From NCBI RefSeq assembly GCF_004010195.1, contig NC_057757.1, forward strand, positions 4,312,314-4,376,313: DNA of 64,000 bases. Reading direction: 5' to 3'. The translations under genes were made by a program, and so were the position numbers. Positions within the stretch are counted from its first letter, which is position 1. Every line of letters begins with the position of its first letter. Source of the stretch: Chiloscyllium plagiosum. Taxonomy: Eukaryota. Positions 1-64,000 of this stretch are shown piece after piece. The notes beneath the pieces were generated by a model. That model had not been told where the DNA came from. It worked only from the letters and a program-made list of their open reading frames with translations, and searched no databases.

Positions 1-910
1 AGTTTAAACCCTCTCGAACTACTCGAGCAAAACTTTCACCCAGGACATTGGTCCCCTTCCAGTTCAGATGCAACCTGTCCTTCATGTACAGGTCCCACCT
101 TCCCCAGAAGGCATCCCAATTATCTACATATCTGAAGCCCTCCCTCCTACACCAGCTGCGCAGCCACGTGTTAAGCTGCGCCCGCTCCCTGTTCCTCGCC
201 TCGCTATCTCATGGCACCGATAGTAAACTAGAGAACACTACTCTGTTCATCCTGCTTTGCAGCTTCCATCCTAACTCCCTGACTTTTTATATCTTCGATC
301 CTTTTCCTGGCTATATCATTAGTGCCAATATGTAACACGATTTCTGGCTGTTCGCCCTCCCCTTTCAGAACCTTATACACCCGATCGGAGACGTCCCGGT
401 CCCTGGCACCAGGGAGGCAACATACCTTCAGGGAATCCCGATCCTGACCACAAAATCTCCTGTCGATTCCCCTAACTATCGAGTCCCCTACCACGAGTAC
501 TTTTCTATTCTGCCCCCTTCCCTTCTTTGCCACAGTGTCAGGCTCAGTGCCAGAGAACTGACTGCTATGGCTTTCCTCCGGTAGGTCATCCCCCCCAGCA
601 GTATCCAAAATGATGTACTTATTGCTGAGGGGAATGTCCACAGGGGATCTCTGCAATGTCTGACTGTCCCCTTTCCTCCCCCTAACTGTAACCCATTTAT
701 CCTTGTCCTGAGCCTTAGGAGAGACCAACTCCCGGTAACTCCTCTCAATTACCCCCTCAGCCTCCCGAATGATCCGTAGTTCATCCAGCTCCAGCTCCAG
801 CTCCAGCTCCAATTCCCTAACACGGTTTTCAAGGAGCTGGAGTTGGGTGCACTTCCCACAGATGTAGCCAGCGGAGTTGTGCCATGTCTTCCACCTGCCA
901 CATTCTGCAC
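1..910 (-). mobile_element. CR1-clade LINE ORF1 fragment (Zn-finger/coiled coil + SGNH esterase)
   Basis: ORF 228-953: CGKCTQLQLL...ELELE, VLVVGDSIVRG, LHIGTND. Confidence 0.9.
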
Positions 911-1011
911 ATTGGAATACTATTCCAATATTGAAAAGCCAAGGCATTTTCAACTGAAATAAGGAGAAATTGCTTCACTCAGTGTAGGGGTGAAAGTTTG
1001 GAACTCTTTCT

Positions 1012-1237
1012 TCCCACAGTCCAAAGATGTGCAGGGTCAGGTGAATTGGCCATACTAAATTGCCCGTAGTGTTAGATAAGGGGTAAATGTAGGGGTATGG
1101 GTGGGTTTCGCTTCGGCGGGTCGGTGTGGACTGGTTGGGCTGAAGGGCCTGTTTCCACACTGTAATCTAATCTAATCTAATCTAATCTAAAAATCTAATC
1201 TAATCTAATCTAAAAATCTAATCTAATCTAATCTAAT
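1012..1237 (+). mobile_element. HE1-like V-SINE 3' half with (TAATC)n tail
   Basis: cccacagtccaaagatgtgcag...gggcctgtttccacactg(taatc)n. Confidence 0.85.
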
Positions 1238-1569
1238 TTCCCCCAGAAGCTGGTGGAAGATCAGTCATTGAGTAAATACAAGGCAGAAAATGACAAATTT
1301 CGAATTTCTCCACTGGCGTGGTGTGTTAAAATGGCATTGAGATAGCTGATTAGCCGTGCACTAAAATGGCAGAATAGAGTCAAAAGGCTGAGTAGTTTTC
1401 TCCTGTTCCCATGCATCTGTCATTCATTTAATTTTGCGAACAGAAACACGGACCCCCTGACTGGGTAATTCTGAATGAACCAAATGTTAATGCAGTTGAG
1501 CTGAAAATGTAAATATGCGATTGACTCTTTGCAGACACCGTTCATTGACACAATGTGTTTGTTCCACAG

Positions 1570-1605
1570 GGAAAGGTTATGGCGGAAAAGGTTATGATGG
1601 CAAAG
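1570..1605 (+). CDS. Microexon, 36 nt, (G)KGYGGKGYDGK
   Basis: ttgttccacag|GGAAAGGTTATGGCGGAAAAGGTTATGATGGCAAAG|gtattg. Confidence 0.8.
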
Positions 1606-4600
1606 GTATTGTCTTTAATTTTAGAAATCAATTTCTCCAAAGGAACTAGGACAGAAAGTGTGACCTAAAACGGTTTTGATGACAGACAGAAACAAACTCC
1701 TTTCTGTTAACAATACCCTGAATATTAGCATCTATCGTTTTGTTGCAAAGTATTAATGAGGTGAATTTTTTGATTCGTACCATATTTGGATTTGGAACAA
1801 ATACAGTTAATTGTCAGAAGACATAGAGAAAACTGGCAGTGTGAATTGTTTGATAGTCATTAGAAAGTTTGTGCGAAGATTTGTAGCTCGGGTGCTCGTT
1901 GATGTGGTTCTGTTCGCCGAGCTGGAAGTTTTTGTTGCAAACGTTTCGTCCCCTGGCTAGGTGACATCATCAGTGCTTGGGAGCCTCCTATGAAGCGCTT
2001 CTTTGATGTTTCCTCCGGTGTTTATAGTGGTCTGTCCCTGCCGCTTCCGGTTGTCAGTTTCAGCTGTCCGCTGTAGTGGTTGGTATATTGGGTCCAGGTC
2101 GATGTGTTTGTTGATGGAGTTTGTGGATGAATGCCATGCCTCTAGGAGACACGCAGACAACAAGCAACATGAATTCGACTGGGACAACACAACTATCATA
2201 GGGCAAGCCAGACAGAGAACAGCCAGGGACAACAGTGGGGCCTGGTTACGGTCCAGGTAATGTCTTTAATTCCAATCATCTGTTGATCTAGAAGTCATAG
2301 GAATAAATGAAAAAGCTAACCAATAAATGATAATGTTGAGTTTTTAGCCGGGAACCAGATTCAAACAAATCCCTGTTAAATTATCCTGAATATATTGTTG
2401 ATGTCTGTCGATAGTGACAGTAATGTGTCAAGTCCCCATCAGGACTGGTCAATATCCAGTGACAATGTGAGCACACTCTCCCAACATTGAAAACCTTCAG
2501 GCATTTTGAACTGAGGTGAGGAGAAACTTCATCACTTGAGTTGAGCGGGGGGTGGGGTGTGAATCTTTGGAATTCTCTCCCCCAGAGGCTGGTGGAAGAT
2601 CAGATTTTCAATTTCTCCTTATTTAAACTATAATGGCACGGGGTGGGAACATAGCATTAAGACAGATGATCAGGTCACACACTAAATGGCAGAATAGAAT
2701 CAAACAGCTAAATAGCTTTCTCCTGTTCCCATGAATGTATGATTATTTTAATTTTGCAAAGAGAAACACAGGCACCCTGACTGAGACATTCTGAATGAAT
2801 CAAATGTTAACTGATTGAGCTGAAGATGTGCATGTGTGATTGAATACTTGCAAAATCCATTCATTGACATAATGTGTTTGCTCCACAGTGAAAATTTTTG
2901 TCGGAAAAGGTATTGTCTTTAATTTTTGAAATCAGTTCCTCCAAACAAATGAGGGCAGAGTGAGAGAGCGAGAGAGAGTGAGCAATAAACAGTTTTGATG
3001 ACAGACAGAATCAAACCCTGCTCTTATAACAGTAGCCGATACATTAGCATCAATTGTTATATTGCAAAGTATTAATTGGGTGTTTTTTTTTATTCTAGCC
3101 ATATTTGGCCAAGGTGCAAGTACTAATTATTATCAGAACATGAAGGAAAATATGTAATATGAATAGACGAACCTCCATAAGAAGGTTTGAAGAGATTAAT
3201 AAAGTCAACAAGAATTTGAAAATACATGAACATTTTTAAATTGTAACTATAATCATTAAGCTATTTAATTCTTAATGAACACTAACGATTCAAGGGGAAG
3301 AGCTGAAAATACAATTTTACAATTCTCTCCAAACTGCTTTAGCAGATATGTTTTGCTTTTCTTCAAAAGTGGGATCTCTTTATGGTCCAGAATTACAGTC
3401 TTTAATCCCATAGATCTGTTGATCTAAAATCAATAGGAACGAAAGAAATAGTCCAATCCATAAATGATAATGTTGAGATTTTAACCATGAACTAGATTCA
3501 AACAAATCCCTGTTAAATTGTCCCAAATACATTGGTGCCAGAACACACTGATGGTAATGTGTCAACTCTCCATCAGGACTAGTCAAAATCCAGGGACAAT
3601 ATGAGCACGCTGTCCCAACATTGAAAAGCCAAAGCATTTGTAACTGAAATAGGGAGAAATCTTTTCACTTGGCCTGAGGGTGAAAGTTTGAAATTCTCTC
3701 CCCCAGAGGCAGGTGGAAGATCCGTCATTGAGTAAATTCAAGGCAGGAAATGAGAGATTTCCAATTCCTCCTCATATCAAGGCACATTGGTGTGGTGTAG
3801 CAACATGGCATTGAGATAGATGATTAGCCATGCACTAAAATGACAGAATATGGTTAAAAGGCTGAGTAGCCTTCTCCTGTTCCCATGTATCTATCATTCA
3901 TTTAATTTTGCGAAGAGAAACACAGACCCTCCAGAGTAGGTAATTCTGAATGAACCAAATGTTAAACCGATTGAGCTGAAAATGTAAGTGTTCATTGCAG
4001 ACGTTGTTCATTGACGCAATGTGTTTATTCCACAGGGAAAGGTTATGATGACAAAGGTATTGTCTTTAATTTGAGAAATCAATTTCCCCAAAAGAACTAG
4101 GATAGAGAGTGTGACCTAACACAGATTTGATGACAGACAGACACAAACTCCTTTCTGTTAACAATACCCTGAATATTAGCATCTATTGTTTTGTTGCAAA
4201 GCATTAATGAGGTGAATTATTTGATTCGAACCATATTTGGACTTGGAACAAATATAGTTAATTTTCAGAAGATATCGAGAAAATTGGCAATGTGAATTGT
4301 TTGATAGTCATTAGAAAGTTAGAAGAGATGAGTAAATTGCAATTAAAATTAATAAGTTTTCAAAAGTACATTACAATCTTCAAATATTAACCATTATCAA
4401 CAATCTGTTTAGCTCTGAATAAACCTCAACATTTCAGCAGAAAATACTGAAAATATTATTTTCCAATTAATGCTCTCCAATGTTCAGTAACAGATCTGTT
4501 TTGTTTTTCTCCAACAGTGGGGCCTGGTTACGGTCCAGGTAATGTCTTTAATTCCAATGATCTATTGATCTAAAAGAGATAGGAATAAAGAAAAAAGCTA

Positions 4601-7600
4601 ATCAATAAGTGATTAATAAATAATCAATAAATGACAAACAAAATGGCAGAATAGGATCAAAAGGCTGAGTAGCCTTCTCCTGTTCCCATGTATCTATCAT
4701 TCATTTAATTTTGCGAAGAGAAACACAGACCCCCAGACTGGGTGATTCTGAATGAACCAAGTGTTAAACCAATTGAGCTGAAAATGTAAATGTGCGATTA
4801 ACTCTTTGCAGACAACGTTCATTGACACAATGTGTTTGTTCCACACGGAAAGGTTATGGCAGGAAAGGTATTGTCTTTAATTTTAGAAATAATTTTCTCC
4901 AAACGAACGAGGGCAGAGAGAGTGATCTAAAACAGTTTTGATGACAGACAGACACAAACCCCTTTCCGATAACAATACATTAAAATATTAGCATTTATTG
5001 TTTTGTTGCAAAGTCTTAATTGGGTGAAATTTCTGATTCTAACCACATTTGGCCCTGAACCAAATATATTTCCCTATGAGAAGATACAGAGAAAATTGAC
5101 AATGCGAATCATTTCATAGCCATTGGACAATTAGATGAGATGACTAAATTGCAATTAAAATCAATAAGATTTGGAAAGTACATTAGAATTTTCAAATATT
5201 CACCCTTAACGATAATCTGCATAGCTCTGAATGAACCTCCACTATTCAGTGAAAAGATAACTTTCCAAGGAATTCTCGACAATGTTCAGTAACAGATCTG
5301 TTTTGTTTTTCTCCAACAGTGGGACATGGTTACGGTCCAGGTAATGTCTCTATCCCAATTATCTATTGAACTAAAAGTATTAGGGAGAAAGAAAAAAGCT
5401 AATTAATAAATGATAATGTTGGTTTTTTAGCCATTGACTAGATTCAAATAAATCCCAGTCAAATTGTCCAAAAATAAGTTGTTGCTGTCTGATGACACTG
5501 ATAGTAATGTGTCAAGTCTCCATCAGGAGTGGTCAATACCCACAGACAATATGAGCACAGTGTTGCCATATTGAAAAGTCAAGACATTTTGAACTGAAAT
5601 ATGGAGCAATTGCTTCACCCAGTGTGGGGGTGAAAGTTTGGAATGCTCTCCCCCAGAGGCTGGTGGAAAATCAGTCATTGGGTAAATTCAAGACAGAAAC
5701 TGACAGATTTTCAATTTCTCATATCAACTGATATGGGCACAGTGTGGGAACATGGCATTGAGATTGATGATCAGCCGCACACTAAAATGGCAGAATATCT
5801 TCAAACAGCAAAAGAGCCTTCTCCTGTTTCCATATATGTTTTATTCTTTTAATTCTGCAAAGAGAAACACAGCCACCCTGAGTGGGTAATTCTGAATGAA
5901 CCAAATGTTAACTGATTGAGCTGAAGATGTGTTTGTCTGATTGAATATTTGCAAACCCGTGCATTGACACAATGTCTTTGAAGCACAGTGAAAGTTTATA
6001 ACGGAAAAGGTATTCTCCTTCATTTTGGAAATCAGTTTCTCCAAACGAATGATGGTAGAGAGGGAGATCAATAAACAGTTTTGATGACAGACAGACTCAA
6101 ACTCTACTCCTATAACAGTAACATGCATCAATTATTTTGTTGAAAATGATCATTTGGATGATTTTTTTATTCTAAACATATTTGGTCATGGTCCAAATAC
6201 TTATTATTATCAGAACAGAAAGGGAAAATATGTAATATAAATAGGTTAACATCTATTAGAAGATTTGAAAAGATGAATGAAATCAATACATTAACATGTA
6301 TCATAGTTGTAATCGATAAGCTATTTATCTTTGAATGAACCCCAACAATTCAAGGGAAAGGACTGATAATATAATTTTGCAGTTATTTCTCTACAAAGTT
6401 CTGTAACAGATGAGTTTTGCTTTTCTTCAAAGATGGGAGCTCTTTATGTTCCAGGCAATATCTCTAATTCCACAGATTTGTTGATCTAAAATTGATAGGA
6501 AAAAAGAAATCGTCCGTTCCATAAATGATAATATTGAGTTTTTAGCCATGAACTCGATTCAAACATATCCCCGTTAAATTGCCCAAAATACATTGTTGGC
6601 GTCCAAACGTACTGATGGTAATGTTGCAAATCTCCATCAGGATTAGTCAAAATTCAGGGACAATCTGATCACACTATTCCAAAATTGAAAAACTAAGGCA
6701 TTTTGAACTGAAATAAGAAGAAATTTCTTCACTCAGCCTGGGGGTGAAGGTTTGAAATTCTGTCCCCCAGAGATTGGTGGAAGATCAGTCCTTAAGTAAA
6801 TTCAAGACAGAAATTGTCAGATTTTATATTTCTCCTCATATCAAGGCACAATGGCGAGGTGTGGCAACATGACATTGAGATAGATGACTAGCCAGGCATT
6901 AAAATGACAGAATAGGATCAAAGGGCTGAGTAGCTTTCTCCTGTTCCCATGTATCTATCATTCATTTAATTTTGCGAAGGGAAACACAGACCCCCAGACT
7001 GGGTAATTCTGAATGAACCAAATGTTAAACCGATTGAGCAGAAAATGTAAATATGTTATTGACTCTCTGCAAACGTCGTTCATTGACACAATGTGTTTGT
7101 TCCACAGGGAAAGGTTACGATGACAAAGGTATTGTCTTTAATTTTCGAAATCAATTTCTCCAAATGAACTGGGTCAGAGAATGACCGAAAACGGTTTTGA
7201 TGACAAACTCCTTTCTGATGACAACACCCTGAATATTAGCATTTATTGTTTTGTTGCAAACTGTTAATTGGGTAAATACTTTGATTCAAACAATATTTGG
7301 ACTTGTACCAAATACTTTAATTGATGAGAAGTTATCGAGAAATTTGGCAATGTGAATTTTTTCATAGTCATTAGAAAGTTAGAAGGGATGAATAAATTGC
7401 AATTAAAATCAGTATGATTCCGAAAGTACATTAACATTTTCAAATATGACTTTCCAATGAATTCTCTACAACGTTCAGTAACAGATCTGTTTTGTTTTTC
7501 TCCAACAGTGGGACCTGGTTATGGCCCAGGTAATGTCTTCAATTCCAATGATCTATTGATCAAAAGGTGATATAAATAAAGAAAAATGCTAATCAATAAA

Positions 7601-10600
7601 TGATAATGTTGAGTTTTTTAGCCATGAACTAGATTCAAATAAATCCCTGCTAAATTGTCCTCACCATGTTGTTGGTGTCTGATGATAGTGATAATAATGG
7701 GTCAAGTCTCCATCAGGACTGCTCAATATCCAGAGACAATGTGAGCGCGCTGTTCCAATATTGAAAAGTCTTCAGGCATTTTGAACTGAGATGAGGAGGA
7801 ATTACTTCTCTGCAGATCTATGGGGAGGGGTGTGAATCTTTGGAATTATCTCCCCCAGAGGCAATGGAAGATCAGTCATTGAGTAAATTCAAGACAGAAA
7901 CTGACAGGTGTTCAATTTCTCCTCATATCAACTGATATGGTGTGGGAACATGGCATTGAGATTGATGATCAGCCGCACACTAAAATGGCAGAATAGAATC
8001 AAACAGCTAAAGAGCCTTCCCCTGTTCCCATGTGTGTAGTATTATTTTAGTGCTTCAAAGAGAAATACAGGCACACATACTGAGAATTTCTGAATGAACC
8101 AAATGTTAACTGATTGAACTGAAGATGTACATGCATGATTGAGTATTTGCAAAAACTGTTCATTGGCACAATGTGTTTGTTCCACAGTGAAAGGTTTTGA
8201 TGGAAAAGGTATTGTCTTTAATTTTTCAAATTGGTTCCTCCAAATGAATGATGGCAGAGAGAGAGAGAGAGAGTGAGCAATAAACAGAGTCAAACCCTGC
8301 TCTTATAACAGTAGCCGATACTTTAGCATCAATTGTTTTGTTGCAAAGTATTAATTGGGTGGTTTATTTGTTCTAAGCATATTTGGAGAAAGTGAGGATG
8401 GCAGATGATGGAGATCTGCGTTCGAGTAAAGCTCCCTCTACACTATCCCCATCAAACACTCCCAGGAGAGGGACAGCACAGGGTTAAATACAGCGTAAAG
8501 CCTCCTCTACACTGTCCCCCATCAAACACTCCCAGGAGAGGGACAGCATGTCGCTAAATACAGGGTAAAGCTCCCTCTACACTATCCCCATCAAACACTC
8601 CCAGGAGAGGGACAGCATGTCGTTAGATACAGTGTAAAGCCTCCTCTACACTGTCCCCCATCAAACATTCACTGGACAGGGACTGCACGGGATTAGATAC
8701 AGAGTAAAGATCCTTCTGCACTATCCCCATCAAACACTCCCAGGACAAGGACAGCACGGGTTTAAATACTGAGTAAATGTCCCTCTACACTGTTCCCCAT
8801 CAAATACTCCCAAGACAGGGATAGGACAAGGTTAGATACAGAGTAAAGCTCCCTCTAAACTTTCTCCCATCAAACACCAGGAGAAAGTGAGGACTGCAGA
8901 TGCTGGAGATCAGAGCTGAAAATGTGTTGCTGGAAAAGTGCAGCAGGTCAGGCAGCATCCAATGAGCAGGAGAATCGACGTTTCGGGCATGAGCCCTTCT
9001 TCGGGAATGGAGAAGGGCTCATGCCCGAAACGTCGATTCTCCAGCTCCTTGGATGCTGCCTGACCTGCTGCGCTTTTCCAGCAACACATTTTTGGCTCTA
9101 AACATATTTGGCCGTGGTCCAAGTATTAATTATTATCAGAACATAAAGATAGAATATGTAATATGAATAAATTGACGCCCATGAGAAGGTTTGAAGAGAT
9201 GAATAAAGTCAATAAGAATTTGAAAATACATGAACATTTTTAAATTGTAACTATGATCATTAAGCTATTTAGTTCTTAATGAACATAACTATTCAAGGGA
9301 AAGGACTGAAAATATAACTTTACAATTATTTCTCTCCAAAAAGTTCTGTAACAGATGTGTTCTACTTTTCTTCAAAAGTGGGACCTCTTTACAGTCCAGG
9401 CAAAGTCTTTAATCGCATAGATCTGTTGATCTAAAATCGATAGGAACAAAGAAATAGTCCAATCCGTAAATGATAATGTTGAAGTTTTAACCATGAACTG
9501 GATTCAAACTAATCCCTGTTAAATTGTCCCAAATACACTATTGGTGTCCGAACATACTGATGGTAATGTGTCAACTCTCCATCAGGACTAGTCAATATCC
9601 AGGGACAATATGATCACACAATTCCAAAATTGAAAAGCCAAAGCATTTTGAACTGAAATAAGGAGAAATTTCTTCACTCAGTGTAAGGGCAATACTTTGA
9701 AATTCTCTCCCCTAGAGGCTGGTGGAAGATCTGAGTAAATTTAAGACAGAAACTGACAGACTTCCAATTTCTCCTCATGTCAAGGGACATTGGCATAGTG
9801 TGGCAACAGGCATTGAGATAGATGACTAGCCATGCACTAAAATGGCAGAATAGGGTCAAAAGGCTGAGGAGCCTTCTCCTGTTCCCATGTATCTATCATT
9901 CATTTAATTTTGTGAAGAGCAACACAGACTCCCAGAGTGGGTAATNNNNNNNNNNNNNNNNNNNNNNNNNNNNNNNNNNNNNNNNNNNNNNNNNNNNNNN
10001 NNNNNNNNNNNNNNNNNNNNNNNNNNNNNNNNNNNNNNNNNNNNNNNNNNNNNNNNNNNNNNNNNNNNNNNNNNNNNNNNNNNNNNNNNNNNNNNNNNNN
10101 NNNNNNNNNNNNNNNNNNNNNNNNNNNNNNNNNNNNNNNNNNNNNNNNNNNNNNNNNNNNNNNNNNNNNNNNNNNNNNNNNNNNNNNNNNNNNNNNNNNN
10201 NNNNNNNNNNNNNNNNNNNNNNNNNNNNNNNNNNNNNNNNNNNNNNNNNNNNNNNNNNNNNNNNNNNNNNNNNNNNNNNNNNNNNNNNNNNNNNNNNNNN
10301 NNNNNNNNNNNNNNNNNNNNNNNNNNNNNNNNNNNNNNNNNNNNNNNNNNNNNNNNNNNNNNNNNNNNNNNNNNNNNNNNNNNNNNNNNNNNNNNNNNNN
10401 NNNNNNNNNNNNNNNNNNNNNNNNNNNNNNNNNNNNNNNNNNNNNACATTTTGTCAAGGGTGTATTGTCTTGTACTCATCAGGACAATTTACAAGAAAAG
10501 CAATTTAAGGGAAAGGAAATTTCTATATTGTATTAGAGGAGTGTTGTGATTAGTTTGTAAGTGTCATGCAATGGGACAGATGTTGCCATGATGAATGCAC

Positions 10601-13600
10601 TGGTTAATGATAGTTGATAGTTAACTGCTAGGATTTGTGCAAATTTATAAGTAGTCAGGTTGACTTTGTTTGCAGCAGCACATTGTATAAAATTGGATAT
10701 ATACCAGAAAAGAGAGAAAACTGATAGAATCATAGAATCCCAACAGTGTAAAAGCAGGCCATTCAGCCCACCAAGTCCATACTGACCCTCTGAAGAGCAA
10801 CCCTCCGAGACCCACCCCCACTCTATCCCTGTAACTTATGTTCTGGTGAAGGAAAGAACTCCACCAGAGAGTTAAAAGAGATGAACAGAAAATGACATGA
10901 ATTGGAAAGTTTATTTAACTTTTAAAGAATAACTCCAATTGATAATCTCTCAGTTCTAACCAGATCCCAATTGTCAAATAGAAAGTGCTGCAAATTAATT
11001 AATTCTCCCCAATAATCAGTAACAGCATCTTTTCCTCGCCCCGCCCTGACAATAGGACTTCCTTATGATGTAGGTATTTTGTTTAATTTCATAAATAGAG
11101 TCATAGAGATGTGCAGCACAGAAACAGACCCTTCGGTCCAACTTGTCCATGTCAACTAGATATCCCAACCTAATCTAATCCAATTTGCCAGCACACAGCC
11201 CATATCTCTTTAAACCATTCCTATCTATGCATGCATCCAGATGTCTTTTAAATGCTGTAATTGTACCAGCCTCCATCACTTCCTCTGGCAGCTCCTTCCA
11301 TATACGCACCACACCCTGTGCAAAAAATGTTGCCCCTTAGGTCTCTTTTATATCTTTCCCCACTCACCTTAGACCTATGCCCTCTAGTTTCGGGACTCCC
11401 ACACCCTGGGGAAAAGACCTTGTCTATTTACCCTATCCATGTCCCTCATGATTTTATAAACCTCTATAAGGTTTATAAAATGTGTTGAATCTAAAATGGA
11501 TTAAGACAAATAAAAGACATTTTGATTTGATCAACTACAAATTAGTTTTATTTTAAGATATTTCTGTTAAAGTGTCCCAAATGTACACCTAGTATCGGAA
11601 AATATGGAAGTAAATCCATGAAGTCTCCAGCAAACTACGCGATATCCAGGTACATAATTCAAACATTTAAAGGCCAAGTTATTATGAATCAAGGTGAGGA
11701 GGAATTTCTACACTCAGAGGGGATTGGGTTTTTGGAATTCTGTAACCTACAGGGTGGTGGAAGATCAACAATTAAATTTGAAACAGACATTGCATCCAAT
11801 CCTGGTCGCCACATTCCAGGAAAGATGTGGAGGCTTCGGAGAGGGTGCAGAAGAGGATGCTGCCTGGGCTCGAGGATGTGAGCTATGGGGAGAGCTGGAG
11901 AAACTCAGGTTGTTTCCCTGGAGCGGCGGAGGCTGAGGGGAGACTTGATGGAAGTCGATAAAATGATAAGATAGGGTTGACAGCCAGAATCTTTTTCCCA
12001 CAGTTGAAATGTCTAATTATTGGGGACATGCATTTGAGGTGAGAGGAGAAAAGTTCAAAGGAGGTGAGGGGCATGTTTTTTACACAGAGAATGGTGAGAG
12101 AGTGGAAAGTGCTGCTGGGGGTGGTGGTGGAGGCAGATATGATAGGGGCATTTAAGTGGCTTGTAGATAAGGACATGAATATGCGAGGAATGGAGGGATA
12201 TGGACCAAGAGCAGGCAGAAGGGATTAGTTTAATTTGGTGTCACATTGTGGGCTGAAGGGCACGTTCCTGTGCTGTACAGTTCCATATTCTATTGGCATA
12301 TTTCTGATGATAATATGGAGTGTTGCGATAATGTCAGAACAGAGCACTGAGACTGACGACCAGGCCTGACATCGGATCAGGCTCGATGGGCTGAATGGCC
12401 TCCCATTATTCCTACGATCCCTGATCAAATGTGTTCCTGTGCCTCTGAACTTGGTTTGATTTTGCAAAGAGTAACGTCGACTTAGTGATAATGCAGCTTT
12501 GTTTGAACACATGTTGGACCTATCACATTCAGAATGTGAATTGTTCAACTCATTCCCCACAGCCAGTGTTCATTCTCGAAGAGTCATAGAGATGTACAGC
12601 ACAGACAAAGACCCTTCGGTCCAACTCGTCCATGCTGACCAGATATCCTAAATTAATCTAGTCCCATTTGTCAGCATTTGGCCCACATCCCTCTAAACCC
12701 TTTCCTCTCTATGTACCCTTCCAGATGTCTTTTAAATGCTGTAATTGTACCAGCCTCCATCACTTCCCCTGGCAGCTCAATCCATTCACGAACCACCCTC
12801 TGAGTGAAAGAGGCATCCCTCAGGTCCCTTTTAAATTTTCCCCTCTCACCTTAAACCTCTAGTTTTGGACTGCCCCACCCCAGGGAAAAGACTTTGTCTA
12901 TTTATCCTATCCATGATTCTATAAACCTCTATAAGGTCACCCCTCAGCCTCTGATGCTCCAGGGAAAACAGCCCCAGCCTGTTCAACCTCACAAACCCTC
13001 CAACCATGGCAACATACTTGTAAATCTTTTCTGAACCCTTCTAAGTTTCACAACATGTTTCCTGTAGCAGGGAGACCAGAATTGAATGCAGTATTCCAAA
13101 AGTGGCCGAACCAGTGTCCTGTACAGCCACAACATGAAATCTCAACTCCTTTACTCAATGCACTGACCAATAAAGTCCAAAGTCACACAGGTTATAGTCC
13201 AGCAGGTTTATTTGAAATCACAAGCTTTCGGAACGCCGCTCCTTCATCAGGTAAGTGCCGGATGAAGAAGCAGCGCTTTGAAAGCTTGTGATTTCAAAAA
13301 AATCTGTTAGACGATAGCCTAATGTCATGTGTGACTTCTGACTTTGTCCACCCCAGTCCAACATCAGCACCTCTACATCTGCCACTCAGCGGCCCATTGG
13401 CCCATCTGATCAAGGTCCTGATCTATTTGCTCCACAGAAAAAAAGTCATAGCAGCAAAGGTGATAGCTTTAATTTCAGAGATCCAGTTCTTGAAAGCAGT
13501 ATGGAAAGAGACAGTGAGCTGTAAAATACGAATCTCTTTGCTAAATGGTTGGTCTGAGCACTCATCTATGCTCTACGATGAGGAGAATTTATTGATCTAA

Positions 13601-16600
13601 ACGAACTGAGGAATATATCATTTTGAAAAGACGTACTGAAAATTGAATTTAGGCAACTGTGTATTATCGAGATTCAGATGCAATGAGTCATTCCAAATCC
13701 TTCGAAGTAAGTTGCTGGAGAATTCAATGTCTATCCCCAATGTGGGTACATCCTTCTGCTAATCAAATGCTTTTTACTCTATGCAAGCCTGACCTGCCTT
13801 GAGATGTGATGATTGACCAGACCATGACACTAATACGTCCAATTTCAAAGATTCCTTTTGATTAGTATTCTGGGCCCAATTAATGTGGGGCTATCGCAGA
13901 CTTTGCACAGCAGAGAGATTTAATGGCTGTGTCTTAACAAACAGATTCTGTCCTCGAATGGTCTTTTCAAACATTGCGTCAAAATGTAGAAGTTGTTTAG
14001 CACGCTTGCCATCATTGCTCAGACCTTTGAGTATAGGAGTTGAGACGTCATGTTGAGGTTGTACACGATGTTGGTGAGGCCTCTTCTGGAGCACTGTGTC
14101 CAGTTCTGGTCACCCTGTTATAGGAAGGATATCATTAAGCTGGAGAGGAATCAGAAGATTTACCAGGATGTCACCGGGAATGGAGGATTTCACTTATGAG
14201 GAGAGGCTGGATAGGCTGGGACTTTTTTCAGAGGTGTGCCGGAGATTGAGGAATGACCTTATAGAGATTTATAGAATCATGAGGGATGTAGATAAGGTAA
14301 TTGGCAGGTGTCTTGGGTGGGGGGGCTTGAAGACAAAGGGGGCACATTTTTAAGGCGAGAGGAGAAAGATTTAAAGACATGAGGGGCAAATATTTTACAC
14401 AGAGAGTGGTTCGTGTGTGGAATGAACTTCCAGAGGAAGTGGTGGATATGGGGACAGTTACAATGTTTAAAAGACATTTGGATAAGTACATGAATAGGAA
14501 AGGTTTGGAGGGATATGGGCCAGGAGCAGGCAGGTGGGGACTAGTTTAATTTGGGATTATGGATGGCATGGACTGTTTGTACCAAAGGGTCTGTTTCTGT
14601 GCCATCTGACTCTATGATACAAGGTTCAATAACATGAATGCAAAGGAGACAATACCTTGATCATTTTTTCAAATCACTATAATTTTTCATTTAGTAACAG
14701 AGATACAAGGAGGTTAGATATCCATTCGTGAAGGGGAAATAGATGATTAAACTCCAAAAGATAGAAGGTAGGAGCAGGCATAAACCATTCAGCCCTTCGA
14801 ACCTGCTCTGCCACTTAATACTATCACCTGCTGATCATCCAACACAGTCCCCTGTTTCGGCTTTCTCTCCCATACCCCTTAATATCCTTCGTTTCAAGTA
14901 ACTCCTTCTTGAAGACATTCAATGTTTTGGCCTGAATTGCTTTCTGTGACAGAGAATCCCAGAGGCTCCCCACTCTCTGGGTGAAGACATTTCTCCTTAT
15001 CTCAGTCATACCCTGGCTACTTCAGACTGAGACCCCCTCCCCCCCATCTCGGGTCTGGACCCATCTGGTCATTGGGAATATCCTTCCTGCATTCACACCT
15101 GCCTCGTCCTGTTAGAATTTTGTGACGATGAATGAGTGTGCACTGGAAAGTTAATTTGACCAGATTATTACTCAATCACCATACGATAGGTTGAGATTCA
15201 CCTGAGAAAGGATGAAGAGATGAGTAAACTCGAATGAATGAATGCAAACTGCAGTGTTCATTTAACTTTGGAGAGAGAATACTGACTCTGCAGGCTGTGT
15301 AATTCTGAATGAACCAAAGGTTTAAACAGTCAAGCTGAAAATGTAAATACTCAATTGATCCTGTGCACATCGTTCACTAACAATTTGTCCATTCCACACG
15401 GAAAGGTTACGTTAGCAAAGGCATTATACCTAAAGTTTTAAAAATTGGTTCCTCGAGTGGAGTAAGGACAGAGAGAGAGAGTGTGAGCAATGACATGTGT
15501 TGGAGATAGACACAAGTCCAAGCCCCTTCATTGCAGTGTTACCCAGAACAAAAAATATATGTCTTTAATCTAATATGAGGTAGTGAGCCATGTCATATCT
15601 GAGACACATACATTCATAGAGTCATAAAGGTAAATGGAAACAGACCCTTTGGTCCAACCCATCCATGCCGACCAGATATCTTAACCTTATCTACTCCCAT
15701 TTGCCAGCATTTGCTCCATATGACCTCCCAGCTCCTATACTCAATGCACTGACCAATAAAGGCAAGCGAACCAAATTCCTTCTTCACTATCCTGTCTACC
15801 TCTGACTCCACCTTCAAGGAACTCTCAACCTGCATCCCAAAGTCTCTTTGTTCAGCAACACTCCCCAGGACCCGACTTTTAAGCGGATAAGTCCTGCCCT
15901 GACTTGTCTTAGCAAAATACAACATTTTGCATTTATTTAAATTAAACTCCATCTGCCACTCCTCGGCCTATCTGACTGTGTTTCGTTCCTCATGGATGCT
16001 GTCAGACCTGCTGAGTTTCCCCAGCAATTTCTGTCTTCATTCCAAATGTTAATCCGATTGAGCTGAAAATGTAAATGTGCGATTGACTCTCTGTAGACAC
16101 CGTTCATTAATACAATGTGTTTGTTCCACAGGGAAAGGTTAAGACTTCAAGGGTATTATCTTTAATTTTAGAAATCAGTTTTTCTGAAGGATCAGGGCAG
16201 AGAGAGTGAGCAATAAATGTGTTGGTGATAAACAGATACAAACTCCTTCACTGTAAAATTACCTTGGATGTTCTCATCTCTTCCTTTGTTATGAAGTAAT
16301 AATTGGATGAATTTTTTGTGTGAAAAATTCCTGCCCAATAAATGAAAAAAGCATATAGAGATGTACAGCACAGAAACAGACCCTTTGATCCAACTCATCC
16401 ATGCCGACTGGATATCCTAAATTAATCCAGTCTCAACTGCCAGCATTTGGCCCATATCCCTGTTCATATACACATCCAGATGCCATTTAAATGCAATAAT
16501 TGTACCAGCCTCCACCACTTCCTCTGGCAGCTCATTCCATATACACACCAACCTCTGCGGGAAACTGTTGCCCCGTAGGTCATTTTTAAATCTTTCCCCA

Positions 16601-19600
16601 TTCATCTTGAACCTATGCCCCTCTATGTTTAGACTCCCCCACCCCTGGGGAAAAGACTTTGGCTACTTACCCCACCCATGCCCCTTATAATTTTATAGAC
16701 CTCTATAAGGTCACCCTTCAGCCAGCGATGCGCCAGGGAAAATACCCCCAGCCTATTCAGCCTCTCCCTGTAGCTCAAATCCTCCAATCCTGGTAACATC
16801 CTTGTAAATATTTTCTGTACCCTTTCAAATTTAACAGCGTCTTCCTATAGCAGGGAGACCAGCATTGAATGCAGTATTCCAAAAGTGACCTAACCAATGT
16901 CCTGTACAGCTGCTACATGACCTCCCAACTCCTATACTCAGTGCACTGACTGATAAAAGCACGCCTTCTTCACTACCCTGTCTACCTGTTACTCCACCTT
17001 CAAGTAGCTATGAACCTGCACTCCAAAGTCTCTTTGTTCGGCAACACTCCCCAGGACCCTACTTTTAAGTGTATACATCCTGCCCTGATTTGCCTTTCTA
17101 AAAGGAAGCACCTCACATTTATTTAAATTAAACTCCCTCTGCCACTCCTTGACCCACCTGACTCTGTTTCATTCCTCATGGATGCTGTCAGACCTGCTGA
17201 ATTTCTCCAGCAATTTCTCTCTTCATTTCAAATGTTAATCCGATTTATCTGAAATTGTTAAACGTGCAATTGATTCTCTGTGGACACCGTTCATTAACAC
17301 AATGTGTTTGTTCCACAGGGAAAGGTTATGACAAAGGTACGGCCTTTAATTCGAAAAATTGTTTTTTTCCCAAAGGAGTCAGGGAAAGACAGTGAGCAAT
17401 AAAGGATGTTGGTGATAGACAGATACAAACCCCTTCACTTCAAAGTTATCCTGAATATTCCCATCTCCTCCTTTGTTACTCAGCATTCATTGCGTGAATT
17501 TTTTGTGTTAGAAGGTACTGGCCAATGAAAGATATGTGCATATATTGTAACATTTGATGATACATTTAGGGAATTTTGTATTGACTAGTCAGTCCTCTCA
17601 TATTGGGAAACAAGAAAACCAAATTTTGCATCATTGCCAGGAAATACTCGAGTCTTACCTATCGTTTGTTTGGCTCTGATGGCACTGGGAGTAGGAACAA
17701 TCAAAGTTTGATAATGGCAGAGGTAGAAAAAGCCAAGACAGACCACACTCCTCACCACTTAAGTAAGATCACAAATGTAAGAGTTGAATTAGGCCATTCG
17801 GCCCATCGAGCCTGCTCTGCCCTTTGATCATGGCTGATATGTTTCTCAACCCCATTCTCCTGCCTTCTCCCCATAACCCTCGATCCCCGTTCTGATAATC
17901 AGGAACCTATCTCTTTCTCTCTGTCTTAAAGACACTCAATGACTTGGCCTCCCCAGCCCTCTGCAGCAATGAGTTGCATCGGTTCACCACCCTCTGGCTG
18001 AAGAAATGCCTTCTCGTCTCAGTTCTGAAGGGTCTCCCCTTCACTCTGAGGCTGTTCCTTAGTCTTTCCTACTGGTGGAAACATCTTCTCCACATCCGCT
18101 CTGTGATATTAGATGATAGTGGTATTATCCCTGGACTCTTAATCCAGAGACCCAGATAATATTCTGGGAAACCCATGTTTGAAGCCTACCATAGTGGAAT
18201 TTGAATTCAATTTTTTTTAAAAGTCTGCAATTAAGTGTCTAATGATGATCGTGAATCCATTGCCAATTGAGGGGGTGGGGGGAAATGCCCATCTGGTTCA
18301 CTAATGTCCTTTAGGGAAGGAAAATGCCCTCCTTACCTGGTTTGGCCTACACATAACGCCAGACCCACAGCCATGTGGTTGACTCTTAACTGTTCTCTGG
18401 GCAATTAGGGATGGGCAATAAATGCTGGGCCTAGCCAGTGATGTCCACATCACATGAATGAATTTTTAAAAAGACTCTATTCAGGCCTCTGTAAGTTTTA
18501 ATGAGATTCCGTCAGTAATGATGGTGATGGGAAAATGGATGTGAACTATTTATAACTATTTATTCCATTGGCTGAGGTTTCCTAGTAGTTTGGAGATTGA
18601 ATGAGATGGCTGTATCCAATGAGCCATGTCAAATATTTAATATTACCAAATGCATAGCTCACTATCCACCTCCAAAGTTAAACATGTTATTCCTTGCAAT
18701 TACAGACTCTCTGAGCTACACACCTCTATCCTACTCTGAGATGTAATCACTAATCTGATCCATGATCAAAAAAACTTAATAATGAATAAACTTCTGCCCT
18801 CAAGTCATACAGAACCAATCCTTATCAAGACAGTGAAGAGATTAGTGGCTCCATTAAACATTGGACAATAGATTTGTGACATAGTTAAGCCATCTTCTGG
18901 CATATGGAAGTTTGTAAAATAAAGATATTGAGCCAAAATTATTATACAGTGGGTGAAATATTGCATTTGCAAAGGGTAAAATTCACATAGTTTGCAAAAA
19001 AAAGACAGTAAATGGGTTTACTACATATTATGCAGTAGCCAGTTACATTACATTACACCTGAGATACTGTTGTGAGACAATTAGGCTTAACATGAGAATC
19101 ATAGAGTCCCAACAGTGTGAAAGAATGAAATTCGGCCCATCAGGTTCACACTGACCCTCCAAAGAGCATCCTACCCAGACCCAAACCCCTACCCTAGCCC
19201 TGTAACCCTGCATTTCTCCTGGCACCTCTGTCTTCAAAACCTCACCTAGAAACAAAAAAGGGAAAATACACCTCACAAAGCTACAAGCCTCCAGAGTGTG
19301 TAATTCTGAATGAACTGAATGTTAAATTAATCGAGCTGAAAAGGTAAATGTTCAATTGACTCTGTGTAGGCGCTGTTCCTTAACACTAACCATTTGTTCC
19401 ACAGGCTATGACAGGCTAATTTTATAAATCAAAACCTCCAAAGGAATCAGGGCAGAGAGAGTGGTCAATAAAAAGTGGTGATGATAGACAGACAGACACA
19501 AACCCCTTCGTTTTAACCCTGACATTGCCTTCCATTCCTTTGTTGCAAAGTGTTAACTGGGTGAATTTCCCCATTCTAAAGTTTATGGGCTAAGGCATAA

Positions 19601-22600
19601 ATATGGTCATATATAATATAAAATTTGTAAATAAGTTCTTTTTAATCAGAAAATGTGGTGGGTAATAACTGTGACCCCTTGCAACTCTCCAAATTGGTAC
19701 CTGTCCTTCCAGCAGCAGCCACCCCGTCCTCTGTGGTGCTGTTGAGCACAGAACCCAGCTGGTCTCCCTCTGCCTTCCTCCCTCCCCCTCCCCCTCCCCC
19801 TCCCCCGCACCCTCCTGATGGGCAGGCAGCTCACCCTTGGCAGGTGGCTGACCCGTGGCATTGCTCCTGCCTGATGGGCTTTGTGGCCCAGAGACATTCC
19901 CCTCTAATCCCATACCCCTCAAAAATCGGGAGAGGCGACGGCCTGGAGGTGTTATGACTGGACTGTTCATCCAGAGACCCTGGTAACGTTGCGGGGACCC
20001 AGGATCGAATCCGACCATGGGATTAAAAATCTGGAATTAAGACTCTAACCATGATAGTTGTCCATTGCTGGAAAAACCCATCTAGCTCACTTAACCGCCT
20101 TCAGGGAAGGAAACTGCTGCCCTTACACAGTCTGGCCTACATGTGACCCCAGACCCACAGCCAACATGGCTGACACTTTACTACCGTCTGGGCAACTAGG
20201 GATAGGCAAAAAATGCTGGACCCAGCCACTGATGCCCTCACCTTGTGAATAAATGAACAAAAAATAATGAGGGGCAGGGCTTTCAGCTTGGGACCTCGGA
20301 GCTGCATTACACAGCAAGATCCCAACTCTTAATGTGCCTGTGAAAGAGCAATATGGACACAAAGTCCATCGAGTTCTGAGAGGGCCCACTGCTGAATCGA
20401 TTGCATTAAACTTTGTGGTTGGTGGCTCAGCGCCACCTCCAGCGCCATGGACACGGGTTTGATTCCACCGTCGGGTGATGGTCTGCGTGGAGTTTGCACA
20501 TTCTCCTCGTGTCTGTATGGGTTTCTTCTCACCGTTCAAACATGTGCAGGTTCGAGTGGATTGGCCATGCTATATTACCTCATAGTGCCCAGAGATGTGC
20601 AGGTTAGGGTGGATCGGCCATGCTAAATTGTCCCATAGTGCCATGGGGTGTGCAGGTTAGGGTGGATTGGCCATGCTAAATTTTCCGGTAGTGTCCAGGC
20701 ATGTACAGGTTAGGGTGGTTTGGCAATGGGAAATTACCCCATAGTGTCCAGGGATGTAAGGTTAGGGTGGATTGACCATGCTAAATTGCCCCGTAGTTTC
20801 CAGGGATCTACAGGTTAGGGTGGATTTGCCGTGCTAAATTTTCCCATAGTATCCAGGGATGTGTAAGTTAGGGTGTATTGGCTGTGCTAAATTGTCCCAT
20901 TGTATCCAGGGATGTGTAGGTTAGGGTGTATTGGCCGTGCTAAATTTCCCATTGTATCCAGGGATGTGTAGGTTAGGGTGTATTGGCCGTGCTAAATTGT
21001 CCCATTGTATCCAGGGATGTGTAGGTTAGGGTGTATTGGCTGTGCTAAATTGCTCCGTGGTGTCCAATGTTTTGCAGGCTTGGTGGGTTGGCCATGGGAA
21101 GTGCAGGCATAGGGTGGGGGTGGTGCGGGGCGGGTCTGGGCGGAATGGTCTACAGAGAGCCGGTGTGAACTGGAGTGGCCGAATGGCCGGGTTCCACATT
21201 ATAGGGATCCTATGACGGTATGTGAGTCCTCAATTCATTTTCCAAACTAACACAGTCTCTTTGTTGTTTATCCCCACAGGCTATGGCCCCAAAGGTATGG
21301 CATTTAATTTGACACCTTGATATCTCCGAAAGGAATAAGGACAGAGGGGCTGAAACAAAAATGCAAACGCAGACCCTTTCCCTACAAACACAGCCAACAC
21401 CCTCTCCCCTCCCCCTTCCCAGTGAGGAATGACCTTTTCTGAAATTGGGGACTGGGTGCCGTTTGTCATTGTTGCAGACATCAGGATTCAGCAGCTGCAG
21501 CATTGTATTGTTATTCAACTGTGTTGGAACTGTGGTAATTCAAATTGTGCCCTGCGATGTTCACTAACACAATCTATTTGTTTCACAGGCAAAGGATATA
21601 GAGGCACAGGTATGGTCTTTCATTCAATATACCCTTTGCCACAAAAGGTCAGTAAGTTTGCAGATGACGCCAAAATTGGCAGATTAGTGGACAGTGAAGA
21701 AGGTTACCTCAGAGTACAACAGGATCTTGATCAGATGGGCCAATGGGTTGAGGAGTTTAATTTAGATAAATATGAGGTGCTGCTTTTTGGAAAGGCAATC
21801 AGGGCAGGACTTATACACTTAATGGTAAGTTCCTGGGGAGCGTTGCTGAACAAAGAGACATTGGAGTGCAGGTTCATAGTTCCTCAAAAGTGGAATCGCA
21901 AGTAGAGAGGGTAGTGAAGAAGGTATTTGGTATGCTTTCCTTTATGGTCAGTGCATTGAGTATTGGGAGTTGCGGTTATACAGGACATTGGTTAGGCCAC
22001 TTTTGGAATATTTCATTGAATTCTGGTCTCCTTGCTACAGGAAAGGTATTGTTAAACTTGAAAGGGTGCAGAAAAGATTTACAAGAATGTTGCCAGGGTT
22101 GGATGGTCTGAGCTACAGGGAGAGGCTTAATAGGCTGGGGCTATTTTCCCTGGAGGGTCGGAGGCTGAGGGGTGATCTTCTAGAGGTTTATAAGATCATG
22201 CGGGGGCATGGACAGGGTGAATAGCCAAAGTCTTTTTCCCAGAGTAGGGGAGTCCAAAACTAGAGGACATAGGTTTAAGGTGAGAGTGGAAAGGTTTAAA
22301 AGGGACCTTTTTCAGGGTGGTGCACGTATGGAATGAGGAAGTGGTGGAGGCTGATACAATGTCAGCATTTAAAAGGCATTTGGAAGGATATATGAATAGG
22401 AAGGTATAATAATTAGAATTCCTACAGTGTGGAAACAGGCCCTTTGGCCCAATAAGTCCACACCACCCTTCCAAAGGGTAACCCATCTGATGCATTCCCC
22501 CTGAATTCACTTAACCTGCACATCTCTGAAAACTTTGGGCAATTTAGCATGGTCAATTCAACTAACCTGCACATCTTTGGACTGTGGGAGGAAACCAGAG

Positions 22601-25600
22601 CACCCAGACACAGGGAGAATGTGCAAACTCCACACAGGCAGTCACCTGAGGCTGGAGTTGAACCCAGGTCCCTGGCGCTGTGAGGTAGCAGTGCTAGCCA
22701 CTGAGCCACCGTGCTGCCCCAGCAGGATATGGACCAAGTACAGGCAAATGGGATGAGATTAATGTTTCCATGCTGTATATCTATATGACTCGATACAGTA
22801 AAAGGACTGAAGACAATCACTGAGCTATCGGTTATTACTATCATTGATTGCAGATTCCTCCTCTTTCCCTCGTTCTTGGGATGAATTTCCTGTTCTGGAA
22901 ATCTTCGGCTAAGGGATGAATATGTTTTTTGAAATCATGGCATTCAGCACAACAAGCACTTAACCGGAGGTCGAGCTCATTCCCCGAAGTACAATAACGG
23001 CAAATCCCACCCAGGACTGCCCGATCTCTTGCCTCCCACTTCGGGAATCCCGCTTTGTGGAGCGGACGGCAATAAAGATGGCAGCGGGTGGGAGAATTTA
23101 CCTTCCCTACCTTGTGTGCACAAATGGGAACAAATGGATGCAATTCTTTGATGCCGCTGACTGAGATTGCCAATTTCCATTGAACTTATGGCTTGGTCAT
23201 AAAACATAGAAACTGGTGTAGGCCATTCAGCCCATCGGGTCTGCTCTGCCGTTCAATGGCTGATCCTCTACTTCACTTTCTCCCTTGATTCCCTTTCTGG
23301 TTAAAAATCTATCGCAACCTCGAATACTCTTAAAAACCCAGCCTGGGCAGCCCTCTGTGGGAAAGAATTCCGCAGAAACATTCCCCTCGAAGAGAAAGAA
23401 TTCCTCCTCCTCTCTGTCTTCAGTGGGCGACCCCTCACTCTGAGATGATGCTGACTGGTCCTGGTCTCTCCCACACAAGGGAGAAACAACCTCTCCATAT
23501 CCCCCCTGTCAAGTCCCCTTGTATGTTTCAGGTATTGTCCATCATTTTATACAGAGTTTAGATTAGAGTGGTGTTGCAAAAGCAGAGCAGTTCAGGCAGC
23601 ATCCGAGGAGCAGGAAAATTGACGTTTCGGGCAAAAGATTGTTGCCCTGGGGTTGAAGTGTTCCGAGGCAGAAGATGAGGCGTTCTTTCTCCAGGCGTCT
23701 GGTGGTGAGGGAGCGGCGGTGAAGGAGGCCCAGGACCTCCATGTCCTCGGCAGAGTGGGAGGGGGAGTTGAAATGTTGGGCCACAGGGCGGTGTGGTTGA
23801 TTGGTGCGGGTGTCCCGGAGATGTTCCCTAAAGTGCTCTGCTAGGAGGCGTTCAGTCTCCCCAATGCAGAGGAGACCACAACGGGAGCAACAGATACAAT
23901 AAATGATATTAGTGGATGTGCAGGTAAAACTTTGATGGATGTGGAGGCTCCTTTAGGGCCTTGGATGGAGGTGAGGGAGGAGGTGTGGGTGCAGGTTTTG
24001 CAATTCCTGCAGTGGCAGGGGAAGGTACCAGGATGGGAGGGTGGGTTGTTGGAGGGTGTGGACCTGACCAGGTAGTCACGAAGGGAACGGTCTTTGCGGA
24101 AGGTGGAAAGGGGTGGGGAGGGAAATATATCCCTGGTCTGTTTGGAGGTGGTGGAAATGTTGGCGAATGATTTGGTTTATGCGAAGGTTGGTAGGGTGGA
24201 GGGTGAGCACCGGGAGGGGTTCTGTCCTTGTTACGGTTGGGGGGGTGGGGTCTGAGTGCGGAGGTGCAGGATGTGGACGAGGTGCGTTGGAGAGCATCTT
24301 TAACCATGTGGGAAGATCTGGTGTGTTCTGTGGTGGAACTGGTCCTCCTGGGAGCAGATACGGTGGAGGCGGAGGACCAACTTGACACTGACATTTTTTA
24401 CAAACCCACCGACTCCCACAGCTACCTGGATTACACCTCTTCCAACCCTAAATCCTGCAAAAATGCCATCTCCTATTCTCAATTCCTCCACCTCCGCCGT
24501 ATCTGCTCCCAGGAGGACCAGTCAATTTTCCTGTTCCTCGGATGCTGCCTGAACTGCTATGCTTTTCCAGCACCACTCTGATCTAAACTCTGTTTTCCAG
24601 CACCTGCAGTCATTGTTTTTACCCTGTTTTTACCTAGCATTTTATACACCCAATTCCACTGAAGGGAGACAGACCTCACTTTAATTCTGTGCCCCTTTTA
24701 TGTGTCCACCTTTTACGAGTGGGGACAGCTTCCACTCTGCCCACTCATGATTTTGAAAATCTCGATCAGATCTCCCTCTCAATCTACTTCACTCTAAGTC
24801 CCAGCTTCATCAATCTACCCTCATCACTGAGGTTTATCATCCCTTTAACCATTGGGGTGTTACGGTGGCTCAGCAGTTAGCACTACTGCCTCACAGCACC
24901 AGGGACCCAGGCTTGATTCCAGCCTTGGGTGACTCTGTGTGGAGTTGTGCATTCTCCCCGTGTCTGCATGGGTTTCCTCCCACAATCCCACAGGTCAGGT
25001 GAATTGGTCATGCTAAATTGCCCATAGTGTTAGGTGCATCATTCCACACATGTACCACCCTCTACATGAACAAATTGCCTCTGAGGTCTCTTTTATATCT
25101 TTCCCCTCTCACCCTAAACCTATGCCCTCCAGTTCTGGACTCCCCCACCTCAGGGAAAAGACCTTGTCTATTTACCCTACCCATACACCTCATGATTATA
25201 TAAACCTCTATAACATCACCCCTCAGCCTCCGATGCTCCAGGGAAAACAGCTGTAGCCTGTTCAGCCTCTCCCTATAGCTCAAATCCTCCAAACCTGGCA
25301 ACATCCTGGTAAATGTCTTCTGAACCCTTCCGATAGGAAGGAGACTAGAATTGCACGCAATATTCAAACAGTGGCCTAACCAACGTCCTGTACAGCTGCA
25401 ACATGACCTCCCAACTCCTGTACTCAATGCTCTGACCAATAAAGGAAAGCATACCAAATGCCTTCTTCACTATCGTATCTACCTGCGACTCCACTTTCAA
25501 GGAGCTATAAACCTGCTCTCCAAGGTCTCTTTGTTCAGCAACACTCCCTAGGACCTTACCATGACAAATTCCATTGCGTCCCAAGAAAAGCCAGCCTCTG

Positions 25601-28600
25601 ATCTCTCACTTTAAGATTCCAATAGCAGAGCCGTAAAATATTTGATGGGAATTACAGTGGGAAAGGATGTGAGGGAGCTGCATTTCCCTTCTGAAACTGA
25701 GTGCAGACAATTCATCGTATGGTACCACAGAACTTAAGACTTTGCTAAACAGGTTCACGCTTCTTATCTTGCACTCAGTTAATGATGTAAGAAGGGGACA
25801 TCATTCCATTCAATTGGAGAAAAGGTTGACCAATCATTGGGGTGGACATGCTGCAAGAGCAGTTGACTGTCAATCTTAATTCTTAGACAGGCAGGTTGAT
25901 TCTGATTCGTCCTTTGCTGTGTTACCATGGAGATGCGACAGAGGTTGGCTATCTCCATGAATCTTTTATTTAAAAAAAGGTGCAATGCATTTACCAGTTC
26001 ATTTTCCCTTCCTTTTTCAAGTCTGTTTCTTGCTTTCTAGTCCAGAATGGTTGTTATGGACCCAAGCAGACCCCTCCAATTATTTTAAGAAGCTAATGTG
26101 GACCCTAACACTTTCTTACTTTAAAGGTAAAATGGAAAGTGTTGTGTTCCAGATGCAATGCGCATGGTCAAATTACTCCACGTTAAACAAAACACAAATC
26201 TGTGTCTGAATTTGTCTTTTTGTCAAAGGGTGTGTTTATGGGATGTTATTATTTGAAACAGTCAATTAGTAATTGGTACTGCATCTATTATTCAGTTCCG
26301 TTTTTCAACAGAGTTAAATTATTCTGAATCCCTCTTTCTTTTGATTACATTTTACCTTGCCAACTTTAAGGGCATTTGAATGGTCATTGGATAGGCATAT
26401 GGATCAGAATGCAGTAGCATAGGTTAGATTGGTTGCACAGGTCGGTGCAACGTCGAGGGCCGAATGGCCTGTACTGTGCTGTAATGTTCTGTGTTTAAAT
26501 AAATTGTGTTTTGCGTAATGTCGAGTAGTTTGACCAGTCACATCATGTCTAGAACACAGCACTTAAAATAAGAAAAAGTTAGGCTCCGGGGTGGGGGTGG
26601 GGGTTGGGGAGGGTGTCTGCTCTGGTCCATAAATGAACTTTGCAATTCTATCCTGCCTTCAGACAGTAACAGTGAGGAGACCGCAATGCAATGTAATCCT
26701 TGAATAATGTTGGACCTGAGTCTGAGAGTTCCAATTGTTTTTTTTAACCGTCGATAGCCTAAATCACAGGCAAAGAGCATGACACACTTTCAAACATCAT
26801 GGCTGACGTTTCTCCCCCTTTTTTGGCCTCCGTTTGGGACTGAGGTTGTTGGGTGGCACTGACACTATATCCAATCCTCCGCAACCATCAAGAAAACTCA
26901 CTAGGTCACCCTCACAAGCTACAAGCGAAAGCAAGCGCCTCGTCCTATCAATTATCTACACACCAACTGCCCAGGAGATGAGGGTCACTCAGAGGCTATA
27001 ACGTTTGGATCCTAAATTCCATTAACCAAGACTTAGCCTGCCTACTGGGCAAAGCTACAAGGGAGTGGGCAATGTTGTGTCCTTCACTGGCTGTTGATCC
27101 GCCTCTTGTGGGCATTAGTTGTGGGGGAGTTGGCAAAGTCACCCATGGATGTTCTTGCCCAGCGGGGGTGAAATGAAGTTTCTTTCTTGAGCCCCCAAGC
27201 CCTCGCAGCTAGTCCCGTTGCCCACCCCTTGCCAGGGGAGTCGGGAGTGTGAGGAACCTTCAGCTTATAAAAATGTTTAACTTGCAAGAGAAGGAAGAAA
27301 GCTATGTTGCAGCGAAGTAACTGCTCAACAGAGTTAGAGATTCATTCAAATAGGAGGAGAGGCCAATAAATGAAACACTAAATGGCCTGCACCTGCCTCT
27401 ATGTTTTTATAAATGAATTAGAATAAATTAAAATATGGACAAATGGTCAAATATATTTTTATTTTGAAAGGGTAAAAGCAATCTTCAGTCTCTGCAATCT
27501 ATAGAACATAAAACAGTCCAGTTCAGGAACAGGCCCTTTAGCATCACCATGTTGTGCTGAGCATGACACCAAATTAAACTAATCCCTTCTGCCTGCCCTT
27601 AGTCCATTCCTCGCATATTCATGTGCTTATCTAAAAGCCCCTTAAATCCCCCCTACCGTATCTGCCTCCACCAGCAACCCTGGCATCGCGTTCTATACTC
27701 CTACTACTCTCTGTGTAAAAAAAACCCCACCTCTCACAACTCCTTTGAACTTTCCCCCTCTCAACTGAAATGCATGTCCCCTAGTTTTAGACATTTCAAC
27801 TCTGGGGAAAAAATTCTGACCGTCAACTCTATCTATGCATCTCATCATTTTATAGACTTCTAGCAGGTCTCCCCTCAGCCTCCGCCTCCCCAGAGAAATT
27901 TTTCTAGCCTCTCATAACCTCTAATTCAGGCTGCATCCTGGTAAACCTCTTCTGCACCCTCTCCAAAGCCTCCACATCCTTCCTGTAATGTGGTGACCAG
28001 AACTGAAGGCAATAGTTGAAGTGTGGCCTAACCAAAGTCTTATAAAGCTGCAACATAATATCCTGACTCTTGTACTCAATTCCTTGACCAATAAAGGCAA
28101 GCATGGCATATGCCTTCTTTACCACCCTATCTACTTGTGCGGCCACTCTCAGGAAGTTGTAAATGAATTAATTGTCATGATGATTGCTTTGCAATTGTAG
28201 TTTCTCAGCTCATTCTCCAATGATAAGGCTCACGAAAACTAATCTGTTTCTTCCACAGGATCGTATTATTTTGACAAAGGTATTGTCTTTAATTTTAGAG
28301 ATGGTTTTCCCCAGGGTGAACAGGGAGACTGTGACGTCTATTGATGGAAACAAATCTCAAATCTCTTCACCATGCCATAACCTGACACATTTACGTTTTT
28401 GTTGCTAATTACTGTTGGTATAAATTTATTTTTTTGAAATCAATGATTCATTGAAAACATTATTTTATTAATAGAAAACAGAGCAATTGAAAAAAAAACA
28501 ATTGCTTCCAATACAATCAAGCATGAGAGGGCAATAATGGGATGAATGGTGGTGTAGTTGTAAGGTCAAAGGCTGAATGATCCAGAGCATAAATATCTGT

Positions 28601-31600
28601 GGGGACAACCACATCATGGCAGCAAGGGGATTTTAATTGCAATTAATTAACCTGAAATTGAAACTTTTTATCCGTTCTGGTGACCGGGCCAATTATCATA
28701 TTGGACTAGAAATGTTTACTCTGTTTGTCTCTCTCCACAGATGCTGCCAAACCTGCTGAGTTTCTCCAGCAATTTATCTTTCCTTGTTTCAGATTTTTCG
28801 CACCAACTGTGTTTTGTTTTTATTATTTTGTCATGGTCGATCTCTTTAGCGCCAAGAACAATATCCTTCTTGGAAACATTCAATGTTTTGACCACAATCT
28901 CCTCACTCTCTGGAGGAAGAAATTTTTCCTCATCTCAGCCCAACCCCATCGCCTTTAAATTGTGATTCCCCTGGTTCTGGACTCCCCCTGGCCATCAGGA
29001 AGTGAGTAACTCACCTCCTGACACCCCAAAGTCTATCCGCCATTGATAAGGCACAAGTCAGGAGAGTGGTGAAATACTCCCCACTTGCCTGGTTGGGAGC
29101 AGCTCCAACAACACTCAAGAAGCTTGATACCATCCAGGTCAAATTGATTGGTACCACATCCATAAACATTCAATCCCTCCACCACGGGCGCTCAGTAGCA
29201 GCAGTGTGTAATATCTACAAGATGCACTGCAAAAATTCACCAAAGATTGTTAGACAGCACCTTTCCAATCCACGACCACTTCCATCTAGGAGGACAAGGG
29301 CAGCAGGTACTTGGGAACAGCAGCATCCTGCAAGATCCCCTCCAAGCCACTCACCACCCTGACTTGGAAACATACCACCGTTCCCTCACAGTCGTTGGGT
29401 CAAACTCCTGGAATTCCCTCCCTACCAGCATTGTGGGTCAACCCACAGCAAGTGGACTGCAGCGATTCACCCCCACCTTCTTAAGAGCAAATAGGGATGG
29501 GCGATCAATGCTAGCCAGCCAGCGATGCTCAATTCCCACAAATGAATTAAAAAAAAACACCCTTCCTGCAGCTACCTCGTCTAGTCCTGTTAGAATTTCA
29601 TGAGTTACAAATGGATCCCCCTTACTCTTCGAAACTCTCGTAAATATAATCCTAACCGAGCCAATCTCTCATCATACGTCAGTCCCAGGAATTAGTCTGG
29701 TCAACTTTTGCTGCACTCTCTCCATCACCAGAATGTCCTTCCCCAGAAAAGGAGACCAGAACTGTACACAATATTCCAGGAGTGGCTTCTCCAAGGTCCT
29801 GTACAATTGCAGCAAGGCATCCCTGATCCTGTACCTGAATCCTCTCGCTATGAAGGTCAAAATATCATTTCCCTTCTTCACCGTCTGCTGAACCTGCAAT
29901 GTTTGCTTTCAGTGAGTGGTGCACAAAAGGTCTCGTTAGCCCTCTCCCCTCCCCGATCTATCACCGTTCAGATAATAATCTGCCTTCCTGTTTTGTGCCA
30001 CCAAAGTGGATATTTGTACAGCATCCAGTGCACGTGCCCCACTCAATCAACATGTCCAAATCACACTGCACTACCTCCATGTCCTCCTCACAGCTCACCC
30101 TCCCACCGGGGCCGGGAAGTGAAATGAACAAACTGAAATGAACTGGGGATAAACGGTGAAATCCAAGTAAAATTTGACGGAGCAGCACCAACGGAAGGTG
30201 CACGCAATTCTGAACTTTTGAAATGTTGGATTAATTGTGAAAAAAGGGCCAGCATTTCTGCTTAAAATATTAAGCAAAGGTCTGTTTGTTCTACAGGTTT
30301 TGTCCTCAAAGGCACTGAACTTAATTTTATTGTCAGAGAAAGAAAATTGGGATGGAGAGTCTGAGTAATAAACTGCGATTAAAGCGTGTCAGTTAACTGT
30401 CAGTCATCTTCTACCTGGTGCATTCGCTGTAGCTGCTCCTCTCTCAGCCCTTTATCAACCCAACATACCTTAGAATCTTGCTCCCTGCTTCATTCAGTTA
30501 CGAAACATGAGGTCCACTCCTTATGTTTAGTATCCACATAACACTCCTCCCACACTCAAATCCCTCTTGTCAAATCCTGTCTCCTTCCCAAACTCCTTAA
30601 TGGGAAACTAATTAAGGGCTCAAGACAGAAAGGTGGCATATTCCATCAGACTCCTGACTTAGCGTCATGATTTGGAGCTGCCGGTGTTGGACTGGGGAGT
30701 ACAAACCGGGAGTCTCCACAACCACCCGATGAAGGAGCAGCGCTCCGAAAGCTAGTGCTTCCCATTAAACCTGTTGGACTATAACCTGGTGTTGTGTGAT
30801 TTCTGACTTAGAGTTATAGAGTGGTAGAGATATAGAGCATTCAGACAGATCCTTTGGTCCAACTCATCCATGCCGACCAGATACAAAATTAATCTAGTTC
30901 TATTTGCCAACGTTTGGCCCATATCCCTCTAAATCTTTCCTATTCATATACCTAGCCAAGTGCCTTTTAAATATTGTAATTGTGCCAACCTCCACCACTT
31001 CCTCTGGCAGCTCATTCCATATACATACCACCTTCTGCATGAAAAAGTTGCACCTCAGTTCCCTTTTAAATCTTTCCCCTCTCACTCTAAATCTACGCCC
31101 CACAGTTTGGACTCCCCGACCTTGGGGAAAAGAGTTTGTCTATTCACTATATCTATGCCCTTCATAGAGTCATAAAACATGGAAACAGGTCCTTCAGTCC
31201 AACCCAGTCCATGCCCAAGCTAATCCAAAACTAAACTCATCCCCCACCTGCCTGCTCTTGGTCCCAATCCCATCAAATATTTCCTATTCATTTATCTATC
31301 CAAATGTCTTTTAAACGGTGTGTGTGTGCTCACATCCACGACTTGCCCAGGACATTCATTCTCCACGTGAACCACTGTCTGTATAAAAACATTTGTCCCC
31401 TTTTTAAAAATCTCTCCCTTCTCACCTTAAAACTGTGCCCCTCATCTCGAAAATACATCAACTATTAACCCTTTTTGCACCCCTCACGATTTTATAAACT
31501 CGCATAAGGTCACCTCAGGCCCTAAACCTCAAAGGCCTGAGAAGGGGGAGTTGATCACAGAAGGATTCCCAGCTTCAGGGTTAGCCCTGATGACCTACCC

Positions 31601-34254
31601 TTCGGTTGACCCTTAGCTCCCAATGACGGCGTGTGTGCAGGGTGGTGGGCAAGGCGGGCAAAGAGATAGCCCCTCTCTGGCGCCTGATCGTCACGCACGG
31701 AGCTTTTCAGAAATGGTTGACGTGCTATACAATCGAGAAGCAGCAGAGAGGATGGGAGTGGGCAGGGGGGGGTGGGGGGGTGGGGAGGGGGGGGGGGGGT
31801 GGAGGTGGTGGGGTCGGAAACTTTGACAGCCCGTAACCTGACCTCATGCGTTTTCCCTCTCGCCCTCCCTCTCCCCGCGGCGCAGTGAAACGCTGCCAGA
31901 CCGACAGTGAGTGCGAGAAGGGAGAAAGTTGTTGCCTCAACCTGTGCGTGCCCTCATTTCTGAAACTGGTCGCCTGAAGCTGTCGGGGTGAGTCATACCC
32001 TCTCGCATTGTCTCCTTTATGCTGTGGCATACTCACTGCACCCGGAGAAAACCTACGCAGACACAGGGAGAATGTGCATACTCTACACAGGCAGTCGCCT
32101 GAGGGTGGAATCAAACCCTGGCGCTGTGAGGCAGCAGTGCTAACCACTGAGCCACCGTGCCACAAATAAATGCTGTGCATAGCAAACAACACCCTCATCT
32201 TGGTCCCTAAGTGGACCCTTCCCTCCCAAAGCCCTTACCTTTGACTGTCAAGCTCAGCTTCATTTCCCTACCCACCGCTCCAAAACTTCATCCACCAGCT
32301 CCACCCGACCACCTCTCCTACTGCCCATTGACACCCTCGCTCCCCCCAGAATCTGAGCGGTGTCTGGCTGGAGGAGAAGTGCGACTGACCCCCACACCTC
32401 TTTTGTCCGCTCTGGCATGTTCCAGCCCCTGGAAGACCCCTGGCAGCAAACCCCTCGGGCCACACTTCAGCGTCCCTCCTCTGCATCATGCTGCATGACC
32501 CCTGTCCACATTCAGGGGGCTCTGAGCTCCTCCCTCAGAACTCCCTCTCTGCAGGGCAGCTCCAGACCGGCAGATTGGCAGGGTGGAGGCACTGTTTTAA
32601 GGTTGGCATCGGATACCCCATGGGTCGCTCCAGTTACAGGGCATGGAATGAGGATACTGGGAGAGGGGGGGGGAGGTTACGCAAGTTAATGAGGCGTGTC
32701 TGGCGAGATATCTGACATGGGGAATCAAAGAATCCTTCCCAAGTGTGGAAAGTGGCCATTCGGCCCATCGGGTCTTCCCCTAGCCCTCCGAAGAGCAGCC
32801 CATCCAAAGACTGCCCTCACGAACCCTCATTTCCCATGGTCCATCCATGGACACTGCGTCGAACGATTCAGCACAGCCCATCTACCCTAGCCTACGTATC
32901 GTTGGGAGGAAACCGGAACACCCGGAGGGAGCAGACGCGGTGGGAAGAGGGTATGGGTGAATGTGCAAACTCCGCACGGGCGGGGTGGGATCGAACCCTG
33001 GTCCCTGGTGTTGTGAGGCAACGGCGCTAACCACTGAAGCACTGGACCACCTCACTCGCTGGTCCTGGTGAGAATCCCTCCAAACAAAGACCAGCACTTA
33101 GCCAAAGGGAAAAGTCAAATTCAACGTGACTCAGCAACATGGCTGATTCTTAACTGCCCTCAGGGCAATTAAGGATGGGCAATAAATGCTGGGCCTATCC
33201 AGCGACAGCTAACTCCTGTGAATGAATGAAACGAATCTCATAGCATTGACGTTTCTGATCACCCCACCATGGATAGAGACCCCCCAACTTGTCCTAACGT
33301 TCCTCAAACCCTTCCCTCTCTCCATCCCGGGAGTCCATTGAATTGAAGAAGTATCACAGAGGCCTTACAGCGTGAGAGCTGGCCACTCGACCCATCAAGT
33401 CCAAGCCAACCCTCTGAAGACCAACCTGCCCAATCGAGCGCCTCCCTTAAATAATCCAAGCAGGATTTTCAAAGCAGATTGGACTTTGGTCTTTGTAACC
33501 ACAGATCTGCCCATCAATCCTTGGGCTAAAGACTCTTCACCTCTTTGCCCTCCTCTGCCCTTGTATTTTTGAACAAAATCCCCTTTCCCCACTTCATAGC
33601 TCTCCAAGCACAACGGCATTTGCCTCACTTCTGCCCGGTAAATTCTGACAGTTACAGTGAATGTACGCTAACATTTCTTTCCTGACTTTCAGGAAACCCT
33701 TTCGGGATTGGATTCCTGACGGACAGAATTGTCGTTTCTACCCCTATAACCTGCTTGTGTGTGACATCAGCAGCTCCCTTCACCATTAGATCAGTATCAT
33801 GGAGGACAACACTGGAACCCACCGCCGAAGACCACCCTGTTTGTTGGAGGACAGTCACCAGTCATACCATCCTATTTGAGAATGGTCTTCCTTAATCCCA
33901 GACTTAGGAAATGATTGCCAACCAAGCACTGAAACTGTTGAGTGGGGATTTGGCTCACCGCCGTGTACATCAACGTGTACAGGACTCGATTGAGGAAAGC
34001 AACCGAGGAGTTGTGGTCTCAAAATCCTCTTCATCTGTAAATATCAATGAGGTCAGATTGAGTTGATCTCCCATGGGTTGGGTTGAGTTCAGTTGGAAGT
34101 CTTACCCTTGAATCAAGTTAAAATCAGCTGCAGTTCTTTGGAACTGAACTCCAGAGGGGGAGGGGCTTTCTGGGTTGGGTTGAGTGAAGATGGACTCCAA
34201 TTAGCTTCTGTATCAATGGTGGATGATGTAATTGCATCTTGCTTGCTTAATAAA
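1570..34254 (+). CDS. Gene A (5'-incomplete model): microexon-built Gly/Tyr/Lys/Pro-rich protein with Cys-rich C-terminus
   Basis: About a dozen intact phase 1-1 microexons (tgtttgttccacag / gtattg or ctccaacag / gtaatg), a Cys exon with stop at 31975-31977, a downstream acceptor at 33692 and AATAAA at 34249. Confidence 0.7.
1868..2230 (-). mobile_element. Penelope-like element fragment with inverted piece
   Basis: EAWHSSTNSINKHIDLDPIYQPL (-) and HEFDWDNTTIIGQ (+), GIY-YIG end; hammerhead motif. Confidence 0.8.
1937..1976 (-). ncRNA. Minimal type I hammerhead ribozyme motif (Penelope-associated)
   Basis: gcaCUGAUGAugucaccuagccaggggacGAAAcguuugc; gca/ugc stem I. Confidence 0.65.
2236..2256 (+). 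CDS. Microexon, 21 nt, VGPGYGP (pyrimidine tract replaced by TE insertion)
   Basis: aacag|TGGGGCCTGGTTACGGTCCAG|gtaatg. Confidence 0.5.
2889..2909 (+). CDS. Microexon, 21 nt, VKIFVGK (divergent)
   Basis: tttgctccacag|TGAAAATTTTTGTCGGAAAAG|gtattg. Confidence 0.5.
3370..3390 (+). pseudogene. Dead microexon copy VGSLYGP (donor lost)
   Basis: ttcaaaag|TGGGATCTCTTTATGGTCCAG|aattac. Confidence 0.6.
4036..4056 (+). CDS. Microexon, 21 nt, GKGYDDK
   Basis: ttccacag|GGAAAGGTTATGATGACAAAG|gtattg. Confidence 0.8.
4518..4538 (+). CDS. Microexon, 21 nt, VGPGYGP
   Basis: tttttctccaacag|TGGGGCCTGGTTACGGTCCAG|gtaatg. Confidence 0.8.
4847..4867 (+). pseudogene. Microexon copy GKGYGRK with AG>AC acceptor
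   Basis: ttccacac|GGAAAGGTTATGGCAGGAAAG|gtattg. Confidence 0.55.
5320..5340 (+). CDS. Microexon, 21 nt, VGHGYGP
   Basis: ctccaacag|TGGGACATGGTTACGGTCCAG|gtaatg. Confidence 0.78.
5989..6009 (+). CDS. Microexon, 21 nt, VKVYNGK (weaker acceptor)
   Basis: tttgaagcacag|TGAAAGTTTATAACGGAAAAG|gtattc. Confidence 0.5.
6433..6454 (+). pseudogene. Degenerate D-type microexon copy
   Basis: ttcaaag|ATGGGAGCTCTTTATGTTCCAG|gcaata; 22 nt, GC donor. Confidence 0.5.
7108..7128 (+). CDS. Microexon, 21 nt, GKGYDDK
   Basis: tttgttccacag|GGAAAGGTTACGATGACAAAG|gtattg; synonymous TAT/TAC vs 4036 copy. Confidence 0.8.
7509..7529 (+). CDS. Microexon, 21 nt, VGPGYGP
   Basis: tctccaacag|TGGGACCTGGTTATGGCCCAG|gtaatg; three synonymous changes vs 4518 copy. 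Confidence 0.82.
8188..8208 (+). CDS. Microexon, 21 nt, VKGFDGK
   Basis: tttgttccacag|TGAAAGGTTTTGATGGAAAAG|gtattg. Confidence 0.7.
8425..8878 (+). repeat. ~70-bp minisatellite, ~6.5 copies
   Basis: gtaaagctccctctacactgtccccatcaaacactcccaggacagggacagcacgggttagatacaga repeats. Confidence 0.9.
8880..9095. mobile_element. Palindromic Penelope-derived short element (also at 37340-37521, 54317-54470, 60190-60350)
   Basis: Inverted arms ~100 bp around gaagggctcatgcccgaaacgtc. Confidence 0.8.
9379..9399 (+). pseudogene. D-type microexon VGPLYSP with GC donor
   Basis: ttcaaaag|TGGGACCTCTTTACAGTCCAG|gcaaag. Confidence 0.5.
9946..10445. other. Assembly gap (others: 35217-35716, 46767-47327, 50717-51216, 55939-56855)
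   Basis: N runs. Confidence 1.
11056..11073 (+). CDS. Candidate microexon, 18 nt, GLPYDV
   Basis: ctgacaatag|GACTTCCTTATGATGTAG|gtattt, in a diverged B/D-type intron context. Confidence 0.35.
   Translation, partial: DFLMM
11095..13172. mobile_element. Three CR1/HER1 LINE 3' fragments (11095-11475 -, 11790-12290 +, 12583-13172 -)
   Basis: RT C-terminal motifs (LERVQ-RF, LFSLE-RRLRGDL, WNELP) plus the shared 3' tail. Confidence 0.85.
13180..13375. mobile_element. Palindromic element with decayed hammerhead cores (family also at 30665-30810 and in each array-3 unit)
   Basis: tttgaaatcacaagctttc...ccttcatcag / gatgaagaagcagcgctttgaaagcttgtgatttcaaa. Confidence 0.75.
13438..13459 (+). pseudogene. 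Degenerate microexon copy (22 nt, frameshifting)
   Basis: tttgctccacag|AAAAAAAGTCATAGCAGCAAAG|gtgata. Confidence 0.45.
14000..15120. mobile_element. CR1 fragments (14000-14615 +; 14760-15120 -)
   Basis: [37 protein letters not shown]. Confidence 0.85.
15400..15420 (+). pseudogene. Dead microexon GKGYVSK (AC acceptor, GC donor)
   Basis: attccacac|GGAAAGGTTACGTTAGCAAAG|gcatta. Confidence 0.6.
15617..17155 (-). mobile_element. Two CR1 fragments (15617-15970, 16355-17155) within a local duplication
   Basis: MEFNLNKCKMLYF...[20 protein letters not shown]. Confidence 0.85.
16132..16152 (+). pseudogene. Microexon with in-frame stop GKG* but intact splice sites
   Basis: tttgttccacag|GGAAAGGTTAAGACTTCAAGG|gtatta. 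Confidence 0.6.
17319..17336 (+). CDS. Microexon, 18 nt, GKGYDK
   Basis: tttgttccacag|GGAAAGGTTATGACAAAG|gtacgg. Confidence 0.72.
18105..18470 (+). mobile_element. DeuSINE-like SINE with L2-type tail (relatives at 19940-20255, 33130-33230, 34370-34620)
   Basis: tctggttcactaatgtcctttagggaaggaaa...ggcaattagggatgggcaataaatgctggg. Confidence 0.7.
20415..21215 (+). mobile_element. HE1-like SINE with internal ~52-bp tandem expansion (~10 copies)
   Basis: tRNA-like head; repeated gatgtgcaggttagggtggattggccatgctaaattgtcccatagtgtccagg; SINE tail. Confidence 0.85.
21280..21294 (+). CDS. Microexon, 15 nt, GYGPK
   Basis: actaac branch point...tttatccccacag|GCTATGGCCCCAAAG|gtatgg. Confidence 0.75.
21589..21609 (+). 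CDS. Microexon, 21 nt, GKGYRGT
   Basis: cactaac...tttgtttcacag|GCAAAGGATATAGAGGCACAG|gtatgg. Confidence 0.75.
21648..22790 (+). mobile_element. CR1 RT fragment interrupted by an HE1-like SINE (22412-22720, -)
   Basis: SKFADDAKIG, LYRTLVRPLLEY, LERVQKRFTRMLPG. Confidence 0.9.
23560..24625 (-). mobile_element. Penelope-like element fragment (RT end + GIY-YIG) enclosed by inverted arms
   Basis: AQHFNSPSHS...ERLIFCLGTLQPQG; inverted TDIFYKPTDSHSYLDY; arms 23563-23640 / 24522-24590. Confidence 0.85.
24855..25560. mobile_element. HE1-like SINE 5' part (+) followed by a CR1 fragment (-)
   Basis: ggtggctcagcagttagcact head; LQLYRTLVRPLFEYCVQF. Confidence 0.85.
26051..26633. mobile_element. Non-autonomous element with ~150-bp imperfect terminal inverted repeats
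   Basis: ttatggacccaagcagacccctc vs gagggtgtctgctctggtccataa; tggtcaaattactc...caaaacacaa vs ttgtgttttg...gagtagtttgacca. Confidence 0.7.
27500..28155 (-). mobile_element. CR1 fragment
   Basis: LQLYKTLVRPHFNYCLQFWSPHYRKDVEALERVQKRFTRM. Confidence 0.9.
28259..28279 (+). CDS. Microexon, 21 nt, GSYYFDK
   Basis: actaatctgtttcttccacag|GATCGTATTATTTTGACAAAG|gtattg. Confidence 0.65.
29000..29550 (+). mobile_element. L2/CR1-group LINE 3' end
   Basis: YSPLAWLGAAPTTLKKLDTIQ...SLHHGRSVAAVCNIYKMHC; tail shared with the 18105 SINE. Confidence 0.75.
29560..31520 (-). mobile_element. CR1 fragments (29560-30100, 30820-31165, 31165-31520)
   Basis: [33 protein letters not shown]. Confidence 0.8.
30297..30311 (+). 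pseudogene. Degenerate microexon GFVLK, GC donor
   Basis: tgtttgttctacag|GTTTTGTCCTCAAAG|gcactg. Confidence 0.4.
31886..31977 (+). CDS. Candidate last coding exon VKRCQTDSECEKGESCCLNLCVPSFLKLVA* (half-WAP-like Cys motif)
   Basis: Long pyrimidine tract ending gcgcag, phase 1 matching the microexons, TGA at 31975-31977, donor GGG|gtgagt at 31988. Confidence 0.65.
32040..33040 (-). mobile_element. HE1-like SINE pieces (32040-32162, 32735-33040)
   Basis: Reverse complement of ggcacggtggctcagtggttagcactgctgcctcacagcgcc. Confidence 0.75.
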
Positions 34255-34270
34255 CTATTCCTGCATCATA
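33693..34270 (+). other. Candidate terminal (3'UTR) exon of gene A
   Basis: gctaac branch + atttctttcctgactttcag acceptor; repeat-free; AATAAA at 34249-34254. Confidence 0.5.
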
Positions 34271-34820
34271 AAGGACTCGTTGATGATTTCTAGAAGCATG
34301 TAACCCGTCACATTTATTTAATCCTATTTTTCACTCTTTATTCTTCAATAAATATTTTGATACTTTCATGGGTTTTGGGTATCGCTGGCTAGGCCAACAT
34401 TTGTCACCCATTTCTAATTGTTCCTTGAACTGAGTGACTTGCGAAGGACAGTTGCCAGTCAACTCCATTGGCTGAGGGTCTGGAACCATGTGCAGGCCCA
34501 GACTGGGAAAGGACTGCAGATTTCCTTGCCTAAAGGGCATTACTGACCCAGATAGGGGTTTTTATACCAACTGATGATAGTTCTATAATAAGTATCACTG
34601 AGATGGGATTTCAGCTCCTGAATTTAGGTGAACTGATTTACAGCTAGCAGGTCAACAAACACATTGATTTAGACCCCATTTACCACCCGCTGAGAAAAAG
34701 AACAGGAAGTGACATCACCGGAGGAAATGACATCACCACGGGAAATGGTATCACCAACCCAAGGAAACCTAAACACATAAATAGAAAGCGGGTCACTAAC
34801 ACCAATGCTTCACCGGAGGC

Positions 34821-34860
34821 TCACTGATGATTTTATCTAGCATGGTGACGAAACATCTGA
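34821..34860 (+). ncRNA. Hammerhead-like motif in a Penelope 3' fragment (34640-34900)
   Basis: ucaCUGAUGA...ggugacGAAAcaucuga; stem II partly decayed; upstream INKHIDLDPIY motif. Confidence 0.5.
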
Positions 34861-37037
34861 GAATGAACCTTCCAGCTCAGCGAGCAAACTCACATCCTGA
34901 ATTTCAGCTTCCCAACCATTATTCCATGGAATCAGTCGACACGATAATACTTTGGCAAAATGAAACGGTGTTGCCAAAACAAAAGTTCCATGTTTTGTGT
35001 CTAATAATGTGAGAGGTGAAAGGATGGTTGTGGTTGTTAGAGGTCCATCATCTCATCTGCAGGACATGTCTGTGAGAGTTCCTCAGGGTAGTGTCCTAGG
35101 CCCAACCATCTTCAGCTGCTTCATCAATGACCTTCCCTCCATCATAAGTCCAGTTTACTGACAATTGATCCTTGTGGTTTTTTCAACCTCTATAAGGCCT
35201 CCTCTCAACCCTCCCANNNNNNNNNNNNNNNNNNNNNNNNNNNNNNNNNNNNNNNNNNNNNNNNNNNNNNNNNNNNNNNNNNNNNNNNNNNNNNNNNNNN
35301 NNNNNNNNNNNNNNNNNNNNNNNNNNNNNNNNNNNNNNNNNNNNNNNNNNNNNNNNNNNNNNNNNNNNNNNNNNNNNNNNNNNNNNNNNNNNNNNNNNNN
35401 NNNNNNNNNNNNNNNNNNNNNNNNNNNNNNNNNNNNNNNNNNNNNNNNNNNNNNNNNNNNNNNNNNNNNNNNNNNNNNNNNNNNNNNNNNNNNNNNNNNN
35501 NNNNNNNNNNNNNNNNNNNNNNNNNNNNNNNNNNNNNNNNNNNNNNNNNNNNNNNNNNNNNNNNNNNNNNNNNNNNNNNNNNNNNNNNNNNNNNNNNNNN
35601 NNNNNNNNNNNNNNNNNNNNNNNNNNNNNNNNNNNNNNNNNNNNNNNNNNNNNNNNNNNNNNNNNNNNNNNNNNNNNNNNNNNNNNNNNNNNNNNNNNNN
35701 NNNNNNNNNNNNNNNNTTTATTATCTATCCATCTGTCTGTCTACCTATCTGACTGTATGTCTATCTATCTATCTATCTGTCTGTCTGTATATCTGTCAGT
35801 CCGTCCGTCTATCTATCCATTTCTTTGTCTGTCTATGTATCCATCTGTCTGTCTGTCTGTTTATCTGTCTGTCTACATATGTATCCATTTATCTATCTAA
35901 TCCGTTCCAACATATCTGTCGCTGTGATTGTTTTATCGAAAATGGAAAACTTTTTTCGATCCAGACTCACTCCATTTCACCTTTATAATATTCCAGTGGA
36001 CCACATTTATCAACATTTTTATTAAACAGTGAAGGATCAGGTACGGATGTTGAGATTGCTTTAGAAAAGACTTAATGCAGGTGTTAAATTACTGATTGTA
36101 AGACATGAGCTTGGTCCTAGATGTTGTCAGATTTTAAATCCACTTCATGAAAGCAAGGTTGTTCAATTTTGAGTATGATTTGGTTAATGCTGACACCTCA
36201 GGGCAGGACAGAGGTGAGTTACAGAGAGACATTGCAAACACAGCCTGGTTAATGCTCACATCTCAGGGCAGGACACAGCTGAGTAAAATGAGAGACATTA
36301 CAAACACAGCCTGGTTAATGCTCATATCTCAGGGCAGGACAGAGCTGAGTAACAGAGAAACATTACAAACACGGCCTGATTAATACTGATATCTCAGGAC
36401 AGGACAGGCTGGAGTAGCTCAGAACCTCCTTTGCTCGAGTTTAATAATCTGATTAATTTCCCCCTGGGTATGGACACGTACAGCAGGTCGCTTGAAAAAT
36501 CTTGGTTTAAGGAATACACCCACCCCACTCGATATTGGAACAATCTTGGATAACAGTATTAATGACTCTCGCCCATTTTGTCTGCTGTCTTTATTGTACA
36601 TTGCACACAGCTAGAACTTCCTTTCTATGGGATTTCCGCTGTCACCATCAGAATAATGTGCTCAGTGTCCCTGTTGTGTTTTCAGAGACACAGATCAGGA
36701 GGTTAGAGTCTGAGATCTCTCAGGAAGGAGCTGATATGAGGAGTTGATGCCACGATCCCTATTGACAGCTGAATGTCTCAACCAGCAGCAACGTTTGCCC
36801 CCAGGCCCATTGACTGCTTTAGGTTAGGAAACGGCAGATTGTTGTCATATTATACTCAATTCTCAGCCACTGGTACCAAGAACAGAACATTGATGCCCTG
36901 GGCACTGTATCTGGGGAGTTGTGTCACCATGGGGACAGTCAGGCTGCAGTATATGGATATGTGTCTATCTCTCACCCACATGCTCAGTCTCTCTTATTGC
37001 TGATAGAGAATGAGATCTCTTAGTTTAAAGATATTAC

Positions 37038-37058
37038 CTCCATGTCCGTGACGATAAC
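37038..37058 (-). CDS. Microexon, 21 nt, GYRHGHG
   Basis: tctgtttgttccacag|GTTATCGTCACGGACATGGAG|gtaata. Confidence 0.8.
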
Positions 37059-40000
37059 CTGTGGAACAAACAGATTGGTGTTAATTCAAAACCTACATCG
37101 AGTCATACAGCACAGAACAGACCCTTCAGCCCAACCAGTCCATGCCGACCATAATTCCAAACTGAACCAGTCCCACCTGCCTGCTCCTGGCCCGTTTCTC
37201 TCCAAACCTTTCCTATTCATGGATTTATCTCAGTGTCATTTCAATGTTGCAACTGTTCCAGCATCCACCACTTCCTCAGGAAGTTCATTCCACACATGAT
37301 CCACCCTCTGTGCAAAAAAGGTTACCCCTCGTATCTTTGTGGAGAAAGTGAGGACTGCAGATACTGGAGATCAAAGCTGAAAATGTGTTGCTGGAAAGGC
37401 GCAGCAGGTCAGGCAGCATCCAGGGAACAGGAGAAGAAGGGCTTATGCCCAAAACGTTGATTCTCCTGTTCCCTGGATGCTGCCTGACCTGCTGCGCTTT
37501 TCCAGCAACACATTTTCAGCTCTACCCCTCGTATCTGCGTGTCTGCGTGGGTTTCCTCCGGGTGCTCCGGTTTCCTCCCACAGTCCAAAGATGTGCAGGT
37601 AAAGTGAATTGGCCATGCTAAATTGCCCATAGTGTTAGATAAGGGGTAAATGTAGGGGTATGGGTGGGTTGTGCTTTGGCGGGTCGGTGTGGACTTGTTG
37701 GGCCGAAGGGCCTGTTTCCACACTGTCATGTAATCTAATCTAAACCTCTGCAAGGGCACCTCTCAATCTCTTCTGCTCTAGTGAAGAAAGGCCCAGCCTA
37801 TCCAGCCTTTCACACGACAATTACTGTTCCATTGGGAATTTCACAGATCGTGGTTTGGGGATGTTCGCTTAAAAGGAAATGAACATCACAGTTCAAACTC
37901 AATTTATACATTTCTCCTTTGTTAATGAGATACTCAGCACGTGAGTGAAGTACCTATCAAAACTATATGCCTGTCTATCAGTTTATCTATCTATCTATCT
38001 ATTTAACTGTCTGCCTATCTATCTATCTGCCTGTCTACCTATATGTCCAACTATCTGTCTGTCGACATATGTATGTATGTACAGTTTTTCGGAAAATGAT
38101 TTATGCTTTCCTCTTCAGTCTGACTCCATTTCACCTTCATAATATCCCAATTGATCACATTTATCAACATTTTTATGAAGCACTGAAGAATGAAGAATGG
38201 ATGTTGAGATTGCCTCAGAAAAGATGTAATGCAGATGTTAAGTGACTGATTGTAAAACAGGAGCTTGGTCCGAGATGTCCTGAGATTTTATATCCACTTT
38301 AGGACAGCAAGTGGATAATTTTCAGTATGTTCTGGTTAATGCTCACGTCTCAGGGCAGTACAGAGCTGTGTAACAGAGAAATATTGCAAACACAGCCTGG
38401 TTAATGCTGACATCTCAGGGCAGGACAGAACTGAGTAACAGAGAAACATTACAAACCCAGCCTGGTTAATGCTCACATCTCAGGGCAGGACAGAGCTGCG
38501 TAGCAGAGGAAAATTACAAACACAGCCTGGTTAATGTTCACATCTCAGGGCAGGACAGAGCTGAGTAACAGAGAGACATTACAAATACAGCCTGGTTAAT
38601 GTTCACATCTCAGGGCAGGACAGAGCTGAGTAACAGAGAGACATTGCAAACACAGCCCGGTTAATGCTCACATCTCAGCGCAGGACAGAGCTGAGTAACA
38701 GAGAAACAGTACAAACACAGCTTGCTTAATGCTCACATCTTAGGGAAGGACAGGCTGGAGTAGCTCAGAACCTCCTTTGCTCGAGTTTAATAATCTGATT
38801 AATTTCCCCCTGGGTATGGACACGTACAGCAGGTCGCTTGAAATATCTTGCTTTAAGGAATACACCCACCCCACTCGATATTGGAACAATCTTGGATAAC
38901 AGTATTAATGACTCTCGCCCATATTGTCTGCTGTCTTTATTGTACATTGCACACAGCAAGAACTTCCTTTCTATGGGATTTCCGCAGTTACCATCAGAAT
39001 AATGTGCTCAGTGTCCCTGAAGTGTTTTAAGAGACACAGATCAGGAGGTCAGAGTCTGAGATCTCTCAGGAAGGAGCTGATATGGGGAGTTGATGCCATG
39101 ATTCCTATTGACAGCTGAATGTCTCAACCAGCAGCAACGTTTGGCACCAGGGCCATTGACTGCTTTAAGTTAGGAAAAGGCAGATTGGTGTCATATTATA
39201 GTCAATTCTCAGCCACTGGTACCAAGAACAGAACATTGATGCCCTGGGCACTGTATCTGGGGAGTTGTGTCACCATGGGGACAGTCAGGCTGCAGTATAT
39301 GGATATGTGTCTATCTCTCACCCACATGCTCAGTCTCTCTTATTGGTGATAGAGAATGAGAACTCTTAGATTAAAGATATTACCTCCATATCCGGGACCA
39401 TAACCTGTGGAATAAACAGATTGTTGTTAATTCAAAACCTGCATCGGGTCATACAGCACAGAACAGTCCTTTCAGCCCAACCAGTCCATGCCGACCATAA
39501 TTCCAAACTAAACCAGTCCCACCTGCCTGCTCCTGGCCCGTTTCTCTCCAAACCTTTCCTATTCATGGATTTATCTCAGTGTCATTTCAATGTTGCAACT
39601 GTTCCAGCATCCACCACTTCCTCAGGAAGTTCATTCCACACATGATCCACCCTCTGTGCAAAAAAGGTTACCCCTCGTATCTGTTTTAAAGCTCTTAAAG
39701 ATGTGCCGCCTAGTCTTGACATCCCCCATCCGATGGAAAATACACATATCACGAACTCTGTCTGTAGCCCTCACTCACTTTATAGACCTCTGCAAGGGCA
39801 CCTCTCAATCTCCTCTGCTCCAGTGGAGAAAGGCCCAGCCTATCCAGCCTTTCACACAACACTTACTGTTCCATTGGGAATTTCACAGATCGTGGTTTGG
39901 GGATGTTCGCTTAAAAGGAAATGAACATCACAGTTCAAACTCAATTTATACATTTCTCCTTTGTTAATGAGATAATCAGCATGTGAGTGAAATACCTATG

Positions 40001-43000
40001 TAACTATTTGCCTGTCTGTCGGTCTATCTATCTATTTAACTATCTACCTATCTATCTATCTGTCTATCTATCTGCCTGTCTGCCTGTCTACCTATGAGTC
40101 CATCTATCTGTCTGGCTATGTATCTATGTATGTATGTGTAGGCTTTAGGAAAATGACTTATGCTTTCCTCTTCAGTCTGACTCCATTTCACCTTTATAAT
40201 ATTCCAGTGGATCACATTTATTGACATTTTTATGAAACACTGAAGAATGAAGAATGGATGTTGAGATTGCTTCAGAAAAGATTTAATGCAGATGTTAAGT
40301 GACTGATTGTAAAACGTGAGCTTGGTGCGAGATATCTTGTGATTTTATATCCATTTTAGGACAGCAAGGATGCTCAATTTTGAATCTGATCGGGTTCAGG
40401 CTCACATCTCAGGGCAGGACAGAGCTGAGTAACAGAGAGACATTGCAAACACAGACTGGTTAATGCTCACATCTCAGGGCAGCACAGAGCTGAAGAACAG
40501 AGGGACATTGCAAACGCAGCCTGGTTAATGCTCACATCTCAGGGCAGGACAGAGCTGAGTAACAGAGAGACTTTGCAAACACAGCCTGTTTAATGCTCAC
40601 ATCTCAGGACAGGACAGATCTGAGTAACAGCGAAACACTGCAAACACAGCCTGTTTAATGCTCACATCTCAGGACAGGACAGAGCTGAGTAACAGAAACA
40701 TTGCAAACACAGCCTGGTTGATACTGACATCTCAAGGCTGCACTTGCTGTAGTACCTCAGTGGCCAGCGTTTAATAATCTGATCAATTTCCCCCTGGGTA
40801 TGGACACGTACCGCAGGTCGATTAAATATCTTGCTTTAAGGATTACACCCACCCCACTCGATATTGGAACAGTCTTGGATAACAGTATTAATGATTCTCG
40901 CCCATTTTGTTTGCTGTCTTTATTGTACTTTGCACACAGCAAGAACAGCCTTTCTATGGGATTTCCGCTGTCACAATCAGAATAATGCGTTCAGTGTCTC
41001 TGTTGTGTTTTCAGAGACACAGATCAGGAGGTTAGAGTCTGAGATCTCTCAGGAAGGAGCTGATATGGGAAGTTGACGCCACGATCCCTAGTGACAGCTG
41101 ATTGTCTCAACCAGCAGCAACGTTTGGCCCCAGGCCCATTGACTGCTTTAGGTTAGGAAACGGCAGATTGTTGTCATATTATAGTCAATTCTCAGCCACT
41201 GGTACCAAGAACAGAACATTGATGCCCTGGGCACTGTATCTGGGGAGTTGTGTCACCATGGAGACAGTCAGGGTGCAGGATATAGATATGTGTCTATCTC
41301 TCGCCCACATGCTCAGTCTCTCTATCCTTATTGCTGATAGAGAATGAGAACTCTTAGATTAAAGATATTACCTCCATGTCCGGGACCATAACCTGTGGAA
41401 CAAACAGATTGGTGTCAATTCAAAACCTGCATCGAGTCATACAGCACAGAACAGACCCTTCGGCCCAACCAGTCCATCCCGACCATAATCCCAAACTAAA
41501 CCACTCCCTCCTGCCTGCTCCTGGCCCGTTCCTCTCCAAACGTTTCCTAATCATGGATTCATCTCAGTGTCATTTCAATGTTGCAACTGTTCCAGCATCC
41601 ACCACTTCCTCAGGAAGTTCATTCCACACATGATTCACCCTCTGTGCAAAAAAGGTTACCCCTCGTATCTGTTTTAAAGCTCTTAAAATTGTGCCGCCTC
41701 GTCTTGACATCCACCATCCGAGGGAAAATACACAACTCTGTCTATAGCCCTCACTCACTTTATAGACCTCTGCAACGGCACCTCTCAATCTCCTCTGCTC
41801 CAGTGAAGAAAGGCCCAGCCTATCCAGCCTTTCACACGACAATTACTGTTCCATTGGGAATTTCACAGATCGTGGTTTGGGGATGTTCACTTAAAAGGAA
41901 ATGAACATCACAGTTCAAACTCAATTTATACATTTCTCCTTTGTTAATGAGATAATCAGCACGTGAGTGAAATCCTATCTAACTATATGCCTGTCTGTCG
42001 GTCTATCTATCTACCTATCTATCTATTTAACTATCTACCTATCTATCTAACTGTCTATCTATCTGCCTGTCTGCCTGTCTACCTATGAGTCCATCTATCT
42101 GTCTGGCTATGTATCTATGTATGTATGTATAGGCTTTAGGAAAATGATTTATGCTTTCCTCTTCAGTCTGACTCCATTTCACCTTTATAATATTCTAGTG
42201 GATCACATTTATTGACATTTTTATGAAACACTGAAGGATGAAGAATGGATGTTGAGATTGCTTCAGAAAAGATTTAATGCAGATGTTAAGTGACTGATTG
42301 TAAAACATGAGCTTGGTGCGAGATGTCCTGAGATTTTATATCCACTTTAGGACAGCAAGGTAGGACAATTTTGAATCTGATCGGGTTCAGGCTCACATCA
42401 CAGAGCAGGACAGAGCTGAAGAACAGAGAGACATTGCAAACACAGCCTGGTTAATGCTGACATCTCAGGACAGGACAGAGCTGAGTAACAGAGAGACATT
42501 GCAAACACAGCCTGGTTAATGCTCACATCTCAGGGCAGGACAGAACTGAGTAACAGAGAAACATTGCAAACGCAGCCTGTTTAATGCTCACATCTCAGGG
42601 CAGGACAGAACTGAGTAACAGAGAAACATTGCAAACACAGCCAGTTTAATGCTCACATCACAGGACAGGAGAGAGCTGAGTAACAGAGAAACACTGCATA
42701 CACAGCCTGTTTAATGCTCACATCTTAGGACAGGACAGAGCTGAGTAACAGAAACATTGCAAACACAGTCTGGTTAATGCTGACATCTCAGGGAAGGACA
42801 GGCTGTAGTAACTCAGTAGCCAGCATTTAATAATCTGATCAATTTCCCCTTGGGTATGGACACGTAAGCAGGTCGATTAAATATCTTGCTTTAAGGATTA
42901 CACCCACCCCACTCGATATTGGAACAATCTTGGATAACAGTATTAATGACTCTCGCCCATTTTGTTTGCTGTCTTTATTGTACTTTGCACACAGCAAGAA

Positions 43001-44060
43001 CGACCTTTCTGTGGGATTTCCGCTGTCACCATCAGAATAATGTGCTCAGTGTCCCTGTTGTGTTTTCAGAGACACAGATCAGGAGGTTAGAGTCTGAGAT
43101 CTCTCAGGAAGGAGCTGATATGGGGAGTTGATGCCATGATCCCTATTGACAGCTGAATGTCTCAACCAGCAGCAACGTTTGCCCCCAGGCCCATTGACTG
43201 CTTTAGGTTAGGAAAAGGCAGATTGTTGTCAGATTATAGTCAATTCTCAGCCACTGGTACCAAGAACAGAACATTGATGCCCTGGGCACTGTATCTGGGG
43301 AGTTGTGTCGCCATGGGGACAGTCAGGGTGCAGGATATAGATATGTGTCTATCTCTCACCCACATGCTCAGTCTCTCTTATTGCTAATAGAGAATGAGAT
43401 CTCTTAGATTAAAGATATTACCTCCATGTTCGCCACGGTAACCTGTGGAACAAACAGATTGGTGTCAATTCAAAACCTGCATCGAGTCATACAGCACAGA
43501 ACAGACCCTTCGGCCCAACCAGTCCATGCCGACCATAATCCCAAACTAAACCAGTCCCACCTGCCTGCTCCTGGCCCGTTTCTCTCCAAACCTTTCCTAA
43601 TCATGGATTCATCTCAGTGTCATTTCAATGTTGCAACTGTTCCAGCATCCACCACTTCCTCAGGAAGTTCATTCCACACATGATCCACACTCTGTGCAAA
43701 AAAGGTTACCCCTCGTATCTGTTTTAAAGCTCTTAAAAATGTGCCGCCTTGTCTTGACACCCCCCATCCGAGGGAAAATACACAACTCTGTCTATAGCCC
43801 TCACTCACTTTATAGATCTCTGCAAGGGCACCTCTCAATCTCCTCTGCTCCAGTGAAGAAAGGCCCAGCCGATCCAGCCTTTCACACGACAATTACTGTT
43901 CCATTGGGAATTTCACAGATCATGGTTTGGGAATGTTCGCTTAAAAGGAAATGAACATCACAGTTGGAACTCAATTTATACACTTCTCCTTTGTTAATGA
44001 GATAATCAGCACGTCAGTGAAATACCTATCTAACTATATGCCTGTCTGTCGGTCTATCTC

Positions 44061-44148
<88 letters not shown>

Positions 44149-47100
44149 CCTGTCTGCCTGTCTACCGATGTGTCCATCTATCTGTCTATGTATCTATGTG
44201 TGTATAGGCTTTAGGAAAATGATTTATGCTTTCCTCTTCAGTCTGACTCCATTTCACCTTTATAATATTCCAGTGAATCACATTTATTGACATTTTTATG
44301 AAACACTGAAGGATGAAGAATGGATGTTAAGATTGCTTCAGAAAAGATTTAATGCAGATGTTAAGTGACTGATTGTAAAACCTGAGCTTTGTGCGAGATG
44401 TCCTGAGATTTTATATCCATTTTAGGACAGCAAGGATGTTCAATTTTCAATCTGATCGGGTTCAGGCTCACATCTCAGGGCAGGACAGAGCTGAAGAACA
44501 GAGAGACATTGCAAACACAGCCTGGTTAATGCTGACATCTCAGGGCAGGACAGAACTGAGGAACAGAGAAACACTGCAAACGCAGCCTGTTTAATTTTCA
44601 CATCTCAGGACAGGACAGAGCTGAGTAACAGAGAAACACTGCAAACACAGTGTGTTTAATGCTCACATCTCAGGACAGGACAGAGCTGAGTAACAGAGAA
44701 ACATGCACAAACACAATCTGGTTAATGCTGACATCTCAGGGAAGGACAGGCTGTAGTAACTCAGTAGTCAGCATTTAATATTCTGATCAATTTCCCCCTG
44801 GGTATGGACACGTAAGCAGTTCGATTAAATATCTTGCTTTAAGGATTACACCCACCCCACTCAATATTGGAACAATCTTGGATAACAGTATTAATGACTC
44901 TCGCCCATTTTGTCTGCTGTCTTTATTGTACATTGCACACAGCAAGAACGACCTTTCTATGGGATTTCCGCTGTCACCATCAGAATAATGTGCTCAGTGT
45001 CCCTGTTGCGTATTCAGAGACAATGATCAGGAGGTTAGAGTCTGAGATCTCTCAGGAAGGAGCTGATATGGGGAGTTGACGCCACGATCCCTATTGACAG
45101 CTGAATGTCTCAACCAGCAGCAACGTTTGCCCCCAGGCCCATTGACTGCTTTAGGTTAGGAAAAGGCAGATTGTTGTCATATTATAGTCAATTCTCAGCC
45201 ACTGGTACCAAGAACAGAACATTGATGCCCTGGGCACTGTATCTGGGGAGTTGTGTCACCATGGAGACAGTCAGGGTGCAGGATATAGATATGTGTCTAT
45301 CTCTCACCCACATGCTCAGTCTCTCTTATTGCTGATAGAGAATGAGAACTCTTAGATTAAAGATATTACCTCCATGTCTGGGACCATAACCTGTGGAATA
45401 AACAGATTGGTGTCAATTCAAAACCTGCATCGAGTCATACAGCACAGAACAGACCCTTCGGCCCAACCAATCCATGCCGACCATAATCCCAAACTAAACC
45501 AGTCCTACCTGCCTGCTCCTGGCCCATTTCTCTCCAAACCTTTCCTATTCATGGATTTATCTCAGTGTCATTTCAATGTTGCAACTGTTCCAGCATCCAC
45601 CACTTCCTCAGGAATTTCATTCCACACATGATCCACACTCTGTGCAAAAAAGGTTACCCCTCGTACCTGTTTTAAAGCTCTTAAAAATGTGCCGCCTAGT
45701 ATTGACACACCCCATATTAGGGAAAATACACATAACATTAACTCTGTCTATAGCCCTCACTCACTTTATAGACCTCTGCAAGGGCACCTCTCAATCTCCT
45801 CTGCTCCAGTGAAGAAAGGCCCAGCCTATCCAGCCTTTCACACGACACTTACTGTTCCATTGGGAATTTCACAGATCGTGGTTTGGGGATGTTTGCTTAA
45901 AAGGAAATGAACATCACAGTTCAAACTCAATTTATACATTTCTCCTTTGTTAATGAGATCATCAGCACGTGAGTGAAATACCTATCTAACTATATGCCTG
46001 TCTGTCGGTCTATCTATCTATCTATCTATTTAACTATCTACCTATCTATCTATCTGTCTATCTATCTGCCTGTCTGCCTGTCGGCCATTGAGTCCATCTA
46101 TCGGTCTGACTATGTATCTATGTATGTATGTATAGGCTTTAGGAAAATGATTTATGCTTTTCTCTTCAGTCTGACTCCATTTCACCTTTATAATATTCCA
46201 GTGGATCACATTTATTGACATTTTTATGAAACACTGAAGGATGAAGAATGGATGTTGAGATTGCTTCAGAAAAGATTTAATGCAGATGTTAAGTGACTGA
46301 TTGTAAAACGTGAGCTTGGTGCGAGATGTCCTGAGATTTTATATCCACTTTAGGACAGCAAGGATGTTCAATTTTGAATCTGATCGGGTTCAGGCTCACA
46401 TCTCAGGACAGGACAGAGCTGAGTAACAGAAACATTGCAAACACAGTCTGGTTAATACTGACATCTCAGGGCAGGACAGGCTGTAGTAACTCAGTGGCCA
46501 GCGTTCAATAATCTGATCAATTTTCCCCTGGGTATGGACACGTACAGCAGGTCGATTAAATATCTTGCTTTAAGGATTACACCCACCCCACTCGATATTG
46601 GAACAATCTTGGATAACAGTATTAATGACTCTCGTCCATTTTGTCTGCTGTCTTTATTGTACTTTGCACACAGCAAGAACGACCTTTCTATGGGATTTCC
46701 ACTGTCACCATCAGAATAATGTGCTCAGTGTCTCTGTTGTGTTTTCAGAGACACAGATCAGGAGGTNNNNNNNNNNNNNNNNNNNNNNNNNNNNNNNNNN
46801 NNNNNNNNNNNNNNNNNNNNNNNNNNNNNNNNNNNNNNNNNNNNNNNNNNNNNNNNNNNNNNNNNNNNNNNNNNNNNNNNNNNNNNNNNNNNNNNNNNNN
46901 NNNNNNNNNNNNNNNNNNNNNNNNNNNNNNNNNNNNNNNNNNNNNNNNNNNNNNNNNNNNNNNNNNNNNNNNNNNNNNNNNNNNNNNNNNNNNNNNNNNN
47001 NNNNNNNNNNNNNNNNNNNNNNNNNNNNNNNNNNNNNNNNNNNNNNNNNNNNNNNNNNNNNNNNNNNNNNNNNNNNNNNNNNNNNNNNNNNNNNNNNNNN

Positions 47101-48147
47101 NNNNNNNNNNNNNNNNNNNNNNNNNNNNNNNNNNNNNNNNNNNNNNNNNNNNNNNNNNNNNNNNNNNNNNNNNNNNNNNNNNNNNNNNNNNNNNNNNNNN
47201 NNNNNNNNNNNNNNNNNNNNNNNNNNNNNNNNNNNNNNNNNNNNNNNNNNNNNNNNNNNNNNNNNNNNNNNNNNNNNNNNNNNNNNNNNNNNNNNNNNNN
47301 NNNNNNNNNNNNNNNNNNNNNNNNNNNTTATAGTCAATTCTCAGCCACTGGTACCAAGAACAGAACATTGATGCCCTGGGCACTGTATCTGGGGAGTTGT
47401 GTCACCATGGAGACAGTCAGGGTGCAGGATATAGATATGTGTCTATCTCTCACCCACATGCTCAGTCTCTCTTATTGCTGATAGAGAATGAGAACTCTTA
47501 GATTAAAGATATTACCTCCATGTCCGCCATGGTAACCTGTGGAACAAACAGATTGGTGTCAATTCAAAACCTGCATCGAGTCATACAGCACGGAACAGAC
47601 CCTTCGGCCCAATCAGTCCATGCCGACCATAATCCCAAACTAAACCAGTCCCACCTGCCTGCTCCTGGCCCGTTTCTCTCCAAACCTTTCCTACTCATGG
47701 ATTCATCTCAGTGTCATTTCAATGTTGCAACTGTTCCAGCATCCACCACTTCCTCAGGAAGTTCATTCCACACATGATCCACACTCTGTGCAAAAAAGGT
47801 TACCCCTCGTATCTGTTTTAAAGCTCTTAAAAATGTGCCGCCTCGTCTTGACATCCCCCATCCGAGGGAAAATACACAACTCTGTCTATAGCCCTCACTC
47901 ACTTTATAGATCTCTGCAAGGGCACCTCTCAATCTCCTCTGCTCCAGTGAAGAAAGGCCCAGCCTATCCAGCCTTTCACACGACAATTACTGTTCCATTG
48001 GGAATTTCACAGATTGTGGGTTGGGGATGTTTGCTTAAAAGGAAATGAACATCACAGTTGAAACTCAATTTATACATTTCTCCTTTGTTAATGAGATAAT
48101 CAGCACGTGAGTGAAATACCTATCTAACTATATGCTTGTCTGTCTGC

Positions 48148-48203
<56 letters not shown>

Positions 48204-49962
48204 TTAACTATCTACCTATCTATCTGTCTGTCTATCTATCTGCCTGTCTGCCTGTCTACCTATGAGTCCATCTATCTATCTGACTATGTATCTATGTATG
48301 TGTGTATAGGCTTTAGGAAAATGATTTATGCTTTCCTCTTCAGTCTGACTCCATTTCACCTTTATAATATTCTAGTGGATCACATTTATTGACATTTTTA
48401 TGAAACACTGAAGGATGAAGAATGGATGTTAAGATCGCTTCAGAAAAGATTTAATGCAGATGTTAAGTGACTGATTGTAAAACGTGAGCTTGGTGCGAGA
48501 TGTCCTGAGGTTTTATATCCATTTTAGGACAGCAAGGATGTTCAATTTTCAATCTGATCAGGTTCAGGCTCACATCTCAGGGCAGGACAGAGCTGAAGAA
48601 CAGAGAGACATTGCAAACACAGTCTGGTTAATGCTCACATCTCAGGGCAGGACAGAGTTGAGTAACAGAGAAACATTACAAACACAGCCTGGTTAATGCT
48701 CACATCTCAGGAAAGGACAGGCTGTAGTAACTCAGTAGCCAGCATTTAGTAATCTGATCTATTTCCCCCTACAGCACGTACAGCAGGTCCGATTAAATAT
48801 CTTGCTTTAAGGAATACACCCACCTCACTCGATATTGGAACAATCTTGGATAACAGTATTAATGACTCTCGCCCATTTTGTCTGCTGTCTTTATTGTACA
48901 TTGCACACAGAAAGAACGACCTTTCTATGGGACTTCCGCTGTCACCATCAGAATAATGTGCTCAGTGTCCCTGTTGTGTTTTCAGAGACACAGATCAGGA
49001 GGTTAGAGTCTGAGATCTCTCAGGAAGGAGCTGATATGGGGAGTTGATGCCACGATCCCTATTGACAGCTGAATGTCTCAACCAGCAGCAACGTTTGCCC
49101 CCAGGCCCATTGACTGCTTTAGGTTAGGAAACGGCAGATTGTTGTCATATTATAGTCAATTCTCAGCCACTGGTACCAAGAACAGAACATTGATGCCCTG
49201 GGCACTGAATCTGGGGAGTTGTGTCACCATGGAGACAGTCAGGGTGCAGGATATGGATATGTGTCTATCTCTCACCCACATTCTCAGTTTCTCTATCCTT
49301 ATTGCTGATAGAGAATGAGATATCTTAGATTAAAGATATCCACCATCATGACCTGTAGAACAAACAGATTGGTGTCACTTCAAAACCTACATAGAGTCAT
49401 ACAGCATGGAAACAGACCATTCAGCCCTACTAGTCTGTGCTGACCATAATCCCACATTAGACTAGTCCCAGCTGCCTACTCCTGGCCCATATCCCTCCCG
49501 ACCTCTCCCATTCCGGCACTGATCTAAGTGGCATTTAAACATTGTTACATTACCCATACTCACCACTTCCTCAGGAGATTCATTCAACAGTCCAACCACT
49601 CTGCGTAAAAGATAATTTGTCCCTCCTATCTTTTTAAAATCTTTCTCCTCTTTCCTCAAGAAACATGTCCCCGTCTTGAAACCAGCTCCCCCCCCCCATT
49701 CCAGGGAAAATACACACGGCATTAACTCTATCTATAGTTAATCATTTTATAAACCTCTATAAGGTCACCTCTCATCCTCCTGCACTGCAGTGAAAAAAGT
49801 CCCAGTCTATCCAGCCTTTCACACGACAATTACTGTTCAATTTGGAACTTGACAGATTGTGGGTTGGGGATGTTCACTCAAAAGGAAATGAACATCACAG
49901 TTCAAACTCATTGTGTTGAGGATATTCTCAAATCATCAGTGAAATATCTATCTGACTGACTG

Positions 49963-50016
<54 letters not shown>

Positions 50017-53000
50017 CATCTATCTATCTATCTGTCTATCAGTTTAACAACTTAATGCAGTTGTTAAGTTACTGAGTGTAGAACATTAGTTTGGTCCGAG
50101 ATATTGTCAGATTTTATATCCACTTTGAGAAAGCAAAGTTGTTCAATTTTGTGCATCATCTGGTTAATGCTCACATCACGGGACAGGGCAGAGCTAAATT
50201 GCCCCACAGTGTCCGGGTATGTGCAGGTTAGGGTGGATTGGCCGTGCTGAATTGTCCCATCGTGTCCAGGGATGTGCAGGTTAGGATAGATTGGCCGTGC
50301 TAAATTGTCCCATCGTGTCCAGGGATGTGCAGGTTAGGGTGGATTGGCCGTGCTAAATTGTCCCATAGTGTCCAGGGATGTGCAGGTTAGGGTGGATTGG
50401 CTGTGGAAAATGTGAGGAGATGGTTCAGGGTGAGCTGAATTCAAATTCCACCATCTGGCAGTGGCAGGTTTCGAACCCGGGTCCCTAGACTCTCTGGATT
50501 AACATAATAGCACTAAGCCATTCCTGACTGAATTTTCGTAAACCTGGACACCGCTTTTAAACCATTAATGCTTACCACAGTATATAACTGAACCTCAAGG
50601 GGGTCTACATCCCACTCACCCAACCACACATCGACGACCAAACCTTCCACCCAATGTTATATCCAGCAGCCGAAAAATCCTTGGGAACCCATGGGCTTTG
50701 ACATAGTTGGCCAGATNNNNNNNNNNNNNNNNNNNNNNNNNNNNNNNNNNNNNNNNNNNNNNNNNNNNNNNNNNNNNNNNNNNNNNNNNNNNNNNNNNNN
50801 NNNNNNNNNNNNNNNNNNNNNNNNNNNNNNNNNNNNNNNNNNNNNNNNNNNNNNNNNNNNNNNNNNNNNNNNNNNNNNNNNNNNNNNNNNNNNNNNNNNN
50901 NNNNNNNNNNNNNNNNNNNNNNNNNNNNNNNNNNNNNNNNNNNNNNNNNNNNNNNNNNNNNNNNNNNNNNNNNNNNNNNNNNNNNNNNNNNNNNNNNNNN
51001 NNNNNNNNNNNNNNNNNNNNNNNNNNNNNNNNNNNNNNNNNNNNNNNNNNNNNNNNNNNNNNNNNNNNNNNNNNNNNNNNNNNNNNNNNNNNNNNNNNNN
51101 NNNNNNNNNNNNNNNNNNNNNNNNNNNNNNNNNNNNNNNNNNNNNNNNNNNNNNNNNNNNNNNNNNNNNNNNNNNNNNNNNNNNNNNNNNNNNNNNNNNN
51201 NNNNNNNNNNNNNNNNAGGTTAAATGGATGAGCATAGCCAGCCATCAGAGCGATTTTTGCTATTTTGACAATTTCCCTGCTCACTGACCGCAGGATTGTT
51301 TGGGAGTGAGAAGCTGTTTCCCCTGGGACTTTTAAAATTCTGTTTGGGTTTGCACAGGCACCATCTTCAAATATACTGATGATGTCCTCCATTTCTTAGT
51401 GAAGCTACAGCTGGTGGTTTGAGTGACCGGGCAGCTCAGTGTTTATCACTGCTGCCCTGTGGTGCCAGGGATATGGGTTTGATTCCAACACCAGGTGAGT
51501 GTCTGTCTGTGTGGAGCATGCATGTTCTTTCTGTGTGGGTTTCCTCCTGCAGTCCAAAAGTATGCAGATTGGGTGGATTTGTAGATTCATAGAACCCCGA
51601 CAAAATGCTAGATCGTCCCAACAGTATCCAGGAACAGGCAGGCTAATAGGGTTCACTATAGGAGATGCAGGGATGGAGTGGGGTGCTCGTTCGAGGGTCA
51701 ATGTGGTTGAATGGCCTGCTTCATTGTTAGATTCCTGCTATCTGAGGTTTATCTTTGTAATGGTAGACATTGTGTTTTCTGTATTATCTATATCTTGTAA
51801 TTACAGAAGATGTGCCTTGGTACGTTTGTATCTAAGTTGGCGCTGTCATTGGTGAAGTATAAACGTTTGACTGTACTCGTTGCGTAGATGTGACAATAAA
51901 GGCTACTCTATTCTACATCCTCTGGTAACATGATGTGGAGGTGCCAGCGTTGGATTGGGGTAGGTAAGGTCAGAAGTCACACAACAATAGGTTATAACCC
52001 AACAGGTTTATTTGAAATCACAAGCTTTCAGAATGCTGTCTGGTGAAGTGAGCTCTTCTGATGAAGGAGCAGAATTCCCATGAGTTGTGATTTCAAGTAA
52101 ACCTATTGGACTATAACCTGGTGTTGTGTGATTTCTGACACTGTTAACACACATACTTATTGCTTGACAAGTAACTTCATAGACAAGGTCTTTACTTCAA
52201 TAATTTTGAAGAGCTAATGGGAGGAAATTAGAGAAAACTTTACCATAATCGCCATAACCTCCGTAACCTGAGGAGACAAGAGAGATTTGAGTTAATGTTG
52301 TCATGGAGATTGCAGCCTCACAGCGCCAGAGACCCGAGTTCAATTCCCGCCTCAGGCGACTGACTGTGTGGAGTTTGCACATTCTCCCTGTGACTGCGTG
52401 GGTTTCCTCCGGGTGCTCCGGTTTCCTCCCACAATCCAAAAATGTGCAGGTTAGGTGAATTGGCCACGCTAAATTGCCCGTAGTGTTAGGTAAGGGGTAA
52501 ATGTAGGAGAATGGGTCTGGGTGGGTTACGCTTCGGCAGGTCGGTGTGGACTTGTTGGGCCGAAGGGCCTGTTTCCACACTGTAGGTAATCTAATTCAAA
52601 TCTAATTGGTTTTGGAATCTACATGTTCAGCCACACAATCAGTTTGACAATGGGTCATGTCCAAAGATTTCAAGTTGACGTTGCTCATTCAAAATTCAAA
52701 TGGACTCCACCTTTCAAAATTAGTTTCTTTCAGTTTATTGATCCTTCCCCTTCGCTCAGATAAATATCACACTTTTGAGGGAAATGGTATTCTGGATTGT
52801 ACTATCTCCCTCAAATCATGGGGGAGGTACACGGAAGGGTGATTGGAGAGACAGGTGTGATTTTCCCTCCCCTCCACCTATCCCTAGAGGCAGGAATGGT
52901 GGGAGATCAATTCTTCCTGCGGTCGGTACCTAATTTACTCAATTTAATGGCCAATTTGCAGTCGTTTCCCGCTCCCCCTTCAACCCAAAACCTCCACTGC

Positions 53001-56000
53001 CAGCATTTCATCAGCATCAGGATGATCCCCAAAATCTTTATACCCAATGTCGATGGGGTGGCATGGTGGCTCAGTGGTTAGTGCTGCTGCCTCACAGTGC
53101 CAGGGTCTGAGGTTTGACTCCTGTCTCAGGTGACTGTCTGTGTGGAGTTTGTGCATTTTTCCTGTGTCTGTGTGGTTTCCCTCCCACAGTCCAAAGATGT
53201 GCATGTTAGTGTGGATTGGCCGTGTTAAATTGTTCCATATAATCCAGGGACATGCAGGCTAATAGGGTTAACCATGGGAGTTACAGGGTTGGAGGGGGAT
53301 GATCTTTGGAGGGATATGTTGACTGAATGGCCTGTTTCCATATTTTATTGATTCTATGATCTCCCAGACAGAATCTGTCATTGCTATTTTCCTGCCACTG
53401 GAATTTTATCTTTGTAATGGTGGACATTGTGTTTTCTGTATTATCGAAATCTTGTAACTACAGACGTTGTGCCTGGGTACTTTTGCATCTAAGCTGGCAC
53501 TGTCATTGGTGAAGTATAAACATTTGACTGTACTCGTTGCGTAGATTGACAATAAAAGCTACTCTACTCTATTCTACATCCTCTGATAACATGACGTGGA
53601 GGTGCCAGCGTTGGATCGGGGTAGGTAAGGTCAGAAGTCACATGACACCAGATTATATCCCAACAAGTTTATTTTGAAATCACAAGCTTTCAGAGTGTTG
53701 TCAGACGAAGTGAGTTCTCCTGATGAAGGAGCAGCGCTCCAATGAGTTGTGATTTCAAATAAACGTGTTGGAAAATTACCTGCTATCGTATACCCTCTGA
53801 TTCTGATAACAGGCATAATTATTCCTTGACCAGTAACGTCATAGACAAGGGCTTTACTTCACTAATTTTGAAGAGCTAATGGTAAGAAATCAAAGAGAAA
53901 ACTTTACCATAACCACCATAACCTTTGTAACCTGAGGAGACAAGGGAGATTTGAGTTAATGTTGTCATGGAGATTGGTTTTGGAATCTACATGTTCAGCC
54001 ACACAATCAGTTTGACAACGGTTCATGTCCAAAGATTTCAACTTGACGTTGCACATTCAAAATTCAAATGGACTCCACCTTTCGAAATTAGTTTCTTTCA
54101 GTTTATCAATCTTTCCCCTTCATTCAGATAAGTATCACATTCTTGAAGGAAATGATTTTGTGGATTGTACTATCTCCTTCAAATCATGGGGTGAGTCACG
54201 GGAGGGTAACAGCAGAGACAGGTGTGATTTTCCTTCCCCTCCACCTATTCTCAAAAGCAGGAATGGTAAAAGCTCAATTCTTTCTGTGGTCAGTAGCTAA
54301 TTCACACAATTTAACAGGAGAAAGTGAGGTCTGCAGATGCTGGAGATCAGAGCTGAAAATGCGTTGCTGGAAAAGCGCAGCAGGTCAGGCAGCATCCAGG
54401 GAACAGGAGAATCGACGTTTCGGGCATAAGCCCTTCCTGTTGCTGCGCTTTTCCAGCAACACATTTTCAGCACACAATTTAATAGCCAATTTGCAGTGGC
54501 TTCCACCCCATAGCCCACCTCTACTGCCAGCATTTCATCAGCATCAGAATGATCCCCAAATTCGTTACACCCGATGTCAATGGGGTGGCATGGTGGCTCA
54601 GTGGTTAGTGCTGCTGCCTCACAGTGCTAGGAACCCAGGTTTGATTCCAGCCTTCGGTGACTGGCTACGTGGAGTTTGTGCATTTTCGTCGTGTCTGTGT
54701 GGGTTTCCTTATACAGTCCAAAGATGTGTAGGTTTGTGTGCTTTGGCCATGTCAAATTATCCCGTATTATCCAGGGACATGCAGGCTAATAGGATTAGCC
54801 ATGGGAGTTGCAGGGTTGGAGGGGGATTGTCTTTGGAAGGAGATGTGGGCTAAATGGTGTGCTTCCACAGTATGATTTTTCTATGATTTCCCAGACAGAA
54901 TCTATCATTGCTATATTCCTGCTATTGGAGTTTTGTCTTTGTAATGGTGGGCATTGTTATTGGAGTTTTGTCTTTGTAATGGTGGGCATTGTGTTTTCTG
55001 TATTATCTAAATCTTGTCACTATAGAAGCTGTGCCTGGGTACGTTTGTATCTAAGCTGGCGCTGTCATTGGTGAAGTATAAATGATTCACTGTACACATT
55101 GAGTAGATGTGTCAATAAAGGCTACTCTATTCTCCATCCTCTGGTAACATGATGTGGAGGTGCCAGTGTTGGATTGGGGTAGGTAAGGTCAAACGTCACA
55201 CGACACCAGGTTATAACCCAACAAGGTTATTTGAAATCACAAGCTTTCAGAGCATTGTCTGGTGAAGTGAGTTCTCCTGATAAAGGATCAGCGCTTCAAT
55301 GGGTTGTGATTTCAAATAAACCTGATGGACTATTACCTGGTGTCGTGTAACCTCTTACTCACATACTTATTCCTTGACCAGTAGCTTCATAGACAAGGGC
55401 TTTATTTCATTAATTTTGAAGAGCTAATGGGAGGAAATTAAACAGAAAACTTTACCATAACCGCGTCCGTGACCTGAGGAGACAAGAGAGATTTGAGTTA
55501 ATGTTGTCATGGAGATTGGAATCTACATGTTCAGCCACACAATCAGTTTGACAATGGTTCATGTCCAAAGATTTCAACTTGACGTTGCTCATTCAAAATT
55601 CAAAATGGACTCCACCTTTCGAAATTAGTTTCTTTCAATTTATTGATCCTTCCCCTTCGCTCAGATAAATATCGAACTCTTGAGGGAAGTGATATTCTGG
55701 ATTGTTGTATCTCCCTCAAATCATGGGGGAGTCACGGAAGGGTGATGGGAGAGACAGCTATCCCCAAAAGCAGGAATGGTAAAAGCTCAATTCTTCCTGT
55801 GGTCGGTAGCTAATTCACTCAATTTAATCGCCAATTTGCAGTTGTTTCCCGCTCCACCTTCACCCCCAAACCTCTACGGCCAGCATTTCCCTAACCCCCC
55901 AAACTCTACTGCCAGCATTTCATCAGCATCAGGATGATNNNNNNNNNNNNNNNNNNNNNNNNNNNNNNNNNNNNNNNNNNNNNNNNNNNNNNNNNNNNNN

Positions 56001-59000
56001 NNNNNNNNNNNNNNNNNNNNNNNNNNNNNNNNNNNNNNNNNNNNNNNNNNNNNNNNNNNNNNNNNNNNNNNNNNNNNNNNNNNNNNNNNNNNNNNNNNNN
56101 NNNNNNNNNNNNNNNNNNNNNNNNNNNNNNNNNNNNNNNNNNNNNNNNNNNNNNNNNNNNNNNNNNNNNNNNNNNNNNNNNNNNNNNNNNNNNNNNNNNN
56201 NNNNNNNNNNNNNNNNNNNNNNNNNNNNNNNNNNNNNNNNNNNNNNNNNNNNNNNNNNNNNNNNNNNNNNNNNNNNNNNNNNNNNNNNNNNNNNNNNNNN
56301 NNNNNNNNNNNNNNNNNNNNNNNNNNNNNNNNNNNNNNNNNNNNNNNNNNNNNNNNNNNNNNNNNNNNNNNNNNNNNNNNNNNNNNNNNNNNNNNNNNNN
56401 NNNNNNNNNNNNNNNNNNNNNNNNNNNNNNNNNNNNNNNNNNNNNNNNNNNNNNNNNNNNNNNNNNNNNNNNNNNNNNNNNNNNNNNNNNNNNNNNNNNN
56501 NNNNNNNNNNNNNNNNNNNNNNNNNNNNNNNNNNNNNNNNNNNNNNNNNNNNNNNNNNNNNNNNNNNNNNNNNNNNNNNNNNNNNNNNNNNNNNNNNNNN
56601 NNNNNNNNNNNNNNNNNNNNNNNNNNNNNNNNNNNNNNNNNNNNNNNNNNNNNNNNNNNNNNNNNNNNNNNNNNNNNNNNNNNNNNNNNNNNNNNNNNNN
56701 NNNNNNNNNNNNNNNNNNNNNNNNNNNNNNNNNNNNNNNNNNNNNNNNNNNNNNNNNNNNNNNNNNNNNNNNNNNNNNNNNNNNNNNNNNNNNNNNNNNN
56801 NNNNNNNNNNNNNNNNNNNNNNNNNNNNNNNNNNNNNNNNNNNNNNNNNNNNNNNNCAAATCATGGGGGAGTCACGGAAGGGTGATGGGAGAGACAGCTA
56901 TCCCCAAAAGCAGGAATGGTAAAAGCTCAATTCTTCCTGTGGTCGGTAGCTAATTCACTCAATTTAATTGCCAATTTGCAGTTGTTTCCCGCTCCACCTT
57001 CACCCCCAAACCTCTACGGCCAGCATTTCCCTAAACCCCCAAACTCTACTGCCAGCATTTCATCAGCATCAGGATGAGTCCTAAAATCTTTTTACCCAAT
57101 GTTGATGCAGTGGCATGATGGCTCCATGGTTAGTGCTGCTGCCTCATAGTGCCTGGAACCCAGGTTTGATTCCAACCTCAGGTGAATGTCTGTGTGACAC
57201 TTGTGCATTTTCCCTGTGTCTGCGTGTGTTTCCTCCCACCGTCCAAAGATGGACAGCCTAGTGTACCTTGACCATTTTAAATTGTCCCATAGTACCCAAG
57301 GATATGCAGGCTAATAGCGTTAACCATGGGAGTTGCAGGGATGGATTGGGATGCTCTTTTAGGGTCAATGTGGGCTGAATGGCCTGCTTCTACACTGTGA
57401 ATATTCCATGAATTCCCAGACAGAATGTGTCATTGCTATATTCCTGCTATTGGAGTTTTGTCTTTGTAATGGTGGACATTGTGTTTTCTGTATTATCTAA
57501 ATCTTGTAACTACAGAAGCTGCGCCTGGGTACGTTTTGTATCTAATTTGGCGCTGTCATTGGTGAAGTGTAAATGATTCACTGTACTCGTTGAGTAGATG
57601 TGTCAATAAAGGCTACTCTACTCTATTCTCCATCCTCTGGTAACATGATGTGGAGGTGCCAGCGTTGGATTGGGGTAGGTAATGTCAAACGTCACACGAC
57701 ACCAGGTTATAACCCAACAGGTTTATTTGAAATCACAAGCTTTCAGAGCGTTATCTGGTGAAGTGAGTTCTGCTGATAAAGGATCAGCGCTCCAATGGGT
57801 TGTGATTTCAAATAAACCTGATGGACTATTACCTGGTGTCGTGTAACCTCTTACTCACATACTTATTCCTTGACCAGTAACTTCATAGACAAGGGCTTTA
57901 TTTCATTAATTTTGAAGAGCTAATGGGATGAAATTAAAGAGAAAATTTTACCATAACCGCCGCGGCCTTTTTTACCTGAGGAGACAAGAGAGATTTGAAT
58001 TAATGTTGTCATGGAGATTGGTTTTGGAATCTACATGTTCAGCCACACAATCAGTTTGACAATGGTTCATGTCCAAAGATTTCAACTTGACGTTGCTCAT
58101 TCAAAATTCAAAATGGACTCCACCTTTAGAAATTAGTTTCTTTCAATTTATTGATCCTTCCCCTTCGCTCAGATAAATATCGAACTCTTGAGGGAAGTGA
58201 TATTCTGGATTGTAGTATCTCCCTCAAATCATGGGGGAGTCACGGAAGGGTGATGGGAGAGACAGCTATCCCCAAAAGCAGGAATGGTAAAAGCTCAATT
58301 CTTCCTGTGGTTAGGAGCTAGTTCACTCAATTTAATGGCCAATTTGCAGTCGTTTCCCACTCCACCTTCACCCCCATACCACGGCAGCCAGCATTTCCCT
58401 AAACCCCCAAACTCTACTGCCAGAATTTCATCAGCACCAGGATGATCCCCAAAATCTTTATACCCAATGTTGATGCAGTGGCATGATGGCTCCGTGGTTA
58501 GTGCTGCTGCCTCATAGTGCCTGGAACCCAGGTTTGATTCCAACCTCAGGTAAATGTCTGTGTGACGCTTGTGTCTGCGTGTGTTTCCTCCCACCGTCCA
58601 AAGATGGACAGCCTAGTGTACCGTGACCATTTTAAATTGTCCCATCGTACCCAAGGATATGCAGGCTAATAGCATTAACCATGGGAGTTGCAGGGATGGA
58701 TTGGGATGCTCTTTTAGGGTCAATGTGGGCTGAATGGCCTGCTTCTACACTGTGAATATTCCATGAATTCCCAGACAGAATCTGTCATTGCTATATTCCT
58801 GCTATTGGAGTTTTGTCTTTGTAATGGTGGGCATTGTGTTTTCTGTATTATCTAAATCTTGTGACTACCAAAGCTGTGCCTGGGTACGTTTGTTGGCGCT
58901 GTCATTGGTGAAGTATAAACGTTTCACTGTACCCGTTGAGTAGATGTGACAATAAAGGCTATTCTCCATCCTCTGGTAACATGATGTGGAGCTGTCAGCG

Positions 59001-62000
59001 TTAGATTGGGGTAGGTAAGGTCAGAAATCACATGACACCTGGTTATAACCCAACAGGTTTATTTGAAATCACAAGCTTTCAGAGTGCTGTCTGGTGAAGT
59101 GAGTTCTCCTGATGCTTAGGTTGTGATTTCAAATAAACCTGTCGGAATGTAGGCTGGTGTTGTGTGATTTCTGAGTCTGATAACACACATACTTATTCCT
59201 TGACCAGTAGCTTCATAGACAAGGGCTTTATTTCATTAATTTTGAAGAACTAATGGGATGAAATTAAACAGAAAACTTTACCAAAACCGCCTCCGTGACC
59301 TGAGGAGACAAGAGAGATTTGAGTTAATGTTGTCATGGAGATTGGTTTTGGAATCTACATGTTCAGCCACACAATCAGTTTGACAATGGTTCATGTCCAA
59401 AGATTTCAACTTGACGTTGCTCATTCAAAATTCAAATGGATTCCACCTTTCGAAATTAGTTTCTTTCAATTTATTGATCCTTCCCCTTCGCTCAGATAAA
59501 TATCGAACTCTTGAGGGAAGTGATATTCTGGATTGTAGTATCTCCCTCAAATCATGGGGGAGTCACGGAAGGGTGATGGGAGAGACAGCTATCCCCAAAA
59601 GCAGGAATGGTAAAAGCTCAATTCTTCCTGTGGTCAGGAGCTAATTCACTCAATTTAATTGTCAATTTGCAGTCGTTTCCCACTCCACCTTCACCCCCAA
59701 ACCTCTACTGCCAGCATTTCCCTAAACCTCCAAACTCTACTACCAGCATTTCATCAGCATCAGGATGATCCCCAAAATCTTTTTACTCAATGTTGATGCA
59801 GTGGCATGGTGGCTCCATGGTTAGTGCTGCTGCCTCATAGTGCCTGGAACCCATGTGTGATTCCAGCCTCAGGTGAATGTCTGTGTGACGCTTATGCATT
59901 TTCCCTGTGTCTGCGTGTGTTTCCTCCCACTGTCTAAAGATGGGCAGCCTAGTGTACCTTGACCATTTTAAATTGTCCCATAGTACCCAAGGATATGCAG
60001 GCTAATAGTGTTAACCATGGGAGTTGCAGGGATGGATTGGGTTGCTCTTTTAGGGTCAATGTGGGCTGAATGGCCTGCTTCCACACTGTGAATATTCCAT
60101 GAATTCCCAGACAGAATCTGTCTTTGCTATATTCCTGCTATTGGAGTTTTGTCTTTGTAATGGTGGACATTGTGTTTTCTGTATTATCATTTCCGACGCC
60201 CCTTCCCCCAAGTCCCTCCTCCCTATCTTTTATCTTAGCCTGCTGGACCAACTTTCCTCCTTCCTGAAGAAGGGCTAATGCCCGAAACGTCGATTCTCCT
60301 GTTCCCTAGATGCTGCCTGACCTGCTGCGCTTTTCCAGCAACACATTTCCATATCTAAATCTTGTGACTACAGAAGCTGTGCCTGGGCATGTTTGTATCT
60401 AAGTTGACGCTGTCATTGGTGAAGTATAAACGTTTCACTGTACTCGTTGAGTAGATGTGACAATAAAGGCTATTCTCCATCCTCTGGTAACATGTTGTGT
60501 AGCTGTCAGCGTTGGATTGGGGTAGATAAGGTCAGAAAGCACACGACACCAGGTTATAACCCAACAGGTTTACTTGAAATCACAAGCTTTCAGAGTGCTG
60601 TCTGGTGAAGTGAGTTCTCCTGATGCTTAGGTTGTGATTTCAAATAAACCTGTCGGAATGTAAGCTGGTGTTGTGTGATTTCTGACTCTGATAACACACA
60701 TACTTATTCCTTGACCAGTAGCTTCATAGACAAGGGCTTTATTTCATTAATTTTGAAGAACTAATGGGAGGAAATTAAACAGAAAACTTTACCATAACCG
60801 CCATAATCTCCGGGACCTGAGGAGCCAAGAGAGATTTGAGTTAATGTTGTCATGGAGATTGGTTTTGGAATCTACATGTTCAGCCACACAATCAGTTTGA
60901 CAATGGTTCATGTCCAAAGATTTCAACTTGACGTTGCTCATTCAAAATTCAAATGGACTCCACCTTTTGAAATTAGTTTCTTTCAATTTATTGATCCTTC
61001 CCCTTCGCTCAGATAAATATCAAACTCTTGAGGGAAGTGATATTCTGGATTGTGGTATCTCCCTCAAATCATGGGGGAGTCACGGAAGGGTGATGGGAGA
61101 GACAGCTATCCCCAAAAGCAGGAATGGTAAAAGCTCAATTCTTCCTGCGGTCGGTAGCTAATTCACTCAATTTAATTGCCAGTTTGCAGTCGTTTCCCAC
61201 TCCACCTTCTCCCCCAAACCTCTACTGCCAGCATTTCCCTAAACCCCCAAAGTATACTGCCAGCATTTCATCAGCATCAGGATGATCCCCAAAATCTTTA
61301 TACCCAATGTTGATGCAGTGGCATGGTGGCTCAGTGGTTAGTGCTGCTGCCTCATAGTGCCTGGGACCCAGGTTTGATTCCAGCCTCAGGTAGATGTCTG
61401 TGTGACACTTGTGCATTTTCTCTGTGTCTGCGTGTGTTTCCTCCCACACTCTAAAGATGGGCAGCCTAGTGTAGCTTGACCATTTTAAATTGTCCCATAG
61501 TACCCAAGGATATGCAGGCTAATAGTGTTAACCATGGGAGTTGCAGGGATGGATTGGGTTGCTCTTTTAGGGTCAATGTGGGCTGAATGGCCTGCTTCTA
61601 CACTGTGAATATTCCATAAATTTTCAGACAGAATCTGTCATTGCTATATTCCTGCTATTGAAGTTTTGTCTTTGTAATGGTGGGCATTGTGTTTTCTGTA
61701 TTATCTAAATCTTGTGACTACAGAAGCTGTGCCTGGGTACGTTTGTATCTAATTTGGCGCTGTCATTGGTGAAGTATAAACGTTTCACTGTACTCGTTGA
61801 GTAGATGTGACAATAAAGGCTATTCTCCATCCTCTGGTAACATGATGTGGAGCTGTCAGCATTGGATTGGGGTAGATAAGGTCAGAAATCACACGACACC
61901 AGGGTTATAACCCAACAGGTTTATTTGAACTCACAAGCTTTCAGAGTGCTGTCTGGTGAAGTGAGTTCTCCTGATGCTTAGGTTGTGATTTCAAATAAAC

Positions 62001-63422
62001 CTGTCGGAATGTAAGCTGGTGTTGTGTGATTTCTGACTCTGATAACACACATACTTATTCCTTGACCAGTAGCTTCATAGACAAGGGCTTTATTTCATTA
62101 ATTTTGAAGAACTAATGGGAGGAAATTAAACAGAAAACTTTACCATAACCGCCATAATCTCCGGGACCTGAGGAGCCAAGAGAGATTTGAGTTAATGTTG
62201 TCATGGAGATTGGTTTTGGAATCTACATGTTCAGCCACACAATCAGTTTGACAATGGTTCATGTCCAAAGATTTCAACTTGACGTTGCTCATTCAAAATT
62301 CAAAATGGACTCCACCTTTCGAAATTAGTTTCTTTCAATTTATTGATCCTTCCCCTTCGCTCAGATAAATATCGAACTCTTGAGGGAAGTGATATTCTGG
62401 ATTGTGGTATCTCCCTCAAATCATGGGGGAGTCACGGAAGGGTGATGGGAGAGACAGCTATCCCCAAAAGCAGGAATGATCAAAGCTCAATTCTTCCTGT
62501 GGTCGGTAGCTAATTCACTCAATTTAATTGTCAATTTGCAGTCGGTTCCCACTCCACCTTCACCCTCAAACCTCTACTGCCAGCATTTCCCTAAACCCCC
62601 AAACTCTACTGCCAGCATTTCATCAGCATCAGAATGATCCCCAAAATCTTTATACCCAATGTTGATGCAGTGGCATGGTGGCTCCATGGTTAGTGCTGCT
62701 GCCTCATAGTGCCTGGAACCCATGTGTGATTCCAACCTCAGGTGAATGTCTGTGTGATGCTTGTGCATTTTCCCTGTGTCTGCGTGTGTTTCCTCCCACT
62801 GTCCAAAGATGGACAGCCTAGTGAACCTTGACCATTTTAAATTGTCCCGTAGTACCCAAGGGTATGCAGGCTAATAGCGTTAACCATGGGAGTTGCAGGG
62901 ATGGATTGGGACGCTCTTTTAGGGTCAATGTGGGCTGAATGGCCTGCATCCTCACATTGAATATTCCATGAATTCCCAGACAGAATCTGTCATTGCTATA
63001 TTCCTGCTATTGGAGTTTTGTCTTTGTAATGGTGGGCATTGTGTTTTCTGTATTATCTAAATCTTGTCATTACAGAAGCTGTGCCTGGGTACGTTTGTAT
63101 CTACGAGGAGACCCTGACCACGCCTGACCCCGTCCCCACGCCTACTTCTTCAACACGACACCAGGTTATAACCCAACAGGTTTATTTGAAATCACAGTCT
63201 TTCAGAGCGCTGTCTGGTGAAGTGAGTTCTCCTGATGCTTAGGTTGTGATTTCAAATAAACCTGTCGGAATGTAAGCTCGTGTTGTGTGATTTCTGACTC
63301 TGATAACACACATACTTATTCCTTGACCATTAGCTTCATGGACAAGGGCTTTATTTCATTAATTTTGAAGAGCTAATGGGATGAAATTAAATAGAAAACT
63401 TTACCATAACCGCCTCCGTGAC
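37038..63422 (-). CDS. Gene(s) B (incomplete model): microexon-built Gly/Tyr/His-rich protein(s)
   Basis: 14 intact phase 1-1 microexons, one per tandem repeat unit, all 18/21/24 nt with no stops. Confidence 0.8.
38332..38755 (+). repeat. 65-bp minisatellite (1-7 copies in each array-2 unit)
   Basis: gctcacatctcagggcaggacagagctgagtaacagagagacattgcaaacacagcctggttaat. Confidence 0.9.
39384..39404 (-). CDS. Microexon, 21 nt, GYGPGYG
   Basis: ttccacag|GTTATGGTCCCGGATATGGAG|gtaata. Confidence 0.82.
41372..41392 (-). CDS. Microexon, 21 nt, GYGPGHG
   Basis: ttccacag|GTTATGGTCCCGGACATGGAG|gtaata. Confidence 0.82.
43422..43442 (-). CDS. Microexon, 21 nt, GYRGEHG
   Basis: ttccacag|GTTACCGTGGCGAACATGGAG|gtaata. 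Confidence 0.8.
44053..44150 (+). repeat. (TATC)n microsatellite, variable in every array-2 unit
   Basis: Direct reading. Confidence 0.95.
45370..45390 (-). CDS. Microexon, 21 nt, GYGPRHG
   Basis: ttccacag|GTTATGGTCCCAGACATGGAG|gtaata. Confidence 0.8.
47516..47536 (-). CDS. Microexon, 21 nt, GYHGGHG
   Basis: ttccacag|GTTACCATGGCGGACATGGAG|gtaata. Confidence 0.82.
49341..49352 (-). pseudogene. Truncated microexon in the divergent edge unit (GHDG, donor deleted)
   Basis: ttctacag|GTCATGATGGTG|gatatc. Confidence 0.55.
52244..52267 (-). CDS. Microexon, 24 nt, GYGGYGDY
   Basis: ctctcttgtctcctcag|GTTACGGAGGTTATGGCGATTATG|gtaaag. Confidence 0.85.
52311..52606 (+). mobile_element. Young HE1-like SINE inserted in one array-3 unit
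   Basis: Interrupts ggagatt|ggttttggaatc, which is contiguous in the other units. Confidence 0.85.
53908..53931 (-). CDS. Microexon, 24 nt, GYKGYGGY
   Basis: ctcctcag|GTTACAAAGGTTATGGTGGTTATG|gtaaag. Confidence 0.85.
55456..55473 (-). CDS. Microexon, 18 nt, GHGRGY
   Basis: ctcctcag|GTCACGGACGCGGTTATG|gtaaag. Confidence 0.83.
57952..57975 (-). CDS. Microexon, 24 nt, GKKGRGGY
   Basis: ctcctcag|GTAAAAAAGGCCGCGGCGGTTATG|gtaaaa. Confidence 0.8.
59282..59299 (-). CDS. Microexon, 18 nt, GHGGGF
   Basis: ctcctcag|GTCACGGAGGCGGTTTTG|gtaaag. Confidence 0.83.
60793..60816 (-). CDS. Microexon, 24 nt, GPGDYGGY
   Basis: ctcctcag|GTCCCGGAGATTATGGCGGTTATG|gtaaag. Confidence 0.83.
62144..62167 (-). CDS. 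Microexon, 24 nt, GPGDYGGY
   Basis: ctcctcag|GTCCCGGAGATTATGGCGGTTATG|gtaaag. Confidence 0.83.
63405..63422 (-). CDS. Microexon, 18 nt, GHGGGY
   Basis: ctcctcag|GTCACGGAGGCGGTTATG|gtaaag. Confidence 0.83.
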
Positions 63423-64000
63423 CTGAGGAGACAAGAGAGATTTGAGTTAATGTTGTCATGGAGTTTGGTTTTGGAATCTACATGTTCAGCCACACAATCA
63501 GTTTGACAATGGTTCATGTCCAAAGGTTTCAACTTGACGTTGCTCATTCAAAATTCAAATGGACTCCACCTTTCGAAATTAGTTTCTTTCAATTTATTGA
63601 TCCTTCCCCTTCGCTCAGATAAATATCGAACTCTTGAGGGAAGTGATAGTCTGGATTGTAGTATCTCCCTCAAATCATGGGGGAGTCACGGAAGGGTAAC
63701 GGGATAGACAGGTGCGATTTTTCCTCCCCTCCGCCTTTCCCTAAAAGCAGGAATGGTGGAACATCAATGCTTCCTGAGGTTGGTAGCTAATTCACTCAAT
63801 TTAATGGCCAATTTGCAGTCATTTCCACCCCTTGTGATGGGAGAGACAGCTATCCCCAAAAGCAGGAATGGTAAAAGCTCAATTCTTCCTGTGGTCGGTC
63901 GCTAATTCACTCAGTTTAACGGCCAATTTGCAATCGTTTCCCGCTCCCCCTTCACCCCCAAACCTCTATTGCCAACATTTCATCAGCATCAGGATGATCC

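Follow-up and report, generated by a model that had tools for sequence, protein, structure and literature searches.

Probable convergent microexon genes for secreted structural-type proteins at a locus of Chiloscyllium plagiosum

Introduction

The closest described parallels to the locus reported here are genes whose exons behave as modules. In tropoelastin (ELN) every intron is described as being of phase 1:1, with exons acting as cassettes (10.1101/2024.12.03.626628). As is predicted for our locus, the product is a secreted low-complexity matrix protein in which Lys-bearing and Gly/Pro/Val-rich domains alternate, one per exon, and parts of the ELN gene have grown by replication of exon+intron units. 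The exons here, however, measure only 15-36 nt, and Tyr accounts for 14-20% of the predicted products.

Schistosome micro-exon genes (MEGs) encode secreted proteins and are described as strings of symmetric exons, very short at 3-81 bp, with long introns between them (10.1101/2023.06.21.545858). There too a longer signal-peptide exon stands in front, and exon skipping is frame-safe. MEGs are nevertheless flatworm-specific families: the likeness is one of architecture and implies no relation of sequence. In the vertebrate host considered here the cassettes are near-identical tandem duplicates that would specify a repetitive Gly/Tyr protein. Alternative splicing is the hallmark of MEG variation.

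The spider flagelliform silk gene, which encodes a Gly/Pro/Tyr-rich repetitive material protein, is composed of iterated exon+intron units whose homogenised introns are sometimes more alike than the exons – the pattern seen in two of the arrays described below (B and C) – but its exons run to hundreds or thousands of bases, the gene is an arthropod one, and homology is not implied. Lamprin, from lamprey cartilage, and the mammalian high-Gly/Tyr keratin-associated proteins (KRTAPs) have Gly/Tyr-rich repeats in common with the locus (of GGLGY type in lamprin), a likeness by description: lamprin, a secreted and insoluble matrix protein, contains abundant Ala, Leu and Val as well and is not microexon-built, while KRTAPs are single-exon, intracellular and devoid of a signal peptide. 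The tyrosine-rich non-collagen component of elastoidin (the actinodins) is a possible destination for a secreted Tyr-rich shark protein; actinodins, however, are described as ordinary genes with about 10 repeats, and it is in Tyr richness that they resemble the locus.

Results

Unit census

The window, by which we mean the whole 64,000-nt stretch analysed (NC_057757.1:4,312,314-4,376,313; Chiloscyllium plagiosum, assembly GCF_004010195.1), had been annotated on a first pass as carrying tiny AG/GT-flanked, Gly/Tyr-rich segments, phase 1-1 and a multiple of three in length. These are present, the first at 1570-1605 (+) and the last at 63405-63422 (-). With an intact unit defined as one preceded by AG, followed by GT, divisible by three in length and free of phase-1 stops, the census of 15-36 nt segments gave 28 intact units (14 on each strand) and eight defective ones. 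Intact exons are 15, 18, 21, 24 or 36 nt long and sum to 600 nt, or 0.94% of the window; the first-pass annotation had put the coding share at under 2%. When flanks of 80 kb are included, 45 of 61 units are intact and 16 are defective. A scan of the window returned 26 hits, compared to 1.52 +/- 1.5 (largest 6) for the same scan in 50 dinucleotide shuffles, although the 26 are duplicates of about seven unit classes and so not 26 independent events: kinship by duplication means that per-copy statistics overstate independence throughout.

Every + unit lies left of 30.4 kb and every - unit right of 37.0 kb, that is, on opposite strands and convergent, as had been claimed. Self-blastn places the units in tandem repeats forming three arrays (A, B and C). 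Five runs of N break up the locus.

The + strand

Array A occupies 1236..9945 of the window (self-blastn and unit catalogue), consists of ~0.8-1.2 kb exon+intron units, and continues upstream to about -23.8 kb. Its cassettes alternate between an Aa type (Lys/Tyr/Asp) and an Ab type (Val-Gly-Pro-Gly-Tyr). The 36-nt microexon at 1570..1605 (phase 1-1) reads GKGYGGKGYDGK(G) and is longer than its 21-nt relatives by an in-frame insertion of 15 nt. The 21-nt microexons that follow read VGPGYGP(G) at 2236..2256, 4518..4538 and 7509..7529, VGHGYGP(G) at 5320..5340, GKGYDDK(G) at 4036..4056 and 7108..7128, VKVYNGK(G) at 5989..6009, VKGFDGK(G) at 8188..8208, and VKIFVGK(G) at 2889..2909, the last with intact splice sites and an atypical composition. 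Farther along lie an 18-nt microexon with a 3-nt in-frame deletion (17319..17336, GKGYDK(G)) and the microexons D1 (21280..21294; 15 nt, GYGPK(G)), D2 (21589..21609; 21 nt, GKGYRGT(G)) and E (28259..28279; 21 nt, GSYYFDK(G)).

Seven defective units of the + gene fall within 3370..19414. Splice dinucleotides are altered at 3370-3390 (donor AA), 4847-4867 (acceptor AC), 6434-6454 (GA/GC), 9379-9399 (donor GC) and 15400-15420 (AC/GC); the unit at 16132-16152 has an in-frame TAA, and 10 nt remain of that at 19405-19414. A further relic on this strand (~13438-13459) appears to be 22 nt long. A candidate last exon of the + gene (30297..30372, +) belongs to the unit family and has its acceptor, but GC replaces the GT donor of its relatives; the phase-1 frame runs for 22 codons to a TGA at 30361-30363, followed by the poly(A) signal AATAAA at 30367-30372.

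The - strand

Array B (35737..50040, -) comprises seven ~2 kb units; every unit carries a single microexon along with a 65-bp minisatellite and a (TCTA)n microsatellite. Its 21-nt microexons read GYRHGHG(G) (37038..37058), GYGPGYG(G) (39384..39404), GYGPGHG(G) (41372..41392), GYRGEHG(G) (43422..43442), GYGPRHG(G) (45370..45390) and GYHGGHG(G) (47516..47536); in the defective B unit (49340..49352) an 11-nt deletion takes out the exon end and the donor. Array C (51434..63826, -) has eight or more ~1.4 kb units with one microexon each. Those of 24 nt read GYGGYGDY(G) (52244..52267), GYKGYGGY(G) (53908..53931), GKKGRGGY(G) (57952..57975) and GPGDYGGY(G) (60793..60816 and 62144..62167); those of 18 nt read GHGRGY(G) (55456..55473), GHGGGF(G) (59282..59299) and GHGGGY(G) (63405..63422), the last being the first array exon of the - gene. 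A last exon for the - gene or genes was looked for at the locus and not found.

First exons and gene number

Two homologous first exons lie outside the span of the first-pass annotation, each with a TATA/CCAAT promoter (two CCAAT boxes plus TATAAA/CATAAA), an 18-residue signal peptide and a phase-1 donor. That of the + gene, MEYPCVLLLVSLMAVVMAG, is at L013:1214-1270 (+), 28.8 kb upstream of the window; that of the - gene, MKYLCLFLLVSLMAVVMAG, is at L009:3214-3270 (-; 67216-67270 in window numbering), 3.3 kb past the window end. Both end G|GTA. The second exon, of the same phase, is 24 nt long in the + gene (GKYPFHGY), and in the - gene 15 nt long (DPEPF, with a GTAAGT donor) at 66547-66561, beyond the window end. 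Among three exon-1 paralogues identity is 0.93 in coding sequence, 0.80-0.85 from -300 to -1, 0.40 farther upstream and 0.64 in the 50 nt of intron that follow the exon. The promoter and exon 1 together have nine matches in the genome; in one copy (C48:4575.9 kb) the last exon base is T, not G, and no cassettes were found in the next 10 kb downstream.

The locus had been read as a single pair of facing genes. The convergence stands, but the - side may hold two genes, and further promoter/exon-1 copies occur elsewhere in the genome. The assembly gap between arrays B and C (50717..51216) may conceal the start of a separate B-array gene, with its promoter and exons 1 and 2; on the unplaced contig C90234 exons of this kind are joined directly to a B-type unit. 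Our count is a single gene on the + strand and, on the - strand, either one or, as we think more likely, two.

Splice signals and frame

A branch-point-like TTGAC, TTAAC, GTAAC or CTAAC is found 24-32 nt 5' of the AG and is followed by a pyrimidine tract: the canonical splice-like context first reported for these segments is seen at the units. A 14-nt donor box, GTAWTRTCTTTAAT, occurs 17 times (0.06 expected), always directly 3' of a unit and on the strand of the gene. Given how short the exons are, splicing would probably rely on such conserved adjacent signals: upstream, the yTRAC branch-point-like motif and the pyrimidine tract; downstream, a donor of the form GTAWK and, from +7 to +14, the U-rich box TCTTTAAT.

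Length is a multiple of three in all 45 intact units and in 14 of the 16 defective ones. Length differences within exons are +15, -3 and 6 nt, whereas only 5/20 and 7/28 intron gap runs are multiples of three. One of 47 units of 21 nt has a phase-1 stop, where random placement of as many changes predicts 6.9 (P = 0.004, a value that treats the copies as independent); the phase-2 frame is stopped in 19 of 24 Aa units.

Origin and conservation of the units

Alignment between the unit classes (Aa, B, D1, D2, E, F and G) is confined to a stretch of about -40 to +130 around the exon, where it is in register; it indicates that they derive from one ancestral exon+flank unit. Conservation inside the arrays is near neutral, and pN/pS gives no sign of residue-level constraint (0.73-0.78 in A units, equal in intact and defective Aa units; about 2 in B). 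Conservation of the AG and GT columns in array A (0.8-0.9) is no better than that of their neighbours (flank mean 0.85). Units of B and of C differ mutually by only 4-10%, and their exons are ~2.3 times as variable as well-aligned intron (B: 0.157 vs 0.067; C: 0.227 vs 0.101), a hypervariability that is only marginal because 62/1168 and 56/382 intron windows match it.

Predicted products

If spliced, the + product would contain 32% G, with K and Y at 14% each, P at 11%, V at 10% and D at 8%, and its Lys/Asp/Tyr cassettes would alternate with Val-Gly-Pro-Gly-Tyr cassettes. The - product or products would be just over half G (52%), with Y at 20% and H at 10%. The predicted proteins are basic (pI 9.2-9.6), contain 0.5% Ala and no KA or KP motifs, and have GRAVY values of -1.0 to -1.3. 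Products of both strands would be secreted and of low complexity.

Discussion

The structure fits the original proposal of a convergent microexon-gene cluster growing by exon+intron duplication: promoter/signal-peptide exons are homologous in the two orientations, the units share an origin, exon indels are in frame and stops are few. We put at roughly 0.7 the probability that the locus is a convergent cluster of paralogous, cassette-built genes for secreted proteins, with the window spanning most of it. It is probable that these microexon genes are real, that they are lineage-specific and that they specify secreted proteins of structural type, and we infer that the exons are spliced and expressed. 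Each gene would run from its TATA/CCAAT promoter into a first exon that encodes the signal peptide and stops after base 1 of a Gly codon; nearly all remaining coding sequence would be cassette exons of 15-36 nt, phase 1 at both ends (G|GN or G|TG), each housed in a separate exon+intron unit, 0.8-2 kb long and tandemly duplicated.

The genes may instead be real but their products non-structural, alternative choice of cassettes giving varied secreted Gly/His/Tyr/Arg-rich peptides, for example antimicrobial or mucus-associated. Schistosome MEG variation and the glycine-rich antimicrobial peptides of invertebrates are analogues, and the symmetry of all cassettes, the basic products, the several promoter copies of a multigene family, and the variability of B and C exons (with pN/pS about 2 in B) would suit this idea; that variability is statistically marginal, however, and the long near-identical runs of VGPGYGP cassettes in the + gene resemble a repetitive material protein. 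We regard the idea as tentative and unlikely.

A once-functional microexon gene whose arrays now drift, intact young B and C units merely reflecting recent duplication, we judge rather improbable. In its favour are the 16 defective units of 61, splice dinucleotides of array A no better conserved than their neighbours, a pN/pS that is close to 1 and does not differ between intact and defective Aa units, and the dense insertion of transposable elements at 10-35 kb; with B and C units so similar, intact splice sites are expected by descent. Yet both first exons keep their ATG, signal peptide and phase-1 donor and show the highest conservation within a promoter block that ends abruptly at about -300, stops are under-represented, every exon indel is a multiple of three, and old unit classes that are otherwise unalignable retain AG/GT, frame and a Gly/Tyr reading. 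Defective units, moreover, do not prove a gene dead, the loss of a single cassette being expected to be harmless in a modular protein.

That the locus is the shark tropoelastin gene or its duplicate is very unlikely and largely refuted. Every exon is of phase 1-1 and splits a Gly codon, as is described for every tropoelastin (10.1101/2024.12.03.626628), a signal peptide is present, and Lys-bearing and Val/Pro/Gly cassettes alternate in the + gene. In jawed fishes, however, eln is described as lying in an eln-septin4/5-limk1 block and as single-copy outside teleosts, and cartilaginous-fish tropoelastin as highly hydrophobic (PMC12733013). Our locus lies outside that block, none of the 62 septin matches in the genome being on the 10-Mb contig that holds the window, and its neighbours are MASP/C1r-like and TRH-like; it has several paralogues rather than one gene, lacks the poly-Ala KA or KP cross-link motifs and the hydrophobic bulk, and a search of 144 kb found no Cys-pair basic C-terminus. 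Composition and the lack of septin on the contig thus contradict membership in tropoelastin, and the parallels that the first-pass annotation drew with tropoelastin and MEGs go no further than an analogy of architecture.

Non-genic satellite or transposon-derived repeats, with AG...GT segments by coincidence, are scarcely credible: the tandem units do carry minisatellites, microsatellites and SINE/LINE fragments, and the first 113 nt of the B-unit query are a dispersed repeat with many genomic copies, but a genome search places the exon-bearing cores nowhere except this locus and some small unplaced contigs, the units obey the strand of the gene with a promoter and signal-peptide exon at the head of each orientation, and phase, the multiple-of-three rule and the shortage of stops are unexpected of a satellite.

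For a cluster of cassette-built genes, the symmetry of every cassette means that the frame survives whenever a unit is gained, is lost, decays or is skipped; the arrays are therefore presumably able to expand and contract by unequal crossing-over. The products may be extracellular structural material, capable of Gly/Tyr self-association and cross-linkable through Tyr, Lys and His. Composition would also allow a role in quinone tanning, and it is from composition that one might guess at the egg capsule or fin-ray elastoidin as their destination.

Three tandem arrays of putative microexon units

The window spans positions 4312314–4376313 of contig C48. Adding 60 kb on its upstream side and 20 kb on its downstream side gave a region of 144 kb, in which every exon-plus-intron unit was placed by similarity and its exon-homologous stretch was then read. 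Self-comparison reveals three tandem arrays in the window: array A (1236–9945, forward strand), which extends upstream of the window to about -23.8 kb; array B (35737–50040, reverse strand), made of ~2 kb units, each combining a 65-bp minisatellite with a TCTA microsatellite; and array C (51434–63826, reverse strand), made of ~1.4 kb units. Five runs of N are present (9946–10445, 35217–35716, 46767–47327, 50717–51216 and 55939–56856). Both sequence reading and a mechanical scan find a single short AG...GT segment in each unit, of 15, 18, 21, 24 or 36 nt, which on phase-1 entry gives a Gly/Tyr-rich peptide; introns range from ~0.4 to 13 kb. With intact units defined by AG before, GT after, a length divisible by three and no phase-1 stop, 45 of the 61 units in the 144 kb are intact, and the window itself holds 28 intact units (14 on each strand) plus 8 defective ones. 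The scan gave 26 matches in the window compared to 1.5 ± 1.5 in 50 shuffles, the copies being duplicates and not independent events.

The segments are real as observed. The first-pass annotation had described more than 25 short AG/GT segments, all multiples of three and of phase 1-1, and the 28 intact units confirm them where it had placed them; the Gly/Tyr peptide motifs and branch-like motifs are borne out on reading the sequence, and the proposed tandem exon-plus-intron repeats with one tiny exon each correspond to the three arrays. The suggestion of genes facing each other on opposite strands agrees with forward units that stop at 30.4 kb and reverse units that start at 37.0 kb. Coding share, put at below 2%, amounts to 600 nt, or 0.94% of the window.

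A search of the genome (3.56 Gb, 101,977 contigs) found array units only at this locus and on small unplaced contigs, which carry more cassette variants, all in frame. Two further elements lie near the end of array A: a 70-bp minisatellite (6.5 copies, 82% matches; 8424–8877) inside the last unit before the gap, and a head-to-head palindromic short element at 8880–9100 (reading ...gctggaaaag.gcagcaggtcaggcagcatc...cgacgtttcgggc...), found also at ~23560–23640, 24520–24600 and 60230–60340. The palindromic element looks like a hammerhead-headed Penelope-type mini-element; Rfam gave no match at gathering score, for this element or otherwise.

First exons and a candidate last exon

Upstream regions of both predicted genes (the forward gene comprising array A and the D1, D2 and E cassettes, the reverse side arrays B and C) were scanned for ATG-led hydrophobic frames closing at a phase-1 donor. 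Among ten candidates two are homologous to each other: exon 1 of the forward gene, in an upstream flank piece (L013:1214–1270, window -28787, forward strand), reads MEYPCVLLLVSLMAVVMAG, and exon 1 of the reverse gene, in a downstream piece (L009:3214–3270, window 67270, reverse strand), reads MKYLCLFLLVSLMAVVMAG. Both terminate G|GTA and each is oriented toward its own array. The encoded 18-residue hydrophobic leader, ending V-M-A, is a signal peptide by rule of thumb. A conserved block immediately 5' of each exon 1 contains a pair of CCAAT boxes, a TATAAA/CATAAA box and a short leader. Identity among three paralogues is 0.93 over the 57 coding bases of exon 1, 0.80–0.85 at -300 to -1, 0.40 farther upstream and 0.64 over the first 50 intron bases. 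Second exons have the same phase as the first: on the forward strand at window -25669 (24 nt, GKYPFHGY), and on the reverse strand at 66561–66547 (15 nt, DPEPF, with a GTAAGT donor). Intron 1 of the reverse gene is filled by a 52-bp minisatellite (L009 ~2624–3159, window 66624–67159), common to the paralogous first introns; its unit is distinct from that of the 52–53-bp minisatellites at window 20541–21096 and 50193–50405, which are made from a SINE-like unit.

A candidate last exon of the forward gene is the unit at 30297 (forward strand), which keeps the family acceptor and has GC in place of its relatives' GT donor; phase-1 read-through covers 22 codons before a TGA, and AATAAA comes four bases beyond it. 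The reverse side yielded no last exon. A scan of the 144 kb for longer Gly/Tyr-rich open frames returned microexons and transposon frames only, and a search of 21.6–37 kb for inverted repeats that might mark paired last exons returned transposon pairs only. The pattern of an elastin-type basic C-terminus with a Cys pair had two matches in six frames of the 144 kb, neither in gene context.

Gene number and family copies

Promoter and exon 1 together have nine matches in the genome. Further copies are found on the contig that holds the window (C48), at distances of up to 1.4 Mb, and on unplaced contigs; they include C48:4575633–4576018 (forward), C48:2884457–2884796 (reverse), C100038:27792–28157 (reverse) and C91784:3547–3868 (forward). 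At the first of these the last exon base is T, not G, and C48:4575.5–4585.5 kb shows promoter and first exon with no cassette within the following 10 kb; the C100038 stretch is N at 4772 of 8000 bases. In unplaced contig C90234 (96% identical), exon 1 and a variant exon 2 (VPEPF) lead straight into a B-type unit, by way of sequence matching window 50436–50714, the left edge of the gap at 50717–51216. From this arrangement we think that the gap conceals where a separate B-array gene begins; the cluster would then contain three genes.

Predicted products

The conceptual product of the forward gene joins 31 intact cassettes into 219 residues (pI 9.6; G 32%, K 14%, Y 14%, P 11%, V 10%, D 8%; Ala 0.5%; GRAVY -0.99), VGPGYGP cassettes alternating with Lys/Asp/Tyr cassettes. 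On the reverse side 14 cassettes give 100 residues (pI 9.2; G 52%, Y 20%, H 10%), with neither Ala nor Val and a GRAVY of -1.32. What these products may do we infer from composition only. Retrocopies were sought across the genome with a degenerate pattern covering three periods of seven residues. The 100 listed of 164 matches include no joined copy; those listed are all 21-bp minisatellites except for one coding-looking GYPPAPG heptad repeat (G000:C38:20181014–20181147), which is unrelated to the microexon locus.

Signs of constraint

Several features speak for constraint. Length differences within exons are all multiples of three (+15 at 1570, -3 at 17319 and 6 nt among C exons); gap runs in aligned introns are multiples of three in just 5 of 20 and 7 of 28 cases. 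A phase-1 stop occurs in one of 47 21-nt units compared to 6.9 expected (P = 0.004; 5000 simulations in which the number of changes per unit was kept and changes were placed randomly on the class consensus, copies being treated as independent). The phase-2 frame has stops in 19 of 24 units of the Lys/Tyr/Asp class of array A (Aa). Alignment among unit classes Aa, B, D1, D2, E, F and G is confined to the stretch from roughly -40 to +130 around the exon and is in register every time, the remainder having diverged or been replaced; class C has only the donor-side box in common with the others. Copies of that box, GTAWTRTCTTTAAT, with no more than one mismatch number 17 in the window against 0.06 expected, and each lies immediately 3' of a unit and on the strand of the gene.

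Other results speak against constraint. The AG and GT columns of array A are conserved no better than neighboring columns; pN/pS is 0.73–0.78 in A, the same for intact and defective Aa units, and ~2 in B. Exon variation in B and C is ~2.3 times that of well-aligned intron, and there are intron windows equally as variable as the exons (62/1168 in B and 56/382 in C). In our reading, selection would target frame, composition and cassette number, and not single residues or single cassettes. Such a pattern is expected of a modular low-complexity protein, but it also comes close to that of a recently dead gene. Overall we give the genic reading, which is well supported by structure, a probability of roughly 0.7.

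Neighboring genes and comparison with known systems

Pfam was run on the 80 longest among 366 ORFs of the flanks, giving CUB, Sushi, Trypsin, a weak thyrotropin-releasing-hormone match and retroelement domains. The upstream neighbor (forward strand; L016:5680–6135, L015:8271–8912 and L014:3405–4193; window about -54.3 to -35.8 kb) combines CUB (E 2.8e-6) and Sushi (E 3.6e-4) with a complete Trypsin domain in one 263-aa open frame (E 9.9e-46). A single-exon protease domain is typical of the MASP-2/C1r/C1s type, and from its domains we identify this neighbor as a CUB-Sushi-Trypsin, MASP/C1r-like gene. Downstream, an open frame at L010:4604–5041 (forward strand, window 78604–79041) matches the thyrotropin-releasing-hormone precursor weakly (27.4 bits against a cut-off of 27.8; E 3.5e-6) and may be the neighboring gene on that side.

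The parallel with tropoelastin drawn by the first-pass annotation holds for the exon phases and the cassette logic. Tropoelastin exons are described, in the accessible part of the source, as following a 1:1 phase rule (10.1101/2024.12.03.626628); likewise each of the 45 intact units, and each of the two first exons, stops after the first base of a codon. It breaks down for the conserved eln block, for hydrophobicity and for the KA/KP domains. According to the part of the source available, eln of jawed fish lies beside septin4/5 and limk1 in a conserved block, is single-copy outside teleosts, and in cartilaginous fish encodes a highly hydrophobic protein (PMC12733013). None of 62 genome matches to Septin (PF00735) falls on C48 (9.99 Mb), and the 80 longest flank ORFs contain no septin, LIM or kinase domain. 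Unlike a gene that is single outside teleosts, promoter plus exon 1 is present in multiple copies; and whereas hydrophobic domains alternate with KA/KP cross-linking domains in tropoelastin, the microexon products are hydrophilic with at most 0.5% Ala. That the locus is tropoelastin is ruled against by the absence of septin matches from C48, the neighbors, the copies and the composition.

The comparison with schistosome micro-exon genes (MEGs) stands as architecture. In these genes, as far as the accessible part of the source goes, a microexon structure encodes secreted products (10.1101/2023.06.21.545858): most coding sequence is in symmetric exons of at most 81 bp separated by long introns (here 15–36 nt, in multiples of three), and secretion is predicted here too from the exon-1 leader by rule of thumb. 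In MEGs, alternative microexon splicing makes the proteins variable. Common descent with flatworm MEG families is implausible in a vertebrate host, and the cluster is best taken as an analogy to MEGs, not kin. Membership of the SCPP genes, which have phase-0 introns, acidic or P/Q-rich products and sparc-L adjoining (phase-0 introns and an acidic product for elasmobranch scpp in the accessible part of PMC9122587), is rejected on the two features compared, the phase-1 introns and the basic product.

No description of shark genes of this kind was found in the literature, subscription journals being mostly outside the search. In the parts of the sources available, elastoidin is said to contain a tyrosine-rich non-collagen component (PMC13120675), and collagen is the sole material named in work on the catshark capsule (PMC10230700); neither is linked to the microexon locus.

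Implications

Our verdict is a probable cassette-exon gene for a putative material protein, at the microexon extreme and in a vertebrate. A bolder proposal would make the cluster the vertebrate counterpart of MEGs, a family of the shark lineage whose dozens of symmetric 15–36-nt cassettes, housed in homogenized intron units, are variably spliced into a varied secreted repertoire rich in Gly, Tyr, His and Lys, with the U-rich intronic box TCTTTAAT (+7 to +14) as a dedicated spliceosome signal for such short exons; this we regard as rather unlikely.

If spliced as predicted, the cassette-exon genes would constitute a vertebrate family in which coding sequence is ~1% of a locus of at least 100 kb and nearly all of it microexons, and which would escape ORF finders as well as many gene predictors. 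It would provide a clean natural case in which a repetitive material protein grows as exon-plus-intron cassettes are duplicated, carrying the duplication principle of tropoelastin to an extreme, and over 40 near-identical microexons that share one flanking motif for the study of how very short exons are recognized. The Tyr-rich materials of elasmobranchs are a matter of old biochemistry, with their genes unnamed in the papers searchable; the genes described here would be candidates for those cross-linked extracellular materials.

Follow-up and report, generated by a model that had tools for sequence, protein, structure and literature searches.

A tandem array of short phase-1 cassettes in a likely shark gene for a secreted Gly/Tyr/Lys/Pro-rich repeat protein

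Elasmobranch egg capsules contain Gly/Tyr-rich proteins that are tanned through Tyr-derived DOPA/quinone or dityrosine cross-linking, and elastoidin has a Tyr-rich component. The Gly/Tyr components of egg capsules and fin fibres are known mainly from amino-acid analyses. In lamprin (GGLGY), insect chorion and cuticle GY proteins, flagelliform silk (GPGGY) and the Tyr/Lys proteins of mussel byssus, Gly-Tyr repeats serve assembly or oxidative cross-linking; their likeness to the locus described here is one of composition only, and no homology is expected. Tropoelastin is encoded by a single gene in non-teleosts, in synteny with limk1 and septin4/5. Tropoelastins are recognised by KA or KP cross-link domains, those of cartilaginous fish are highly hydrophobic (48.7% on the paper's own scale), and the devil ray eln consists of repeated alternating 36- and 48-nt exons (PMC12733013). 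The SCPP genes of elasmobranchs and bony fish are described as having phase-0 introns, lying beside sparc-L and encoding acidic or P/Q-rich proteins with SxE sites and PDYXXPXX repeats (PMC9122587).

Layout of the array and its copies

Array 1 lies on the plus strand of the window, i.e. the whole 64,000-nucleotide stretch of Chiloscyllium plagiosum DNA analysed here, at 1570..9945. It consists of 14 units of about 0.5 kb, each with one phase-1 exon-like cassette (Table 1), which is 21 nt long in 13 of the 14 units and 36 nt in one. The order of the units is A B C d A B a B C d A B C d, where lower case marks loss of AG or GT. Duplication spans whole units including introns, with 70-93% identity in unit alignments. 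The preliminary description reported a plain A-B-C-D periodicity; the array is real, but an extra A'/B' pair (4847/5320) breaks that order. Contig C96019 carries the 10-unit block 4036-9379, A'/B' pair included, in the same order, and parts of the block occur on other unplaced contigs, with identities of 90-97%. Since further blocks are present on unplaced contigs, array 1 probably continues into the assembly gap that follows it.

Trees built from the flanks alone bear out the proposal that C is a diverged A and D a diverged B: the VKG-type C copies group as a single clade within the A-type tree, as do all 15 D tips within the B-type tree. A/C and B/D probably go back to one ancestral unit that gave rise to a pair, then to ABCD and then to the 10-unit block.

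Table 1. Features of array 1 and of the surrounding window
Feature	Position	Strand	Remarks
A-type cassette	1570..1605	+	36 nt, in-frame internal 15-nt duplication; AG/GT intact; GKGYGGKGYDGK
Inserted repeat replacing pyrimidine tract of B at 2236	1865..2229 (approximate ends)		unit alignments break at 1869, restart at 2230
B cassette VGPGYGP	2236..2256	+	AG/GT present; acceptor tract disrupted
C cassette VKIFVGK	2889..2909	+	AG/GT intact
D cassette	3370..3390	+	donor lost (AA); likely dead exon
A cassette GKGYDDK	4036..4056	+	AG/GT intact; opens 10-unit block
B cassette VGPGYGP	4518..4538	+	AG/GT intact
A' cassette	4847..4867	+	acceptor lost (CAC); likely dead exon
B' cassette VGHGYGP	5320..5340	+	AG/GT intact
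C cassette VKVYNGK	5989..6009	+	AG/GT intact, acceptor weak
D cassette	6434..6454	+	both acceptor and donor lost
A cassette GKGYDDK	7108..7128	+	AG/GT intact
B cassette VGPGYGP	7509..7529	+	AG/GT intact
C cassette VKGFDGK	8188..8208	+	AG/GT intact
70-bp minisatellite (8424-8877) and SINE-like piece inserted in C-D intron	8388..9088		repeat and alignment analysis
D cassette	9379..9399	+	AAG acceptor, GC donor; likely skipped
Assembly gap	9946..10445		
A-type cassette with AG/GT and in-frame TAA	16132..16152	+	dead exon or early stop
A-type cassette GKGYDK	17319..17336	+	18 nt
Cassette GYGPK	21280..21294	+	15 nt
Cassette GKGYRGT	21589..21609	+	21 nt
Cassette GSYYFDK	28259..28279	+	21 nt
Candidate last exon, mostly 3' UTR	33693..34270 (end approximate)	+	paralogues conserve the acceptor and the AATAAA (34249)
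Paralogous gene	37038..63422	-	8 GGY-type cassettes (52244-63422) and 6 GYxxxHG/GYG-type (37038-47536)

Splice-site loss and constraint

The loss of the donor in D was confirmed: GT is absent from all three D copies of the window (one AA, two GC), and across the genome no D copy, out of 17, keeps both AG and GT. D looks dead. Beyond the D donors, AG is lost in A' at 4847 (CAC) and in D at 6434, the pyrimidine tract is lost in B at 2236, and the acceptor of the C cassette at 5989 is deleted in three sister copies on unplaced contigs. In all, 4 of the 14 window units lack AG or GT, which brings B next to B and C next to A, and a product with strictly alternating Lys and GPG (Pro) cassettes, as first proposed, is therefore unsupported. 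The 92 catalogued A-D cassettes comprise 58 with AG/GT kept and 34 with AG or GT lost, and both sites survive in 28 of the 32 B copies. Unit length is 21 nt in 91 of 97 and 36 nt in one, the other 5 being frame-breaking units without a registered acceptor. The cassettes are thus nearly all 3n long, against only 41 of 183 flank gaps divisible by 3. With every cassette 3n long and in phase 1, duplication of a unit, or its loss through one splice-site mutation, would leave the reading frame intact.

It had been suggested that differences among A and among B copies reflect purifying selection. The differences themselves were confirmed, with three silent ones between 4518 and 7509 and one between 4036 and 7108; two of these four are TAC/TAT changes followed by G and fall at CpG sites. 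Comparison of cassettes with flanks supports selection on B, which changes below the flank rate, but not on A and C, which change at the flank rate when every copy is counted. The counts are by parsimony on the flank trees and are rough under concerted evolution, and part of the unplaced contigs may represent alleles. In the B lineage there are 19 replacement changes against 33.2 expected from flanks (P=0.006; 25 against 50.9 without dropping rows) and 2 AG/GT changes against 9.6 (P=0.004). The corresponding figures are 24 against 25.3 and 6 against 6.3 in the A-type lineage and 16 against 10.9 and 7 against 3.1 in D; C has 7 replacement changes against 7.0. Silent changes in B are also below expectation (11 against 15), so splice signals or gene conversion, and not the protein, may account for part of its conservation; omega for B is 0.78 (main count) or 0.59 (count without dropped rows), with a synonymous excess at P=0.06 only. 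The tree counts were preferred to pairwise pN/pS (A 0.38, B 0.51, C 1.37, D 1.97) because the pairs are non-independent.

The candidate gene and the elastin comparison

We found a TATA box and a signal-peptide exon approximately 29 kb upstream of the array. The signal exon (L003:1214-1268) is 55 nt long, encodes a hydrophobic stretch of 18 residues, ends in phase 1 and is followed by exons of 18 and 24 nt. Canonical ends are present in 34 of the 45 candidate exons on the window's contig, C48, and these 34 join in one frame with no stops. The cassette at 16132, whose ends are intact, carries a stop, which counts against the reading that we prefer. The candidate last exon is treated as mostly UTR because its 66-aa ORF has no Pfam match, its reading frames are disrupted by indels among paralogues, and, read in the phase-1 frame, the 7 differences of run X6 (6 absent from the organism A runs) are not biased towards third positions.

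The predicted 34-exon product contains G 30.9, Y 14.2, K 13.7, P 10.7, V 9.0, D 8.2 and A 0.9%. Its 233 mature residues hold Gly+Pro 42%, 23 GY dipeptides and 9 GPG motifs. The high tyrosine content (14%) was passed over in the preliminary description.

We suggest, on balance, that the array belongs to a likely shark gene for a secreted Gly/Tyr/Lys/Pro-rich repeat protein, likely hardened extracellularly via Tyr oxidation. A decaying gene or pseudogene, with satellite-like array expansion and most cassettes no longer spliced in, is the least probable of the readings considered. The 34 cassettes without AG or GT, the flank-rate A and C lineages, the stop at 16132 and repeat insertions close to splice sites would fit decay, whereas B retains its splice sites in most copies and changes significantly less than its flanks, the signal exon, TATA box, last-exon acceptor and AATAAA are intact, and the joined exons are stop-free.

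The earlier parallel with tropoelastin holds for the architecture. The locus has a predicted signal peptide with its own exon, many small predicted exons that are phase 1 and keep the frame, as in tropoelastin, and replicated pairs of Lys-bearing and Gly/Pro-bearing exons. It does not extend to elastin-type cross-links or to ELN identity, and the gene is not tropoelastin. There are no KA/KP domains (0 KAAK-type, 0 KP and 1 PK in the mature product), almost no Ala, and the Lys exons change at the flank rate. The heptad-encoding exons specify a hydrophilic protein (AVLIFMW 14.6%, GRAVY -0.98, on a scale that differs from the percentage in PMC12733013), many cassettes of the array look dead, and the gene belongs to a multigene family, with at least 6 further matches to exon 1 and its promoter in the genome. 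When the candidate last exon is read in phase 1, it shows neither the Cys pair nor the tetrabasic C-terminus. The ELN C-terminal motif gave 0 and 12 matches genome-wide, the 12 at control level and none ELN-like, and shark ELN was not located. No limk1 or septin neighbours were found: 0 of 62 septin matches lie on C48, and the 150 ORFs scanned, out of 503 non-repeat ORFs in about 580 kb, include no LIM, PDZ or kinase family, though short exons could escape such a scan.

A convergent elastin-like elastomer without ELN orthology, with entropic elasticity from VGPGYGP and KGY cross-linked by lysyl oxidase, is unlikely. Symmetrical small phase-1 exons duplicated in pairs, comparable to the repeated alternating exons of devil ray eln (PMC12733013), would suit it, as would the Gly+Pro content, 14% Lys and the GPG motifs. 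Against it stand the missing KAAK and KP, the scarcity of Ala, a hydrophilic composition in contrast to the high hydrophobicity reported for cartilaginous-fish tropoelastins (PMC12733013), Asp adjoining the lysines, unconstrained Lys cassettes, and a minus-strand paralogue nearly without Lys or Pro.

The longest Gly-X-Y run is 3 triplets, in contrast to the long run of a collagen, and the product is thus not the collagenous capsule component. With SCPP genes as described in PMC9122587, the locus shares a signal peptide, small exons, a Tyr-rich region and tandem duplication; unlike them, its cassettes are Lys-rich, all phase 1 after the signal exon, and without SxE or PDYXXPXX motifs.

Relatives, read evidence and likely role

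The signal exon of the minus-strand paralogue lies approximately 3.2 kb past the window end. The last exon has 6 further matching places in the genome. In a remoter relative, at C48:8.00-8.05 Mb, GKGGYGDY and GPYDHGHHH cassettes alternate and the signal exon is similar; its intron context is homologous, with alignment scores reached by 0 of 300 shuffles, and no 3'-UTR homology was found in the 30+70 kb examined. All family members seen are GY-rich, with variable Lys/Pro content. A Gly/Pro ORF at about +112 kb proved to be a 24-nt minisatellite. Protein searches with the signal exon (4 candidates, none at E<=10) and with the 1570 cassette plus flanks (no candidate) are weak blanks, as both queries are short and of low complexity. 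Full-text literature searches gave no description of the family, which is apparently undescribed; subscription egg-case protein papers, outside the scope of these searches, may bear on its novelty.

A sequencing-run search with the 3' UTR gave no RNA run among the matches, and two read alignments, whose aligned region lies outside the array, contain no splice joint. Single-cell RNA run X7 has zero depth in bins 33450-34305 (about 2 in every 100 reads examined) and run X8 gave no aligned reads; neither was given weight. In run X2 reads pile up at 33785-34117 (depth 26) with empty intron bins. We rejected this pile as 3'-tag RNA, since in two runs from that study the coverage is even over intron and exon, as for low-depth DNA; a third is patchy. 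X2 also holds an unspliced piece across the acceptor and an intronic piece, and was not counted as expression.

Depth over a paralogous 3' end is 28-37, against about 6 for single copy (two runs, one sample), and family copy number looks labile. Neighbouring genes encode C1r/C1s-like proteases, an NLRC4/NAIP-like protein and an Ig V-set. In other animals, cationic secreted peptides rich in Gly and Tyr act as antimicrobials, and together with these immune-type neighbours and the labile-looking copy number this would favour a secreted Gly/Tyr-rich host-defence or mucus protein family in place of a load-bearing material. We consider this quite improbable: regular heptads in very long arrays are characteristic of structural proteins, the cassettes have no conspicuous dibasic processing sites, and neighbourhood is not function.

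For the Tyr-hardened repeat protein that we prefer, the D and A' lineages would have dropped out, B been kept and the Lys cassettes be drifting, so that VGPGYGP would dominate a disordered chain with KGY heptads at irregular intervals. Judging from composition and known chemistry, Tyr may be oxidised to DOPA/quinone or to dityrosine, and Lys, joined by His in paralogues, may act as nucleophile. The protein would more likely contribute to a hardened material, for instance egg case or fin fibre, than to elastin, and egg capsule or fin-ray elastoidin would be the likeliest sites. The predicted proteins resemble what is expected of the Gly/Tyr proteins of these materials: rich in Gly and Tyr, secreted, and of several sizes from one family. 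More tentatively, the cluster may be an undescribed elasmobranch family of Gly/Tyr-rich non-collagenous egg-capsule tanning proteins, or may encode the Tyr-rich part of elastoidin; heptad-exon birth and death via splice-site mutation in higher-order tandem repeats would then retune the cross-link Tyr:Lys:His:Pro ratio.

Such genes consist almost entirely of 15-27-nt exons, to which ORF-based annotation is blind and which short-read assemblies collapse, and a whole shark matrix-protein family may therefore be missing from catalogues. If the egg-capsule or fin-fibre reading is true, the locus would provide sequences for these materials and a natural Tyr/Lys/His design series. In the array itself, exon birth and death can be seen under way: one cassette class is conserved, one looks dead in all 17 of its copies and two drift, with the frame unchanged throughout.

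Organization and history of the array

The window (G000:C48:4312314-4376313) belongs to a 3.56 Gb assembly of 101,977 contigs, and its repeats resemble those of sharks. It holds 14 cassettes in 1570-9399, spaced by 329-1191 nt, each with an acceptor-like motif on one side and a donor-like motif on the other. Duplication involves whole units, and flank identity is ~88% for A-A, 76-82% for A-C and 83-93% for D-D comparisons. The cassette order is ABCdABaBCdABCd, where A and C are Lys-type, B and D are Pro-type and lower case denotes a lost AG or GT. The four classes of the ABCD order given in the preliminary description are present, but an extra A'/B' pair (4847/5320), the lost acceptor at 4847 and an insertion at the 2236 acceptor were overlooked. 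On recheck, the silent differences quoted between A copies and between B copies were correct, as was the loss of the GT donor from all three D copies. Directly ahead of the array, at 231-974 on the minus strand, is a 248-aa stop-free frame that we take to resemble a LINE ORF1 fragment.

A genome search using an A-B pair gave 47 matches, located upstream on C48, the contig of the window, and on unplaced contigs; the array is far larger than the 14-unit stretch first described. The catalogue of 97 units covers C48 and all but one of the 12 unplaced contigs with matches; 92 units have a frame-keeping length (91 of 21 nt, one of 36 nt). Both AG and GT are retained in 18/25 A, 28/32 B, 12/18 C and 0/17 D units, the A and C labels being best-hit labels and some upstream C units being of GKG type. 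Trees were made from the flanks alone, which were sufficient for 85 of 91 units; VKG-type C is nested in the A tree and D in the B tree. A-type and B-type units are homologous to each other (local score 53, 0/300 shuffles). The region 4036-9379 is a 10-unit block; it is found again with its order unchanged on contig C96019, and as fragments at other places, with 90-97% identity. The array presumably grew from a single unit to a pair, to ABCD and to the 10-unit block.

Near the last exon, run X6 (organism B) and the window show ~4% difference (40/917 letters, three contigs). This is less than the A-C or B-D divergence, and the four classes therefore likely predate the split between organism B and the organism of the window. 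The shark mutation rate is low, 7e-10 per base per generation in the section of PMC10587355 available to us, and the classes are thus probably old; we assign no date.

Predicted gene, family and neighbours

We infer that the signal exon, the array and the last exon form one gene spanning three assembly gaps.

Features of the predicted gene, its relatives and its neighbours
Feature	Position	Strand	Remarks
TATA box	L003:1149
Signal exon	L003:1214		ATG opening MEYPCVLLLVSLMAVVMA, then phase-1 donor
18-nt exon	L003:2188
24-nt exon	L003:4331
Array start	-23753		upstream of window
Cassette with stop	16132-16152		canonical ends, in-frame TAA
Further downstream cassettes	17319, 21280, 21589, 28259		in window; also degenerate ones
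Candidate last exon	33693		acceptor and AATAAA (34249) conserved in paralogues
Paralogous gene	window 37038-63422 and L021:3215-3270	-	converges on plus-strand gene; signal exon, 15-nt exon 2, GGY then GYxxxHG arrays
Family members	+93 to +112 kb		GSGGYGT/GKGYGTT cassettes
Last-exon homologue	C48:4388100-4389200	+	without matching signal exon nearby
Last-exon homologue	C48:4435000-4436020	-	without matching signal exon nearby
Short member	C48:4575930-4586400 (L041-L043)		few cassettes (VGQPYRK, VPPPYY, GSIPIY) separate its signal exon from the shared last exon
C1s/C1r-like protease domain exon	L004:3405-4193	+	reads TSATC
Second C1r-like gene	~27 kb further upstream of that exon
NAIP/NLRC4-like gene	L032-L034, about 100-110 kb upstream	-	BIR, NACHT and NLRC4 helical domains
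Signal-peptide-like first exon, unrelated small secreted protein	L040, about 172 kb upstream	+	close to Ig V-set exon in L039

Joining the 34 canonical exons among 45 C48 candidates gives a single frame with 0 stops and 251 residues. The predicted mature part is 30.9% G, 14.2% Y, 13.7% K, 10.7% P, 9.0% V, 8.2% D and 0.9% A; it has 23 GY, 11 KGY and 9 GPG motifs, and neither KAAK nor KP. Blocks located in the assembly gaps would make the product longer, and the TAA cassette may either shorten the protein or be left out by splicing. The cassettes are presumably spliced, and the product would be secreted and disordered, with tyrosine-based cross-linking to Lys/His partners. Gly/Tyr-rich tanned proteins occur in skate capsule and elastoidin; the product may belong to this egg-capsule or elastoidin group.

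Exon 1 with its promoter has six further matches, and the last exon is found in six further places. Most exon 1 copies read MKYLCLFLLVSLMAVVMA, and one drives the minus-strand arrays of the window, made up of 8 cassettes of GGY type and 6 of GYxxxHG type. The last exon of this paralogue was not found in the window sequence, which has a gap at 35217-35716; homologous 3' ends are found on contigs C99114 and C100447. Read depth (runs X1 and X3) is 28-37 for the C99114-type 3' end versus ~6 for that of the window (34206-34277), which suggests several family copies beyond those assembled. The orphan last exons may reflect misordered local assembly or incomplete genes. At C48:8.00-8.05 Mb lies a relative whose signal exon is similar and whose cassettes, set in a homologous context, alternate between GKGGYGDY and GPYDHGHHH.

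The neighbourhood of the cluster contains C1s/C1r-like proteases (CUB; C1s is the best match in PDB, at E 3e-55), Ig V-set exons and an NLRC4/NAIP-like gene. TSATC stands at the position expected for the catalytic His motif, and the protease-like gene thus possibly encodes an inactive C1r-like or haptoglobin-like protein. The small secreted protein is, we assume from resemblance, chemokine-like.

Uneven constraint on the cassette classes

Parsimony counts on the flank trees were compared with the flank rate along the same branches. With all 85 tips, the B lineage, whose flank rate is inflated by insertions in this set, has 19 silent (8 CpG) and 25 replacement changes versus 50.9 expected (P=4e-5, omega 0.59). 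The A lineage has 13.5 silent (6 CpG) and 33.5 replacement changes versus 39.7 expected (P=0.21, omega 0.62); omega is 0.96 for C and 2.21 for D. The silent excess on its own gives P=0.06-0.07.

A reduced set excludes 11 rows (6 A/C-type, 5 B-type) whose flanks are disrupted or whose branches are very long. Here B has 19 replacement changes versus 33.2 expected (P=0.006), 2 AG/GT changes versus 9.6 (P=0.004) and 11 silent changes versus 15. Replacement and AG/GT changes are 24 versus 25.3 and 6 versus 6.3 for A, 7 versus 7.0 and 0 versus 1.8 for C, and 16 versus 10.9 and 7 versus 3.1 for D. By these counts there is constraint on B and none on D, and as a class the Lys cassettes cannot be told apart from their flanks; the counts support the purifying selection proposed earlier in the case of B, not in that of the Lys class. 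The constraint on B supports a living gene, and the flank rate of the Lys cassettes makes an essential cross-link domain less likely. Skipping a symmetrical exon costs little, so weak per-copy selection is expected either way.

Comparison with known matrix proteins

In the available sections of PMC12733013, fish tropoelastin is recognized by KA/KP domains, hydrophobicity, a basic C-terminus with a Cys pair and synteny with limk1 and septin4/5; it is single in non-teleosts, and the 70 exons of devil ray eln include repeated 36/48-nt pairs. The tropoelastin parallel drawn earlier therefore has a precedent in its architecture of repeated small exon pairs, but fails in composition, synteny and copy number. 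The gene also differs from SCPP genes in phase and motifs, as far as the available part of PMC9122587 describes them. The accessible portions of PMC9999432, PMC11979771, PMC8894161 and PMC11734691 contain nothing on this family; PMC8894161 describes the egg capsule as collagenous and a product of the oviducal baffle zone.

Gly-Tyr is constant across the family, and Lys, His and Pro are variable. The short member provides a compact model gene. The gene would encode a matrix protein of the exon-pair-expanded type, apparently undescribed in the literature searched.

Follow-up and report, generated by a model that had tools for sequence, protein, structure and literature searches.

A row of six 21-nt symmetric exon-like units on the minus strand of the Chiloscyllium plagiosum window (the whole stretch of 64,000 nt that was analysed, C48:4312314-4376313) is predicted to encode the middle of a small secreted Gly/Tyr/His-rich protein. 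These units, referred to here as array 2, are in all probability part of a real gene, and that gene is apparently a member of an undescribed shark gene family. The assembly comprises 3.56 Gb in 101,977 contigs, and the window holds three repeat arrays and five N gaps, three of them exactly 500 N long. Array 2 fills a 15-kb piece (35717-50716) with a 500-N gap on either side. The 500-N gaps were read as scaffolding placeholders, so neither the position of the piece in the order nor what lies next to it can be relied on.

Micro-exons and repeat units of array 2

The exons and the landmarks of the repeat unit are as follows, in window coordinates.

49341..49352, minus strand, damaged first unit: acceptor kept, 12-nt exon-like stretch, GTAATA donor without TA
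47516..47536, minus strand, micro-exon GYHGGHG, 21 nt, phase 1
45370..45390, minus strand, micro-exon GYGPRHG, 21 nt, phase 1
43422..43442, minus strand, micro-exon GYRGEHG, 21 nt, phase 1
41372..41392, minus strand, micro-exon GYGPGHG, 21 nt, phase 1
39384..39404, minus strand, micro-exon GYGPGYG, 21 nt, phase 1
37038..37058, minus strand, micro-exon GYRHGHG, 21 nt, phase 1
41393..43442, minus strand, full repeat unit, 2050 nt: exon, locus-specific intron, 65-bp minisatellite, GATA microsatellite, CR1-like 3' end, acceptor
42384..42812, no strand, 65-bp minisatellite, 6.6 copies (TRF)
41433..41842, minus strand, CR1-like LINE 3' fragment, duplicated along with the unit; limits approximate
46767..47327, no strand, 561-N gap within array 2, possibly hiding further units

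All six of the 21-nt exons given in the original prediction were found on the minus strand with fixed splice sites, the expected peptides and phase 1. In six of six, the acceptor TTCCACAG stands before the exon and the donor GTAATA after it, and the spacing of the units is 1816-2346 nt. The outermost unit had also been correctly described as having lost its donor: the TA of GTAATA is missing, while the acceptor and 12 nt of exon are kept. Its counterpart in a sister copy is intact (C90234:809).

A search of the whole 3.56-Gb genome with the acceptor followed by GTTAY returned seven matches, namely the six of array 2 and one on C100447, and the reversed control returned none; the recurrence of the pattern is not chance. 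A looser acceptor pattern gave 21 matches genome-wide, with nine in a gene near C48:8.0 Mb, six in the window, four on C90234, C100447 and C99114 together, and one each on C7 and C47. Six exons are a minimum for array 2 because of the 561-N gap within it, whose flanks lie about 146 nt apart in neighbouring units, and because one more exon is found on C99114.

The 2050-nt unit is made up of a CR1-like 3' end of about 410 nt (20%), minisatellite of about 430 nt (21%), microsatellite of about 150 nt (7%) and about 1050 nt of locus-specific intron. The LINE fragment was presumed to be CR1 from a C-terminal motif seen in its translation. In the other units for which TRF reports the 65-bp minisatellite, it has 2.6-6.6 copies. 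The non-coding part had been described as consisting of CR1, microsatellite and minisatellite throughout; these repeats are present, but the locus-specific intron accounts for about 51% of the unit. The description of the encoded block as His-rich was likewise borne out in part. His provides 7 of the 42 residues, but the composition is Gly-rich (21 of 42), with Tyr (7) as frequent as His, followed by Pro (3), Arg (3) and Glu (1).

Gene limits, reading frame and family

The following features bear on where the gene begins and ends.

50436..50716, minus strand, intron 2 of the array-2 gene (3' part), 96.1% identity with C90234; directly adjoins the end of C96586
50717..51216, no strand, 500-N gap between arrays 2 and 3, read as a scaffolding placeholder
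52244..63422, minus strand, array 3, eight 18/24-nt exons of a different paralog, not part of the array-2 gene
L011:3270-3216, 3.3 kb past the window end, array-3 signal exon, 55 nt, then a 15-nt exon
35717..36200, minus strand, remainder of the last unit, stopping in microsatellite before a 500-N gap, 98% identity with the sister copy C100447

The unplaced contig C90234 carries a signal exon (55 nt), exon 2 (15 nt) and an intact array-2-type exon within 5.3 kb, and array 3 is absent from it. C96586, likewise unplaced, has the same form of intron 2 as C90234 (97.1%), with an N gap where exons 1 and 2 belong. When the end of C96586 and the start of the array-2 piece were both placed on C90234, 0 bases lay between them. 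On the other side of the array, C99114 begins in microsatellite and has a micro-exon encoding GYGYGYG at 726, a 3' exon at 6212 and AATAAA at 6943; C100447 is a sister copy of this 3' end, 98-98.7% identical. C99114 likely supplies the last micro-exon and the 3' exon of the array-2 gene. We infer a full gene with exons 1 and 2 in the N gap of C96586, six exons in the window, and one more together with the 3' exon on C99114. The predicted precursor would be secreted, with 18 + 5 + at least 49 + up to 29 residues, about 100 in total. A last exon on the minus strand, at about 34035 or at another place within 10446-35216, was rejected: the conserved 3' exon in that interval is on the plus strand. 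The sister contig carries its 3' exon on the same strand as its array.

A single transcript for arrays 3 and 2, raised as a possibility by the original prediction, was initially favoured by strand, adjacency and the close identity of the 5' cassettes. In the array-3 gene, the promoter-to-intron-2 cassette is 97.5-98% identical, diverging at window coordinate 66195. This reading was dropped because C96586, which carries an intron-2 form other than that of array 3, abuts the array-2 piece; the absence of array 3 from C90234 also speaks against it. A slight doubt is kept, since no read spans the gap. Arrays 2 and 3 are thus very likely on separate transcripts as judged from the contig sequences, array 2 was very likely placed beside array 3 wrongly by the assembly, and a gene model fusing the two would very likely be a chimera.

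DNA runs searched across the gap from 50716 to 51217 yielded no bridging contig. Contigs of three of the four runs begin exactly at 51217, and the end at 50716 was not among the contigs listed. The intron-2 segment occurs in two forms, that of the window and that of C90234, in public DNA runs of two samples, where their summed depth is about twice that of a nearby stretch; the pattern hints at two loci rather than two alleles, contig depth being a poor measure.

Taken alone, the six exons are open in all three frames. The phase-1 frame is assigned because of the 55-nt and 15-nt upstream exons and the family as a whole. The exon reading and the frame originally proposed gained support from the sister copy, in which the 55-nt signal exon and 15-nt exon 2 stand directly upstream of an array-2-type exon. 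Differences among the array-2 exons gave pN 0.145 and pS 0.32 in phase 0, and pN 0.20 and pS 0.10 in phase 1; the excess of pS over pN in phase 0 is the usual purifying pattern and counts against the phase-1 reading. Over 77 family exons, stops numbered 0 in phase 1, 5 in phase 0 and 23 in phase 2, a biased count, as the exons had been picked as open in phase 1 and the set left out units whose donors are broken as well as one array-1 unit that has a stop in phase 1 (16132). Within the same biased set, array-1 exons meet stops in phases 0 and 2.

The first exon of the family has 55 nt, encodes an 18-residue signal-peptide-like sequence and is followed by a phase-1 donor, with a TATA-like box upstream. 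A genome search with it returned eight matches: seven intact signal exons of 55 nt, each behind a TATA-like box, and one that carries an early stop. At least eight related first exons exist in the genome. The family of array 2 also takes in further micro-exon arrays with related intron edges: array 1, which is on the plus strand and has Lys/Tyr and Val/Pro exons, arrays 3 and 4, and, at 8.0 Mb, a His-richer gene. A homologous 3' exon recurs at seven places, with one more found locally; as its copies do not keep a common reading frame, it is for the most part untranslated. A 4-5-Cys exon ending in a stop is found in three paralogs, and in two Cys-exon paralogs a stop in the penultimate exon is followed by a donor. 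No Cys exon was found for the array-2 gene, in whose sequence a 1.4-kb gap remains. The paralog exon at 31885-31974 scored 23.6 bits against WAP (Pfam cut-off 20.8), covering profile positions 10-34 with 5 Cys; no WAP match on C48 was among the genome-search matches listed. C7 holds an orphan copy of the last exon, and one acceptor of the sister copy C90234 reads CATAG. The long Lys/Tyr and poly-His relatives look like structural repeat proteins.

Word-based protein searches gave no homologue candidate, the queries being weak ones of 40-46 aa that included intron-coded residues. A profile of the three Cys exons had 285 matches at E<=0.001, and among the 150 listed none had three or more GYG/GKGY/GHG motifs or the family start. 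The best score in an Atlas search was 0.82, a lead only. A literature search, covering mostly open-access journals, listed no description of the family; the portions covered of PMC9999432, PMC8471067 and PMC7476000 hold nothing on this micro-exon family.

Divergence of exons and likeness to known gene systems

Among the six window copies the exons differ by 17.8% (56/315, pairwise) vs 3.4% (217/6425) in the flanking 430 intron columns, and 0 of 390 intron 21-mers were as divergent as the exons. The changes are confined to exon positions 5-15, the first and last Gly codons being fixed. Counted as minimum changes, there are 9 in 21 exon columns vs 36 in 430 intron columns (p=2e-4; this and the following p values are rough, as the array copies share history and are not independent). 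The excess holds in non-CpG columns (5/17 vs 29/414, p=0.007), and transversions are also in excess (p=0.039). With all ten copies the overall exon excess is kept (p=0.012-0.023) and the non-CpG excess is not significant (4/14 vs 81/404, p=0.31); 3 of the 8 variable exon columns are CpG. The 24-nt exons of array 3 differ by 25% vs 13% for introns. Conserved classes were found too, namely GSGGYGT in array 4 (0% vs 27% intron) and VGP in array 1 (10% vs 27% intron), and in the two GKG classes exons and introns differ to about the same extent.

The simplest reading of these figures is amplification of units and homogenisation of introns in the manner of Argiope MaSp2, with selection acting on the exons. 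Array 2 would have grown by unequal crossing-over of whole 2-kb units, and selection may vary the three central residues with the flanking Gly, Tyr and His-Gly nearly fixed. Read in this way, it is a clear example of exons that change faster than the repeat units around them, which are 99% non-coding.

In the Argiope MaSp2 spidroin genes, as described in extracts of PMC9779670, iterated introns are homogenised and 97.6% identical within a gene. The same extracts (PMC9779670) describe further features shared with the family: clustered genes for secreted Gly-rich repeat proteins built of repeated exon-plus-intron units, near-identical introns within a gene (96.6% next to the exons here), two alternating intron types in some genes (here arrays 1 and 4) and termini common to paralogs. 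Unlike in Argiope, the array-2 unit codes for 7 residues, exons diverge more than introns and the protein has about 100 residues; the family lacks spidroin terminal domains and has a vertebrate host, and homology is not claimed.

Cartilaginous-fish tropoelastin, in the portion of PMC12733013 covered, likewise has a signal exon followed by many short symmetric replicated exons, and Gly/Pro/Val-rich relatives occur within the array-2 family. Unlike in tropoelastin, there is no Lys among the 42 array-2 residues and the KA/KP exons described in that portion are absent (PMC12733013). The 3' exon of C99114/C100447 lacks the C-terminal Cys pair and tetrabasic motif, with a 1.4-kb gap upstream. As to the synteny with septin4/5 and limk1 mentioned in the extracts, 0 of 62 septin matches fell on C48 in a search for septin only. 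Identity with tropoelastin was rejected for want of Lys domains, of the C-terminal motif and of a septin on C48.

Schistosoma micro-exon genes (MEGs) encode secreted proteins with symmetric micro-exons and fast protein evolution. The array-2 family shares with them a signal peptide and symmetric micro-exons, as well as rapid change of the protein. Its exons, unlike those of MEGs, are copies of a single unit duplicated in tandem and code for Gly/Tyr/His, and homology is again not claimed. The array-2 gene would appear to evolve like iterated-intron repeat-protein genes and to be built like a micro-exon gene.

Other candidate families were compared. By intron phase the family is not SCPP/histatin: those genes have phase-0 introns, and the 55-nt signal exon gives phase 1 in 7/7 intact copies. 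The prepro region of the signal exon was presumed to resemble piscidin/pleurocidin precursors, but the signal-exon frames (three, of 20 aa each, short queries that make a weak test) matched 0 Pfam families at E<=10. The layout of trappin/WFDC genes is similar to that of the Cys-exon paralogs. Type II crustins, in the extracts of PMC8583803, combine a signal, a Gly-rich region and a C-terminal Cys module, as do three paralogs. Unlike the 8-Cys WAP core, the paralogs have 4-5 Cys. A full WAP protein was rejected, the eight-Cys four-disulfide core being absent (5 Cys at best, partial profile).

Possible function and alternative readings

The array-2 protein may serve as a filler that responds to pH and metal and cross-links through Tyr and His within a structural material secreted by a gland, and the egg case would be its most likely site. 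Such a matrix role for the secreted Gly/Tyr/His-rich product, with the egg case as site, is the favoured reading but is put forward tentatively, its chances falling somewhat short of even. The calculated charge of the six exons drops from +8.8 at pH 5 to +2.2 at pH 8.1 (His pKa of 6.5 assumed). His would lose charge between an acidic granule and sea water, bind Zn/Cu and add to oxidised Tyr. The metal binding, pH-triggered assembly and catechol-His cross-links originally proposed are compatible with the composition. Half Gly, one-sixth Tyr and one-sixth His, together with the charge drop, would suit a His/Tyr switch of the squid-beak type.

According to extracts of PMC6884462, self-coacervation of squid-beak proteins follows a rule of four tandem GHGLY, or two with a specific linker. 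Array 2 has two GHGxY (x = Gly, both across exon junctions) and four HGxY, which falls outside this rule. It shares with squid beak HBP-1/-2, as portrayed in these extracts, Gly/His/Tyr repeats and a charge that falls as pH rises (PMC6884462). Unlike HBP-1/-2 as described there, it lacks hydrophobic GAGFA-type linkers, and an unrelated origin is presumed.

The Lys/Tyr and poly-His relatives, being long and conserved, point to a structural toolkit. Koob and Cox are said to have described elasmobranch capsule proteins in 1993 as Gly/Tyr-rich and catechol-tanned. Rather doubtful is the broader idea that an undescribed vertebrate family of secreted Gly/Tyr/His/Lys biomaterial proteins accounts for those tanning proteins of the shark egg case that are not collagen and have yet to be sequenced, its paralogs keeping one promoter-and-signal cassette while swapping micro-exon arrays and retuning them by seven residues, from Lys-rich to poly-His, as a modular cross-linking toolkit. 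The main capsule component is collagen in the part of PMC10230700 covered, which counts against the egg case as site. Nothing ties the array-2 gene to the oviducal gland. If expressed, the genes would form a multi-gene secreted-protein family invisible to ORF-based annotation and would supply named candidates for Gly/Tyr-rich elasmobranch secreted materials, or a new class of shark defence peptide.

Rapid amino-acid change, which is seen more often in proteins of defence or reproduction, counts against the matrix reading. The main alternative, a secreted host-defence peptide rich in Gly/His that resembles Gly/His-rich antimicrobials or type II crustins, owes its diversity to selection and may be trimmed at X-Pro N-terminal dipeptides, is unlikely. 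The roughly five-fold faster divergence of exons than of introns, a small cationic product, a tandem family cluster with turnover and a broken copy, and the C1s-like proteases and BIR gene within 100 kb agree with it. So do the three paralogs ending in a 4-5-Cys exon, one of them above the WAP cut-off, which recall the signal, Gly-rich and WAP order of crustins in the extracts of PMC8583803. The sister arrays, however, are conserved and long (>200 residues), the WAP match is partial, the signal exon belongs to no Pfam family at E<=10, and the search for a Cys exon in the array-2 gene, outside its 1.4-kb gap, was negative. Another gland product with no egg-case role (mucus, seminal plug or gel, skin or tooth matrix, metal sequestration) would have a gene anatomy identical to that of a cross-linking matrix protein, and rapid divergence also fits reproductive secretions; it is considered quite unlikely.

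A silent, drifting amplification of one old exon and intron, with exon differences due to CpG decay and chance, is improbable. The broken first unit, the CATAG acceptor of the sister copy, the orphan exon on C7, the CpG share of variable columns and the fading of the non-CpG excess with ten copies are in line with such decay. The 3' exon, compared at 85% likeness with three runs that are RNA or guessed to be RNA, matched 0 reads in two (sampled at about 2% and about 6%) and 0 contigs in the third, a result that says nothing on expression. Nevertheless, length, frame and both splice sites are intact in each of the six exons, the excesses in non-CpG columns and in transversions hold in the six window copies, and promoter and signal cassette are undamaged in the sister copy. 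The neighbour scan, which covered 145 of 702 non-repeat ORFs and two exon frames (five obvious LINE pieces having been dropped from the top 150), also placed a GPCR (7tm) gene among the further neighbours and TAF6 1.5 Mb away.

Array-2 units and related arrays elsewhere in the genome

The 65-bp minisatellite of the array-2 units (42384-42812 and equivalents) is built of copies that each contain AG, 19 nt and GTGAGC on the minus strand. These stretches, separated by 46-nt spacers, are exon-like, yet out of frame. The last full unit is 2346 nt long because of ~400 bp of short-repeat insertions (37337-37741), which interrupt this unit only. Related sequences were located beyond the window (L, locus; G000, this genome):

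L088 (G000:C7:41738913), minus: copy of an array-2-type last unit on another chromosome, 700 bp, 93% identical
L087 (G000:C47:10441908-10450896), plus: 24-nt Gly/Val/Pro/Lys micro-exons
L082-L086 (G000:C48:7999143-8041232), minus: at least 21 alternating 24/27-nt exons with the array-2 acceptor

The L088 copy, comprising the CR1 end, a GYGYGYG exon and flank, stands alone there. The L087 exons and array 2 have their acceptor sequence in common, which suggests that both kinds of array arose from one source. The exons of L082-L086 are of the types GKGGYGDY and GPYDHGHHH, and no first exon was found for this array in the 60 kb read.

Arrays 1 and 4 and a dead exon

1570-28279, plus: array 1, alternating GKG-type and VGP-type 21-nt exons
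31885-31974, plus: Cys-rich exon (stop, then donor; WAP score 23.6 bits)
33693-34270, plus: 3' exon with AATAAA
L011:1482-1462, minus: exon-like stretch of 21 nt (GHGDGYK), with exon 2 on one side and array 3 on the other
L013-L015 (window coordinates 93813-111553), minus: array 4, GSGGYGT and GKGYGTT exons
L017:9080-8991, minus: 4-Cys exon, on a separate scaffold piece from array 4

The two exon types of array 1 are accompanied by two intron types. The donor is broken in several units, and the unit at 16132 contains a stop. The signal exon of the array-1 gene lies 28.8 kb ahead of the window start, and the Cys-rich and 3' exons likely form the end of this plus-strand gene. The GHGDGYK stretch, with CAT as its acceptor, is a dead exon. 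The scaffold pieces carrying array 4 and the 4-Cys exon look scrambled in order.

Genes flanking the cluster

L001:2312-2974, minus: BIR exon
L004:6876-7859 and L007:3405-4193, plus: two trypsin-family exons
L020:4365-5387, plus: rhodopsin-type GPCR

The first trypsin-family exon was C1s-like in a PDB search and has a CUB exon close by.

Follow-up and report, generated by a model that had tools for sequence, protein, structure and literature searches.

The analysed window, 64 000 nt of the Chiloscyllium plagiosum genome, carries on its minus strand two arrays of very short exons (arrays 2 and 3) and on its plus strand a convergent paralogue (gene A). Positions beyond the window continue its numbering, and a position on the contig (C48) is this number plus 4312313. 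The features are as follows.

67358-67351, minus strand, beyond the window: TATA-like box.
67270-67216 (L001:3270-3216), minus strand: coding part of exon 1, 55 nt, with ATG, predicted signal peptide MKYLCLFLLVSLMAVVMA and phase-1 donor.
66561-66547, minus strand, beyond the window: exon 2, 15 nt, DPEPF.
65482-65462, minus strand, beyond the window: 21-nt family copy GHGDGYK, in which the acceptor reads 'cat'.
63573..64000, minus strand: intron leaving the window towards the gene start.
63423..63572, minus strand: conserved 150-nt block before the acceptor (one copy as an example; the same block precedes each array-3 exon).
63405..63422, minus strand: array-3 exon, 18 nt, GHGGGY.
62144..62167, minus strand: array-3 exon, 24 nt, GPGDYGGY.
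60793..60816, minus strand: array-3 exon, 24 nt, GPGDYGGY.
59282..59299, minus strand: array-3 exon, 18 nt, GHGGGF.
57952..57975, minus strand: array-3 exon, 24 nt, GKKGRGGY.
55939..56856, minus strand: assembly gap (918 N), most likely hiding at least one further 18-nt exon, GHGRGY, as judged by the overlap with contig C51916.
55456..55473, minus strand: array-3 exon, 18 nt, GHGRGY.
53908..53931, minus strand: array-3 exon, 24 nt, GYKGYGGY.
52244..52267, minus strand: array-3 exon, 24 nt, GYGGYGDY.
50717..51216, no strand: scaffold join (500 N), with contig C96586 abutting window position 50716.
49352, minus strand: array-2 copy that has lost its donor.
37038..47536, minus strand: array 2, six intact 21-nt exons.
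1570..34270, plus strand: gene A, with micro-exons of VGPGYGP and GKGYxxK types.

All eight array-3 segments were found on the minus strand with the peptides and borders (tcctcag before and gtaaa after, 8/8) and the one exon per unit given in the preliminary description; three are 18 nt and five 24 nt long. The units, put there at about 1.4 kb, are in fact spaced 1255–1664 bp from exon to exon (2502 bp across the gap), with inserted repeats in several of them. Chance matches to the exon pattern arose at a rate of 0.045 per 12-kb strand with a maximum of 1 (200 Markov resamples), although the eight copies are duplicates and therefore not eight independent events. A single unrelated match to the pattern lies on the plus strand at 49575-49604.

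The exons are free of stops, as had been claimed, but this does not fix the frame as phases 1 and 0 are both open and only phase 2 contains a stop. The open phase 0, together with descent of the eight copies from one ancestor, by which a single chance motif would have been multiplied, would fit a non-coding tandem repeat. This is very improbable, however, as unrelated intron units (arrays 1, 2 and 3, an array at 94-112 kb and one at 8.0 Mb) all carry Gly/Tyr exons with lengths of 3n and homologous splice flanks. Homologous signal exons also lie ahead of arrays 1 and 3 and the 8.0 Mb array, as well as ahead of array 2 in copy C90234.

The absence of an upstream phase-1 first exon would have counted against a gene, and such an exon was found beyond the window in a gap-free stretch. 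Exons 1 and 2 lie 3.8 and 3.1 kb upstream of array 3, and exon 1 was the only match of the signal-exon scan across 254 kb. In every copy read, exon 1 consists of 18 codons plus 1 nt, and the Gly/Tyr frame of array 3 is fixed because this exon ends in phase 1. Reading through exons 1 and 2 and all eight array-3 exons is open for 81 codons with no stop, and signal cleavage is predicted after Ala18. The 18-amino-acid signal peptide is identical in 5/8 copies, which differ at one synonymous site, while the surrounding DNA is 83–98 % alike. Taken together, these features of the sequence support the reading of array 3 as part of a gene. The copy at 65482-65462 either is a dead exon or reflects an error in the assembly.

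The assembly gap ends at 56856, one base beyond the previously noted 56855, and had been predicted to contain a ninth exon. Over window positions 55263-55938, unplaced contig C51916:1-676 is a 99.3 % match, and 1355 bp beyond its first GHGRGY exon it has another, at a position inside the gap, which supports the prediction. The 3' end of the array-3 gene probably lies, together with the beginning of the following paralogue, within the scaffold join. Comparison with the continuous copy C90234 indicates that unplaced contig C96586 ends exactly where window position 50716 begins, and the sequenced part of C96586 contained no family last exon. A search for a contig continuing position 51217 returned only the window's own sequence. 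The last exon of the array-3 gene was not located, and no convincing candidate emerged from scans for a penultimate exon that shifts the phase or carries a stop. Because C96586 abuts window position 50716 with its own upstream region, the reading of array 2 as a continuation of the array-3 gene was dropped; array 2 most probably represents a tandem paralogue of its own.

The preliminary description had missed that the array-3 gene belongs to a multigene family. At least nine related gene starts were counted, including that of the array-3 gene, and the layout of family members runs from a promoter through a signal exon and micro-exons to a last exon in which an AATAAA is shared. Exon sizes in the family range from 6 to 36 nt. 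The micro-exons of gene A, in which VGPGYGP-type and GKGYxxK-type exons alternate, extend from before the window to 28279, followed by a family-type last exon at 33693 and an AATAAA near 34250; 31/46 copies are intact and one has an in-frame stop. At C48:8.05 Mb lies a distant member whose signal exon still has 55 nt and phase 1 and whose acceptor context is unchanged. Among the six last exons examined, the stop position is not shared in any frame; the tails measure 8–67 amino acids in phase 1, and phase 0 looks more alike than the other frames.

Decay within the family raises the possibility that the array-3 gene once functioned and is now silent or broken, its array persisting through recent duplication. 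There are dead copies at 65482 and 49352, 15 of the 46 gene A copies are not intact, and a paralogue at C48:3.04 Mb has a stop in exon 1. Retention of AG and GT in 8/8 array-3 copies is not significant alone, with P=0.18 at the bulk intron rate under neutrality. This explanation is improbable given that the promoter and signal exon are intact, that no stop or frameshift has arisen despite a pN of 0.222, and that the sequence before the acceptors is strongly conserved. In this 150-nt block the pairwise difference is 0.009–0.026 vs 0.091 in bulk intron, and parsimony placed 13 steps on 150 sites against 265 on 609 bulk sites (rate ratio 0.20, about fivefold slower, P=3e-13). The block is likely to control splicing. 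Its conservation could be due partly to gene conversion, or the bulk rate could be inflated by repeats or misalignment.

The array-3 exons themselves evolve more rapidly than bulk intron (18 steps on 24 sites, ratio 1.72, P=0.024), with pS at 0.114. Their only length change is of 6 nt, and their CpG observed/expected ratio is 1.66 vs 0.35. Array 2 gave no significant result by parsimony (ratio 1.33, P=0.23), with a pN of 0.204 vs 0.042 for bulk pairwise. The excess of pN over both pS and the intron rate in array 3 would also fit secreted host-defence peptides, antimicrobial or metal-binding and rich in Gly, His and Tyr, in which exon skipping and fast change create a pool of variants in the manner of the schistosome micro-exon genes (MEGs). 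The mature parts of MEG proteins have similarly high dN/dS (PMC4350168). Other observations consistent with host defence are exon birth and death within a multigene family and two C1s/C1r-like protease genes just left of gene A, although neighbouring genes are no evidence of function. Insect defence peptides have pro-pieces with X-Pro dipeptides, and exon 2 products in the family contain such dipeptides (DP-EP, VP-EP). However, array 3 carries little net charge (K3, R2 and D3 of 58 residues), and the long alternating hydrophobic/Lys units of gene A resemble a material more than a peptide antibiotic. A defensive role is unlikely.

The composition of array 3 had been likened to that of Gly/Tyr/His-rich sclerotising proteins, which holds for Gly (31 of 58 residues, 53 %) and Tyr (13, 22 %), but not for His (3, 5 %); V, I, L, A and Ser are absent. 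The likeness drawn at that time to squid beak and keratin-associated proteins remains an analogy; array 3 is not His-rich. Elasmobranch egg-capsule tanned proteins, lamprin and high Gly-Tyr keratin-associated proteins are alike by description in Gly/Tyr composition and GGY-type repeats. Keratin-associated proteins of the high Gly-Tyr type are intracellular, intronless and not secreted; membership was rejected for the array-3 gene, with its signal exon and micro-exons. The squid beak proteins HBP-1 to -3 are secreted, and their tandem repeats of Gly, His and Tyr lend themselves to phase separation and to cross-linking through His and Tyr (PMC9999432). Array 2, read in order, contains the GHGxY motif twice, whereas array 3 has none, is not built of tandem GHGxY/GAGFA pentapeptides, and resembles these proteins of another phylum in composition only.

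The elasmobranch SCPP proteins are likewise small and secreted, with a conserved signal peptide, a Tyr-rich region and small exons, but their introns are mostly in phase 0, they are acidic with SxE sites and their genes adjoin sparc-L (PMC9122587). In the array-3 gene all introns are in phase 1 and array 3 has no Ser and 3 Asp in 58 residues, so that SCPP membership was rejected; the neighbours found are the C1s/C1r-like genes. Of 1951 non-repeat ORFs around the cluster the 150 longest were screened, which covered longer exons; they gave matches to trypsin, CUB, 7TM and zinc-finger domains and none to a SPARC domain.

In its construction the array-3 gene resembles two further gene systems, to neither of which it belongs. 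Schistosome MEGs are described as multigene, encoded mostly by very small symmetrical exons with a signal peptide, with a conserved signal part and a fast-evolving mature part, and as restricted to flatworms (PMC4350168). The shark exons differ in that each encodes a Gly/Tyr repeat and is embedded in an intron unit whose duplication is plain to see, and there is no homology. With a 3.56-Gb vertebrate-type genome, C1s-like neighbours and no protein relative found, the shark genes were not assigned to the MEG family.

Tropoelastin (ELN) is a secreted, Gly-rich, low-complexity protein in which every exon has borders of phase 1:1, exon 1 amounts essentially to the signal peptide, and small exons have been replicated and can be skipped like cassettes (PMC12554196). 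The array-3 gene has the same borders throughout its 55-nt exon 1 and its 15-, 18- and 24-nt exons. These likenesses would fit an elastic-fibre or fin-fibre matrix protein with Lys cross-links, similar to tropoelastin or to the Tyr-rich non-collagen proteins contained in elastoidin (PMC6497306). The exon alternation of gene A also resembles elastin's replicated pairs of hydrophobic and cross-linking exons, if loosely, but array 3 has no such alternation, no V, I, L or A, and just three Lys. The two-Cys RKRK C-terminal domain is absent from all six family last exons in three frames. Composition is dominated by V/A/P in tropoelastin and by Tyr in the shark gene, whose family is multigene with exon birth and death and has exons of only 6–36 nt; the likeness lies in gene design and not demonstrably in sequence. 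Membership of ELN was rejected, and a matrix protein of this kind is rather improbable.

Searches for protein relatives took only single, unspliced genomic frames as queries and were weak. No relatives were found with the natural frame over the last exon of a paralogue or with two natural frames with paralogous signal peptides, and the last exon of gene A gave one chance bacterial match (E=8e-5). No RNA sets were listed as matching window positions 57000-63500. Exon 1 had no matching records in two single-cell RNA runs of unspecified tissue (about 2 % and 6 % of each covered), none in a possible RNA contig set and three in a DNA set, which speaks neither for nor against expression. No literature on a shark micro-exon Gly/Tyr family was found in a search that left out most subscription journals.

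On balance, there is about an even chance that array 3 forms the coding body of a secreted Gly/Tyr-rich shark protein that is a cross-linked, hardening extracellular component, with the egg case as the single best guess. Egg capsules also hold Gly/Tyr-rich tanned proteins. The capsule has been described as mainly collagen (PMC10230700), which counts against this guess. The gene would have grown by tandem duplication of one exon–intron cassette. As all exons are phase 1-1 and a multiple of three in length, a copy can be added, deleted, inactivated or skipped with no shift of the frame, and the conserved pre-acceptor block probably secures inclusion of such short exons. The peptide units would drift, or be selected, within the residue set G, Y, H, K, R, D, P and F. 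Once the signal is cleaved off, the mature product is predicted to form a disordered chain rich in GGY, with Tyr, His and Lys side chains that would serve in oxidative cross-linking or phase separation. Squid beak and worm jaws offer examples of Gly/His/Tyr repeats in cross-linked structural proteins (PMC9999432).

More tentatively, sharks may possess an undescribed family of genes, clustered on a chromosome and at least nine in number, that encode secreted products rich in Gly, Tyr, His and Lys and consist entirely of 6–36-nt phase-1 exons, as a vertebrate counterpart of the schistosome MEGs. Cassette duplication, exon death and positive selection would tune the repeat, and the products would be the tanned components, other than collagen, that have long been sought in the egg case (or in fin elastoidin), and might share an origin with tropoelastin. 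Tropoelastin first appears in sharks with no clear ancestor (PMC12554196); this and the same phase-1 cassette design in the shark family make a common origin worth testing. Micro-exon genes are nearly invisible to annotation because their exons are shorter than aligner seeds, and the array-3 gene reveals a whole shark family whose products are probably secreted material proteins; the protein collections searched contained no match to them. This family supplies primers and peptides with which the hardening of egg cases or fin fibres in sharks can be investigated. In the array-3 gene, live and dead copies stand together as a natural record of the cassette-by-cassette growth of a repeat protein.

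Array 3, a set of eight minus-strand exon-like segments at window 52244..63422, is a real feature and belongs to an apparently unannotated shark micro-exon gene family. The window was placed at G000:C48:4312314-4376313 in a genome of 3.56 Gb, taken to be that of a shark on the strength of its SINE sequences, and the positions, splice motifs, lengths and peptides of the segments agreed with the preliminary description in 8/8 cases. Exons were spaced at 1255-1664 bp, and the pattern had a chance expectation of 0.045 per 12-kb strand, with the copies, being duplicates, counting as one origin. In phase 1, 81 codons were read with 0 stops from exon 1 (below) through the eight array exons; array 3 by itself does not set the frame, because phase 0 is also open. 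The array-3 portion comprised 31 Gly, 13 Tyr, 3 His, 3 Asp, 3 Lys, 2 Pro, 2 Arg and 1 Phe. The ninth exon predicted in the assembly gap is supported by contig C51916, which overlaps the gap-adjacent sequence at 55263-55938 with 99.3% identity; 1355 bp farther along, the contig has another GHGRGY exon.

The preliminary description had also called for an upstream phase-1 first exon, which was found on reading past the window end (window numbering continued past 64000).
67358: TATA-like box
67270: ATG of exon 1, 55 nt, MKYLCLFLLVSLMAVVMA plus one base, then gtacgt
66561: exon 2, 15 nt, DPEPF
65482: 21-nt family copy with 'cat' as acceptor
When 254 kb were scanned for signal exons, exon 1 was the sole match; because the scan demanded a K or R close to the start, it passed over the exon of gene A, the convergent paralogue. 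The predicted signal peptide of exon 1 was called by eye and hydrophobicity. The stretch from exon 1 into array 3 is gap-free down to 56857, at least 10 coding exons were seen, and the gene model first proposed holds over the part covered. Intron 1 contains a ~42-bp tandem repeat (L001:2680-3150 in the stretch beyond the window), common to most family members, which probably explains why assembly gaps coincide with the starts of these genes.

The last exon of the array-3 gene was absent from this part of the assembly. Downstream, across a 500-N join, lies a further array.
47536-37038: minus strand, array 2, six 21-nt exons
Array 2 was initially read as a continuation of the array-3 gene, a reading dropped on the evidence of two sequences. 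Contig C90234 carries exon 1 and a VPEPF exon followed directly by array-2 sequence, without array 3, and its upstream region matches unplaced scaffold C96586 at 98-99.9%, the end of which abuts position 50716 of the window exactly. Judged from this layout, array 2 most likely has its own start. Its 3' end was seen on C100447 and C99114. A 610-bp piece on a different chromosome (C7:41738554-41739163), 99% identical to C99114 and with a GYGYGYG exon, is either a transposed fragment or a misassembly.

Two rival explanations are that array 3 is a non-coding repeat and that the gene is silent. Among the eight units, pairwise difference over the 150 nt preceding the acceptor was 0.009-0.026 vs 0.091 in bulk intron, a rate that repeats and misalignment may have inflated. 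On a tree built from the flanks, parsimony counted 13 steps in 150 sites for this block vs 265 in 609 for bulk intron (ratio 0.20, p=3e-13), conservation to which gene conversion could add, and 18 steps over the 24 sites of the exon (ratio 1.72, p=0.024). The same test was not significant for array 2 (p=0.23). Array-3 exons had pN 0.222 and pS 0.114, their sole length change was 6 nt, and CpG was retained (obs/exp 1.66 vs 0.35). AG and GT were intact in 8/8 copies (P=0.18 at the bulk rate). The array-3 gene is very probably real and expressed.

A genome search with exon 1 returned 8 loci, five of which encode the identical 18 residues, with differing residues in gene A and C91784; at C48:3.04 Mb the copy contains a stop and lacks a donor. 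Second haplotypes may account for some of the unplaced copies. The locus at C48:8.05 Mb is a ninth, distant member, with a 55-nt phase-1 exon (MVYQNIFLLFSLLAVSMA) and Gly/Tyr/His micro-exons alternating between 24 and 27 nt that share the family acceptor context.
window 1570-34270, start C48:4283527: plus strand, gene A, VGPGYGP-type alternating with GKGYxxK-type exons
94-112 kb, C48:4406126-4423866: minus strand, fourth array, GSGGYGT and GKGYGTT types
In a hand-compiled list, 31 of 46 exon copies of gene A were intact and one, at 16132, had an in-frame stop; gene A may be decaying. Its signal peptide shows several changes. The member at C48:2.88 Mb (L053, C48:2877545-2884547, minus strand) has 12-nt exons and 6-nt exons, GY and DW, close to the shortest length plausible for a coding exon. 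No start was found for the fourth array. A family last exon at C48:4388154 (plus strand) lies on the neighbouring scaffold, on the opposite strand to this array, and one of the two scaffolds is probably misoriented. A short member is complete within one gap-free stretch, which runs from its exon 1 at 263.6 kb through three micro-exons to the last exon at 273254. Family last exons have a common 3' end, with AATAAA in 5/5 displayed. The six examined gave phase-1 tails of 8-67 residues, and phase 0 looks more similar across them; a scan found no convincing phase-shifting exon ahead of them.

The sequence itself shows the architecture; the mechanism is inferred from it. An exon-plus-intron cassette would have been duplicated in tandem in phase 1-1, leaving the protein free to gain, lose or skip units of 6-8 residues, and the conserved acceptor-side block likely ensures that the exons are included. 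The encoded protein would be a secreted, disordered chain with cross-links via Tyr, His and Lys; a rival reading of the gene is that it encodes defence peptides. Another is an elastin- or elastoidin-like fibre protein. The exon design resembles that of tropoelastin (excerpt of PMC12554196), and ELN membership fails on composition and on the lack of a Cys/RKRK end, judged from relatives' last exons. Exon size and quick change of the mature part resemble schistosome MEGs (excerpt of PMC4350168), among which membership fails on lineage. SCPP membership fails on phase and acidity (excerpt of PMC9122587), and membership of the squid beak and keratin-associated families also fails. Supported only by analogy, a hardened structural role for the product has about even chances, and the egg case specifically is a more doubtful site. 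Some egg capsule proteins are Gly/Tyr-rich. Squid beak proteins combine GHGxY repeats with His-catechol cross-links (excerpt of PMC9999432), and an excerpt of PMC10230700 describes the catshark capsule as mainly collagen and mentions tanning. Weak searches with natural frames taken from paralogues found no protein relatives, and no description of the family was found in the literature searched, which does not prove it unpublished.

Most family starts have a conserved block of ~0.3-0.9 kb lying 0.2-5 kb upstream, a candidate shared enhancer.
C48:4384424-4385316: conserved upstream block
C48:4399174-4399963: conserved upstream block
upstream of gene A, C96586, C91784, C100038 and C48:3.04 Mb: further copies
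The left flank of the cluster is formed by two C1s/C1r-like protease genes, with two plus-strand trypsin-family exons (L014:3405-4193, best match complement C1s/C1r, and L017:6876-7859). A CUB exon (L016:5680-6135) also lies immediately left of the cluster. An unbroken frame of 201 residues with C2H2 zinc-finger matches (L028:3387-3989, minus strand) is possibly a processed pseudogene, and L010:4365-5387 (plus strand) encodes a single-exon rhodopsin-family 7TM receptor of 341 residues.
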